Origin: Isurus oxyrinchus
Taxonomy: Eukaryota
Reading direction: 5' to 3'
NCBI GenBank assembly: GCA_026770705.1
Contig: JANJGN010000034.1
Coordinates: forward strand, 4,774,001 to 4,838,000
DNA length: 64,000 nt
Positions 1-64,000 of the stretch are shown one piece after another. The notes under the pieces are model-generated. The model was not told the origin of the DNA, did not search any database, and saw nothing but the letters and a program-made list of their open reading frames with translations. Within the stretch, counting starts at the first letter, position 1; each line of letters begins with the position of its first letter. The position numbers were made by a program, and so were the translations under genes.

Positions 1-1047
1 TTTAAAAGTCCACCATATAGTATGGGTCTGGGGTCATGTGTAGTCCAGACACAGCAATAAATTTAGATTTCATTAATTCAAGGACATTAGTGAACCATGT
101 TAATAACTTAATTGCTCTTGATCTCATATCATCATGTTTTGAGCACACCAGTTTAGAAATATTTCCTGGCCTGAAGGAGGCGGACTGGACATTTTCATTT
201 TTAAGCGGATAGAAACTATGGTGAGGGAACATATATTTGTGGATGGAGTAGACAATCTGCTCTTTTCCATACAAATAGCGGAGTTTCATGAGCAATTCTA
301 CTTATGAAAATATGAGTATTGTTTGGAAAAGGCGAGAATATTCAATCGCCTTGAAGCTAGGTAACAGACGCGTGAAAATTAAGATCATTTCAGAAAGTAT
401 GCTGGATGAAATGTGGAAACATCTTTGCACAGAGTTACCATTAAAACATTGGAGTGGTAAAAATCAGAACATTCTGGAAGCAGATGAAATTATAATTTGC
501 AGAGTCAACTGGATAACTGGTTGAAGGCAAAATTGTGCTAGAGTATGGGAATAATGCAAGGGGTTTATGCTAAATCAATCAGTCTATCTGAGGGCCGGCA
601 CTGGCTTAAATGGCCTTGAGCCAGTTTACTTCGCTGCATGAATCGATTGACTTTCTATCAATTGCTCACAGTTAAACTCGTACATGCTGGTTTCTCCAAA
701 ATCCCAACAGGAATCATAAACATTCTAAGTGATTGCAGTGATTCAGTTTTCCTTTGTCCACATTATTTTGACTGAAACGTTGTGCAGTATTGCACAATTT
801 AAACAACACAACTGAATGTTTTTTTTTTGCTTTGGCGACAATGCATAATTTCCCGATGACCTTTGTTGTTGAATGCAACGCGCTGGGCAGATCAAGTTGC
901 TAACATTCCAGGCATGGGCATCAGAAATTACACTGAAAAGTGTGTTATTACTTGGGATGATTATGACCCCTGTCCCTGCAGGTTACCGTTGAAAATCCTA
1001 CTGCAGTTTCTTCAGAATATTATTATACTTAACATTATCCCTGCCAG

Positions 1048-1074
1048 GATCTGGGCTGCACATCAATATTGAAG
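1048..1074 (+). CDS. Possible 27-nt micro-exon (GSGLHINIE) of the B30.2 gene
   Basis: ttatccctgccag|GATCTG...ATTGAAG|gtgcag; 27 nt, phase 1-1, open, Leu at position 4 as in sister exons; donor weak, peptide not charged. Confidence 0.3.
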
Positions 1075-4000
1075 GTGCAGTCATATAAGTTTTTAGACAT
1101 GCACCCACCTGCGCTCTCAGGTGACCATGATAGCACTATCTCTGACAGAAGGAACGATGCTCTTCGCAGTATGCGAGTGGATTATTTTCTCCACAAAAAA
1201 ATAATTTCAAACGTAGCATCCTTCATTCCCTCATGTGGCTGCTCGGTTTTCATGTGCAATTAACGAACTGGCGTTGTTCTTTTTCGACAAGGGAAGTCAA
1301 AGTAAGAATCACAGGGAAATTCATAACCATGAAAAGATCTGAGAGGATCAGAAGTACGAAGGTGCAACCAATATCAAGAGGATCGGTACCCAAAGGGCAT
1401 AGATAATAAGGCATTTGGCGAAAGAATCAGTCACCAGAAGTGACAAAAAATCACGTATAGGGAAAATAAATATTGTGCATCTGGAACTTACTGGAAGGAA
1501 GACCGTGCTCGTGTCAAAATCAATTCTTTCAATAAAGAAGTATTTAGTACAGATTTTCATTTGGGAAAAAAAAACAGGCGATGATTTAATTGCACATAAG
1601 CATATTCAAAATGGAGGGACAATTGCGTTAGTTCTATAAACACTTTCATGAAGTCGATGCGGCTATTAAGTGGCTAATTGTTTCATTCGCTACTGCAGGA
1701 TTCGATTGGATGGGAATTTAACTCTGCTCGGGGAATAATATTAGGTGCATCGTGTGGACCACCACTTTATTGACAACACTTGACATTTAGTTCTATTGAC
1801 TGCAGAATTTGTCTTTGTTGTCTGATAAGTTGCAAGAAAAATGCAGCTGTGTATTTTGTAACCTTGACAACGTCAAAACTACAAGAACAACAAAGCAAAA
1901 TGAGCAAATTGCGGGAAATCTTATTTCAAGTTATAACTTGTCCAATGATGAATATTGGTTGCACTATAATTGCACATTATGACAATTCTATTTTCCATCC
2001 TCAATTCCATGATGTAACTAGTGGGGTTTCATGAGCAATTTGCAAACTGGGGTTGCTTGCATTCGACAAGGGAAGTGTAAACCTAAGGATAAGAGGGACA
2101 TTTAAAATTTTGAAACGTTCTGAGTTTCCCACACTGTAGATTCTTTATTTTTCGCCATATTTGACATATGTACCATATGAGTGACAATAATTTCCTGATG
2201 TCATGAGATTTCATTGACATTGTTCAGGTGAAAAATTCAATGATTTTTTGGAAGGCGCTGCTCAGTGATATCGGGTAGCACCGTGCACAAACCAAGCAAC
2301 ATTAATCAGGGGTTCTTTTCCAGAAGAAATAAAAAGGTCGCTCATTCTGAATATTAATTACCAATTCCAAAAGTTGGTGTGACATTTGTTATGTATTTTT
2401 TGCGAGGAAAATGACTTAATAGTTACTATCATATTTTGGGACTGACGTTGACAGAGAAAGAGACTGATATATATATTACGAAATATCAATTGCAATATTG
2501 CGACACAAAAAATTAATTCATTGATGTATTTTTGTTCTAATGTTCAATCTTTCTTGTCATTCCAGGAACATTAGTGTCGTTCGAATTACTGAAATTCATT
2601 GTTCATTCTCATGCACCCCTGAATTAAAATGCCGAACGTACCTACCACGGTATTTCAGATCTAAGTTTATTATCGGAAATAGTAGTGTGGCCAGAAGTCA
2701 CTTAAAGGCCGAAGCAAAGCAAAGCGAATAGATCCTATTGCCTAATTTGACATTTGTGGATTAATTCAGAGTTACGTTCTTACAACAATATTGCTGCTTG
2801 ATGCAGCAATTTGATTAATGTTTTGACGTATTCAAAACTGAACGTGAATTCTGAAAGTGAATTTAATGAACTCGCTTCCTCAGAATTGTCATTCAGTAGA
2901 ACATAATTAATAATATATTTAAAAAGGAGGGTTTGACCATTTCGCATTCAAGCTTGTGCCCAACTCAATAAAATCATGGATGAATCGACTACGGTTTAAC
3001 GCTACTTTTTGCCTGGCACTCCCTTCTTAATCAAAGACCTGTTTTATCAAGCCATGAATAGATTTAATGACTTCCTTTCACTCCTGTCTGCGGAAGAAAT
3101 TTTTAGTATTTCGCAACCCCCTGAGCGTTGAAATTCGTCCTCATTTCAGCATTACATTGGTGAAATCGTATTTTGGAAAGGGCCTATTTGTGGATTCTGC
3201 CGCGAAAGGAAACATAGTTTCAGCATCCAAACTATGAACCCTCCTCAGATTGTCATGTGCATTCTTCTAAACTTTAAGTGAAACTTCCCTGAATTGTTTC
3301 CGGTGCATTTTTTTACCAACTGAATTTATTTGACCAACACTTCCCTCTTCATTCATCTCATCGAAACCCAATCAGAGTTCCTTCAGATCAGCTCCGAATT
3401 GAACTGACACCTCGGTATGCCCATCTTCATTTCTGCATGGCTTAATCAGGTTAAGAAAAAAATATGTTGTTTTTGTTCCTATCTGTCATTCGAATAACAG
3501 TCAGATCCATTACTCCCTCTCTTTGCCCATCAGATTTCAGCCTCATCCAGTGACACGTGTGTGACCCACTTGCAGACAGGAACTGCATGTAAACTATGCC
3601 AGGAATCTCATTGCGATCGTAACCAATTTTATTTTTTTGTCCCATGATGCTATCACACTTCTGCTAAGTTTCGTAACAGAACCAATTAATTTTCTATCTC
3701 TCTCTCTTTGTATCTGTGTATGTGTTTGTGTATTTTTGTGCGTGACTGTTATTTCGTGTGCCATTTCCAGGCTAATTTCATACCATGATGTAACAAATTA
3801 TTAACGTCAAAGCCCTTGAGCCAATTTTATTCGCTGAGTCACTTAGGCCAAGATCTGTAGAACCTCATTGATTTTGACGCATTTCCAGGTAATTATGTGT
3901 TCTGTTATTCTGTGATTTAATATTTTCTCCAATCTAATAAGTGTACAAAATATTTGCCATTCTTATAATAATAAAAATATTTTCTTAATAATTCATTGAT

Positions 4001-5291
4001 ATCTCATCTGTCATTATTAACTACATCTTTGCCATTACTTCCATTGTAGCCTAATATTGGTGTGCAATTTCACTGGCGGCTAAAACTGTTTGTGCTTTTG
4101 TGTTCGAAATTACCTGCCTTCTAACGATGGTGTCATGTTTTACTTTGCTGTATTTGTGAACCAAACGTCAATAACTCACTACTCAAATTCAATACAGCCA
4201 ATTTTGAATAATATTGATGAGTCAACACCACACAGACAAAATTCATATGGGGAAATGGTTTCGAAAATTGGCCCTGTATTGCATCTTATAGAGTTACAAG
4301 CCATGGTAATGTGATGGTGATGGTGCAAGAAGGCCACTGCTTTAGCCTACCCAAGATAATCTCTGGTTGGCTACCGGCCTACGAAGTAACACAATCTGAA
4401 ATTCTGGCGTAAGTCCAAGGAATGTAGAAATTACTACCAGGTGAACTGGTTGAGATGGAAGTATACATGCATTTCAGGAAGTATGGATCAGCATTTAAAA
4501 AACGACAAGAAAGAAAATAATGAAAGAATGAATTGCATGTTCACACGTTTCGGACTTCTCAAAGCACTTTACAACCAAATACTTATCTTTTAGCTTTGAA
4601 GTCACAATTGTAATTTATATAAGGCAGCATACATGTTCTGATTAAATATATTTTTACGTTGAGTCATATCAGTGTCGAAAAGTTAACAGCCTTTCTCCAT
4701 GGATGCTGGCAGAGCTGTGCAGTTTTCCCAGCATTATTTTGCCTTTTTTATTATCATAGCCAATATGTGTTTAGCATGCCCACATTAGCAGCAGTGTGAT
4801 GAAGTTCAGATACTGATATTTTTCATTGATGTGGATTGAGGGGTGAAAACAGGCCGGGATATCATGAATAACATTTCCTTTTTCAAAGTATTGCCGTAGG
4901 ACCTTCCAAATCCATTACAGTATATGGATGGAGCCTTGAAATATGTTAGCATTTCAAAGAGTGCACCTGCATTAGTGCAACATTTTCTCTGCACTACGCT
5001 ATGGTGTCCTCCTAGAGATTTGTGGTCAAGCACCAAAGTGGCATTTGCCTACAGACCCGTTTCTTTTTTATTTTTTGATGCCAAGGTGAGGTGTTCAAAT
5101 TGCAAACACAAAGGGAAAGGAATAGACGAAAATGTTGATGACATTTGATAAAGTACGATTGGAAGAGCCTCATGTGAATTGCAAATGCTGAACCTGTAGA
5201 GCCTAATTCCCATTTCTGAAATTTTGATTTTTATCAATGCAACATTAGGAAACCCTCAGCACCAGAACTATAATTTTATTCATCATTACAG

Positions 5292-5327
5292 AAATTGCGG
5301 CGTTGAAAGTGAAACTGCAAGAGGCAG
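5292..5327 (+). CDS. 36-nt coiled-coil micro-exon (EIAALKVKLQEA)
   Basis: tcattacag|AAATTGCG...GAGGCAG|gtcagt; phase 1-1, heptad I..L...L pattern. Confidence 0.8.
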
Positions 5328-5639
5328 GTCAGTGAAGAAAACTTAGCTTGAGTTTTGAAGCATTTGAAAACCTTGCTGATGTGAAACATGCCACCTGGAC
5401 TCATAGTATGGTAACTGATGATACAGCAATAATGATGCAGTAGACTTTAGGTTCCTTAAGGTTATTAGGCACAAGGCAACCAAGGAATCTATGAAAACTA
5501 ACGGTGGAGATTGTGAAGCTAATGAGCTCCATGTTCTAATCCTCCTACTACGCAAAGTTTGTACCAGACGACTGCTGAATTGGATTGCATTCAAAAATTA
5601 GTTAAGGACAATTATTTTAAATGCATTACAGTCAATTTA

Positions 5640-6760
5640 ACATCAGTGATGGAAAAGATTTGTACATGAAAATGAACTAGCACATAATTAAGTGATGTGG
5701 AAAACCTTTGCTGAAAGAAGTAAAACTTGAAGATTAAGTTTGTTGTGACGTGTGAGTGGGGTTCGATCTACGTAATACAATTCAGTGTGAATAGATTTCC
5801 AAACCGATCTTAAGAGAGTGCCACATGACGGACTTGTCAGCAAAGCTCAGGTCAATGGTAATATTTCGGCAATGATTGCATGGCTTTCAGGGTTGTTCCG
5901 TGGCAGGAAGCGGACCACAGCGGTTGACAATTGTTTTTATTTGCACCAGAAGAATTTCCAAAAGTGGGTTAGCTCTGAAGGATGTGCAAAATATTACATT
6001 TTGAAAGGAAGTCAAAGGGCTGACACAATACAGTAACGGATATATTTCTAAACATTTTGCGGAAACCGAGATACCTGGGTTCTTTTATGCTGATTTCGTT
6101 AACTCTAGCATGGTATTTTTAGAAATTAACTCACGAGGCAGTTGAGATTCTGGCCTTTATGAATTGAGGCCCAAAATACAACGTTACGGAGGTTAAGGTG
6201 GAACAGTTAAAACACTGCATCGATAGAAAAAGGGAGGATTCTAGTTCTGTGCATCGTTGTTTTGAAACACCCTGAGAGTTTTGTTTTAAAGACTCCAGGT
6301 AGTTACACCTGTTTTCTTTGTTTTTGCAGTGGTTAATGCATTGAGGGATTTATGTTATATGGGAATATTTGAGAAAATGGAGTTGTTGTCCTAAGAAAAA
6401 AAAATCATTGCACCATAATTATAATAAATACTCTAAAATTATTAGTTGCCTTGTCAGAATAGGTAGAACGGCACCGTTCCCTTCTAATAACAGTAACCTA
6501 GCGACTGGTGCAATGTGCTTAGAAAAAAACAAACGATTGTTAAAACAGGAAGATTTCCTTAAACAGCGGGTGGTTATGATCTAGAATGCAATGCCGGAAT
6601 GTGGGATGGGGAAACAGTCAGTCGAGCTTTTCAAAGATTAAATAATTAAATTAATTAAGGGACGACATTGCATTATTTTTTGGGGTCTCATATCATAGAT
6701 CTCGATTAGTAACAATGAACAGAAGTGGCGCATTCTGGGCTGCAGACATCCAATGATTCT
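5640..6760 (+). mobile_element. Degenerate CR1-type LINE (RT region and 3' end)
   Basis: gatttccaaacc...gagtgccacatgacggacttgtcagcaaag resembles DFQKAFDKVPH.RL..K; CR1-like 3' tail; many stops. Confidence 0.6.
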
Positions 6761-7021
6761 GGTTAATTTTCAATGCTGTTATATCTTAGCATGGATCGTG
6801 CAACACTGCAGTTAACTTGTTTTTTTTTTTTGTTTTCAATATTGCAACAAATTGTATCATGGATTTCTGATGCCAGTTAATGTGTCTTGTGAAATTTAAC
6901 AAGTGTATGTTAAACGTTCAAGGTGACATTTCTTTTGTGTCTTAACTAAAAATAACCGTCCATTTGAGCAAATAGGTTAATGTGTAAGCACTGTTATCAT
7001 GTTTTTTTTTTTACTTCCCAG

Positions 7022-7048
7022 AAGAAAACCTAAAGCTGAAAGATCAAG
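7022..7048 (+). CDS. 27-nt micro-exon (EENLKLKDQ)
   Basis: T-tract acttcccag|AAGAAAAC...GATCAAG|gtattt; phase 1-1. Confidence 0.8.
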
Positions 7049-8249
7049 GTATTTTTTTTTGGGGGGGGGGGGGGCGAAATGTATTTCTTTCTCAAAGATA
7101 TCTAATGAACTCACTGTAACAAGACTGTGCATTTGCCTTTTCCAATTACACAGCGCTCTAATTAGGAAATGCCACCTTCAAGATTATTTAAAATGTGCGT
7201 GTATGAGAACGTTTCTTGTTCATGTACTTTGGGTAAGCGAGATTCAAAGTACTGTGCAAGACTCTAGCCTTCACAGAGCTTTGCAAAAGTACACGTGCAA
7301 CACTGTGCACAATTGTGTTCTCCAGATGTATTAGATAGATCACGACCGTTGCATTTATATCCAAACTGAACTCCGTACACCTGCGTTAGGCAAACATTTC
7401 ATGCTGTGCAGAATTCTTGTATATAATAAAAATGCCAGAAATAAGCAGATGTTGTTATTGAGAAACATGAGAATGTCTATGCCCCCCTTCTGGATGGGAA
7501 AAAAAAGAATCATGGGAGAAGCAATGGAGATCTTTAAGTTCACGAAGTGATTCGATAGAGATCACATAGAAACTATATTTCCTATTCCAGGGATGCTGAT
7601 CTAGCAACATATAAAGATGGAACCGGGCTGCACATTTAAATGCAGTTGTCAGAGAACTGGCCAATTTAATCATACTCCCCTGCTTTATTCCCTAAACACT
7701 CAGATGTATGTTTTCCTGAAACAGCTTGTGGAATTGTTTCTTAACCTTTACATGCCAGCCAATTCCTTTAGATTTTCAGCTGTTCCACTCCCAAAAAAAA
7801 ACAGTCCTAAAATTGCGTTTGATAGTAATGTTCTTTGGTTATCCATGATCTGGTATTACCTAAAATCGTGCCACAACGAAAATTACTTGACATATAAAAG
7901 CTTCTATAATTGGGAAATCTCCATTACTTGTGCTGTGAACCTTTTGAGCAAAGAATATGTCTAACTCTCTATAACTTGGCCAACAATTACAACTTACATT
8001 CAAAGTGTCTTCAAGTTCAGTTCTTATGCACAATATCAATCCACATTTCATGATGTATGGTACCCAAACTGCGCACAATTAGCCCAAGAGGCCCAATTAG
8101 AGATGCACAATTGTTTTTGTGGGAAGCCATGACTTGTTAGTCTGACCAGTTACAATGGTAAATATAATTAGACTACTTAAATGAATATAGACCCTGACAT
8201 CTCCAGGACTTGCAAAAGGACACAAAAAATGCTTTGCTCTACCTTGGAT

Positions 8250-10610
8250 AATTGGACTTAGGAGCAGAAGTTGTTAATTCAGCCCATCGAGTCTTCTGCG
8301 TCATTCGATGAGATCATGACCGATGTGATAATCCTTAATTCCACATTCTTTTTTTTTCCCGAGAACCCTTGATTCCCTAATTGATTAAAAATTCGCACAT
8401 ATCAGCCTTGAATATACTGAAAACCCAAACTGTATTGCGCTCTGTGTTAAAGAAAAATCACAAGTTCACTACCCTCAAAGAGAAGACATCCCTCCTCATC
8501 TTTGCCTCAAATGGATGACCCCTTACTCTGAGATTATGTCCCATGTCATAGAATCGCCCACAAGGTTAAACAACCGCTCAGCATCTATCTTTCCAAGCCC
8601 TCTAAGAATCGTTTTTGTTTCAATAAGGTTCCTTGTCATTCATCTCAACTCCAATGAGTGCAGTCACAAGCTACTCAACATTCCTCATACAAAAATTCCC
8701 CCACGTCCGGGATCAGCCTAGAGAACCTTCCCTGGAATGCAATCCATGCCACTAAAGCTTTCCTCAGTTAAGGAGGCCAACACTGTTACAGTATTCAAGG
8801 TGTGTTCAGTTCGGTGCCTGGTATAGTTCGAGGAAGATTTCTCTCTTTATGTATGCCATTCCCTTTGAAGCAAACGTCAGCATTACATTTGAATTCCTTA
8901 CTCCCCGTTGAACCAGTGTGTTAACTAGTTGTAATACATGCATGAGGAACTCAGGATCATCAGCACTTCCACTTCCTGCAGCATTTTTCCAATTTACAAA
9001 TTATTCAGCACCTCTATTCTTCCTGCCAAAGTGCATAACCTAACATATACACACTCTATATTTCATCTACCGTCTGTTTGTGCACTCACCTAACTTGTCG
9101 CTATTACTTTATAGGCTCACTGTGTTATTCTCGCATCTTGCATTCCAAGCTGTTTTTCCATTCATTGCAAAATTTGCGATAATGCTTTCACTTCCCCCGC
9201 TCAAGTTTCTAATATGCATTGAACATAAATGTGGCCCTAGCACCTACCCCGCTTGCAGTCCACTACTTACAGTTTGCCCACATTAAATTTCCCTTTTTAA
9301 CAACTTCCTGTCTTACAATATTGAGCCAATGTACTATTGTTGGTAATGTAGTGCCCTCAAAACCATGGGCACTTATCTTATTAAATAGACTCATGTGTGG
9401 TACCTTATTGAGCATCTTCCGAAAATCCAAATATACTGCATCTACTACTGCTCCTATATCTATCTAGATTCATGGCCGCACTCATAATTCTAATTAATTT
9501 TATTGGCCTAATTCCCTCTTCATGAATCCATTCTCACTCTGTTTGATTATATTATGCACTTCTAAATTCTCTGCTTCACACCCTTTCCAATCATTTGTAA
9601 CTTTTTCCCAATGTCAGATGTTAAGCTAACAAGGTCATTGGTTACCAGATTTTTTAAAATTTTCTCTCTCCCTCTCTGATTAATGGTGTTACATTGGAAG
9701 GTCCCAGAATCTAAGGTTTCTTGGAAGATTAATGTCAGTGCATCCATTTTCTCTGTAGCTGTTTCCTTTAATATCCTCGGATGCCATACATCCGGCCATG
9801 TGGACTTGCCGAGTTTTGGCCGCGTTAGTTCCCTTAGTACTTTTTTCCTCTAGTTATATCTATTGAACTTGCCCCCTCCCTAATTTTTCTCCTTGATTAT
9901 TTACTACTTTGTGGAAAGCTATTACTGTATACAAACATGAACACTGATGCAAATTATTTGTTCAATTCCTCTGCTATTTCCACAGTATTATTTTCCCAGC
10001 CTCATTTTCTGAGGAGCCCATGTTCACTTCCGACTCTCTCTTCCATTTTTATATATTGAAATAATCTCTTATTGTCTCTTTTTTTTAACAATTGCTTCTT
10101 TGTCCTCAACGACTAGTTTCCCCTTTTATTCTTTTTTGGTCATATGTTGCTGGATTCTAAATCTTTCCGAAGCCTCTGCATAACAATTAATCAATGCCAC
10201 ATTGCAGGTTTCTGTTTTCATCCAATATGATACTATTCTTAAATTCCTTGCTTTATCATGTTTGGTTTACTCCTTTCCTAGAATATTTTATCTTCACGGG
10301 CAAGTGCTTTGCAGTGAGTTATGCACTGTTTTCTTAAACATCTGCCATTGTTTGTCAATCATTTTTATGGCTAATCTCCTTTCCAAGTCCACTCCAGCCA
10401 AGTTAGTCCTCAACCCTTTGTAATTATCCTTATTTAATTTTAACACACTTGTTTCCAACCCAAGATCATTTCTATCAAACTAAATGCTAAATTGCAACTT
10501 CTTTTGATCACTGATTCCTTGGCGAGTCTTGTACCCTGAAGTCTATTATTAACCAGTCTCATTAGACATTACCAGATCCAAATCACAGGATCCCTGGTTG
10601 GATCTACAAA
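8250..10610 (-). mobile_element. Degenerate CR1-type LINE ORF2 and 3' UTR
   Basis: reverse-strand CR1-like RT segments (e.g. atgtgtggtaccttattgagcatcttccgaaaatccaaata, resembling YLDFQKAFDKVPH) and 3' tail at 8250-8450. Confidence 0.7.
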
Positions 10611-11458
10611 ATATTTTGCTGTTGTGCCTTATTCTCTCCAGGCTTCGGAATGAAAGTGCATTGAACAAGTGCCTGCCCGGTTCAGCAGTCCGCCTTTGCA
10701 GTTCTGACTGATGTGATTCTCATGTTCCCTTTTCACCATGTTGCCAAATTTTGAAACGCACACTTTGGAAAATGCTTCTCAAAACTCGATTTCAGATCAT
10801 TTTCAGTTGAAAGAAACGCGCTTCTAATAACCCAGTAAAAAATAGGCATGATAGTTTATTTTTTCTTCAGAGCAGAAAACTTTAATGCACCATTTCCTTC
10901 TGCCTCTAATTACTCTAGCAATTATGCAGACTCCAGCCGTTCGGAAAAATAATGGTGCAGAACTGCAAGAGACGGAAATAAAGTCGGGTTTGTGATTTAT
11001 ATTGTCAAGCTGAAAATCTAAAGCTGTATTAAAGGGATTATGCAATGCTTGAGCTGATGGTTTTAAATAAGATGTTCGAATTCTGAATCTGTCTGGCTAC
11101 CAAGATACATCGATAAATTTTCTGCCCTGGATGTAATTAAAAAAAAACATAGACCCTCTCCACTGTGAATTTAGCATTATGTATAACACGACCGGCTCAG
11201 TTCACTCCTTTGGTAGGTGAGGTTAGCAAGCTCTATTTCTTGCTTCATGGGTATAAATTCGAACCCGCATTTCCTATTTTGGAACAGTGACCGGTTTACA
11301 GCAGCATTGCATAGTATGTGGTGCAATTTATTTATCCTTGGGTTGTGAATGCCACGGAAATCTGAATATTTAAATATAGATGCGAAAATAAACACTTAGT
11401 AATAACATCATTAACTTTGGAAAACCATGAAGCTGTAATTATTTATTTTTATTCCCAG

Positions 11459-11494
11459 AGGCAGTTATTATGTTCAAAAAGTTCAAAAATATTG
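11459..11494 (+). CDS. 36-nt micro-exon (EAVIMFKKFKNI)
   Basis: atttatttttattcccag|AGGCAG...AATATTG|gtgagc; strong sites, phase 1-1. Confidence 0.7.
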
Positions 11495-12281
11495 GTGAGC
11501 GAAATGTTCATAAATTGACGTTTAGGATGGATTGCTTGAGTTGCTAAAGCCCTGACTTACCACACTGGTCAGCTTGAATATTTAGCTTTGGCTTCTGTTT
11601 TGTTGGTCAAAGTTTCACATTCATTCTAAACAGCCACTGTTATTAAAATAAGGTCGCTAATTCTAGAGAATGGAGCAACACAAACTAATGCTCACGAACT
11701 TCCTCTGAAACTATGACTACCGAATTACAGTGCATTCATTTTTGGAGCTGCGCAAAACCAGTGAATTGGGAGCCTTGCAATTCAATTGTGCTTTTGAAGT
11801 GGATATGAGGCATTCAGGAGGGTAAAATAAATTATTCTCCACAATGTATGAACAGGTGCGCATATTTTTTTGGTAGCCTTGGTTTTCCGGTGGCTTTTAA
11901 GGTCAAATCAATATACAATAGCGCCACACAGAAATTGTTTGGCTAGTGTCTTACCGACATTGTAAACCCCTGGGGCATAAAGGGGAAACACTTTGTCTAT
12001 ACGAATTACAGAGTCAGTGAAGGTTTGTTCAATCTTTTTCCCAAATCACGCTGCTACTTCGTCTGTTTTTGTTCACCAAAATCAATCTATTTTCCATGAT
12101 ACTTAACCTAAAAATATCTGACTTCATATTCTATGACATGCAACAGAGAAGCAATTCAAAGAGAAACACATTTCCATTCCAGGGCTAAATCCCGTGCTAT
12201 GGTACTTTCAGTCATATTAATCTCTGGTGCTGAATTCCATTGCTTCGTTCAACACTAAATAATAGGGATAATTTATTTTAG

Positions 12282-12308
12282 AGCAAGACTCTCAATGTCT
12301 GGTTGACG
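12282..12308 (+). CDS. 27-nt micro-exon (EQDSQCLVD)
   Basis: atttattttag|AGCAAG...GTTGACG|gtgagt; consensus donor, phase 1-1. Confidence 0.7.
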
Positions 12309-12859
12309 GTGAGTACCATGAAATCACGAAATTTCATAATGCAAAGAAAAGAGGTAATGTGAAATCATTTGCATTTAGCATAGTACTAGCATGTATAAAT
12401 CCAGTTATCAGAATTCAACGTTGATGTCATTTTGCTTTTGTCCATTCAACTTCGCCTCAATATTGGAAGCCTTGAAGTTTTTCATCATTTTTACCGGACT
12501 CAATGCGCTGTAAAGCCAAATAAGCAAAATATTGCTTTCTGTACATGTTTGGTGTTGTATGCAGAGGACAAAAGAGAATCCCACAAGCATGCACAATTCC
12601 ATGATGAAAACTTTTTTATACTTGATGTTTCTTGAGATTTCATATGAAGGAGAGGTGATCCCCAGTGCACTGCCGAAGTGTGCCATGGGATGTCGGTCAC
12701 ACTTCTGAGCGGGCGGGTGGATTGTTTTTCTCATAGTTCGGCTGAAAGAAAGCAACACCAACACTGCAAGATCTACTTGATTCTTCAACCCTGAAAGTGC
12801 ATCGTTTCATGATTTCCGCCCCCTTCAAGCATTCTCCCCCCTTAATAATGCCATGCTAT

Positions 12860-13020
12860 CAGGAAATCCTTCCCTGAGTACTACCTCTACGACTGTACAG
12901 CAATTCGGCAGCATTGCACTGCATAATTAGCCTTAATTTTTTGTGTTGAATCCGAGGACTGGAAATCAGGAACAAAAACTGTCTGCTTCAGATGCAGAGG
13001 TACCACAAAGAAAGCCAGAA
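12860..13020 (-). mobile_element. Deu-domain-type SINE remnant
   Basis: gactgtacagcaattcggcagcattgcactgcataattagcc resembles the SacSINE1/AmnSINE1-like core from memory; heavily decayed. Confidence 0.35.
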
Positions 13021-13238
13021 ATTATTCAGCATCCGTGAATGTAATTAATTAATTTAAGTGAAACCTATCTAAAGCTATGAGTGAGAAGGAAATATATTGG
13101 CAATGTATGGAGGTTCGCGTGGAGCTGGAACAAATGAGCACTTTTAAATAATTTGTACATCATTGTATTGTTGGCCAGAACAGTGCCCGGATCATCGTGA
13201 ATTTAACCTAAAATGATAACTCTCATCTCACTCAACAG

Positions 13239-13265
13239 ATAAAGCAGCACGTGAAAAGAATTCAG
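13239..13265 (+). CDS. 27-nt micro-exon (DKAAREKNS)
   Basis: tctcatctcactcaacag|ATAAAG...AATTCAG|gtgaaa; phase 1-1. Confidence 0.65.
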
Positions 13266-13739
13266 GTGAAAATTTCAACGGCGGGCTTGCTGATTTTTGC
13301 GAATAAATATCTCTCGAAGCAGCAGAAATCATACTATGTGCTTCTATCCGCCAAGGTTATGTTTCGGAGACAGTTGTGGGCCGATAATAAAACAAACTTG
13401 CATTGCTGTCAGTTAATCAAAGTGATTTAGGGAATTGTTGGTAAAGGGCATCTGTTGACGATTCCGCAGAAAGAATATTGGAATGGACAGGATAAAGATT
13501 GTGCAAATAAATATGTCATATAGAGCGCATTTAGGGGAGAGTCAGAGACGGGGAGCTTTTTGGAGTGAGGGGAAGAGAGCATTGCTTATGTCTCTGATAG
13601 AAGGTCTTCCAACTGTGAATCCAAAGTTCCAGAAATGCTGGAGAGTGCAGTTATCAGACGTTACCGGGATTTGGAAGGAAGGATCAATTAATATCTTAAA
13701 AAAATAGACATTTTTTTCTAAATCAGAAAGTAAATCAAT

Positions 13740-14895
13740 TAGACATTATTAACTGCTGATAAAGAAAGTAAGAGGCAGCGGGATCCAAGCAAATTTGACA
13801 AATTTGATCGAGAATTAGCTGAATTGCAGGAAGGAGAGGGTGAATGCCGAGGGGTGTTTTTGTGACAGGATTTTTGTGTCCAGTGGTTTCCAGAGGGATA
13901 GGTGTTGCTCCCTTATGCTTGTGGTGTACATAGTCAAATTAGACTTGAATGTTGGAGGTTTGATCTGTAAGCTCGTAGATGACAAGAAAATTGCTCGTGT
14001 GGCCAATCTTGAGGAGGATAGACATAGAATACAGGACGGTGTAGACGGGCTGGTCTGATGTGCTAATACGTGTCACATTAAATATAATCCGGAAAAGTGT
14101 GAGGTGATGTACTGGAGCGGGACAAACAACACACGGGAATGCATGAAAAATTGTACAACCCTGGGAAGTACAGAAGATCAGAGGGATCTTCACGTGTATG
14201 TCCACGGGCCCCTTAAGGTAGCGGGACAGGTAGGTAAGGTGTTTAAGAAGGCAGATGGGATATGTGCCCCTATTAGCCAAACCATGGAATATGAGAGCAC
14301 GGATGTTATGCTGGAATTGAATAAAACGCTGTTTAAGCCACAGCTAGAATTTTCCATGAAGTTCTGAAATCGACGTTAGAGAAATGATGGGATGGCACTA
14401 GTGCAAGTGCAGAGGGGGGTTACCAAGATGTTTCCTGAGCATGAGAGTTTTAGTTATCAGGAGAGAAAATATAGACTTGGGTTATTTCTCCTGCAGGAGA
14501 GGAGATTGAGGGAGGAGATGACTGAGGAGTATAACATATGAGGGGCGTAGATAGGGTAGACAGGAAGGAACCTTTCCCCTTGTGGATGTATCAATGACCA
14601 GGGGGCATAGATTTAATTTAAAGGGCAGGAGATTTTGAGCGACTTTGAGGAAGATTATTCTCGCCCAGAGGGTGTTGAGAATCTGGAACCCACTGCCTGA
14701 AAGGGGGGTAGAGGTAGTTATCCAGATAATTGTTAAGAAGTATTTTGATGTGCACTCGCGATGCCATGGCTCACAAGGCTATGTGCCTACTGCTGGAAAA
14801 TTGGATTAGAATAGATAAGTACATGTTTCAACAGCACAGGCTTCAAGGGCCGAAGGGCTTTTTTTCTCTGATGTAGACTTCCAAGCTTCTATGAC
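13740..14895 (+). mobile_element. CR1/HER1-type LINE, RT C-terminus and 3' UTR
   Basis: GLICKLVDDKKIARV (resembles SKFADDTKIG), DQRDLHVYVHGPLKVAGQV, LNKTLFKPQLE; 3' tail gggccgaagggcttt. Confidence 0.85.
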
Positions 14896-14948
14896 GCTAT
14901 AACAGGGATGATCATCGTTCTTTAAGCATAATGTTTTATGCTGTTTCC

Positions 14949-14993
14949 TGATGATGATGATGATGACGCAGCTGATGATGATGATGATGATGT
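14949..14993. repeat. Interrupted (GAT)n microsatellite
   Basis: tgatgatgatga...cgcagc...tgatgatgatg. Confidence 0.9.
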
Positions 14994-15221
14994 TGTCGAT
15001 GATACAACCCATACTACAGGACTGAACATTCCTTTCCAAATACAGATCAAAAAATAAACGGTTACAAAGCCAATGAAAACGCAAAGGACGAATTAGAATC
15101 CCTAATCAAGCAGACAAAGATCTCAGGGTTAGCACAAATGAATACTGGCGGGCATACTGTCTTGATAATGCTCATTCTCTTACGAATTAAAAAGCAGTTG
15201 TATATGTACTTTCCTCTCCAG

Positions 15222-15257
15222 GAATTGCAAGCTTTCGGAAAAAGCTGCATGCTACAG
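15222..15257 (+). CDS. 36-nt micro-exon (GIASFRKKLHAT)
   Basis: tactttcctctccag|GAATTG...GCTACAG|gtcaga; similar to 5292-5327 (IA..x..KL pattern, CAG|gtcag donor). Confidence 0.75.
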
Positions 15258-16323
15258 GTCAGAAATGTAGCAGCACGTGCACTGTTTCAGTAAATAAGCT
15301 TGCATTTCTCACAATTCTTCAGTTTCCTTTTATCTTAAATTGTGAACTCATTACAGCAAGCCGAGCTGAGGTCTGTAGCATAGATTATTTAATGTTGAAG
15401 ATTATTAAGTGAGTAAAAAGAAAGGAAGACAAAGGAGATGCAAAGGAAATAGGACGAAGCCACGTGGCAGGGGGCCAGTGCGGACCATGAACACTGGAAG
15501 AATGAAATATCCAGAGCATTTTGGCATGGACATTAAAAATTTTAATACATATGATGATACAGGCGATATCATCTTTGCTGTGTCATATAGAATTTTGTCC
15601 AGGTTTGAGGCATAAGATTTTGTTCTGGCCTAATTGCCAATGGAGAGCATTACTGAGTAGACATCTTGAACAACTGCAGTCCACATGGTGTAGTCGCACC
15701 CAAGTTATAGTGCCACAAGTTTGACTCAGCCCAATAGAATCAGAAGTAATGTATTTCCACGTCAGGATGGTGTATAACTTGCAAGAAAACTTGGCCATGA
15801 TGATGAATGCACGTCGGTGTTTCCCTTGTCGATAAGCAAGCAGTGAGCAGTGTTTTAGAAAGGGATGTTAAAGTGTCAATTGTGGGTATAAGCATTCCAC
15901 TATTTAAATGCTTTTTATTACAGCCAGGATGCGTTAGATGTGGAATAATATATGTTTGTAGCCATGGATGGAGTGCGAGTCAAGCTGGTTGTAATGCTTT
16001 GGACGTTGCACAGCTTTTTCTTTGAGCTTTGATACAGCTGCATTTAATGAAATCAGGCGACATGCATTTTTGCATGCTCCTGACCTGTGCATTGTACATG
16101 TTAGACAGATTTTTAGAAAGTCAGGAGCTGAGATACTAGCTGCACTATTTGCAGCCTTCTACCTTCTTTTTTGAATGCGTTTATCCATGTGCATTATATA
16201 CCCACAGATCCGTAATTGTATGCATGGTGATTTATGGATCAGCAAGCGGACATCAATAATATGTTCACAAACCGAGATATATTTATTCTAATGTGAAACC
16301 ATTTTTCTTGTTAATATTGACAG

Positions 16324-16350
16324 AGGAGAAGCTGGGCAGTAAAGATAAAG
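16324..16350 (+). CDS. 27-nt micro-exon (EEKLGSKDK) with GC donor
   Basis: ttaatattgacag|AGGAGAAG...GATAAAG|gcaagt; similar to EENLKLKDQ; AAG|GCAAGT matches the GC-AG donor consensus. Confidence 0.7.
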
Positions 16351-18039
16351 GCAAGTCTCCATCTAATTTTGGGCGAGTATTTGAATGATGGGCTCATTGT
16401 CAGGGAACAATGATACAGTAGGTGTTCTCAAGGCATAAGAATCTACTGATGGCTAAACTGAGCCAGTGGCAAATTTGTATAGGGCCCATCAGGCTGGAAA
16501 AATTCAGTGTGTGTCTCAATGAGTGTCGTGAGTTGAAGGTCTTTGATTATTAGAACATTTGGAGTTCATACTGGGAAATTAGGAACAATTCAATTGTTAG
16601 ATGGTCCATTTCAAGAGGGTTGGATACTGTGTCACTGCAAATGGTAATGTTAGGACCACTGAGGTGGCTTTAAAAGCGTTTGAAAAACAGGAAGGAATCA
16701 TGTTGGTAAATAAAAAAATCTCATGAGAGATTTCGAGAAGGTAAAGCTCTGCAACCATTCAGATATCGATTTGGCACCAGTTACAAAAAGGATAAAAATA
16801 TTAACCATAAGAATACATCAGCTAAGAGTTCCCATGTGCAGCTCACTGACAGTAAAATAAACTACATAGCCGATTTCCGGAATGAACAAAACTTTTATAC
16901 CGTGTGAAGTTAACTAAAAGAATAATGCAAGGCACATGTTTACGAATAGTTAAAGCGGAAGTAATGAATAAAAAACTGAGAGACGATAGTTTGACACTAT
17001 TTATCAGTTTCATATTACTAGTTGTACTATTGACTGAACACCAGCAAGTACTGTTTGGAGTTTGCAACAAAGGGATTATTTTTCCGTAAATGAGATGTGC
17101 GCGTCACTGGAAAATCCATCATTTGTTGTGCCATGCAGCTGTGTAGTATGCGAGGCCATTGTACTGCGCAGCTATTGCTCAACCATGTTTTTGTAGACCT
17201 GGCATGACATGTTGGCCAAGCCAGAAAAGTGCGATATATTTCATTCTGGAAGGCTGTGAACTAGGTGGGTGCTACCAAAATAGGTGGTATTGTCGCTGTT
17301 ACTGCATTTGTTTTCCAAGAAAACAATTTTAAAATATTTTAATTTAATTTCGACCATCAGCTGTGTTGTGATTTGGATCTCTGCCCTTTAGCTTCATTTA
17401 AATTGCTAAAGAAGGTGTCGAACGACATTCTTACTGCGCCACCATCATTTGGCAATTAAAATATATTATTCGGCAGCTTGGTCTTCTGATGCTGGAAAAA
17501 TCAAATTGAACAAAGGCAATCTGTGTGATCAGTTTGCATGATGGTTTCATAATAATCCGTTAGGAAATTGTGTTGTGGCTCCAACTAGCTAATGCTGTTT
17601 TTAATCCAGCATTGTGCAGTGTTGAAGCATAAACTGGGACTCCCAGAGCCAAACATCCTCCAGCAAAAAAAAAAGAGCAAGGTTGAATTAAATAATACAT
17701 TTCAAATTAACGCACGCTTTCCAATAACGTGGCTGTTAAATTGTGGTAAAGCCAATTTTGTAGTCATGAAAATTTGGATAAAGTCGTTTTAGTGAATGCC
17801 ATTACAGATTGGAAGTTAGTCATGTGCATGTGCAATTTAAAGAAATTACGCACATCTTGAAATAAAAATATGTTACATTAAGTATAACACAGTGAAACAT
17901 CTACCTGTGCCTTCTGTTTATTTATAATGAGAGCATTACAGTACGAGAAGAGCCGCATGTTGTTATGGGAAACAAGAAGTATTAAGCATCTCTCTATGTG
18001 AATTTTTCGGTAACATCAATTGGTGGCCCAGATGTTACC

Positions 18040-20695
18040 AGAGGAAACAGGGAACGAAAATGTAAATTTGAAGTAGTGTGGCAATGAGCATGAGAGCAGT
18101 TGATAAGTGCCTTTGAAAATTTATAAAAACGGGAGGATATATAATAAACGTTAGTGTTTTAGGGTTTGGAAAGTGGAACCATTTATTTAGGAACGAGTAA
18201 AATGAAAGATATATTGAACAAAAAAATTGTTGAGATTCAAAGTGGAAAGACAATTTGTATACCGGAAATATAGAGCAACGAAGGCACTAATCAGTTAAAG
18301 GATCAGAAGGCAATGAACAACAGGAGGTTAAAAATATAATGATATTATTAAGAAAAACGAAAATCACGCTGATCTCCTGGACCTGCAAGCCTCTTTATCG
18401 TCTTTGAAAATATGCCATTGTGGAGATTACTGATGGCTTCTGGATGATTTTCCAAATGCTTCTAGATTGACTGATGGTTCTGTATTGGATGGGGGGGAAG
18501 GTGGCGTTAAGTTAAATAAGGCAGTATCATGCCAAGGCAGTTTGGGAACAGTTACTTGTGGGGAAATCTACAGAGGAACAGTGGGGAGTACTAAAAAAGG
18601 AAATGAAGAGTTTACAGGCTCAACATGTTCCCTCTAGGGTGATAGGAATGACCCTAAAGGCAGAGAACCATGAATGGCCAGAGGTATTCACGTTACTCTG
18701 AAAAGGGAAAGAGAGGCTTTTAGCACACACAAGGAAAGCAAGTAAGCCAAGGAATTAGTGGAGAAGAGAAGGTGCACGGTGGAGCTTAAGGAAACAATTG
18801 GGAGAGCAAGGAGGGGAGATGAGAAAGCTGTGCCTGGTAAAGTAATGAAATTCGCAAGATATTGTATAAGCATTTCAATGGGAATAGGAAAACCAGGGAA
18901 AGAGAACGGCCCAGAAGGGTCAAAGGGGGCAATCTATGTGTAGCTCCAGAGGACATCGTTAGAGAGTTGATTGAATACTTCACATCCATCTTCACCCAAG
19001 GGAATGACGGTGGAACTATCAAAATAAGGGAGAGAAAGTGCAGGTTTCCTAAGAAAATTAATGAATGAATTGGGAATGTATTGGAGGTGCTGGCAGGCAT
19101 AAAAATGGACAAAACTCTTGGTACAGATGATTTATGTCCCACAGTGCCAAAGGAGGAAAGGGAGGAGGTCACAGGAGTTCTGAGTAAATTTATGTTTCCT
19201 CTCTGGCCACGGATGAGGTGCCAGAGGACTGAAGAACTGCTAATGTCGTCCCACTGTTTAAAACGGATTGTAGATATAAGCCGGGGAACTACAGGCCAGT
19301 GACTCTCACATCAGTGGTAGTGAAACCATTGGAAAAAGTCCAGAATGAGAGTATCTATCTCCACTTGGAGAGGAGAGGTTTGATCAAAGATATTCAGCAT
19401 GGCTTTGGCAGAGGGAGGTCTTGCCTTAAAATAATGATTGAATTTTTGAGGAGGTGACAAGGTGTGCATCTAAGGGTAGTGCAATTTATGCTGTTTATAA
19501 ATGATGCCAGCAAAGCCATTAACGAGGTCCCACAAGGGAGACTTATAAAGAAGCCAAATGCACTTAGGATGCAAGGTAATTTGATAAGGGGTATACAAAA
19601 TGTGCTTAGTTGTAGGAGGCAGAGAGTGATGATAGAAGGATGCTTTAGTGACTGGAAGTCAGTGACCAGTGGCGTACCACAGGGATTTGTGCTCGGTCAA
19701 CTATTTTTGTAATTTATATAAATGGCATTGGTGACTATGTGAAGTGTAGGAGTACTAAGGCTGCGGGTGATACAAAAATTGGTCGGGTGGTTAACAGTGC
19801 AGTTGAATGTTTTGGGCTACAGGATGACATCGACGGAATGGTCAAATGGACAGATAAGTGGTAGATGGAATTTTACCGTAAAAAGCGTGAGATATTACAC
19901 TGTGGAAGAAGTAAATTGTAAAGGAAGTATTCTATGAACGGCATGACAGTCGGAAGATTAGAGGAAAAAAGGTGCATTGGCGTGTGTGTCCATATCTCTC
20001 AGAAGACAGAGGGTATGTTGGAGGAGTGGTGAAAGAGGCATATGGGGCACTTGTCTTTACCAATCGAGGCATAGATTATACAAGAATGAAATTCGTTTTG
20101 GAGTTGTTTCAAATGTTGGTGAAAGTTGGTGAGGCCTCCGCTGCAGTATTGTGTGCAGTTCCGATCACTGAATTACAGGTAGGGTGCGATTTCATGGAAA
20201 CAAGGTGCAGAGGAGATTCATCAGGATGTTTTTTGAGATGAAACATTTCAGAAATGAAGAGGGAGTGGATACACCTGGGTTGTTTTTACTTAAGCAGAGA
20301 AAACTGAGAGGCAAAGTGATTAGGTGTAAACGTTTATGTGAGGCATGATAGGATCGATAGGGAGCAACTGTTCCCCTTTGTTGAAGGATCAGTCATAAGG
20401 GAAAGAAGTTCAAGGTGAGGGACACGGGGTTTAATGGGATCGTGAGGAAAGACATTTTTACCCAGAGGGTGGTGACGGTCTGGAATGCACAGCCTGTGAT
20501 GGTGGTGGAGTTGGCTTACTTCACATCCTTGAAATAAGTACCTGATGAGCACTAAGCATATCATAACATTCAAGGCCTTGTGCAGGTGCGGATAAATGCG
20601 ATTAGATTGGTAGGACAGGTGCTTTTCACGTATCGGTGCAGACTGAATGGGCCGAATGGTCTCACCTGCACTGCGATTCTATGATTCTTTGATTC
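18040..20695 (+). mobile_element. CR1/HER1-type LINE ORF2 (frameshifted) and 3' UTR
   Basis: YFTSIFT, NDASKAINEVPQGRL, RRQRVMIEGCFSDWKSVTSGVPQGFVLGQLF; tail ctgcactgcgattctatgattc. Confidence 0.9.
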
Positions 20696-21469
20696 TTTGT
20701 TTCTGCTTATTCGAAATTATTAATTGTAACAATGGAATTCATACAAAGAGGTTTGTGTCTGTGTGTGTGTGTCCGTGGTGGTGTGTGTTGGGCGGGTGTG
20801 GGCCGTTGGGGGCGAGTGAGCAAATTCTGGAAATGACAGCCAATAGTTTTGACGCTGCTTGATGGAAAGAAAACCTGGGGTGATTTTAGTAGGGGAAGAT
20901 GAACATTGGAAAATAACATGATCGTTCACAAGCAACAAAGTTTTCCGATAGAGACTTTGTGTTTGACATTGCCTGTCCTGACAGTTAAATACGAAAACAC
21001 AAATGGAAGGCAGTATTGGATAAAATGCTACAATGATAATAAATCTTAACTGGCAAAATAAGAACTTATGGACTTGGGAGTCTTCTATCATCATTTATGC
21101 AATGTGGAACCACTCCCAGAAATCAGAGAGCATCGATAACTGAAACATTTTATTTTCACAGGCTACAACATGTGCACAATGAAAGGGATGTACCTGGGGC
21201 CATATAATACATTTATTAAATGTTTTTGCGACCTAAGAAGGGGTAACATATCCAGCATTGCTGCTAATAGAATGCCAGCATATGGGGGTTGTCAGAATTG
21301 AGCAGGATGCAAAGAGGCTACAAAGTTCTTGGCGCAGAGCAGGAAACTAATTCGAGTCCAAACAAATAAACAAAATTAACAAATCAGAGGGCAAGTGGAA
21401 TGGCGGCACCTTAATGAAAATGCAAGGAAAAATATCTTAAAGGAGATTACCAGCATTAAAACAAAAAAG

Positions 21470-21770
21470 GTATTAAGAATGTGAATAGAACACCCCAGTC
21501 CCTGTCGTTCCCATCGAGGACGGACGGCCTCGAAGGTGTGGAAAAAAATGTGCTCCATCCACCAGGGATATGCAGCCGCATTCTTTTGCCACAGGAGAGG
21601 GCCATACAGTCAGGTCGGAAGATGCCCTCGATCGACTACTGTATAGGACTGATGAGGGCAAACATGGCCTTGCATAGGAGCATGCTCAGTAGTAGTTGAT
21701 CATGCCTCCCTGGCCCCCTCTCTGCCGAATGCCTGTCAATCAGGAGCTTGGGTCTGAACTGCAAACAAAA
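21470..21770 (-). mobile_element. Tx1-type (L1 clade) LINE ORF2 C-terminal fragment, decayed
   Basis: minus-strand frames give FRPKLLI..H...GPGR..LLLSMLL.KA, IEGIFRPDC, HTFEAVRPRWERQGLGC, resembling Tx1 ORF2 C-terminus; stop and frameshift present. Confidence 0.55.
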
Positions 21771-22559
21771 CAGCAGTAAAATATTTTTTTTTCAAGTAAA
21801 TGAAAACGATTTGCAGCCAGAAACACCTGAGGTAGGTGTTTCTGGAAGATTCCAGTAGGTGCACAATAATATCTAGCTGTTTTCTTTTCCTCATCTTAAA
21901 CTCTTTAAACTGTTCTCTCTCTTTCTCTCTGAAAACCCCTGGCTAAAGGCAACTACAAAAAAAAACACTGTTAGAGACAATGCAAGGCAATATTTCAAAC
22001 AGTTAATGAAATAATGAAATTCTTTGAAGGCCACATCGTGTCATCAACAAAATCTAAAATGAATTTGCGAGACATTGATCAAATTCAACCGATCGAATCA
22101 AGGACACTTGAATTTGAGCTTTTGAGCTGTTTCATGCCATCCTTCGAATGCCCGTTATTGTTTGTCTTTTATGTGTGCTGAAAGGGATTTAACAAAATGT
22201 AGCATATAAATTAGAGTAAGACATTATCAGTTATAATGCCTTTCCGTTGCCGCTTGTTAAAGACATTTTGCTTAATAAACAGTAATTTACTTATTAAGTT
22301 CAGAAGCCTGTTGCTCGCATTCTGTTAAACTAAATTTAAGTGTTAGGTAGAATCGGGGCTACTTGTTGCTTCTAGAAAACGATTATCATTTGTGGCAGCT
22401 CGAGGGAAAATATCATCCTCAGTGAGTCATGACAATGCATTCGTGAAATCAAAATTGCAAGGATTTTTAATTATTCTCACTTGTAAGGCAAATAAGGAAT
22501 TATTCTCTCTCTTTCAATTGTTATGAATGTTGGCAATTGGAAAATATCATACTGTTTAG

Positions 22560-22586
22560 GTTCGTGTTGTGGCATTATGAGATTAG
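22560..22586 (+). CDS. Possible 27-nt micro-exon (GSCCGIMRL)
   Basis: catactgtttag|GTTCG...AGATTAG|gtgcgt; correct length and phase but peptide unlike sister exons. Confidence 0.25.
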
Positions 22587-22880
22587 GTGCGTAAACTGGG
22601 AGAGAAGTGAAAACAGCTTCAGACATTTTTTTTCTGAGAACGGAAGTTAATGCATACATATATGTCGATTCTGAAGGAACGTTGAAGCAGTTGGCTGCAT
22701 TGGATCCCTCTTTTAAAGAGCTGACTCAGCCAAGGCAGGCTGACCGTCCTCCCTCTGTGCTGACTGATCCCCTAATTCTATGATTGAAGACGGAGTTTTA
22801 TTTCAGCGCATGATGCCAATTTGACGAAGCTGCAGAAATTAGGTGAGATATCACCATTGGATTTTTGACATTTGCTCGCC

Positions 22881-24150
22881 AAGCCATGACGCAAAATTTT
22901 CTGCATGTCTGGTTGGTGGGCACGACCCAATCACCTGCGGCTGGGGACACGATATCTGCCAGCAAAGTAGGCTGCAACGCCATTTTACATGGGCGTGCCA
23001 ATTGACGCCTGCCCAGCGTGATGTCTGGCAGGAAGTGCTATATTTTCCCTTCTGTGGGCCCCTCTAAAAGCAAGAATGCGTTTTTTCAGGCATGCGCACA
23101 AAACAGCACACAACTCCCTGAGGCGAAGTACTGCATCAGGGTGATCGCCTAGATTTTGAAAAGTATTAAACTTAGAAAAACAAATCCCTTAGATGAGCCC
23201 TCATGTGAACTTGTCACATGAGTTTCCAAATGTTCATATTTTATATAACAGCTTTATTATTCTTTTTATAAGCCTGCATGAAACCTCATCCCCTACTACA
23301 TCAGTTTTCAGGCAGAATTTTCTGCCAGCGAAGTGGGCGGGACCTAAAACAGAGCACACATCTCCCCGAGGCTAGGTGCTGCATCAGAGAGATCGCTTAC
23401 ACTTTAAAAAAATTTAGAAATAGAAAACTCAACTTCCCTAACCTGCCCCGGTCATGCAAAAATGTCACGTGAGATTGGACACGCTCATTAATTACAGTAA
23501 AACTTTGCTAAAACTTTTAGGACAATGCGTGAATCTTCATCCCGCCAATGGATGAGATTTATGGTTTTTTTATTTGCTTATCGGTCTCCTGGCCTGCACA
23601 CCAACCTTATGGTTGGTTGGACAATTACTCTAATTCTTTAAGTGATCCTGTAAATGGCTTCAAATGACCACTGAGAGGTCTGCCGTTGGATAGCTGACTT
23701 TTCTGTCTCCCTGCCTTCATGAAAATTTAAATATGGTGGTGTGAGTTCACAGTTTCTGCCTGACATCATCCCGCGTCTTTTGCCGCGACGGCAAGCAGGT
23801 TCCGCCCCCGTTATCAGCAAACGCAAAATCGTGCCACTCAAGTTTTCTCTGTTTGCGGCATGTGTCCCTGCCCTGACCGCCAACATTAGGGTTGGATGGG
23901 CAAGTCCTTCAATTGTTTAAATGTTTTTATCAATGGCCTCCACTGGCCATTAACAGGTCTTTTGGCCCACAGATGATATTTCTGCCCTGCACACTCCCCG
24001 CCCCCCCCCCCCCACCCTACCTAAATCCTGAAAATTTAAATGGGTCAGGATGACGTCTGGGGTTCCGCCCAACGTTATATCGTGTCATTTTGCGCGCCGA
24101 AAGCGGGCCACGCCCCCTACTAGCCGACAGCACAATTCTGCCCATGGCTT
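22881..24150. mobile_element. PIF/Harbinger-like MITE with a second copy of the same family nested at about 23311-23835
   Basis: outer inverted ends aagccatgacgcaaaatt / aattctgcccatggctt; inner ends ggcagaatttt / aaaatcgtgcc; internal blocks duplicated (23100-23290 vs 23345-23545; 23590-23835 vs 23870-24143). Confidence 0.65.
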
Positions 24151-25324
24151 CCCTTATACGTATTGAAAAATACATTTTCAAATTGGAGCTTAGAGGTTTT
24201 CCAGAAAAAAGGAATCCAAATAGAAATCAATAGCTTTTGAGTCATTTGGGGGCAAACATGATTTGATGTGTTGAGCAATTTAACCTAAAACATATTCATC
24301 ATTATTGAAAATAAAATCACACTAAATATTCCACCTCAGCAAAGCTCCTCCACTATCATGAACCTCTCGAACTGTCTTTTTGTTCACCAAAAATGCCGGG
24401 CTGAACGAGCAGAAGCGCTTACCAATTACACTTTTTGGCAGAATTTGGTCAGTGCTGCAAATGCATTCACAAGCTACTCACTCCAGTCTTTTCATTGCAA
24501 ATGTCTAAATCCTCTACAAAATATTCACTGGTTTAACGCTATATTTGATACTGCTATACTTTTCCAGCAACATATCATTACCATCACTAAGACGCCCACA
24601 TTAACTTTATTTTACGTTCCCCAAATTAGCTCTGGTCCAGTTAATCTGCTGCTGAAATCCGCGTTCATGTCACAAACATGTTTATTACAGCGAATTATAT
24701 GCTACCAACCAGTCATAATCCCTCATTTGCTTGCACATGTCACGTTCACATTTCGCCCCTTTAATCATTGAGCTGGAAACGCTGCCGGTCAAGCAATATC
24801 CGGTTTTGAAAATGTACCATTCTCATCGCTTTCAAGTGCCTCTATTGTTGCGTCACTTCTTGGAACTGTATTTTATCCTGCATAATGAGCCTTCCGGAAT
24901 ATTAGCACTTCAATATGTCTGCCCTCTTGAGCGTCGCCGAAATTCTTTCCTGAACAATTGGCAGCTGTCCCTTCATCAGTCCATTCCAAAGGCGTTACAA
25001 TCATCTTTCCAAAACTCTGGGGTACTGTGCGAAACCTTATTCCAATATGGTAGTCCTAGAAAATTTCATCGTCAAATAACCTATTGCCATGAGGATGAAT
25101 GACGGTTTAGGTGGCTCAGTGGCAATCTTCACTTTAAAACACTCTTTTGAGCTGTCTAACTCAATTGAATATGTGACTATAAGCTGCCGTTATTTCAGCC
25201 GAACACAATGTGCATTGTTGACTTACAGGAGGCACCCTGGGGATTGCATAAGCTGTTGTAAGACACCCCTCCTCCCACCCACCCCCGCTTACGCAAAATA
25301 ATTTGGCCTGATGTTGGTAAGCAG

Positions 25325-25351
25325 AAGACCAACTGAAAGAGAAGAAGACAG
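25325..25351 (+). CDS. 27-nt micro-exon (EDQLKEKKT)
   Basis: aagcag|AAGACC...AAGACAG|gtaact; peptide fits E-x-x-L-x-x-K consensus; acceptor lacks a good pyrimidine tract. Confidence 0.65.
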
Positions 25352-25488
25352 GTAACTGAGTTTAATTTTCTTGATATCCAAAACATTGTTTCAAATTCAC
25401 TCAATCAATGCATATAAGGAATATTCATTATCATCCTCCAAACAGCGTGAATAATTAAATTGGATTTCATTCATATATCTACTTTTAG

Positions 25489-25515
25489 AACAAGATATGA
25501 AATTTAAGACGAAGT
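25489..25515 (+). CDS. 27-nt micro-exon (EQDMKFKTK) ending in T
   Basis: tatctacttttag|AACAAG...ACGAAGT|gtgaga; starts EQD like 12282 exon; terminal T plus AG of the next exon gives TAG. Confidence 0.5.
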
Positions 25516-26206
25516 GTGAGACAACTAACTAGTTGAGAAATTCTGATGTTGGTGCAGTTACTTTTCAAATCTCCACGTTGCACCTCAGGAATGGCATTTC
25601 AGCCTTTATGGAGTGTAGCTAAAATAATTCTGAATGGGCTTTCTTGGAGGAAAGTGGCAATGGCGATGGATGTTTACGTTAATTTAGACTGTTTTACATC
25701 CAGTACGAGGGTAGATAGAGTGTAGGATATTTCCTTCAGTGTGACAGCCCAAAATGCGTGCGTTAGCAGCTGCGGGTTAACCGCAAGTCACTAAAAAATG
25801 ATTTCAAAAATATGTGGTTTGCACACAAAGTGTGGTTGATTTCGGAGACTTCCTCTCTAAGATTTTGCTTCCACAGGGCGGTCAATTTCAAATTACAGAG
25901 CGGTGATTGATAGATCATGCTTGAAATTTTCATTTTCTACAAGTCATGATAGCCGGAAATAACCATGATTAACATCAGGCATAGTCTCATATAACGGTGC
26001 ACAATTCTCTATGTGTGAATGTCATTAGACTGTTTCAATATATGTTTGATTCGACTGCAAAGAATGGACCCACTTTCATACTGAATCACACTCGGAAACA
26101 CTGATTGATCTTACAGATCTTAAATGAGGAGAAGGATGAACATTTGCAAAGAATGTGTTCTCCAGTGATTCAGTTAAAATAATGCTCTCCAATGTTGAAT
26201 TTTCAG

Positions 26207-26242
26207 AGCTGGACTTCCTCAGAGAAGACCTTGAAAACAAAG
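26207..26242 (+). CDS. 36-nt micro-exon (ELDFLREDLENK)
   Basis: gaattttcag|AGCTGG...AACAAAG|gtgaga; phase 1-1, L..L...L pattern. Confidence 0.85.
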
Positions 26243-27744
26243 GTGAGATAGACGTCTTTTGGCTATTTCTTATGGGGGCTTGCACAGAATCTGGTTTCAA
26301 ATGGACTCTGTTACTTATGTTTTCCTGGAACTGTGCAGGTTTATCATAATTGGAAATTAAGCAGCGAAATAATGATAAAGATAATAGGCACAAAGCAAGG
26401 CATTAATTGGTAATGGATTTTGATATTATTAGTTTAGAAAAACAAAATGGTCAAAACAACATTGAGAAATCCTCCTGTTATTCTCATAATGCGGCATGTG
26501 ATGCACAGTGAGAAGCAATATGTGATCTTGAACTTCGATGCCATCAGAAATATAATACATTCAGCAGTGAAGGTTTCCACCACGAATTTCTCTCCGTCAC
26601 TGAATTGGCAATACCGTGCTTCACGTCTCACAATATAATTTTCCTTCTGTGCTGGATATATCGCTCAAAATTTGTTAAGAAAAGGAAACAGTTCGAAGCT
26701 ACTGAATTTTTTGATGCACACTTCAGAGATCAGTTGAAAGCCAGCAACATTCTTGTGGCCGTTAAATCACATGTGTCGCATTCCGGAGGATGATGGCAGA
26801 TTACCATATCTAATAAACTAGCTGTGTGTTGAGTCAATGGCATTCTTCCATGGTCAGCTGTATTGATGCAAATGTTTCAGTTCGGTATGTGTTTAACATT
26901 TCATTAATATCCTTTTCCTACTGTCTTTGGATGTATCTCGTATCTCAGCATCATGAGGCCTGGGCCTATGGGACTCTGGTGGAATAATGTTACATATTAA
27001 ATTTTCAAATGTTTTGCACTATTCTGTATGTTGCTATAGGCTGGACCAGATCTGCATCATTCCACAGCGATCTTTGAACAAGCATCACTTCCACTTGGTT
27101 AGAAACCCAGAATATTAGGCCAAGGGAAGAGATTATTAAACAAAAATATGTTAGAAGTGATTCACGTTTATGATTAAAGACAAAAGTGGCTTTGCTTGAC
27201 CATATAAAAATCAGCTTAATTACATTTATTCAAAGACTATTTCTACAAAAGCACAAATGAATTTCGGCAGCTTTTCAGAGAATGATGCAGCGCAGAAAGG
27301 GAAAGAAAAGTACCGACCATCAGTTCTCAATTAGTTAGTTCAAATGGCTATCTAAATAACTTTTATGCTGAAAATCTGACAAGTATGTATTTAATTCAAT
27401 TATTGCAAAAGATTTGAAGCCGTGCCTTCTATAGCATCTCAAATACAAGCATTTAAAATAATTGTTACCTACCAGTATCTGTTAATTATATAAATCTTTT
27501 TTTTTCCTTAAATGCCTGCTATCGAAAGAGCGATCCTTTTGCCATTGGAAACAGTTTCTCCGATTTCCTTTATGACCATTTTACGGGGATTGTCAAGCCA
27601 TGAAACCAACAGTTAAGTGTAGGTGACGAATAACTTATGAGTTCCGATTGTAAAGAGGTGCAATGCCAAAATGTCATTAGAACAGGCAAGTGTCCTAATG
27701 CAATTAGTTTCGAACAGTCCTGAGGCATGCTTCTATTTAAATAG

Positions 27745-27771
27745 AGGAACAGCTGTGAAAGAAAAATATTG
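27745..27771 (+). other. 27-nt micro-exon with in-frame stop (EEQL*KKNI): poison exon, truncating exon or null allele
   Basis: ttctatttaaatag|AGGAACAGCTGTGAAAGAAAAATATTG|gtaaga; TGA at 27756-27758 in the frame used by all sister exons. Confidence 0.7.
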
Positions 27772-28854
27772 GTAAGAACCTGAAATCTATTGTAGGCAGG
27801 CATTAATCTCTGCGTGAAGCATTTTGAAACATATCAAATGTCTTCGTACTGAACCTAAGCTTTTGAATATTTTGAGCCGTTAATATTCACAAGTACTCTC
27901 TCAAAAAACTGCATGTAATCCAAATTATGAGAACATTCCCAAATATTTGAACAATGACAGTCAGATACATATTCTATTTTCTATGCAAAGTGTCCCACAG
28001 AGTTGTAATATCTTGCCATATCATGCTGATCAAAGCAAATACGCCGCCTAGACGCGCAGATATAACGCTATATAAATGAAGATATAAATAGTAATATTAA
28101 TAAAAAAACAAGTTGATTTTTGAGGATTAATCTGAGAACAGGCTGTAAGGCACACCGTGGCGCTCAGGAAATAGGACTGATAATCAGTATAAATTTACAT
28201 TCCCTGAAATACTATATTATAAAGTGGTGTTCTTCACAATTGGAAATAGATCCAAATGTTACTTGAAGGAATTCACGAAATTGACATCAAAGCAATCAAG
28301 ATGGATCGATATTCCATCGCTTTGCAATTCTGTAGGAAAATAACCAGGCCTGATATCTAACCTCGTTTACAGCATTGCACAAGTTAAAATTCCGGCCCGA
28401 ATAGCATTTTGATTTACTAAATTGCAAAGATTAGCCATCTCAATTAAAGCACAATCACTCATGTCATCATCTTCATGAAATCTCCATATATGGCTTTCCA
28501 ACCAGTTTTGAAGCAAGTGGATGAATATCATGAGTGTCGACGTATCATCTGCTGGATGAAGTGAGGTGTGCACGAGGACCAAACCTGAGGAGTTCGTGGG
28601 CTGCAAAGGGTACTATAGGAATGGATCACGTAAGTAGTTTACAAACAGAAAAAGTACATATACTTGAGCGTGGACCTGGAGCCAAAGTGAACATCTGTAA
28701 ACAAGAACGCTTAATTGGACAGTAGGATTTGAGACCATACAGGAAACAGCTTCAGAAAGCTTTGAATAAAGGAAACAACAGCTTCAGAAAACTTTCAACG
28801 AATTAAGGTTTACGGATGCAGGGGAACATTGGAAAAGAGATATAGAAAGGTACA

Positions 28855-29943
28855 AAACAAAAACAAAAACAGAATTACCTGGAAAAACTCAACAGGTCTG
28901 GCAGCATCGGCGGAGAAGAAAAGAGTTGACGTTTAGAGTCCTCATGACCCTTCGACAGAACTTGAGTTCGAGTCCAAGAAAGAGTTGAAATATAAGCTGG
29001 TTTAAGGTGTGTGTGTGGGGGGCGGAGAGAGAGAGAGAGAGAGAGAGAGAGGTGGAGGGGGGGTGGATGTGGTTATAAGGACAAACAAGCAGTGATAGAA
29101 GCAGATCATCAAAAGATGTCAACAACAATAGTAAAAAAGAATACATAGGTGTTAAAGTTAAAGTTGGTGATATTATCTAAACGAATGGGCTAATTAATAA
29201 TGGATGGTAGGGCACTCAAGGTATAGCTCTAATGGGGGTGTTTTAAAAAAAAATAATGGAAATAGGTGGGAAAAGGAGAATCTTTATAATTTATTGGGAA
29301 AAAAAAGAAGGGAGAAACGGACAGGGGGTGGGGATGGGGGAGGGAGCTCACGACCTAAAGTTGTTCAATTCAATATTCAGTCCGGAAGGCTGTAAAGTGC
29401 CTAGTCGGAAGATGAGTTGTTGCACCTCCAGTTTGCGCTGGGCTTCACTGGAACAGTGCAGCAAGGCAAGGACAGACATGTGGTCAAGAGAGCAGGGTGG
29501 AGTGTTAAAATGGCAAGCGACAGGGAGGTTTGGGTCATTCTTGCGGACAGACTGCAGGTGTTCTGCAAAGCGGTCGCCCAGTTTAAGATTGGTCTCTCCA
29601 ATGTAGAGGAGACCATATTGGGAGCAACGAATGCAGTAGACTAAGTTGGGGGAAATGCAAGTGAAATGCAGCTTCACTTGAAAGGAGTGTTTGGGTCCTT
29701 GGACGGTGAGGAGAGAGGAAGTGAAGGGGCAGGTGTTGCACCTTTTGCGTGGGCATGCGGTTGTGCCAAAGGAGGGGGTTGAGGAGTAGGGGGTGATGGA
29801 GGAGTGGACCAGGGTGTCCCGGAGGGAGCGATCCCTATGGAATGCTGATAGGGGGGGGGGGGGGGGGGGGGGGTGAAGGGAAGATGTGTTTGGTGCTGGC
29901 ATCATGCTGGAGTTGGCGGAAATGGTGGAGGATGGTCCTTTGA
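28855..29943 (-). mobile_element. 5'-truncated Penelope-like retroelement (GIY-YIG endonuclease region and 3' repeat) with 13-bp TSD
   Basis: ORF: RDRSLRDTLV, CPRKRCNTCPF, NLVYCIRCSQYGLLYIGET (GIY-YIG), GDRFAEHL, PVACHFN, LGTLQPSGLN; ATAGAAAGGTACA at 28842-28854 and 29944-29956. Confidence 0.92.
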
Positions 29944-31609
29944 ATAGAAAGGTACATTTTAGTGGGAGAAACGTTTGCTGCCTGAAACATGCTCCGAAAG
30001 TAGTTTCCAAATTGTTCCAGGTCATCTGATCTCCAAGGAGTGATTCCCAGGTTGCCAAGAAGGTGCTCATGGGGAACCCAGGAATCCATTATGAAAGGAA
30101 AGCATGGGAATAAGGCGAGAACATAAAATTTCCATGGTGAATTTCAATGCACCGGCAGCGAACTTCCGAAACACCAAATTAAATTGTTGACTTCAAATGG
30201 ATCTGATTCTATTTACGGAATTGTCAGTCAAGAAATGTTAATAGAATTTAAATAAGTCCTTTAACATGGCTAACTATATTACTAACTGCAAAACACCCAC
30301 GTGAATGATAGTCCACCCACCAGGAGTCGCATCACCAGACTTCCCGACCGATTTCAGAGCAACACCCCAGACTGCACCACGCTTGACCAGATTATCCCCA
30401 ATCCCCACTATTAACCCCCCGGAAAAGGGACACCCTGCCCAAACCCCGCTATGACTCTTCCGATTACCTTCCCCACACAATGAATACGAACGTCAATGAC
30501 TGCCAGCCTGAGACTACCCAACAACCCCCCATTCCCTTAATCCCCCATTAACAAGTCCCATGCTTCCTACCTAGACACTACATACTCGACCACACCACAA
30601 CGCACCTTACGAACTCCCCCTCACTCCCCGCCCGAACACCTGCTACTCTGCCTCTCAAAACCTAGCGATCCCTGCATGCAGCCTAACCTCTCATCCAATA
30701 CATTGGCTCTGTTAGCTTATTCCCGAGTACTCATTGTCGCCAGGACAATTAAACTTCTCTGGTTTATCGCAGTTGCTAAGTTGAAAATGGTGTCTGGCTC
30801 TATTTCTACTGCTTTGCATTGGAATGTGTTCTGAGATGTTATGCAGCATATTTCTCAACATGACCAGATTGGCAGTCCTGACAGGGAATAGGCAGCTCCT
30901 GGCTGATGAAAGTCAAATGCCTGGAGTGGCACTCTGACTGTGACTCCTTTTCAATGGAAATGCCAAGCCATTGTTATGCGGCAAGTAAGGAAATGTAATC
31001 AATTCATAGATAGCTTGCATAATTTGTTTCTTTTTCCGAAGAAAATAAAATGCACAATTTAAACATTCGCCTATTTGCTGTATAACTCTTCCGCTGAATC
31101 AATGTAAATCAGCAGTTTGTTGCTAATTCGTGTGCTTAATTAACTTGAAACATGCATTGAATCCTCAGAACTTGAACAACTCAGTGCAAAGTGCAGTAAT
31201 TGACGGCAAACACGTATGATGGGAGTGGAAATTCATTATTGGTCAGCAGCCTAAATAGGAACAGAAGCACATTGGTTGATTTTGATTTTGGAAGTTCAGG
31301 ACAACAGGTCTTAGGGAGTTTTTTTTTTGGCCGTGGAGGGACACAAGTGTGATGTTGAGAGTTGTCTATGGAATCCAAGGGCCAATCTACGAGGAAATGT
31401 TAAGCAAGTTTTTTTTTATTCTATAATATTTTTAAAAAGACTCAGAGGTGGTCAATTCGACATTATAAATTTATTGACGAGAACATTTGGAACATATGCA
31501 GATTTAAAACAAATCCACTAGTGATGGATTCTAGGGCTTGGGGAAGACCAGTTTAAATTACGCAGCCCTTGGAACAGTGATGCCAAATCAGATAAATATG
31601 AATGGTGCT

Positions 31610-32560
31610 AAATATAAATGTAAATTATCTCTGTTCCAAAACATCAAGGCACGAGGTCTATGCGGTAGCATCCCTGACCCAACAATTTGCCACTGCTTTC
31701 TTAATGACCTTCCTTACATCATGAGGTCAGAACTGGGATCATTCAGCGATACTGCACACACTTAGCACCAACCGTGACTCCTCAGATACTGAAGAATGCT
31801 CTGTCTAAATGCAACATATCATGCACAATATGTCGAGTTGTGTTGACAAGTGGCAGGTAACATTCAGGACAGAAAAGTCCAGCCAACGGTCAGATCCAAC
31901 AAGGGAGAATCTACGCATCATCCCATGACATTCAATTACATCACGATCGTTGAATGATACACAATTAACACACTGGGGATTACGATTGCTAACAAAATTA
32001 AATGGACACGCCATACGATCAGAATACTGTGGTTACAAGAAAAAAAGTCAGAGGTTAGGAATTCCTTGTTGCAAAAAATCACTTCAGGACTGACCAACGC
32101 CTGGTTCAAGGCATTATTCAGATGTGTGATGGAATACTCTCGACTTGCCTCGATGCGTGCAACTCCAACATCATGCCAGGTGCTTGAAAACAGCTTGGCC
32201 AAAGCAAGACGATTGATTGGGATTGTAGGAGTAAATTCAGAGCTGTTTGGAGTCATACCTAGCAGAAAGGAAGATGGCTGTGGTGCAGGAGGTCAAACAT
32301 TTATAATTCAAGATTTTAACTACAGAGGTTCCTCAGCTAGTGTTCTAGACCCAACCATCTTCAGTTGCTTCATCAATAACCTCCCTTCCATCATAAGCAC
32401 AGAAGTGGAGCTCTTCGCTTATTATTGTAAAATTCTCAGCGGCATTGGTGTCTTCTTAAATGCTGAAGCAACCCCATGCCCAAATACAGAAGGATCGGGA
32501 CAGCATCCAGTCTAGGGCTGACAGGTAACATTTGCACCAAAGAATTGTCAGATAATTACC
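31610..32560 (+). mobile_element. Two fragments of a CR1/L2-like LINE RT region
   Basis: GSIPDPTICHCFLNDLP and SVLDPTIFSCFINNLPSII..VELFA resemble GSVLGPTIFSCFINDLP...FADD. Confidence 0.65.
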
Positions 32561-33037
32561 AGCTCCAACTAGACGGGGTCTAAGAGCCGACACTTAACAC
32601 GGATGCTTTTATCACATCATAAGAACAACAAAAATGTGCAGACAACTCCATGATTTAACCATGCTCTATAGAGATGGATCTGTGCACGTCATTCCAAGAG
32701 TGGTCAAAAGGACGATGCTTGGTCGCAGTGGTGCACAGTCATCCGTGTGATGCATCACAATGTTATACTTGTACGCAGATTGTAGACATGTGTCTGCATG
32801 GCCTATAAAATGTATTTACACAACATAACTTTTTTGTGTGAGTTTAAGTGGAGATAGCGAGATCAGCGTACATGTGTGATCAGCATTTCCTTACAGCTAA
32901 CTGCATTTGTCTTGAGTTATTCGAAAGGTTTGTTTGAATAGAAAAAAAAAACATTTCAATACACTACGGGATTTTGACGTAACTTTGTTAGTATTAGTAA
33001 TGGTGTTCCCGTCTATTCCTCTTTCTCCCTTCTTCAG

Positions 33038-33064
33038 AAAAAGAATTGGAAGCAAAAAAATTAG
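33038..33064 (+). CDS. 27-nt micro-exon (EKELEAKKL)
   Basis: ctctttctcccttcttcag|AAAAAG...AAATTAG|gtaaag; strong sites, phase 1-1. Confidence 0.85.
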   Translation, partial: KKNWKQKN

Positions 33065-33211
33065 GTAAAGTACATGATGTCAGTTGCATTGTGTAGTATT
33101 ACTGAAATTCTTAGGAGTCCATATAATTTGGGAAATATAAAATGCCAGAAGAGCAAAAAGTCAATCACTCTCCAGCGTCTAACGAAGGGCTGTCTATGGT
33201 CCCTAATTCAG

Positions 33212-33247
33212 AAATCGAGAATCTAAAGAAACCCGGAAAAGATAAAG
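33212..33247 (+). CDS. 36-nt micro-exon (EIENLKKPGKDK)
   Basis: ccctaattcag|AAATCG...GATAAAG|gtctgt; EI..LK start as in 5292 exon; 147-nt intron upstream. Confidence 0.7.
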
Positions 33248-34399
33248 GTCTGTAAAGTTAAACACAAGTATACGCTGTGCAATTGTGAAGGCGATTGTTA
33301 ACAGGTTCAAAGTATTCTACTCCTTGAGGCAGGACTGCCATTTAAATATTTTAAGGCAGATATCCATGCACTTTTATTACATATCTGTGGGTTTTTAATG
33401 CTATTGCTGCTAATTATCCCAAGAGTGAATATAGACCAGGTCTTACTGCATGGATATAATTTATATATTATTTTATTAATCAGAGGAGTTATAAATCTCT
33501 CAACGCTATGAAATCATCAGTAAGCGTGCCAACATCGATAGCATGTTGCAGGGAACGTCTTGGAGGCAGTAACTAAAAAAAAAAATGACCCTGGGTACTG
33601 TTTTGAAGGGCGATTGCACCACTGCCCCGGGACTAGGAAGATTGATATTGCAATCACGTAGCAGAGTTTGATAATGCCTCGGCTCCATAAGTTTCCCTTG
33701 ATTCAGGACAGATCTGTTCGTCTCCGCCAGCTGGAATGAGTTGACAGGCACAGAAAGGGTGGGATAGCCTCCTGAAATGCGCACTCAACAATGTACCTCT
33801 TGCATTTGCCTCTTTCCTTCACAGTGTTTGTAAAAGTAACCACTGTGCATTAATTGTGAAGATGATATCCATCTTGAAAATGAGGACACACTCCCTAGTG
33901 CTGTGTAGCAGTCGCAACGTGCTAAATTGGATATTTTTGGAACTGATATTGGCTGTGAAAATGGAATTCGTGAGGAACTGTGGGTCATTGGCAGCAGTAG
34001 ACTTGTTTTCAAGCGTAATATGATAATTCATGATGCAGCTTGTCGCTTATCATATTAACATGAAGTCGGAGCTCAGCCATTGCCCTTAAAGGATTTCACA
34101 CAACCACGACAAGAGCAACAACAAGCATAGCTATAATACAAGTGGCAACGTAGTGAAGCAAAAACAGGAAAAATTGTAAATCGATGGATGGAATCAGAAT
34201 GTGAAGGGCAGCGCAAAGCGATGACGAAAATAACGGATCAGGTTACAGTTTTTCATTCTGCCAACTCGAAATGTGAATGGGGTTTTGTAATTAAAATTAA
34301 ATATCAAGTGGAGATGAGTACTCCTCAATATGCACATCCTCAGTTAAGGGAGATGCCAACATTTCTGTATAAAAAATAAGGTTAAAGGAATCCAACTAT

Positions 34400-36030
34400 T
34401 TGCAACTAAAAGAGCCGAGTGAATGACCAATGACGTCACCTGAATCGCATAAGGGAATGTTGATGCAATTTGCTTAATTCAGCGGAATTTAAAGAAACAG
34501 TTGAATGCTTTGGACAACACAAAGAGAGTGAGCCCTGACAATATGCTGGCAGTGTTAATGAAGGCTTGAGCTCGAAGAAAAGTTAGATAACTGGCTAAAC
34601 TTCTCCACTGCATCTATAATGGTGGTGTCCACCTGACAATGTGGTAAGTAGCGAAGCTGTGTCCTATTCACAAAAGAAGGACGCATTCAGTGCTTCCAAT
34701 TAAAATTGCAATTTGACGCTCACTATATTCCACAAAGTGATGGAAGATGCTATTAATCGGCACTGGCACAGCTATACTACGTTGACCTTCGCAATTTACA
34801 GTGTTCTGGCAGGTCCACTCGGTTCCTTTGTTCATATTTTTGTTGGCCAAAATATGGACAGCGGAATGGAAAAATAGTGGGCAGGGCACAATTGCTTGCC
34901 TACAATAGAAGGCAGTATTTGAAAGAATGTGCCATCATGGAGGCCGAGCAAACATTATATAATTGCAAGATAAAGGCAAAGCTCCCCGCTGGTAAAGTTT
35001 GAGTTAGTGCTAGTATGCGGCCAAAAAATATTAATTGGAGATATTTTCTGATGAGACCACAATTTTCAGAGTCATTTGAAACTCCGTAAATACTGATGCA
35101 GTCAATGCTCTTGTGCATTTAGAGCTGCAAAACATTCAGGTTTTGGATGAAAATTGGCATGGGACATTCATGCAAAAGTAGAGAAAGTATCGGTCCATCT
35201 TCCTCAAGATGGCATCTAAGTATCCCCGCTTCATATCAAGCAGTAGTATATTTGGTGAATGCCACACTATAATCTTTGTTGGTGGATTAGGGTTTCCCAG
35301 GCTGTCGACATTAGGGGCCACTTTTCAGGGAATATGAACCGTTACTGCCAAACAAACTTGATGGCTAATAGAGCAGAGCAGAGCCCGAGAAATAGGCTCA
35401 GATAAACTCTTCTCATAACTTTACAAAGTTTGTCTACAATCTAAAAGACAAACATCAAGTGTATAACCACAATTGACTTATTGAGTGCGGCTCCAACAAC
35501 ACTCTAGAACATCAACGAGATCCAGTAAAAAATTAATCAACCCTCCTAATCAGAAGAAAATTTGCCACATTCATCATTTGCTCTTTCCACCATCGACACA
35601 TGATAACTTCAGTTGGCATTATATAAAAGATGCTCCTCAGGAATCCACCAAGCCAACTTGGAAAGCTTGTTCCATTGGAGGAAACTTTACCACCGATATG
35701 GATAAAGCCAAAAGACACATGAGAAGAGTACGAGTTTCAACTGTCACTGCAAGACACTCACCAGAGGCGCGCGGCAGGATATTTCCATTACTTAATTGAC
35801 ACTAGATGAGACTCATGGAATCCCGAAAGGAGGTCAGAAGCAAATAATATATATACATACTGAACAAATTAAAACGGTGTCTGCATATGCTCCTATATTG
35901 CTGTGAACCTTAGGGCTACCAATCTAATGCTGGGAACTGGTATACTGCTGGATGCCTCATTTTCGCTGGCACAAACATAATGTGCCAAAAGGCCAAATGC
36001 TGTGCCTTAAACTTCTTATAATTCTACGGT
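34400..36030 (+). mobile_element. Decayed LINE RT fragments
   Basis: ccctgacaatatgctggcagtgttaatgaaggcttgagct resembles GPDNIPA.VLKTCA; CR1-like 3' end near 35800-36030. Confidence 0.5.
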
Positions 36031-37937
36031 TACTGATGCTTAGTAGTGCTCTTACACACCTCATAGATTTTTTTGAATGAAGCCAACATTTTAATTTGTG
36101 GCAGTCATTTGTCCCATTCCAGTTCACGTCCTGAAAATCCTTCCTGATTTTGTATTCTTGCCAGTTCCCTACTGATTAATTAAAGCTTTTCTCCAACCTA
36201 CTGCGGACAGCTCTTGCTCTTCCCACTTTCCATGCCATTATCCCAATCAGCATTTTATTTTTTACCTCTTTGCTCATCTCGCACTTATCTTTTGTTCCTG
36301 CAAAGTGCATGCAATTGGGCATTGGGGCCCTTTTGGAACTTTGATTACAGCCGCCTCTATCTATGTGTTACCTAAGCATTCAATAAGCAGCACATCCCTC
36401 GGGAAATTCGTTAAGAATAGACATAACCTTATAAACTCAACTGAGTGTGAATTCTCAGGTAATTAAACAATCATTACTTCCCAGCTTCCCCCATTCAACA
36501 CAATCCTCGGTCCTCAATGTTTGGGAGAGAGGATGTCTCTCCTTCAATTGAAATTGAATGTTTTTCACTTGTTGGAAATAAGCAATTTTTGCTGCATCAT
36601 TGTTATCGTCGATCATATGTCTCCTTTACACAGTAGAGTTACAGCAAACAAATAACTGTACCTATTCTTTCCACTGTTAGGTGACTGTACTCTGGTGTCT
36701 ATTTCTCCCCTCCTCCCTTATGTATCTCAAGGATTCTATCGCAGAATGCAGCTCAATTCACCTGAACCAATGAGTCTCCGAGCACAGCGATTTGTTGCAT
36801 AGAGTCCACTGTGGCGTGGTCAATAATCTCCCACAATCTACCATGTAAAAAATCCGCCTGCAGTACCATGTATTGTGACTTTTTTCTGGGTGAAAAGCAG
36901 TAAATTTCATGAATTGTGACTTAGTTTAATTCAATACATAGATGTACCCTAGTGTTTAGTAAATATCTAAATATTGACCTCAATAATTATAGATACATTT
37001 TCATCTATCATTTTTTTTTCAGTTTATGATTACAGTTAGGGTGTAATAACTCACAACTTAAGTGTTTTTCCTTAATGGCCGAGGACTGAGGTATATCTTA
37101 TATTTGCTTATTGTAGTTGCCCCCAATGGAGGGAAAGTTTTCTCTCAACAGCGGTTCACAGCATCTTAACTACCTCAAATTTTTCACACTGTAAATCCAG
37201 GGCAAACACACCTCCTTTATACATTCTCACCTCGTGATTTCACGATTAAGTATCTCGCCCCTTCCTCGTGAATATGTCCAAAAGCTCTCCCAGAGTCAAG
37301 GTTAATGACTCTTAGAATTGTTCCATCATAAAAGCAAGCCGCTCTGATCTTCGGGTACATGCTGCCTCTGTCAGACCAAGATGTTGGGCTGCACTAATCA
37401 TTAACCCATGCAGATCCGGCAGTCAAAACTCATGTTATTTTTTTCACCACTGAATTTAATTCCAATGAATTGTGAGATATTGCACACCAGACAGCTATCG
37501 CTTAATATGTACAAAAAAATATATATTATTCACGTGGCCATTGGTTATTTCGTCAATTGTATTAAATCTTTGTCACATAATCGCGGAACGTAAGGCCAAT
37601 GAGAATGGATTTCCTATGGAATTGTCGCGTACTTTAATGGATCTTTGTAAGTCGTGTTGATTTGAGAAAAGCTTATATATTGATGGTTATCAGATATCAG
37701 TTTTGTAATAGTTATCAATCTTGAATACAATAGAATGCACAGTTAAAAATGTAAAAATATAACATCGCTCTCGAAGGTGGTCCCTGACACCGCATGACTT
37801 GAATGTGATGCTATCGCATATGTGACACTAATGGGGATTGCCCTGTGTTTCAACGCAATTGTCCAATTAAACTCATTTTAACATGACAGTCCCATCATAG
37901 CAAAGCTCTGAGCCGGTATTCCTTCACTCCATTGCAG

Positions 37938-37964
37938 ACTGTAAAGTTCATTTGGAATTACCAG
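37938..37964 (+). CDS. 27-nt micro-exon (DCKVHLELP)
   Basis: ccttcactccattgcag|ACTGTA...TTACCAG|gtgagt; consensus sites, phase 1-1. Confidence 0.8.
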
Positions 37965-38904
37965 GTGAGTGCGTCGCTTGGTTTCAGTGAGGAAAAAATC
38001 TCATTCAGTTCCCAATCCAGCTATCAAATTTTATCAACCCTTCTCAGAGGAGGCCTTTTGTTATGGGGCCCTCATTAGCCCCATACGAAGATGTTTTTCT
38101 GGAAGGCGGCAGTGAATCATTTTGTTCAACCTCTGCAGGCCGCATACAGTTCCCTATTCAAACACTTGTTTTCAAGCACATGACCAGTAGAGCCTTTACT
38201 CCACTTCAATTGTAAACCATACGGAACGATTTGTATTGCTGAATACAACCCTATCATTCTGCTCTTCTGTATTGGTGCAGTATGGTTTTTCACTTTTCTA
38301 TTATTTCCTAACATATGCAACTGCGTCTCGCATGAGAGAAACCAAAATATTATGTTAGACAGCGTTTTTTCCCAATCTAAGCTCACCCCATGATTATTTA
38401 GTAATTAATTTTTCAAGTTTAGCCACTATTGTACGGTAGGCGACGTCGATGTCAATTTCAAAAAGAAGAAACAAGCTCCCACATATATCACTGCACAACT
38501 TAACTTATAATCTCTACTTTAGTGATGTTGGTTGATGACTAGTTGTTGCCCAGAATACCAGGGTGAACAATTCATGAGAATTCATGTGATTAATTTATAT
38601 GGCAGTGCTGCATGAAATTCAATGTTAATTGTGTCGTGTTTGCCTGGCCAATGATCCAGTGGTCATTATCACAGTCCATGGCTAACAGAAGAAACCGCAA
38701 TTATTTGCTGATGCTGTAAAATCAATAATATTGAGGTATATAAGATATTTTCAGGCGGATTACCGGTTGGAAAGTGGCCATGCTCTTCATTTAAGCAAGC
38801 AAGTGGAAAGTCACTGGGAGCTACATCTTGCACTCATTCACCAATTCATATTGTTCATTTTCAAAGATAAACGCAAAAATAATGCGGATGTTGGAAATCC
38901 AAAA

Positions 38905-39470
38905 AGAAAACAAAAATGAAAATACCTCGAAAATCTCACCAGGTCTGACAGCATCTGCGGAGAAGAATATAGTTAACGTTTCCATATGTCCGTATGACTC
39001 ATCAAAAAATCTATGGAAAAGTTGATGAGGGTTGAAATATAAGCTGGTTGGGGGCGGGGAGGAGGGGACAGGTAAAGCTGGATAGAGGGCCAGTGATAGG
39101 TGGAGTTTATTCCCCCTGTACGATCCTTTCCCCCTACTCCAACCCCAGTAAGGCTATCTGTACGTTGTTCCTCCTGCTTTCTATCCAAAATGTCACTTGT
39201 TAGCACATTTATTGACCAATTACACCACCTTCAATACCTCTTTGTACTTTTGCCTGTGACATATTTTGGCAAACATGACCTATTACTGGCCCTCTATCCC
39301 GCTCTAACTTTCCCACCCACCTTAAACCAGCTTATGTTTCAACTCTCTTCTATTTTTCCTTAGTTCTTTTGAAGAGTCAAATGGACTCGAAAAGTTAAAT
39401 GTATTGTTCTCCACAGATGCTGTCAGACCAGCTTTGTTTTTCCAGGCATTTCTGTTGTTAGATTTGTTTT
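38905..39470. repeat. Inverted pair of Penelope-type terminal repeats (about 190-bp arms, about 180-bp spacer)
   Basis: ggtctgacagcatctgcggagaa...ataagctggtt...ggatagagggccagtgatagg on plus at 38905-39100; reverse complement at 39281-39470. Confidence 0.75.
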
Positions 39471-40250
39471 GTTCATTTTCAATGAAGTTGAAAATCGAAG
39501 CTCTTAATAGCTTTTCAACACGAATGTGCAGAGCAGCATAACGTCTAGAAGTAAGCATTGCTATGACCTTGGATGTATGGTCAGGTATATCGACACTCTA
39601 TCTGCCAGTGTTCACGTTATGGAGAAAACTTCATCTTTATATTTGCCTCTTGCCTGTTAGATTTTGGTGGAATAGCACAGGCGTAACTTGCATCTGCATC
39701 CACATTTTGTTGTAACGTTACTGGCAGTGGTTGCTTCGGTATCGGCGAGGTAGTTCTGAACTCTATAAAATGTGAGAATCCCTTAATACAGCCTGAGAGA
39801 GGGAAAGGGAACACATTTTTTTTTTGTCTCAAATATTAAGGAAAAAGTGTTTCACCACTTAATTTCTTCAAAGCGTGTTTCCTTGGAAGGTTTAACAGAA
39901 TGATTGCTGGGATGGCGGCACTGACATATGAGGAGAAATTGAGTCTCGTGCGATTATATTCTCTGGCGTTCAGAAAATTGACGTGGGGGGGACCCAAATA
40001 AACCTGTAACTTTCGAACAGGGCGAGACCATGGAGAAATGGCCTTCTCCTGCTTATGTTTTCTAATCTGTTTTCTTATGCATGGCTCATGCTTCGTCTGA
40101 GTTAAACGAGAATTGAAAAAAAAAAGTACTGTATTGAGCCACAGCTGAAAACTAACATTATTGACCTCTAACAGCATTGATAATATTAACAATGAAGCTG
40201 TTTATTGAATTTTTCCTGCGCTCTTCTCTTCTTCTTACATTGTTGTTTAG

Positions 40251-40277
40251 AATGGGAAAACATAATTAAGCATAAAG
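40251..40277 (+). CDS. 27-nt penultimate exon (EWENIIKHK) preceding B30.2
   Basis: long pyrimidine tract ...gttgtttag|AATGGG...CATAAAG|gtcagt; Trp-containing 27-nt phase-1 exon of the kind that precedes the B30.2 exon in BTN/TRIM genes. Confidence 0.85.
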
Positions 40278-42506
40278 GTCAGTAATAGTGAATGCCGTGT
40301 CTCACCCTCTGGCTACTTTATCAGTCTTAAATCAGTTTACATCCCACAGAAAAGCTTCTTACCTATAAATCTATTTCCTACTGCTGATTTCGTCCCTGTC
40401 GCCTGAAAAACATAACAACAGCTATATCCACTGTCGCACCCGTGCATGCCTCCATAGCCCCTGCGAGATAATTCCATATTCGCCATTTTAGAGTGGTGAA
40501 ATTTACTTGACAATGCCGTTTTAAAGCATCTCAATGTCTACCAGATACCCTAAATGAGCTGATAAATGGGCATTGATTGCAAAGGAAATAATGCTTGAAT
40601 AAAGTGAAGAGTTTAAATTGTGAAAAGAAAACACGTTCAGCATCATAAAATAAACACCATATCAGTCAGTTACAACATCAATTTAAACGGATTGCAAATG
40701 TATTGAAACATCGAGAAAACGAGGACATTCAGTCTATCAGAAATGTGTGGACTGCATAAGTGCTTTGCAATTTAATATATGTTTCACTTCTTGGGCAATA
40801 AACAAATAAGTTGGATCTCCACCATATTACCAATCAAAAAATAAATAAGTATTGTATCAGCCACTGTTCGTATTTTCTTCCCATTTATTTACCTCATTAC
40901 TAAGAGTAATAGAGACTTATTCTTCACAATGTTCACACCCTTCATCATTTTCTGGACATCAGTGGAATCTCCATGCGTCGTTCTCTGCTTCCAAGGAGGA
41001 ACACACTCCTCTAAACTATTCTATAATCTTAGTTAAGTTATATATTGCTGTAAATTTTGCAGTAATTTCTGACTATAACTGCTCAAGTACAATCATGGCA
41101 TTCCTATAACATGTTGACTGTGATTTTACGCTGTGTCCCAGTTCCAGAAAGTCTATGCTTTCTTGGATTTTCAAAACCGAGTTTTGGAGTGACAACTGAA
41201 AAGAGCTTTTTTTTTTTAAGTTTGTTAATACATTGGAAAGGCCTAAAGCAGAGTGCCCTATCGAAAAATGGTCACAAAATTACATTTGGAGGATACCAAA
41301 ACTCAGCAACAACTAGAAGTGAGCTACAATAGAATGGCACCAGCTCATTTCAGAGAACGGGGAAGAATAGTTTACTTCGAAATGTTCTGCCTCGAACAAG
41401 GAATAACAGAATGCATTTAGTAAAGCTATTGAGGATTCAATTGGGCTCTCACAGCGTTGGTGGGTTAAAACTGCTGCCCTTTGCTGGAGAGGAGATAATT
41501 ACACAGTCTGGATCTAAAACAATGGCATGATAGAAAATGATGAAATATTTTTGAAAATTGAAAATAGGCTGCTGATTTGCCACAACTGCCAATAAGCGGG
41601 GCATATTGATGCGGCGATAATATCTCTCGGTTAGTAATCTAGATGCCCCAACTCATGCTATGTCAACATTAATTCTAATCGCACGACATAGCAGGAGCAA
41701 TTCAGTTTCTAAATATGTAATATAAACGATTATTAATACTTCTGAGCATGGAGCTTAACATCGAAAGTTGTTTATTTATCAAATATAATTAGTTTGCATA
41801 ATCCTTTGGTGGAGGGTGGGGGTAGGTGGTTGGGGGTGTGTGGAGCGTGTGGGTTTGGGGGCGCATGGAGGCTGGGGGGATGGCTGCGGTGGTGGTGTAG
41901 GTGCGGGGGGAGGGGGGGAGAGGGTATTGCCATCCTAAACTCGGTTATTGTGATCTTCATCAGACTGCAGACAAAACAACGTGGTTAAATTATTTCATCA
42001 TTCTGAAATGCCCTGTGGAGCCAATCAGTTCCAGCGAAATCATGCCGGGTATTGACACGAAGCCCGCATCCCCTGCAATAACAAAGGAACCAAAAAAATG
42101 ATGGATGGGTTTTTAAAAGTGGTTCATCTTTTTTTTTTACTTGAAAGGGGGTTGACAGGGTAGAGCAAGGCACGATTGATCTACATAAAGATGCTGTGCA
42201 ACTTGGAGGGTAAATAAAGGCATCTGCTTTCCAACGTATTTAATTTAGAAAAGAAGAAGTTTAGCCAGGAGATCGAGTAAACATTAAAATAGCAACCGGT
42301 CGGAGCGGTTAATAGGAATTGCATGGATATCTTTAAGGAAATCCAAATAATTGTACGAGGGTGGCAGGTATAGTCGGAGATTCTGATGCAGTAAAATAAA
42401 GAAGGTGGAGCAAATTAATGCTGTTGGGCCAAAATAGAAATTTCCTGCTTTTAACAGCATTTAATTTATGTATCTCTGTGTTCTTTGCCCCTTATTTCTT
42501 TTACAG

Positions 42507-43027
42507 TAAGTCTCCTCATGGACCCGGAGACATCTGATCTGCGATTCACAATTTCGAAGGAAGGAAACAGAGGCACCTGGAATGGCAAAATTCCACCCTC
42601 AGCCGAAAAGAAGCTAAAATATTCGGACAGCTGGACCATCTGGGCAGCAGATGGAATCCCACCAGGAAAGCATTACTGGCAGGTGTTGGCGAGCGCAGGA
42701 ACGATATGGAGCATTGGTGTGTCCCAGCGCCTCCTGGCCATGAACAGATGGCGCAGACATCTACCCAAGAATGGCTACTGGACTTTGATGCTGTGGAACA
42801 ATAAGGGTGAAACAAAGAATTTAAGGTCGTTCGGCGAATCCATTGTGCTCGTTCAGCTGAGCAAACTTGGTGTTTACGTGGACTATGAGGGAGGACGTGT
42901 ATCCTTCTACAACCCAGATACCAAAACACACCTGCATACTTTCAACGCCAAGTTCGCAGGCAAAGTTTATCCCGTCTTTCAACTCTGGTTTAGTACACGC
43001 AGTGACGGCTCCATTGTAATAGAGTAA
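42507..43027 (+). CDS. Terminal exon encoding a B30.2 (PRYSPRY) domain of a butyrophilin-like/TRIM-like protein
   Basis: cttatttcttttacag acceptor, phase 1; VSLLMDPET (LDP motif), GKHYWQV (WEV motif), WSIGV, PKNGYW, LGVYVDYEGGRVSFYN (LDYE motif), HLHTF, VYPVF; stop TAA 43025-43027, no internal stops. Confidence 0.95.
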
Positions 43028-43730
43028 TTTAATAACATTCAGTTCACAGGAAAGGAATGGTGCATTGAGGCAAATGTCTCCTTTCTGGTCTTAATATCAT
43101 ATGCATCATTAACAAACATAGGGGTAGTGCATTTGGCCTATCAATACTGTTTCTTCATTCGAAAGACAATGGCATACCTGAATGAAGACTTACCCCCAAT
43201 TTCCTGTTTGCTCCCAGCCACCTCAAATTCCAACACTCTTAAATTTCATTGTCTATATAATAACTCTTTAACTTGCCGTTTAATATATGCAATGATCCAT
43301 CCTCCAATGACCGCTGGAGAAGGGAATCACAATCACTAATACGCAATCAGATTGCGCTTCACCTTCGACTTAAACGCGAGAATCCAAATTTTTTAAACTG
43401 TTGGCCCTCTTTCTAGATTCACTCTCGAGATTAGGTACCTTCGCAGCATTTAACCTACCAAGTCTCTCGCAACACTATATGTTGCAACACAATTATATTT
43501 TACTGTTATAATCATCAATGGCTACAGGACTAACATTCTTAGAACAAAGAAATACATGAAAATAATCATAAGAATCAAACAAACGAACTTTTCCTTAACT
43601 CCCTCGAGTGCAATTAATTGCATCCTAAGATAAGTCAATCAAAACTGTACATATTCTATGTGTGTTCTCACCACCGGCCTTTACAGATAGTGGGCGACAC
43701 ACTGATTTATTATACTCAACTGTGCCTTAT

Positions 43731-43736
43731 AATAAA
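43731..43736 (+). terminator. Candidate polyadenylation signal for the B30.2 gene
   Basis: AATAAA about 700 nt after the stop, followed by T-rich sequence; AT-rich background weakens this. Confidence 0.3.
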
Positions 43737-45199
43737 TTCAGAAATTCCATGTGACTTCATAATTTCTTGTCATTTTATTTATTTAAATTTTCATGATTTG
43801 GGGTAATAAGCTAATTCATTTGCAAGGACAGCCAGGAACGCTGCCCTCCAATATTGTTTTTATTTACCCAAACTCTTACCCTTTCAAAATCATTACACTG
43901 ATTTTTTAGACCCTTTTCGCAAGTTACCACCCATGCTTTCTTCGTATCAGCAACAACAATAACTCTGACATTCAAAGTTGCAGCTTTATATCATGATAAC
44001 GAATAATTTATTCCAACTGTCTATTGCCTGTCACTTTACCAGTGATCTATCCTTGCTAATTGATCATCAGAAAAACTGGTATTAAATGTATTTCACAACG
44101 CAGCCTCTTCGTCCATATCCATACAAATTCGTCCTCACCGAGGACTTGTCAAATCCCCCCAAGATTTTTGCTGTCGTCATCACCAGTACAAGTTTTACTT
44201 TGCCGATCGTACATTCCCAATGAATGCAATCGCTTTTCTTGCTTTCTCTTCCTAAACTTCGTAAATTATACTACATGTATGATCTATCATTGACCACTTC
44301 CCGGGGAAGGGCTAATTATCATTATTTCCTCTATTAAAAAAAAACGCCACATTGACTTTCACAGCTCTTTTTTTTTCCTTCCCATAAATTTTCTTGCTCC
44401 AAGGATTATAAAATGGTTTTAACTAATGTCAGTACGAAATTGGTATACAGACATGGAGAGTCGAAAATTATCCCGGTGGTTCTTTTTTGAGATTCATTTT
44501 TGCAATTGACTTAATCGTCTATTGATTTTCATGCTCGTGCTAAGTACACTTGCAAGATAACAACGCATGGAACAATAATTTAAACAATACACAAATTAAA
44601 AGAAAACTCAAATGGCAGCATAGAGAGGGTGAAGTCGGCTTACATGTTTTATCACTACATTAGTATTCCAGGCCCTCAGTTTTGAATGCTCTTGTGTCCG
44701 ATGGTGAAATTGGAATGCAATATTTTGTTGGAACTAAAGGTCTTATAATGACCACGAAAACCATCTGGTTCATCAATGCCCGTTATGGAAGGAAATATGT
44801 AATCCTTATCTGCTCTCTATAGACTCCAAGCCCACAGGAATGTTGTTGACTCTTAAACATTTAACCCTCAGAACAATGGTAATAAATTCTGGCCTATTTC
44901 ACAAACGAATAAAAAAATGAATTTGTTTAATTGCTTTCTGAAGATATTACAGGATGCATGTGTAGGCTTGAACTACGTAGCCCAATTACGGTTATCGGAC
45001 ACTGAAGGGCAATTCCTCTTCAAATAGGGATTGTCTTCATTGTGCAGCCTGATGTAACTCTAGAGTTATCAGCAAGCTCAGGCAATTCATTGAAAAGCGC
45101 ATTTCTAAGCTAACAGTACGGAAATGTTGCAGTTGGAATTAATTTAAAGGAATTGCAAAGGAATTTGTTTCGTCACAAGGGACAGAGAAAGACAAGGTA

Positions 45200-46830
45200 T
45201 GATTGTATGCACATTTCACAAGAGAGTTCGAGTTTCAGGTCCAGGTCCAATGACCCTGCAAGATGGCACATCATGCCAAATTAACAAATGTTATGGTGTC
45301 ATGTGCGCCTTAATTCGTAGCATTAAACAACGAGGTGAACTTCAATGGCCATGTGCCTAGCCGAGAAAAATAACATCCTTGCAGGTGTGAGAAATGCACA
45401 CGATTATAGCACATGTAGAAAAGGAAAACGCATAAAGCCCGACGTCAGTGATACAATGGCTAGAGAATTAATAATTTATGTTCTGGACAAAGGAACCCGG
45501 GTGGCGAACGTGCATATAAAAAACTAACTCAGCAACTGGTAAGTTTATTGAATTCGCTGCCAATTACCTGATGGAAGTGGAGGAGTTGAATGACAAGCAG
45601 GAGCCAACAATTGGACACTTATGGGAAATAAAACTGCTGGGCTACAGGCATAGAAGGGCTAGGCTAAACTGCCTTCATCTTTCTAACCAGACAGTCGACA
45701 TGATCTCCCGTCACCAAATGCACTGATAGTCTACCGAGATATCTCCCTGACTCTATAAAGCTACAGCTCTCCCAACTAAGAGTAAAAAACAGACTTAAAA
45801 CCGGTTTATCTTCCTTATTTTCAAAGACTAAAATAAGCTTCTTAAGGCACCGTTTAATGTTCGAATAAAATTGATCCATGAATAGGTATTGAAAATAAAA
45901 TAAAAACTTGTGGTGAAGTTTATTCTGAGATATGTGTCAGTAAGGTCTCGTCTAGCTGTAGGAAAAATGTGCAAGGGGGAATCAGCGGCAGATAAATTGA
46001 GGCTGGCCTGGAAACCGGCAATGTTATGTCAAAAAGAAAATAGTGATTGTGTGATATGAAGGACTAAGCTAGCAATAATCTAATAAGTTAAAGGGAGCTT
46101 CTTCTTAATCATTCATGGATTTAAAACCTGTGCTCTGATTATTGCAAGAGATTGACGAAATTGAACAACTGTTCGAGGTTGAGGTGAATTTTATCAATGC
46201 ATAAATGAATACTGACACTGTGCATTGGGAAAAATTGATAAAGTTGCGACATGCCATTGACATACAAAGCAGCAAATTACGGTAAGCAAATTTCCAGAAC
46301 AACCGATGCATACATAATGATCAGTCATTACATCCATTTATATGATTATGGTTTGGTCCATAAGAATGGAAACCAGAGATTATGCTGTCACTCAATTGGC
46401 CAACAGTTAATAAATGATGGTGATGGATGACTTGACTAACTATGTTGAAGGCTGTGTTTCTAACAAATGGCGAGCCAAGTTTGAAGCTACCTTTCTAACA
46501 TTCATGTAAGATGCTATTTGCGAATTTGGTAAATGAATATCATTATATTGCTGGCGCTAAGATCTGTTTGGAGTCATCCAAACCCGGAATTCAGCAAGCG
46601 CAGCGCGAAGACAAGGTAATATCATGGGGAATGTGGCCCAATTACTTGAAGAGAAGAAGGTTATGGACATGGGATGCACGATCAACCACTGTATAGTGGA
46701 GGCACATAAGTCGATTTATTGAGGAAATATTTAATGAAAGAATATTTGAAGAAGGGAGGACACAAATCTAAAGCAACAGAGCTGGGGTTTTGTGGACAAA
46801 ATGAGTTTGAAAAGGGCACCTTGGTCTGTT
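45200..46830 (+). mobile_element. Highly decayed CR1-type LINE
   Basis: patchy similarity to CR1 endonuclease/RT regions (ctgggctacaggc, ccattgacatacaaagcag, gctatttgcgaatttggtaaatga). Confidence 0.4.
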
Positions 46831-46899
46831 ATCAATAAGTCATTGATCTTTCCAATTCCACTCCCTTCAGTGCCGCATAATAAAAGCAAAGGATACCCT

Positions 46900-48380
46900 T
46901 GAGTAATTGAACATCGTCAGCAGTCCTTGACCAATACCAACTGATTTGAGAAGGTGGTGGTATGTCTTTTTCTCCAATGGCTTCAGTCCTTCTGGTGTTG
47001 GTCCACTCAAGTCCTGTTAGGAAATGTATTCCCTGATTTTGATTCAGTGACAGTGATGGAACTGCAACATACTTGCAAGTCACAGGGGTCTGTGGTTTGG
47101 AGGGGAAATTGTCGTCCCCAGTGTTTCCATGCATCTGTTGCCCTTGTGTGTCTTTGAGGTAGGGGACGCCGATTTGGAAAGGGCTTTTGTTGTTATAATT
47201 ATGCAATATGTTCCTTAGATTGCGCAGGCTATTTTGACCGTGTGGTTCTGGTGCAAGGAGTAGATGTTGAAGACGGTGAATTGCATGCCAATCAAGTGGC
47301 AAGCTTCCTCGAGTGTGTGTTGTTGGAGCTGCACTCATCCAGGCAAGGGGAAAGTATCTGAAGACTCTCCTGACTGCATTGTCGATGGTGGGCAGGATTG
47401 CTGGAGGTACGAGGTCAGTAATGTGTCACAAAATTCCTACATGTGATCCACTTTTGAAGATATATTTTTGGCACTCCCAATTCACTTTATGTTCAAAGGT
47501 AATCACAAGAATGTTGATTATGAATTAATTTGTTAGGAAAGTAAGAAAGGAGAGAAAGGGGGGATAATGCGCTGCCCCCCTCTGCCATAAATACACACAC
47601 ACACAAACAAATTCTTTCAGCTACTGAGCCATTCCAAATGATTATGGTTTATCATCGATGCCAATTTACATCTTAGCCAGCTCACTGTACTTCTTGTTTC
47701 AGTGAAGGAGCAACCATCTGTCTGCATCATTCTTGATTCTATTCAACGATGGACGACGCTCGGATTCAGGGAGGCAGGGAGTTACAAATTTAAAGGATTT
47801 TCACGCCATTTCAATCTTAATTCTTCCAGCCTTTATAGTGCGTCTATGGCCCCTCTCCCCGTTCTCTCGCTTCCCCAGCAATGAAAAATTGTGACTCGGC
47901 GTCAACCCTGTAACATTCCTTCAGAATCCTACATTTTTCAATGCTATCACTTCTCCTTCTGAATTTCAGTGAACAAATGCAGAGCTTAGGCAGCATCTCA
48001 TCAGAGGAGGACTGTTTCAGTCCAGGAAACAATTTAGTGACCCTGAAATGCACTTCATCTGGTTAAGTATGCCCTTAAATTTGAAAACCAACAACACAGA
48101 CATTATGCCGATCTGGTCGTACCGAAGCCTTGTTAGATTGTGGCAACACTTCTCATTATTGCACACATAGTCACTTATAATGAAGGCAAACGTGCAACTG
48201 GGGTTCATAGTTGCGCCTTACTCTTTGAAGGAGCAATTATAAGAACTTTGCAATACAATTTTTAGGAGTGTTGCCCTTCTTCTTTAAATAACACTAGCCT
48301 GTTTTTTTGTTCATGTTACAAAAGAAAATAAAGTCACACTTCCCCACATGATACTTAATCGACCAAATTGTTGCCAAATC
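46900..48380 (-). mobile_element. Minus-strand LINE 3' fragments (two families)
   Basis: gaaggtggtggt...ccctgattttgattcagtgacagtgatgg LINE tail; CR1-like tail at 47600-48200. Confidence 0.55.
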
Positions 48381-48599
48381 TCTTAAAATGTCAATCGCAG
48401 TCCCATGTCCCCTCTGGCTGACTCTCAGGTTGCAGCAGCGTAACGGCATTACCACTGCAATAGTAAGCCAACGGCAAAATTCTCTAGGTGTGTCCTCGAA
48501 TCTCTGCCCCCCCCCCCCCCCCCCCCCCCCCCCTCACCCCGGCAGATGGTGGAAGTTGTATTTAATGAAATCTAAACTATTCACATTCGAATAATACAC

Positions 48600-50910
48600 A
48601 AATAACCAGGTGTTGATTGTCATTAAAATTCATTTGGTTCACCCATGTCCTTCCCGAATGGATGTCCACCATGCTCACCTGGACCAGCCTACACGGGACT
48701 CTGAAAAGCCTCCTTACATGGCTTAGCAAGATATTGACATGTATCGAACTACTAAGGACAAGTCACGAAGTCGAAAAAACCGACAGGCCAATGGAAACGG
48801 TAATGCAAACTATGCCCAAGCAAGACTGCAAAGTCCTTCTTAAAAACATTTAGTTGCCTTTTGACAAAACGGAGAAAGCTGCCTCAATGACCAGTCAAGA
48901 AACAGTCTGACATAGATGCACTCATGGAAATACAGACAATGTCCCAGACACCACAACCATTCCTGGGTTTAGCTTGTCCCACCTGCAGCACATACCCAAC
49001 ATCGTTGGTGGTAATGGTGTACAGTTGGAAGGCAGTTTCCCGGGAAGTATTCAACATCGACTCACAATCCCATGAATTAGCATGGGAACAGGACAATCAT
49101 GGACAAGGAAGCCTTATGGAACCCACGTATCATCCCCCTCAGCTGAAAAATCAATATATCTCCATCTTGAGCACGTATTGGAAGAAACACTGGCTGTGGC
49201 AAAGCAGCTGAATGTACTTCGGATGGTGGACCACAATATTGATATCAAAGCATGGTTCTGTAGCACAAGTACAGACTGAGATGGTCGAGTCTAAACATAT
49301 AGCTACTGGACAGGGCCTACAGCGGATGGTGCAGGAACCAAGAAGAGTAAATAACATACTAGACCTAATCCTTCTGAACGTGCCAGCCACTGATGTACAT
49401 GTCCATTAGAATACCGGTATGACTGACAACCATGCATTTCTTGTGGAGATGAAATCTCCTCTTTTCATTGAGCACACACTCAATTGTGCTGTGTGCCTCT
49501 ACCTCCTTTCCAAAGGGCACAGTTCTTGAATGGTTCTAGCAGCTCAGGACTGAGAAACCATAAGGCTCCGTGGGCCATCGACAACAACAGAATTGTACTC
49601 AACCACAATCTGTAAACTCATGGTTCAGCATAGCTCCAGCCCTCTGATGTTAAATAAAACATTGGATCAACACTGGCACAAAAAAGACTGCAGGAGGGAC
49701 TGCCTTGATTGAAAATGTGGATTTGTCCGCTTTTGTCATCAATGTGCTTTGTCAAAAGCACGGACAGTGTGAATGAGCAGTCAAATGATCCGCTGGTTTA
49801 TGTTACACCGAGTACAATGGGACACGGTTGTTGTTACGAGATGCCAAACATCTCAGGTCCAGCATTTAACTGCATGGGGTTATCACACTAGAGCTTACAC
49901 CAAAAACCTTTCTGCTGTCCCATCAGTGGGCTTCATTCCATCGTGAAACCAGAAGTGTGATTGTTCGCTGATGATTTAACAAAGTCCAGCACCATTTGTG
50001 ACACCTCAGGTCATGAAGCAAACCATGACCAAATGCAGCAAAAAGTGGAAAATACCCATTCTTCTGCTGACAAGATACAAGTTGCATTCAAGCTACGCAA
50101 GTGCCAGCCAATAATAATCTCCAACTAGAAAGAAGCTAACCATCTCCTCTTTTCATTGAGCACACACTCAATTGTGCTGTGTGCCTCTACCTCCTTTGAC
50201 ATTAAAAGGCATTATCGTCATTGACGTCTGTACTGTCACCATTCCAGTGTTTGTCATTGACCAGAAACTGAAGTGGACAAGCCTTGTAACTACGGAAGCT
50301 GCAGGATCATGTCAGAGGCTAGGAATCCAACGGCGATTAACTCAAATTGTGACTAACCAAAAGACATTTACCATCTATAAAGGAAAGTTCAGGAGGTTGA
50401 TGGAATGCTATTAAGTTTCCTAAAAGAGTGCAGCTCCAAAAACAGTGTAAAAGCGTGACTTCTTCGAGCACAAATCAGCCTGTTTGATTCTTACCCCATT
50501 CATACACATACGCACGCTCCACCGACAATGCACGGTGGCATCTGTGCATCCCATCTACAAATTGCACAGCAGGAGCTCACCAAAGCTCACTAGAGAGCAC
50601 ATTTCAAACCCTCCACCGCCACCAACAATGCGGGATGAGTGCAGGAACACATGGTGTCATCACCATCTGGCAATTTTCTTATAAGCCACTCGACATTCTG
50701 ACTTAGAAAATTTATCACTGTTCCTTAACGGTCGTTAGGCCAAAATCTTGTAACACCCTTCTGAACAGCACTATGGGTGTACCTAAACCACAGAGATTGC
50801 AACCGTTCAAGAAGGCAGCTCACCATAACCTTCTCAGTCGTAATTAGAAATGGTCATTTAAATACGACCCAAGACCCTGACTACCTCATTCCATTGATGT
50901 ATTAAAAAAA
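48600..50910 (+). mobile_element. Decayed LINE with endonuclease and RT remnants and A-rich 3' end
   Basis: gacaatgtcccagacacc, QRMVQEPRRVNNILDLILLNVPA (APE endonuclease end), ttgttcgctgatgat (LFADD), IDQKLKWTS. Confidence 0.75.
49454..50197 (+). repeat. Perfect 56-bp direct repeat (49454-49509 and 50142-50197)
   Basis: atctcctcttttcattgagcacacactcaattgtgctgtgtgcctctacctccttt occurs twice, 688 bp apart. Confidence 0.9.
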
Positions 50911-52249
50911 TCCCAATCTTATTATAACTAGTAAACCATCATATTAGTTTCTCTTCATAGGAAATGACTATAGATTACAAATAGCGGAAGCCCACTTACT
51001 TAATGGTGATTCACCACCAGTGAACTTGAAAATGCCACATTTACTATGAATACTTGCTTCCTGTTCTTGAGCCAATCTTCTAACCATACTGATAATACAA
51101 ACATCTCGAGTCGTACTATCTTTTGAGTTATTTCATGGCACCTTTTCGAATTCCCTTTGGAAATCGAAGCTTAATACATAAACCACGGGTCTCTTTATCT
51201 ATACTGTTAGTTATAAACTGATAGAAACACCAATATGTTGGCAGACACGATTTTCATAAAGGGTGGATGAAATTTTTCCCCTGATGATACCAACAGATCT
51301 CGTCGATGCCTACTCTCTTTCTGCCAATCACTATCTTCTAATCTATGCCACTCCCTCGTCACAATACCGATATTGTAGACCTTGCAAGAGTTTTTTTGAT
51401 TTCTTTTCAAATCCAACTACTTTTCCAAGTTCAATTAAAGCTCAGGGAAAACAGTCATTTCATCCTCATCCCACCAAAAATATGCAAGCTTCACAAGAAT
51501 AATGCCAGCACCTTCATCCTTTCCCCTCCATCTCTATCACGGCTTCTCCCCAGCACATCTAATATCTAAGGAAGATTAGCAATAGACAGCCTCAGCTCTT
51601 CTCCAGATAATTTATCCTGCTCCATCCATTATTAATTTGACAATATCATTTCCATGCTAACTAACGTAAGTGTTATCACCGCTTCTCTATCCCGTGATGC
51701 AACTTAAGATTATTCATACCACATAAAACATGGTGATTTTGACTGTGTCTCTGTCAGATAGTTGCTTACATTTCCTGCGGAGAAGCTCTTAGGTTTTTGC
51801 CAAGGATTCCCCTGCATTCAGTGTGGGGAGCTTTTCAGAGAAGATTTAGCTTTTTGTTCCATTGACGCTTCCATTCTACATGTCGGTACTGAGTGGAACG
51901 TCTGGCTCTTCCACTTTTTTTCTGTCTTTTCCCTAGCAACCCAATGGAATCTAATGCCTTCATCGCTCTCTTCAGTGGACAATTCAGAATTAAACACGTT
52001 AACATCAGTCTTGTTATTGAATTATTGAATTAGGAATAAATGTGCTGATGCAAGTTTAAATTCACACAAGGGCAGATTAGGAACCTTGAATCAGAGAATT
52101 TTCACACATGCAATGTTAGGATTTGCCTCTATGCCAAATCGTCGAAGATTCAATCATGTTTTGCAATTCCCAGGCGAAACTGCAAAGTCCTCTCAATGAC
52201 ACGTTTGACCTTTGCAAACATTTGGTGAGCTATTCCACAGACATTAAAA

Positions 52250-53480
52250 GGAAGAGACTGAAACCTTCATATTCTATCCAGTCGTGGATGGTGGTGGTGA
52301 ATTATGTCACTGGAGCATGGAGCCCCACAAACATACAGGTAAAGTTTTCGGTGAAAATGATCAGCTGAAGCATTTGCAACGGTGTTTAGCCAGAGCTGCT
52401 GGGTGGATTATCAATCCCAGTCTCCTCTGGGGGGCCCCAACATAAAATACGTCAATCTTAAACAAATTTGAATCGAACTCCCTGATATTAAGAAAGGGCT
52501 GATTAACTGAATACTGCAATGACATGGTATCTGACAATATTCCCCCAATAGCACTGACAATTTGTGTTCCAGAGACTGCCGCTCCCTTAAACAAGCTCCT
52601 CCAGTGAAACCGTGGTATCCACTTGGCAGTGTGAAAAATTTCCTAGGTAAGTCCTGTACTTCAAAAACAGCATAAATCCAAGCCGGTCATTTAACCTCCC
52701 TTCAATCTATTCTCTATCATTATTAAACATATGGAATGAATCATCAACAGTGTGATAAAGATGAACCTCTTTAATGAAGCTAAGATTGCAATCCACCAGG
52801 ACCACTCGGATCCTAAACTCATTGTAGCCTTGGTGTGACAGCTGAACTGCAGAGAATGATCATGCTTGGTCTCGAGGTAATACTTGACCGAGTAGAGAAT
52901 CAAGGATCCCGATGAAAAAAGCAGTCAATGGGGATCAGATTAAAAACTATCCATTGGCTGGACTCACAACAAGCAAAAAGGGAGAAGGTTGTTGTCCTTC
53001 GAATGCACTCATATCACATCCAGGCCATATTGACAGGCGTTCCTGAGAGTAGTGTCATAGGCCAAAGCATTTTCAGCTGCCTCATCGATTACCTTTTTTT
53101 CCGTCATATGATCAGAAGTGTGTATGTTCAGTCCAGATGTCACAACTTTCAAAATTATTCCCCATTAGCCCCTGATACTGAAGCAGTCCAAGTCCAAATG
53201 CAGCAAGTCTGTGCGATATCCCAGCTTGGGCTGGCAGTAGAAAGTAAGATAAGCGCCACAGAAATGCATGGCAATGATCATCTTCCACAAGAGAGATGCA
53301 ACCAAAGCTCCTTACCATTCAATGCATTACGAATGCTCAATGCCCCTCTATGGGCATCTGAGAGCTTAACTTTGACAAGAAACTGATCTAAACAAGCCAC
53401 TTATATATTGTGGCTACAAGCACAGTTCAGAGGTTCGGAATGTTAAAGTGGGCTAACTCGCCTCCTTGCTCTTCAACAAG
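52250..53480 (+). mobile_element. LINE RT fragment
   Basis: SMGIRLKTIHWLDS, ILTGVPESSVIGQSIFSCLIDYL. Confidence 0.7.
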
Positions 53481-53504
53481 ACACAACAGGGGCATGATGA
53501 GACA

Positions 53505-55500
53505 CTCATAGCATCATAGCCATAGACGTCTTCAACATGGAAAAATAACCCTTCAGCCAATGAAGCCTGCGCCGGTGAAGAATTGCCGAACTAATCTAAT
53601 CCCATTTTTCAGCACAAGGCTCATAGTCTTGTATGACTATGGCATCGCAATTGCACATCTAAATACTTCTAAAATGTTTTAATGACTTTGCCTGTACAAT
53701 CATTTCAGGCAGTGATTGGCAGATTCCGAGCTCCCTTTGGGTGAAAAAAAATATTCCTCACACCCCCACTAAACCTTCTGCCCCTTACATTCAATATATG
53801 CCCCCTGGTTATTGAAGAATCCAACATCTGTTCAGCTCTTCGAACGATTGAATCAAATTGGTCAGGGGTCATCTCCACTTATCAACACGATGCTGACTTT
53901 CCTTGAATAACCCCTGCCGCTTCTCGTGTAGATTAATGCTGCCACTCAGAATTGCTTCCAACAGCTTCCACACCAATGAGGTTGGCAAGAATTGTCTTAG
54001 TTCACTGGTTTATTCATTTCTTCGTTCTTGAGTAGCTTTACAAAATTGACTGTCCTCCGCTCCTCTGGCAGATCTTCTGTGACATGAGACGTATTGAAAA
54101 GTATTTGAAGCGCCACTGCTAACACCTCCCGTGAGTCGCTGAACAACCAGGCAATAATTTCAGCTGGCCTGGTGATTTAACTACTTTTCCTTTGCCAGTA
54201 CAGTTTGAAATTGCTCTTAGAACTTCTCAGCAAATTTATTTAATTATATGGCGGTTCTTCTGCCTGATTTCCACACTCACGTCGTTCCTCTCACTTGTGA
54301 ACACTGACAAAAGTATTCATTTAAAATCCTGCCTACGCCATTTGCCTGCACACATAAATTACCATGATAGATACTTACTGGATCCTACCATTTCCTTAGT
54401 TTTCCTCTTAATTATAATATCTTGTAAAATAACTTTGCATTTTCATTTCTTTCACATGCCAATGTTCTGTCATGCTCCTTTTTGGCTCTCATAATTTTAT
54501 TTTTAAGCTCCCCCTCCCCCGCCCTTCATCCTGCACGTTCTATACTCGTCTAGGGCTTCAACTGTTTTGAGCCCTCTGTATCTACCGTTAGTCATACTTT
54601 TTTACTTTTTTCCAATCCTGTATTTCGCTTGGACATTCCAGGTCCCCATGGATTTCTTGGTCACCACAATTTTTACAACAGGAATATGTTGGACCTGTAT
54701 TCTCGTTTTTTTTCCATCTTGATTGAGCTCCGCTGCTCTGGCGCAGATTTACATAAAACTTGCTTCCCCATGTCCACTCTGGCTCACTCATACCAGATCG
54801 TCTTAGAATTGGCCTTCTCCAAGTTTATGTGATTGTGATTTCCGTCGCACCCTTGTGCTTTTCGATAACAATCTCGAATCTAATGGAGTTATGATCATTA
54901 TATGACAAATGCTCTCTTCTTGATACCTCTACCACTTTTGCTGCTTCGTTCCCTAAAATACCGTTCAGGCCCGCCCGCTCTACTGTGGCACCTTCTACAT
55001 ACTGGCTTAAAAATCGTTGCTGTGTGCATTTTAAGAATTCCACTCCCTCTAACCTATCACACAATGACTAACCCTTTTAATGTTGGGGAGTTGAAATTGC
55101 CCACTATTGCTGCCCTCTTATTTTTACTGTTCCGTGAACTTTGCCTACCTATCTGGTCTTCGATTTCTCAATGACTGTTTGGCGCCCTTCGGCACACTTA
55201 CCAGCAATGTGAGTGGTCCTTTTTTTAAGTTCTACTCATTTGGATTCATTCCAGGAGCCTTCTAATGTGCCATCCATCCATGCTGCTGAAATTGATTCCT
55301 TGATCATATATGTGAAACCCTCTCCTTTTCTACCTCCTTTTCTGTCTCACCTGAGGGCCGTTTACCATCGAATATTGAGCTGCAAATTCTGCCTGTCTCT
55401 CAACCATGTCTTTGTGGCAGTATTTGCATCGTACACCCATGTGGTTCACTTCATCTTTGTTGTTCATCAGATTCCTTGCATTTCAGTAATTACGACTCAA
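53505..55500 (-). mobile_element. CR1/HER1-type LINE (endonuclease to 3' UTR, internally deleted)
   Basis: LEGVEFLKCTQQRFLSQYVEGATVERAGLNGILGNE, EHLSYNDHNSIRFEIVIEK; 3' tail catagcatcatagccatag. Confidence 0.8.
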
Positions 55501-55730
55501 CCTCCCCAAGCTGCCTTATGCCTTATCTGGACTGTAATTTCTTACCTTTCTAGAATCACTTGTTCTCTCTTCCAATTTTGGCTGTGCATCTCCCGCTGCT
55601 GAATCTCCTCTCAGCATCCCAAACCCACTGCCAAGTTTGAATAAACATCCAAACATAAGACACACAGCTAAATATATCCCACCAGAGTATGGGTACCTGA
55701 GAACATTAGCCATGAGAGGGACAGAGATTG

Positions 55731-55789
55731 TTGTGCGTTTGTGTATGTGTGTGTGTGTGTGTGTGCATGTGTATTTCTGCCCCCGTGTG

Positions 55790-55826
<37 letters not shown>
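55731..55826. repeat. Interrupted (TG)n microsatellite
   Basis: visible TG dinucleotide runs; source of several CVCV/HTHT pseudo-ORFs. Confidence 0.95.
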
Positions 55827-57189
55827 TGGAATTCAAAGGGGTATAAATTTACACTTCCAGAATACAAATCTAATGTTAACCAGTTGTTTTGCAACTTGTT
55901 CAGAGGAAATAATTTCTGTTTCATGATTCTTAAGTTATTGTGAGATTATTGAAAGAGTCCTGGTTAAAACCCCCTTTATTGTGGAGTTAATAACAGTGAC
56001 AAAATCAGCTGGCCATATTGTCGCGCACATTCAACATTTGCATTAGTGTGCGAGCTGTGGAGCAATGTGTGAGAATAAACTTGGTAGCCCCACTGTCTCA
56101 GTCGGAGCAACTGCTGGGAAAATATGAGACTGTATGTCCATTGACTGAGGGTTTCTTGGTTCCTCTTCAACGTCGGCACCAGGCACTGATCTGGACCGTT
56201 CCAAAACAAAAAACAACTGCTGTGTTCCTAATTTCCTCTCAGTCTTCTCCACCTCCCTCTAATACTTCTCTCCTCCTCATTGGTGAATGGGCTTCCAAGT
56301 ATCCACACAACATTCATCGTTCTTAGAAACTGTTCCGCCCTAGGTACCGGACAGGAAAATAATCAATTAACAAAGCCCCCTGAACCAATTGGGAGTGCTC
56401 ATGATGAAACTATATCCACAATCTTCCTCTGCTGAATCAAATGAGCAGTCCCTGCAGTTAATGAAGCGTTAACTGCAAAGCACAGTGTAGCCCCAAACTC
56501 AGTTTTGAAATCCACCTGAACAATCTTGCCAATAAAGTCCTGGGTGTATATTAATGACCCCTTCGAGGTAGGACGCAGCACTGTAAAATGCAAAGAGTTG
56601 ATCAAAGTTCCCGTGTCTTCAGCGGGACAGCAAAATTCGGCCACCATATAGTTCCTCCTTTCGAGCTTGTAAAAGGAGATTTGGAACAAGGATAACGGCC
56701 TATAGTTTAAAGGACGCCGTCTGCAGGGGACACTGTCAGGAGTCAATAAGATGATCAATCGAGTGCTAATTCTTCACATAATATAAACATATTTTTTCTC
56801 ACAGCGTGGCCATTTTAGTTAATTTGAAGCCTGTAACATATCTGCAAATAAGGTGAACTTCCCTATGGGCAGACATTTTGAAAATCAGCAAGCCTGCTAC
56901 AATTTCCACTTTGTAGCTGTGCATTTGATACATATTTCCATGCATGTCTGTGCCATTGAAGAGGGGTAGAGGGGTTCTAGAAGGGCAAAGCTGCCCCCAT
57001 ATTCCGTGAGAGCGCACATTGTGCCCTCCTCCTTGCTGCATATTATCAATATAGCCAGCTAAGACTGAGTGCTGACAGAAGAAGAGGCAACATTTAAACA
57101 AACCCCTTTGTTAGCTTTGGAAAAATGTACTATAGAAAACGTTGCCATAATAAGTTTTCACTGCTGTCACGGTAAACCACAAAAAAAAG

Positions 57190-58714
57190 CTGTCAGGACA
57201 ATCATCAGAGCATCACCTTGGTTCGTCAAATCATCATGACCCTCGTCCACACCTGGTGTGTCATCATTCCCCAGGTTATCTATTATTAGAATGGGAATGT
57301 TATGGAATTCACAAGAAACCACAATCAGAAAGTTTTTGAAGCGGATTAATGTATTGCACCTCCCGATATGGGCAAGCAATCAGAAACAGACCTTTAAGAG
57401 ATCGACGGTCTGCTCCACTATGAGCCTGCTGCTGGCATAGCTTTCCTGCACTCTGTGTGAGGTCTCGGCATCCACAAAGGCTTGAAAGCAATATTTTCAG
57501 TTGGGAGTCCATGCAAACTACGGCAACCCCTCTAAAATATCCAAGGATTTGAAAAGGTCTGGAATTTCTGGGTTCCGAGGGATGTTGGAGTCGTGACGAC
57601 TGCCTGTGTACCGAGCACCGGCCTGCATTTTTTTTTAATTACTCGTTCATGGGATGTGGGCGTCGCTGGCCTGGCCAGAATTTATTACCTATCCCCAATT
57701 CTCCTTCTTTGGACGGCATTTCAGAGTCAACCACATTGCTGTGTGTCTGTAGTGACACGTAGGCCAGACCAGTTATGGAAAACAGCTTCCTTTCCAAAAA
57801 TAAATTGGTGAATTTGATACGTTTTTCGAGCACTCGCCAATGAGTTAATGGTCATCATTAGGCATTTAAAAAAAAATGTCAAGATCTTTCAATAGCAAAA
57901 TTCCACCATGAAAACGATTTGTACCAAGTTTCGTTGAGCATTACCCTTGGACACCTGGATTGCCAGACCAGTGACAATGCCACTATGCCACCACTTCCCT
58001 AAACCTCTGATTACTGGGGAACACGCGTGAGATAACACATTGTACATCCATTGAAAGCCCTTCTGTTTATGAATGTTCATGGAGACTCTGCAGGTTTTTA
58101 ATCACTACCCTTCTGAGGTTAATTCTTTTTCGCATGCTGTGGAAACTGGCAATCACTGCAATCGCCTGGCTCTATCCATTTGACTTTGGACATCCTTGCG
58201 ATGCACATCTGCTTTTCTGTCCTTCAAACCATCACATCTGTGAACGTCTTGATGCAATGGTGTTTAGCATGCAGTGTTAACTCTTTGAAGCTTTCACAGG
58301 ACGTCTGGAACGAAGCTTTTGATAAGAATTAAAGTAACAGTCTTACGATCAAAACAAGAGGCACCAGTTGACCACAATAAAGCTGGGAAGGTACGTTGCC
58401 TGCGAATATCCCAACAATGTGAAGTCACATTGTTTCTTGAATACCTATGTTTTTCTGCACTGAGTTTCAGTCAGTAGTTTCATTTCTGACTGTGTAATTT
58501 TGGGATGCATAAGGCAATATATGCCTCCCCTGAGGGTGCCTGGGTTTCTCCTGAACGACTCGCCCGGAATTGCTGTGACACCTTCGCAAAGAAGAACAAC
58601 ATCCTGAGCCTTCCTCTGTGCAATACGCGGTCTCTTTCCTCCTCTGCCTCCTCCTCCCAGTTCTTCTCTGCTCCAAACTGGAGATGTTTATCCAACTGAA
58701 ACTGAAATAGCCAT
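57190..58714 (-). mobile_element. Fossil PIF/Harbinger (HARBI1-like DDE) transposase, interrupted by a SINE
   Basis: frameshifted minus-strand pieces HCIKTFTDVM, QSQMDRAR, FINR-KGFQWMYNV, MQAGARYTGSRHDSNIPRNPEIPDLF, ASSRLIVEQTVDLLK, VVSCEFHNI, in HARBI1-like order (NRKGFHSLNVQ, ARYPGSCHD, VEQTIGLLK, CCALHN). Confidence 0.8.
57628..58000 (-). mobile_element. Near full-length tRNA-headed SINE (HE1-like)
   Basis: minus-strand A-box TGGCATAGTGG, B-box-like GGTACAAATC, LINE-like tail ggccagcgacgcccacatcccatgaacga and poly(A); related decayed copies near 20-130, 17080-17400, 41600-41790 and 44740-44920. Confidence 0.75.
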
Positions 58715-61698
58715 CTGATTTCACCCTAGTTTTGGACATGAAAATTAAGAAATCAATCGAGCCCTTTGAATGTGAACATATGATCTTCCTTTAAAAATTA
58801 ATCGTTTTCCAATGCCCTGATTCCCGCCTGAAAGACATACTATTGTCTTTCGAACGTATCACAGCAGTGAATGTGGTCATTAGCAACTTTAATGTGCTTC
58901 TGATTTGCAACGTAAACAACATAGGTGTGTTTTCAACTCTTGACTTGCCTACATGCCGTATTAGCGGAATCTGGCCTGATGGCTTCTTAAGCGCTGAGCA
59001 GAAATAGAGGCAATATTATTTTCTTATCGCTCAATGAATAATAAACGTTGTTGAATGTTTATATCACCACAAGAATCCTGTCGAAACATTGCAGGAACGC
59101 TCCACCTGTTTAAAAACTTGCCCCATTTCCCAAGGGTCTTAAGTCAAGTGTCACCAACTCAAAGTACGGGTTTAGCAGCGTTAGCAAAAATATTAAAACT
59201 GAATTGGTTAAATACTTCACGGGAAGCATACTGGAAGGATCTTGCTGGAATCAAACAATATTGAAAAGTCATGATTGTTTATTTCGTTCAGCGCGCGTGC
59301 CGACCTAAGATAGGCTGAATGAGATGAATTTTCACAGAAGCCATTGACCAGACAAATGATTTAATGATTAACAAAATTGAAGGGGAGTGGGTTGGCTGGA
59401 GCATTGGTGCATTAAGAATGATAGAGTGATAATTAATATCCATATATGAATGCAGGACAAGGCGATTCGCTATTTAAACAAAAGAATGAAAATATTGAGC
59501 TTGTTTTTTTGTGAGGGAGATTATTCATTTCATCATTGGTCTAGGTATTAATTCAACATCTGCAACAAAGATATTTATCTTCTGCAATCAGTGGAACATG
59601 AATTAAAAATGTAATTCTGTTTAACTGATGCTGACTCCATTATCATCCTGAAAAACATGGTCATTGCCATCGTCATCATTGTATTTAGTGACGAAGATAC
59701 ATGTTTTTGAAGAAAGTAATACCTTGGATTAAACATACAAAACAGAATTAGACCAATTCCGTAGGTATTCTCTTTCTGTGTTTATGCTCTAAACATACGT
59801 CTTCAAAATTGGTTGCCTCAGCCTATTAGCAGCATCACCTGCGATTCAAGTTACATTCCACCTTGACTTGGAACTGTATCAACATCTATTCACAGTAGCA
59901 GCTTGTGAATCCTATAACCCTTTTCCAAACAGTTCTGTTGCTTTTCCTAATGCAAATGGTTTGCAGTGCTTAACGGATGAACCATGCCACTGCCTCTGCC
60001 AGAAAAATAAGTGGTGGGAAATGGCCTAGTCAACACGGCCGACATCCTATGAAAAAATAAGATTACATAGTTATTCTTTTGATTTCCCAAATGTGCGTTC
60101 TTAGTTTCTCAAATGAGTCTATGCTGTTCAGCTCAAATGGCCCTTAGATTTGCGAGATATGCATATAAATAAAGATCTGAGTAATGACATTTTACTTGAA
60201 ACTCTTGCTGCATTTATCTATATTTGCTATATGTTTACAAATAAGGTTCGTTCTTTTCCAGTTGAAATCAAGCACCTTAAGCTCACTGCTTTCAAATTAA
60301 TTGCATTTAAATGACAGATGTGAGAAGAGAATGTTGACATATCAGTACGCAGATGCCTGCTGTCGACAAGGCTGTATAATGATATTGCTGTTTTGATTTT
60401 GAGATACCGAAAAGTGATTTTCGCTTTCAATGATATGGTATTGAGAATAAATGACGAAATGCATTAGGATTGAATATGCTGATTTTGTTTGGCATGATGT
60501 GACATCCTTTCATAGTCTCAGATAATAAGCGGCTGATTTGCCAGTACATGGCGCCCCATAAAGTTAACTATCTGCTGCATGGGAGTAATTTCCTTCACTG
60601 TGGTGAGTGCTGAATGGACATGTATGTCAATCATGGTGCTGATATTTATTGGATTATTTTCAATGTTGGAAGTATCGGTTTTACGTTGTCTGAATCCTTA
60701 TTCACTTATTGCTATAGCTGCTCGTTTCATATTTTTAAAATTTTGCTGATATTGGCTGTATTTTAATCAAAACAGGTAAGCGAAAATTGTGTTTTTACCA
60801 TTAATAACAATTAGTGTGCTAATGTGCTGTGCTTTTAGCTTTTAATTGTCTGGACCCAATTTTCAGGTTCCCATCCAGCAAGCACACCAACTCTCTGCAT
60901 CTCACTCATCCATTACCACAATTCTCGAAATATATGTTTAACTCTTGTAAATGATTCCATACTTTGCGTGCACCGCTGGTTCAGTTCCACCTTTCATTAT
61001 TTGTGGTAATCCTATTACCACTCTCGTTATACTTGCACATACCTTTTATCAGCTAAAACGTTTTCTTCATTCGCTCTCTCGGATTCAACATCCAATTTGC
61101 CTTTCGCCTCACTTCCCCCTGTCTGGGTATTCTGTTAAAGTCTTTTACATCTCAAACGTGTTCTAGTTCTGATGAAATACCAAGCAGCTTCAACGGTCAC
61201 CCAAAGGTTCTCATGACACGGTGAGCAATGTCAAAAAGATTACATATATATATATAATATATATATGTAATGTTAAAAAACTTTTATTTAATACCTATTA
61301 TTTGAAAAAAAAAATTGGACTTCTGCTCTGATAGCTCAGTATATTGCCGAGAGTTAAATTAAATTTAATTTTATAAATCAATCGCCTTGTTCGCCCTTTG
61401 ACTCGTAGATGATTTGATTCATCATCTGGGATGCTTGTTATTGTCCTGTTGGTGAGCAGATTACTACTAACTTCAATCTGCGCTGTGAAGCTTCTGCAGA
61501 ATATAGGTCCAGATACGATGCACGTGAATCAAAATGGATGTCAAAAATCTTAAGTGAAGAGAAAGTGTATTCCTTCCTTGGAACACAATGAAATTTGAAA
61601 GATTGAAACACTTCATTAAAATATTTTAATATATATTGGCTTCAGGCCAACTTTACTATTAAACGTCTTGCACCTTGTAATAGGCTCAATTTGCGGCA

Positions 61699-61734
61699 TA
61701 AATTGGATTAAGTGCTTAAATTGGATTAAGTGCT
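61699..61734. repeat. 18-bp tandem duplication
   Basis: taaattggattaagtgct x2. Confidence 0.85.
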
Positions 61735-64000
61735 TTTACCTCTCGTATCATTTAAACATCGCACTGATATTCATGTTGATCCCATTGTACAATCGTGCAT
61801 GCAGATGTATTATTCATGTTGCTGTACAGAGACTGACAGGCACACACACGCAGATAGACAGACGAACACACTACACAACGCATCAGGTTGCCATACAAAA
61901 AGGAAAATCAAAACACTACCAATATTGTCAGTTAATCCACCGTCTATTGTGTAACAACATCAATGCCCTCTCACTATTGGCGATGTGCATGACACATAAG
62001 TATGCATGAAAATAATTTAGTGCACACGCAGCAAACGGGTCTGCTTAAAAAAAAAGTATCACACTGAGTATCAGCATTGCTATAAACTTTATTTCCACCT
62101 TTGAGCAAAGTTTTTGAAACAGACGTGCCAATGTCAACTGAAATGATCGGACAGATATCATCTTAAACTATTAACACAAACATGCTCGCAGAAATAAAAC
62201 ATTTCCATATTTCAATGCAATTGATACATTATAATTTGCCCGTTGATATGTGAATAGGTCTACCCACTCCATTTAGAAGGCCATCAGATTACAATCCCTA
62301 TTGGACTTTTTCTTCTGAATGCAATCATTATACTAGAGTGCGAAAGTCAGTTTTCTGAGAAAAAATGTAACCTTGTTGACTGTTTTTGTTCTTTTCAGTC
62401 AGCACAGCAGAAACAGGCTTCACCACATATTACAATTGTGTTCTTCACTGCTCTTGTCGTCCACACTGTTGATACTTTTAATGGCTGGCAGGTTTGCCAA
62501 GGTCACACCGTAAAAGGGATAGCTATAGAGATTAAACATCGATGAAATTGTCATAAATTGTAATGTGCAATCAGTGTTAACATTCCACTCCTGCTAAAAA
62601 TAGTGCAATGTTGCCAAAGTTAGCCTATTCACTGCATTGCTCAGATATGACCCGAATAACCACAAGAAGCGCTAGGTTCTGTGGAATCAATGAAATATTT
62701 CTGGCACCACATTTCGATTCCTGACACACATAACGTTTCTTAGTTGCCTCAACGTCCACCTTGTGCCTTATATGTGTGCAATGGGGAGATGAAAAAAAAT
62801 TTTGGGCAAACTAAAACTGGAATATAAAACAACTTTAATTTGATCTGCTAGTCGGGGATCGAAGTGCATTACAGGGAAATATATGTCACGACGATTTAAA
62901 ACACGAATTATAAATGCATATACACATGCCACATATTCCTTCAAAGAATCTCAGATATTTACTGAATAGCAATTGGCTGGTTTCTTCCACTTCGAGTGTG
63001 TGCTGCTTCCCTGGAGGAGCAATTCAGAAACAGTTACTCCTTCGAAATATCAGAGTATAAATGACAAAATTAACATTACCGATCTGATCAAAAATAACTA
63101 AATTATAAACAAAGCTGAATACATAGTTCTGACCCCCAGTTTGCAACTATGATAGAGGGGCAAGGACATCGTGAAGAAATAGTCTTCAATGTGATACCAG
63201 TACTGGCAGGCGTTGCAGTTTTAAGAATTTTCAAATTGTTATTTGCCAATCAAATATAAACCTTTTTCCAGTGGGGCAGAATTAGCCACCTCTGATATAA
63301 TTTATTCAAAACGAAACGCAATGATATTTTCCAAAGTATCATTTTTATCCAGTGAGATATTAGACAGGAATTTCCATACAAGGTGTAATATTTAAGTTAA
63401 ATTTGTCAATGGTCTTAATTTATTAGTTATCATAAAGGCATTTTATAAAAATAAAAGGATTGCGTGGTGTTAGTGTAATCAAGTTTGGTTTAAAAAGATG
63501 AAAAGGAGAGTGTGGAGAAAAGCATAGTTCAGGGAAGAAAATTGACTTGAGTTGTGTTGAATTATACGTTGTACCAATGAATTATAATTATTGACTTTTT
63601 TAGGCATTAACTCTAACATTCTAGACGCTTGACCGACTGTATTCCAACCTCCCCCAGACCGTTCATAACCCCCTTATAGGTCTCAAAATTAATTGGCTCA
63701 TTTAAAATTCACTGCCCTCTGATTGAGGAGGTTGTAAATTTAGTCCGAAGCAATTGTATCTGATAGCATACCGATTGCATTTCCGAGACAGCACTTCAGT
63801 GCCGACCATGCAAAGGCTGAAAAAAATATATAATGAAGTAACATGAACACTAGTTCGATGAAAAAACCACCCCTGAGTTGCATAATTCTGGAGTCTGATG
63901 AAGGGAAAAATCATTAGCATCGAGAGAATACGTGCCATTCTGTTCAGATTCAGAGGTACAGGCAGTTTACAAATAACGGTTCACCCATTTTTGGTGGATA

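Follow-up and report, generated by a model that had tools for sequence, protein, structure and literature searches.

Probable 3' end of an ~818-kb shark gene with at least 227 micro-exons and a terminal B30.2 exon

What kind of gene comes to an end in this window, the whole 64-kb stretch of shark DNA that was analysed? A preliminary description had assembled about 15 very short exons and a B30.2 exon into a butyrophilin (BTN)-like receptor. Our results point to a different answer. With a probability of roughly 0.58, the sequence argues that the window is the 3' end of an ~818-kb gene (gene A) in which at least 227 phase 1-1 micro-exons would encode a cytosolic coiled-coil-B30.2 protein and no BTN receptor.

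Micro-exons and the terminal exon

The window opens within an intron (1 to 5291, + strand), and the gene extends 775 kb further upstream. All 15 of the units described earlier, 27 or 36 nt between AG and GT and in phase 1-1, are present on the + strand, one with a GC donor (16324); the list nevertheless missed one exon, at 22807-22842, and included two, at 12282 and 25489, with weak splice sites. Using models trained solely on units upstream of the window, with a score of at least 8 required, we recovered micro-exons of 36 nt at 5292-5327 (held-out score 30), 11459-11494 (14), 15222-15257 (13), 22807-22842 (10), 26207-26242 (24), and 33212-33247 (18), and of 27 nt at 7022-7048 (28), 13239-13265 (9), 16324-16350 (26), 25325-25351 (24), 27745-27771 (20), and 33038-33064 (25). 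These 12 units are all on the + strand, with none on the - strand, and 40 shuffled windows yielded a mean of 0.33 units and a maximum of 3. Eleven of the 15 units described earlier passed this test. Among the four failures, 12282-12308 (acceptor weak at -4.8, donor strong at 6.1) and 25489-25515 (weak donor, with T directly before GT) are uncertain 27-nt candidates. The other two, despite failing, score well at their splice sites and are matched by units in paralogs B, C, and E: a 27-nt linker exon with a Cys at 37938-37964, which is also matched in a Scyliorhinus canicula (S. canicula) gene model, and the penultimate exon at 40251-40277, also 27 nt, with Trp at position 2.

The array leads into a terminal B30.2 (PRY-SPRY) exon of 173 codons at 42507-43027 (stop 43025-43027), which matches SPRY (Pfam PF00622, E 3.4e-14), has no Cys, and carries a net charge of +8. 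The first AATAAA past the stop, at 43731-43736, is a candidate polyadenylation signal. From 53827 to 64000 the window covers sequence upstream of gene B, the next paralog; this stretch is the start of a 22-kb block with ~78% identity between gene B and paralog C. The window also holds six short tandem-repeat arrays, none related to the micro-exons, and an Rfam search returned 0 matches. Two of five listed runs, presumed to be RNA, gave only repeat matches when compared with 25000-43400, leaving most of the B30.2 exon uncovered, a result that points neither way.

The same signal is found across the gene as a whole. A length histogram that was blind to peptide sequence counted 34 units of 21 nt, 68 of 27 nt, and 83 of 36 nt on the + strand of 806 kb, as against 12, 14, and 10 on the - strand; each of the remaining lengths between 15 and 60 nt gave 3-22 units. 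At a score of at least 13, models trained on gene A itself found 227 units on the + strand and 0 on the opposite strand of the 806 kb, along with 0 on the + strand of the 236 kb upstream of the gene. Donors were GT in 222 cases and GC in five. Stops interrupt 2 of the 227 micro-exons, when 49.7 would be expected under neutrality. Overall amino-acid constraint was not shown by dN/dS among duplicate exons: the ratio was 0.77 over the 24 closest pairs, which does not differ from 1 (Fisher p 0.30), with values of 0.29 in six 27-nt pairs and of 0.86 and 1.04 in the other classes.

Extent and 5' end of the gene

The units in the window are the last 16 of an array that occupies ~800 kb of shark chromosome and comprises at least 227 micro-exons with lengths of 21, 27, or 36 nt. 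A stalk of about 130-150 aa, as first proposed from some 15 exons, is not supported; the array would encode ~2,240 aa. Upstream of the window lie 215 of the 227 catalogued units; the array starts at 4,010,266 of the contig (G000:C34) and reaches 764 kb beyond the window edge. All but two of the 38 21-nt exons fall in a single block, and introns are up to 25 kb long. At the 5' end we place an exon-1 donor at about 3,998,628 and a 111-nt exon with an ATG at 4,005,537-4,005,647.

Genes A, B, and C have in common an exon ending at a conserved donor, and its copies differ by frameshifting indels; no open ATG frame reaches this donor within 220 nt. Judged from sequence, the shared first exon is likely to be non-coding, and translation would start in the exon that follows. 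In A and B that next exon has an in-frame ATG; in C and E the ATG is codon 2 of the first micro-exon, a position at which Met is found in only 1 of the 227 gene-A micro-exons. Paralog C does not have the 111-nt exon, yet its first micro-exon carries the Met. For paralogs D, E, and F no exon-1 homolog was found. Comparison of genes A and B led us to reject the ATG of the 111-nt exon as conserved. Between genes A and B, the protein sequence of the nine codons that open this exon, 5' of the gene A ATG, is conserved, suggesting another coding exon farther upstream. An ATG frame with a strong donor at window position -774,301 is a candidate for it. A double CCAAT lies at window position -771,367, downstream of the shared exon-1 donor.

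The predicted protein and competing explanations

If the micro-exons are spliced into one mRNA, the product would have a short head followed by a coiled-coil rod, with B30.2 as its C-terminal domain. The earlier proposal that symmetric phase-1 micro-exons build a coiled coil ending in B30.2 held up on this point, with a heptad period as well as the Pfam match in a profile check. Specifically, hydrophobic residues recur every 3.5 residues over the array (3.5 in three of four segments, 3.55 in the fourth), 27- and 36-nt exons alternate 160 times, the residue anchoring position a is hydrophobic in 84-92% of exons, and only 4 Pro occur in 2,216 aa. Two chains may form a parallel coiled coil in which 21 nt equal one heptad and 27 plus 36 nt equal three, with Leu at a. 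The predicted rod is ~330 nm long and the whole protein likely measures about 2,450-2,600 aa. By analogy with the soluble BG-derived zipper protein, such a rod could serve as a long spacer, a tether, or a cytoskeleton-associated filament, with the B30.2 domain at its tip likely binding a partner. Rod length and register would matter more than surface sequence, and skipping any exon in frame could make the length tunable.

The same exons could instead encode a protein that is secreted or anchored as a type II membrane protein, an alternative that we consider unlikely. Here a short leader, so far unfound, would be spliced to the 111-nt exon at its hydrophobic start, and the product would be an extracellular fibre or stalk, cross-linked by disulfides and tipped by B30.2, in mucus, egg-case, glandular, or semen material. 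Cys occupies the core d position in 34% of 21-nt exons and 38% of 36-nt exons, and B30.2 is free of Cys in 7 of 9 family members compared with 7 of 91 others; both hint at a secreted, disulfide-linked protein. In addition, the hydrophobic first codons of the 111-nt exon are conserved between A and B, and leader-like ATG frames with strong donors lie upstream of C and F. Yet chance alone produces 3.4 such frames per 100 kb (0.3-0.6 if a strong donor is required), and we rejected the leader-exon candidates, which were near chance level with none common to the paralogs. Furthermore, the shared upstream exon resembles non-coding sequence, paralog C has its Met in the first micro-exon and no 111-nt exon, and there are only 5 N-glycosylation sequons in 2,006 aa.

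It is quite improbable that the array is a bank of interchangeable cassettes giving much shorter isoforms, or that it is divided into several transcription units that start and end internally. In favour of this reading, the symmetry of all exons keeps any subset in frame; heavy alternative splicing and truncation are described for BG tails (PMC5938342); the longest introns could hide promoters; and amino-acid constraint is weak. Nevertheless, the 818 kb contain a single exon-1 homolog and a single B30.2 exon, heptad register is maintained at 199 of 226 junctions when exons are taken in genomic order, and stops are as scarce as noted above.

A true BTN/BG-type receptor with an enormous cytoplasmic tail, its IgV, IgC, and TM exons lying further upstream or too diverged to detect, is very improbable. 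Short phase 1-1 exons ahead of B30.2 follow the BTN/BG plan (PMC6790196, PMC4046983), and the best PDB match of the family profile is BTN3A1. Nonetheless, the search proposed earlier, for IgV/IgC/TM as opposed to RING/B-box exons, found neither set in 1.06 Mb around and upstream of gene A. Among 21,674 ORFs from 1.064 Mb, an IgC profile built from the shark's own genome gave a best E of 1.9 and a TRIM profile matched only B30.2. Motif scans for RING and B-box were negative, and near the gene A 5' end none of the 112 ORFs within 40 kb had Ig, RING, or B-box. Between 2.7 and 7.5 Mb of the contig fell 0 of 37 PF22705 (IgC, C2-set_3) matches and 0 of 56 BTN-IgV matches. The real BTN-like genes of this genome are on another contig, and in three of the five loci fetched their TM exon is followed by a phase 1-1 exon of 33 nt. 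Gene A is also bounded upstream by paralog D, which lies head-to-head with it, while in B, C, and E the first array exon lies just 42-63 kb from the neighbouring B30.2 exon, an interval in which no Ig motif was found. The hydropathy maximum of the gene model (19-residue window) is 0.84, with no TM. Because no antibody-like or membrane part was found, soluble giant rods are likelier than a BTN receptor.

Lastly, the exon at 27745-27771, about five exons before B30.2, contains an in-frame TGA (27756-27758) where a related species has CGA in all 3 runs, from one study, that cover the site, a recent change in this assembly that would remove B30.2 unless the exon is skipped. That gene A has recently become a pseudogene, or is a null allele, in this genome while the family functions elsewhere is nonetheless very doubtful, as the exon has a weak acceptor (-1.4) and is skippable in frame, the B30.2 exon is open, and no other late lesion was seen; it is also compatible with the coiled-coil-B30.2 reading of the family.

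A shark family and its relation to known proteins

Four more giant paralogs flank gene A, and a small paralog sits within the BTN/TRIM cluster. In a tree of 42 rows with a midpoint root only, in which BTN rows do not form one clade, the family B30.2 domains make up a shark clade (support 100/99) that includes S. canicula, S. torazame, and C. punctatum members and stands apart from BTN and TRIM. The family profile matches the BTN3A1 B30.2 at E 5.9e-30, whereas the best PDB matches of the S. canicula member are TRIM58/TRIM21. The Trp-to-Asp spacing before B30.2 is 13, as in only 1 of 10 BTNs, compared with 17 in 33 of 59 non-BTN matches, which sets the gene apart from TRIM as well. Top feature matches in the ESM Atlas were BTN1A1-like (0.89 and 0.88) and fell short of the 0.9 level set for a lead, and an AlphaFold model of B30.2 from a 9-row alignment (pLDDT 40) was set aside. 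Given a tree that does not join BTN, divided PDB matches, this spacing, and a register unlike that of BG, the case for BTN ancestry is weak. The earlier reading stands for its exon logic, which is BTN/BG-like, and not for the receptor. The family may have begun as a BTN-type tail of short phase-1 exons plus B30.2 that lost Ig and TM and grew by tandem exon duplication.

The expectation that annotation would miss such genes was borne out: the S. torazame and C. punctatum relatives are annotated as B30.2 alone. The S. canicula NCBI model XP_038668997.1 joins micro-exon-like peptides to the family B30.2, and its last nine residues before that domain are closest to a 27-nt unit of paralog D, its ortholog. 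Among proteins of up to 2,000 aa, our searches turned up one longer member of the family. In searches of the open-access literature we found no description of this shark family. We hold it about evenly balanced that at least six shark genes make up an undescribed family, of which five fill ~4.8 Mb of one small chromosome, each with roughly 230-300+ micro-exons, a 300-450 nm rod, and a basic B30.2 of its own clade: a BTN tail freed as a soluble ruler or tether, its length tuned by exon duplication and skipping and missed by annotation.

Several known systems share parts of this design. Guinea-pig enterophilins are soluble heptad-repeat proteins with B30.2 that form a cytosolic leucine-zipper rod and are not known to have Ig, TM, or RING. 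The predicted shark architecture resembles theirs as generally described, with about 320 heptads in the shark rod as against tens in enterophilins, and the likeness is likely convergent. Enterophilin is linked to SNX1/EGFR trafficking (PMC13749957). As described in PMC4046983, PMC5938342, and PMC8813856, chicken BG has a signal, IgV, TM, and 13-38 exons, with no B30.2. Like BG and the soluble zipper protein, the shark gene would write a coiled coil with short phase-1 exons, including 21-nt heptad exons, and it shares a tandem multigene cluster, in-frame stops, and variation in exon number. Unlike BG, it has at least 227 exons, mostly of 27 or 36 nt, a terminal B30.2, no Ig or TM that we found, and hydrophobic codons 2 and 5 in place of 4 and 7 (PMC5938342). 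BTN/BTNL genes similarly run short heptad exons into a single B30.2 exon, with a coiled coil adjoining B30.2 (PMC6790196, PMC8813856, and PMC12841164), whereas in the shark gene no IgV, IgC, or TM was found, the stalk is about 50-100 times longer, the B30.2 is ~30% identical and in a separate clade, and 5 of 6 members examined are on a different contig. TRIM/finTRIM proteins also combine a cytosolic coiled coil with B30.2 encoded in one exon, but their coils use 96 and 234 bp exons (PMC2657112), and the shark gene showed no RING or B-box. Finally, Schistosoma micro-exon genes (PMC10526429) likewise scatter many very short exons among long introns, but differ in their unrelated sequence, small secreted products, and lack of B30.2.

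Titin has 363 exons. If spliced as predicted, these megabase-scale shark genes would approach that count and rank among the most exon-rich in vertebrates, while public shark annotations show only an isolated B30.2 exon or a chimeric fragment in their place. If true, the BTN/BG heptad-exon design would exist without a receptor head, at ~10 times the length of BG, and conserved in at least two shark orders. This would bear on the origin of BTN, BG, and enterophilin-type tails and on the structural role of orphan rod-bearing B30.2 proteins.

The micro-exon array of gene A

The preliminary description listed 15 micro-exons, and an unbiased scan of the window recovered all of them as AG|27 or 36 nt|GT units in phase 1-1 (one with a GC donor), along with an extra 36-nt unit at 22807. 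The B30.2 domain claimed for the exon at 42507-43027 also held up, in that a SPRY is encoded there; the family profile matches the B30.2 of BTN3A1 at E 5.9e-30. When the window was scored with held-out models, whose training units came exclusively from upstream of it, there were 12 units on the forward strand and 0 on the reverse, with a mean of 0.33 over 40 shuffles. Four of the original 15 failed this test, two with a weak splice site and two with a divergent peptide, and both divergent-peptide units have paralog counterparts.

The window (G000:C34:4,774,001-4,838,000, in a genome of 4.98 Gb) holds the 3' end of a gene of about 818 kb, here gene A. Within the 1,000 kb of upstream DNA examined, its array extends as far as window position -763,734 (negative positions lie upstream). 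A position-specific model catalogued 227 units (99 of 27 nt, 90 of 36 nt, and 38 of 21 nt), a count from a model trained on gene A itself, for which the held-out scoring of the window is the unbiased test. At a score of at least 13, this model found no units on the reverse strand of the same 806-kb interval, nor any on the forward strand across 236 kb beyond the upstream end of the array, while lower thresholds gave 233-247 units versus 3-7 on the control strand. A peptide-blind histogram of unit lengths had peaks at 21, 27, and 36 nt only, and on the forward strand only. The median intron is 1.9 kb.

Some features of the array are local. A 7.45-kb tandem duplication (window -148,525 to -133,629, 99.2% identity) bears one 27-nt and one 36-nt exon and represents either ongoing exon gain or an assembly duplicate. 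The 36-nt unit at -187,893 has two stops between intact neighbors and is likely a dead duplicate exon. A Penelope-like fragment occupies 28841-30088 on the reverse strand (GIY-YIG match E 1.7e-4, just under the cut-off); a contig from a related species joins 28840 directly to 29943, which marks about 1.1 kb as recently inserted.

A family of giant paralogs

Four further B30.2 exons lie on the same contig, C34, at 40-59% identity (genes B to E), and each is accompanied by a separate array that runs on the strand of that exon. Partial sampling yielded 22 units in 110 kb of B, 21 in 80 kb of C, 14 in 70 kb of E, and 6 in 20 kb plus 20 in 226 kb of D, with a single unit on the opposite strands. 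The approximate spans are 0.82 Mb for A, 1.55 for B, 1.04 for C, 0.5 for D, and 0.72 for E, and both continuity and totals (~300 units in B, ~270 in C) are extrapolations from these samples. Genes A and D stand head to head within about 25 kb (G000:C34:3.975-3.999 Mb), and an inverted repeat of 432 bp, at 88% identity, is found near window position -779,000; a common promoter is possible.

A small member, whose approximately 10 micro-exons are spread across 50 kb, is found on another contig (G000:C21:89.67-89.72 Mb) within a TRIM/BTN B30.2 cluster, and its tree sister is the B30.2 at C21:91,348,278. That contig has a huge cluster of B30.2 exons at G000:C21:82-118 Mb (more than 130 of the 150 genome matches listed, some with stops), in which BTN-type IgV, IgC, and TM exons occur at 95.6-113.9 Mb. 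On C34, V-type and C2-type Ig exons cluster at G000:C34:15.7-17.6 Mb, 8 Mb away from the family.

In a midpoint-rooted tree of 42 rows, 33 of them hand-picked from 96 database proteins, the family B30.2 forms one clade (100/99) that includes S. torazame, C. punctatum, S. canicula, and two further assemblies, separate from the BTN/TRIM rows. Two of these relatives, in S. torazame and C. punctatum, are annotated as B30.2 alone. The S. canicula database model has coil-like peptides ahead of its B30.2, and the highest-scoring counterpart of the 9 residues preceding the domain is a 27-nt unit in paralog D (score 21; runner-up 16). The family B30.2 is basic (+2 to +8 versus a mean of -0.8 for 91 others), with R83 and R106 invariant, hinting at a possible acidic ligand. 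Two Amia ocellicauda proteins named TRIM39 (P0009 and P0013) have an apparent type II TM, a coiled neck, and a C-terminal B30.2 with no RING; their B30.2 clusters with gar BTN, apart from the shark family.

The 5' end and the predicted rod

A 111-nt exon in phase 1-1 (C34:4,005,537-4,005,647) lies 5' of the gene A array and has a homolog in the next paralog at 70%. Farther upstream, an exon common to A, B, and C (donor near C34:3,998,628) ends at a conserved donor, contains indels that shift the frame, and lacks an open ATG frame; we read it as a probable non-coding exon 1. In both A and B, the exon that follows carries an in-frame ATG, at a codon position that differs between the two. In C and E, codon 2 of the first micro-exon encodes Met, as it does in only 1 of the 227 micro-exons of gene A. 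These codons favor a cytosolic start. Yet the codons preceding gene A's ATG are conserved with gene B, making an additional coding exon in A a candidate. Also weighing against a cytosolic start are the Cys at the d position in 34-38% of exons of two classes and the Cys-free B30.2 of 7 of 9 family members versus 7 of 91 others. Alongside these observations, a secreted product or a type II rod is the alternative that survives best, though we regard it as unlikely; no leader exon shared among paralogs was found, and leader-like frames occurred at about chance level.

The catalogued gene A units sum to 2,237 aa, with Lys, Glu, and Leu abundant and only four Pro; taking 1.485 Angstrom for each residue, they would make a rod about 330 nm long. 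Three segments have a hydrophobic period of 3.5, and the fourth has one of 3.55. Exons of 27 and 36 nt, together three heptads, alternate 160 times, the a-position anchor is in register across 199 of 226 junctions, and Glu would start 177 of 227 exons, provided that the exon before supplies a final G. With a probability of roughly 0.6, we favor a reading in which two chains would pair in parallel as a long coiled coil bearing paired basic B30.2 heads and serving inside the cell as a spacer, a tether, or a filament associated with the cytoskeleton. That role is proposed by analogy to a BG-derived zipper protein, reported to control brush-border actin-myosin interaction (PMC4046983), and to enterophilin, which has been linked to SNX1 (PMC13749957). 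The array could instead be a cassette bank yielding short isoforms, which seems improbable. Its frame, length, and register are retained, and surface residues drift.

Stops occur in 2 of 227 gene A exons versus 49.7 expected for neutral change since the nearest duplicate. Stop scarcity aside, amino-acid constraint on the units is weak (dN/dS = 0.77, p 0.30, 24 duplicate exon pairs). The exon at 27745 carries TGA in this assembly and CGA in all three covering runs (one study) of the related species, where it is otherwise identical; the TGA is a recent change. Its consequence is a null or headless product, barring in-frame skipping of this weak-acceptor exon. That gene A is null we hold to be very improbable.

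Relation to BTN, BG, and TRIM

The preliminary description saw a BTN/BG-like receptor here, with the choice between Ig/TM and RING lying upstream, where ORF, profile, and cluster scans found neither Ig nor RING/B-box exons. Specifically, none of 112 ORFs in 40 kb around the gene A 5' end matched Ig, RING, or B-box (seven weak, unrelated matches were sub-cut-off). Among 21,674 ORFs, an IgC profile built from the genome's own BTN-like genes gave nothing below E 1.9, and B30.2 was the sole match to a TRIM profile. None of the 37 IgC and 56 IgV matches falls within the C34 family cluster. A receptor with a hidden Ig is very improbable.

The likeness in tail design stands. BTNs combine IgV, IgC, and TM with a small number of heptad exons and B30.2 (PMC6790196, PMC8813856), and they occur in sharks (PMC12841164). 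BG has IgV and TM followed by 13-38 exons of 21 nt, whose first codon is split and whose codons 4 and 7 are hydrophobic, and it lacks B30.2 (PMC4046983, PMC5938342). Gene A resembles the BTN and BG tail in working, but it does not pass the Ig tests for either family. It likewise fails the RING test for TRIM; finTRIM coils are encoded by 96- and 234-bp exons (PMC2657112). The common phase 1-1 exon type and the C21 member suggest that the family may descend from a BTN tail, a question that the B30.2 tree, PDB matches, and junction spacing do not decide.

We found no published description of a giant micro-exon B30.2 shark family in the open-access literature searched. This analysis adds the 5'-to-3' map of gene A, the layout of six genes, an Ig-less start, and the status of the stop across species.
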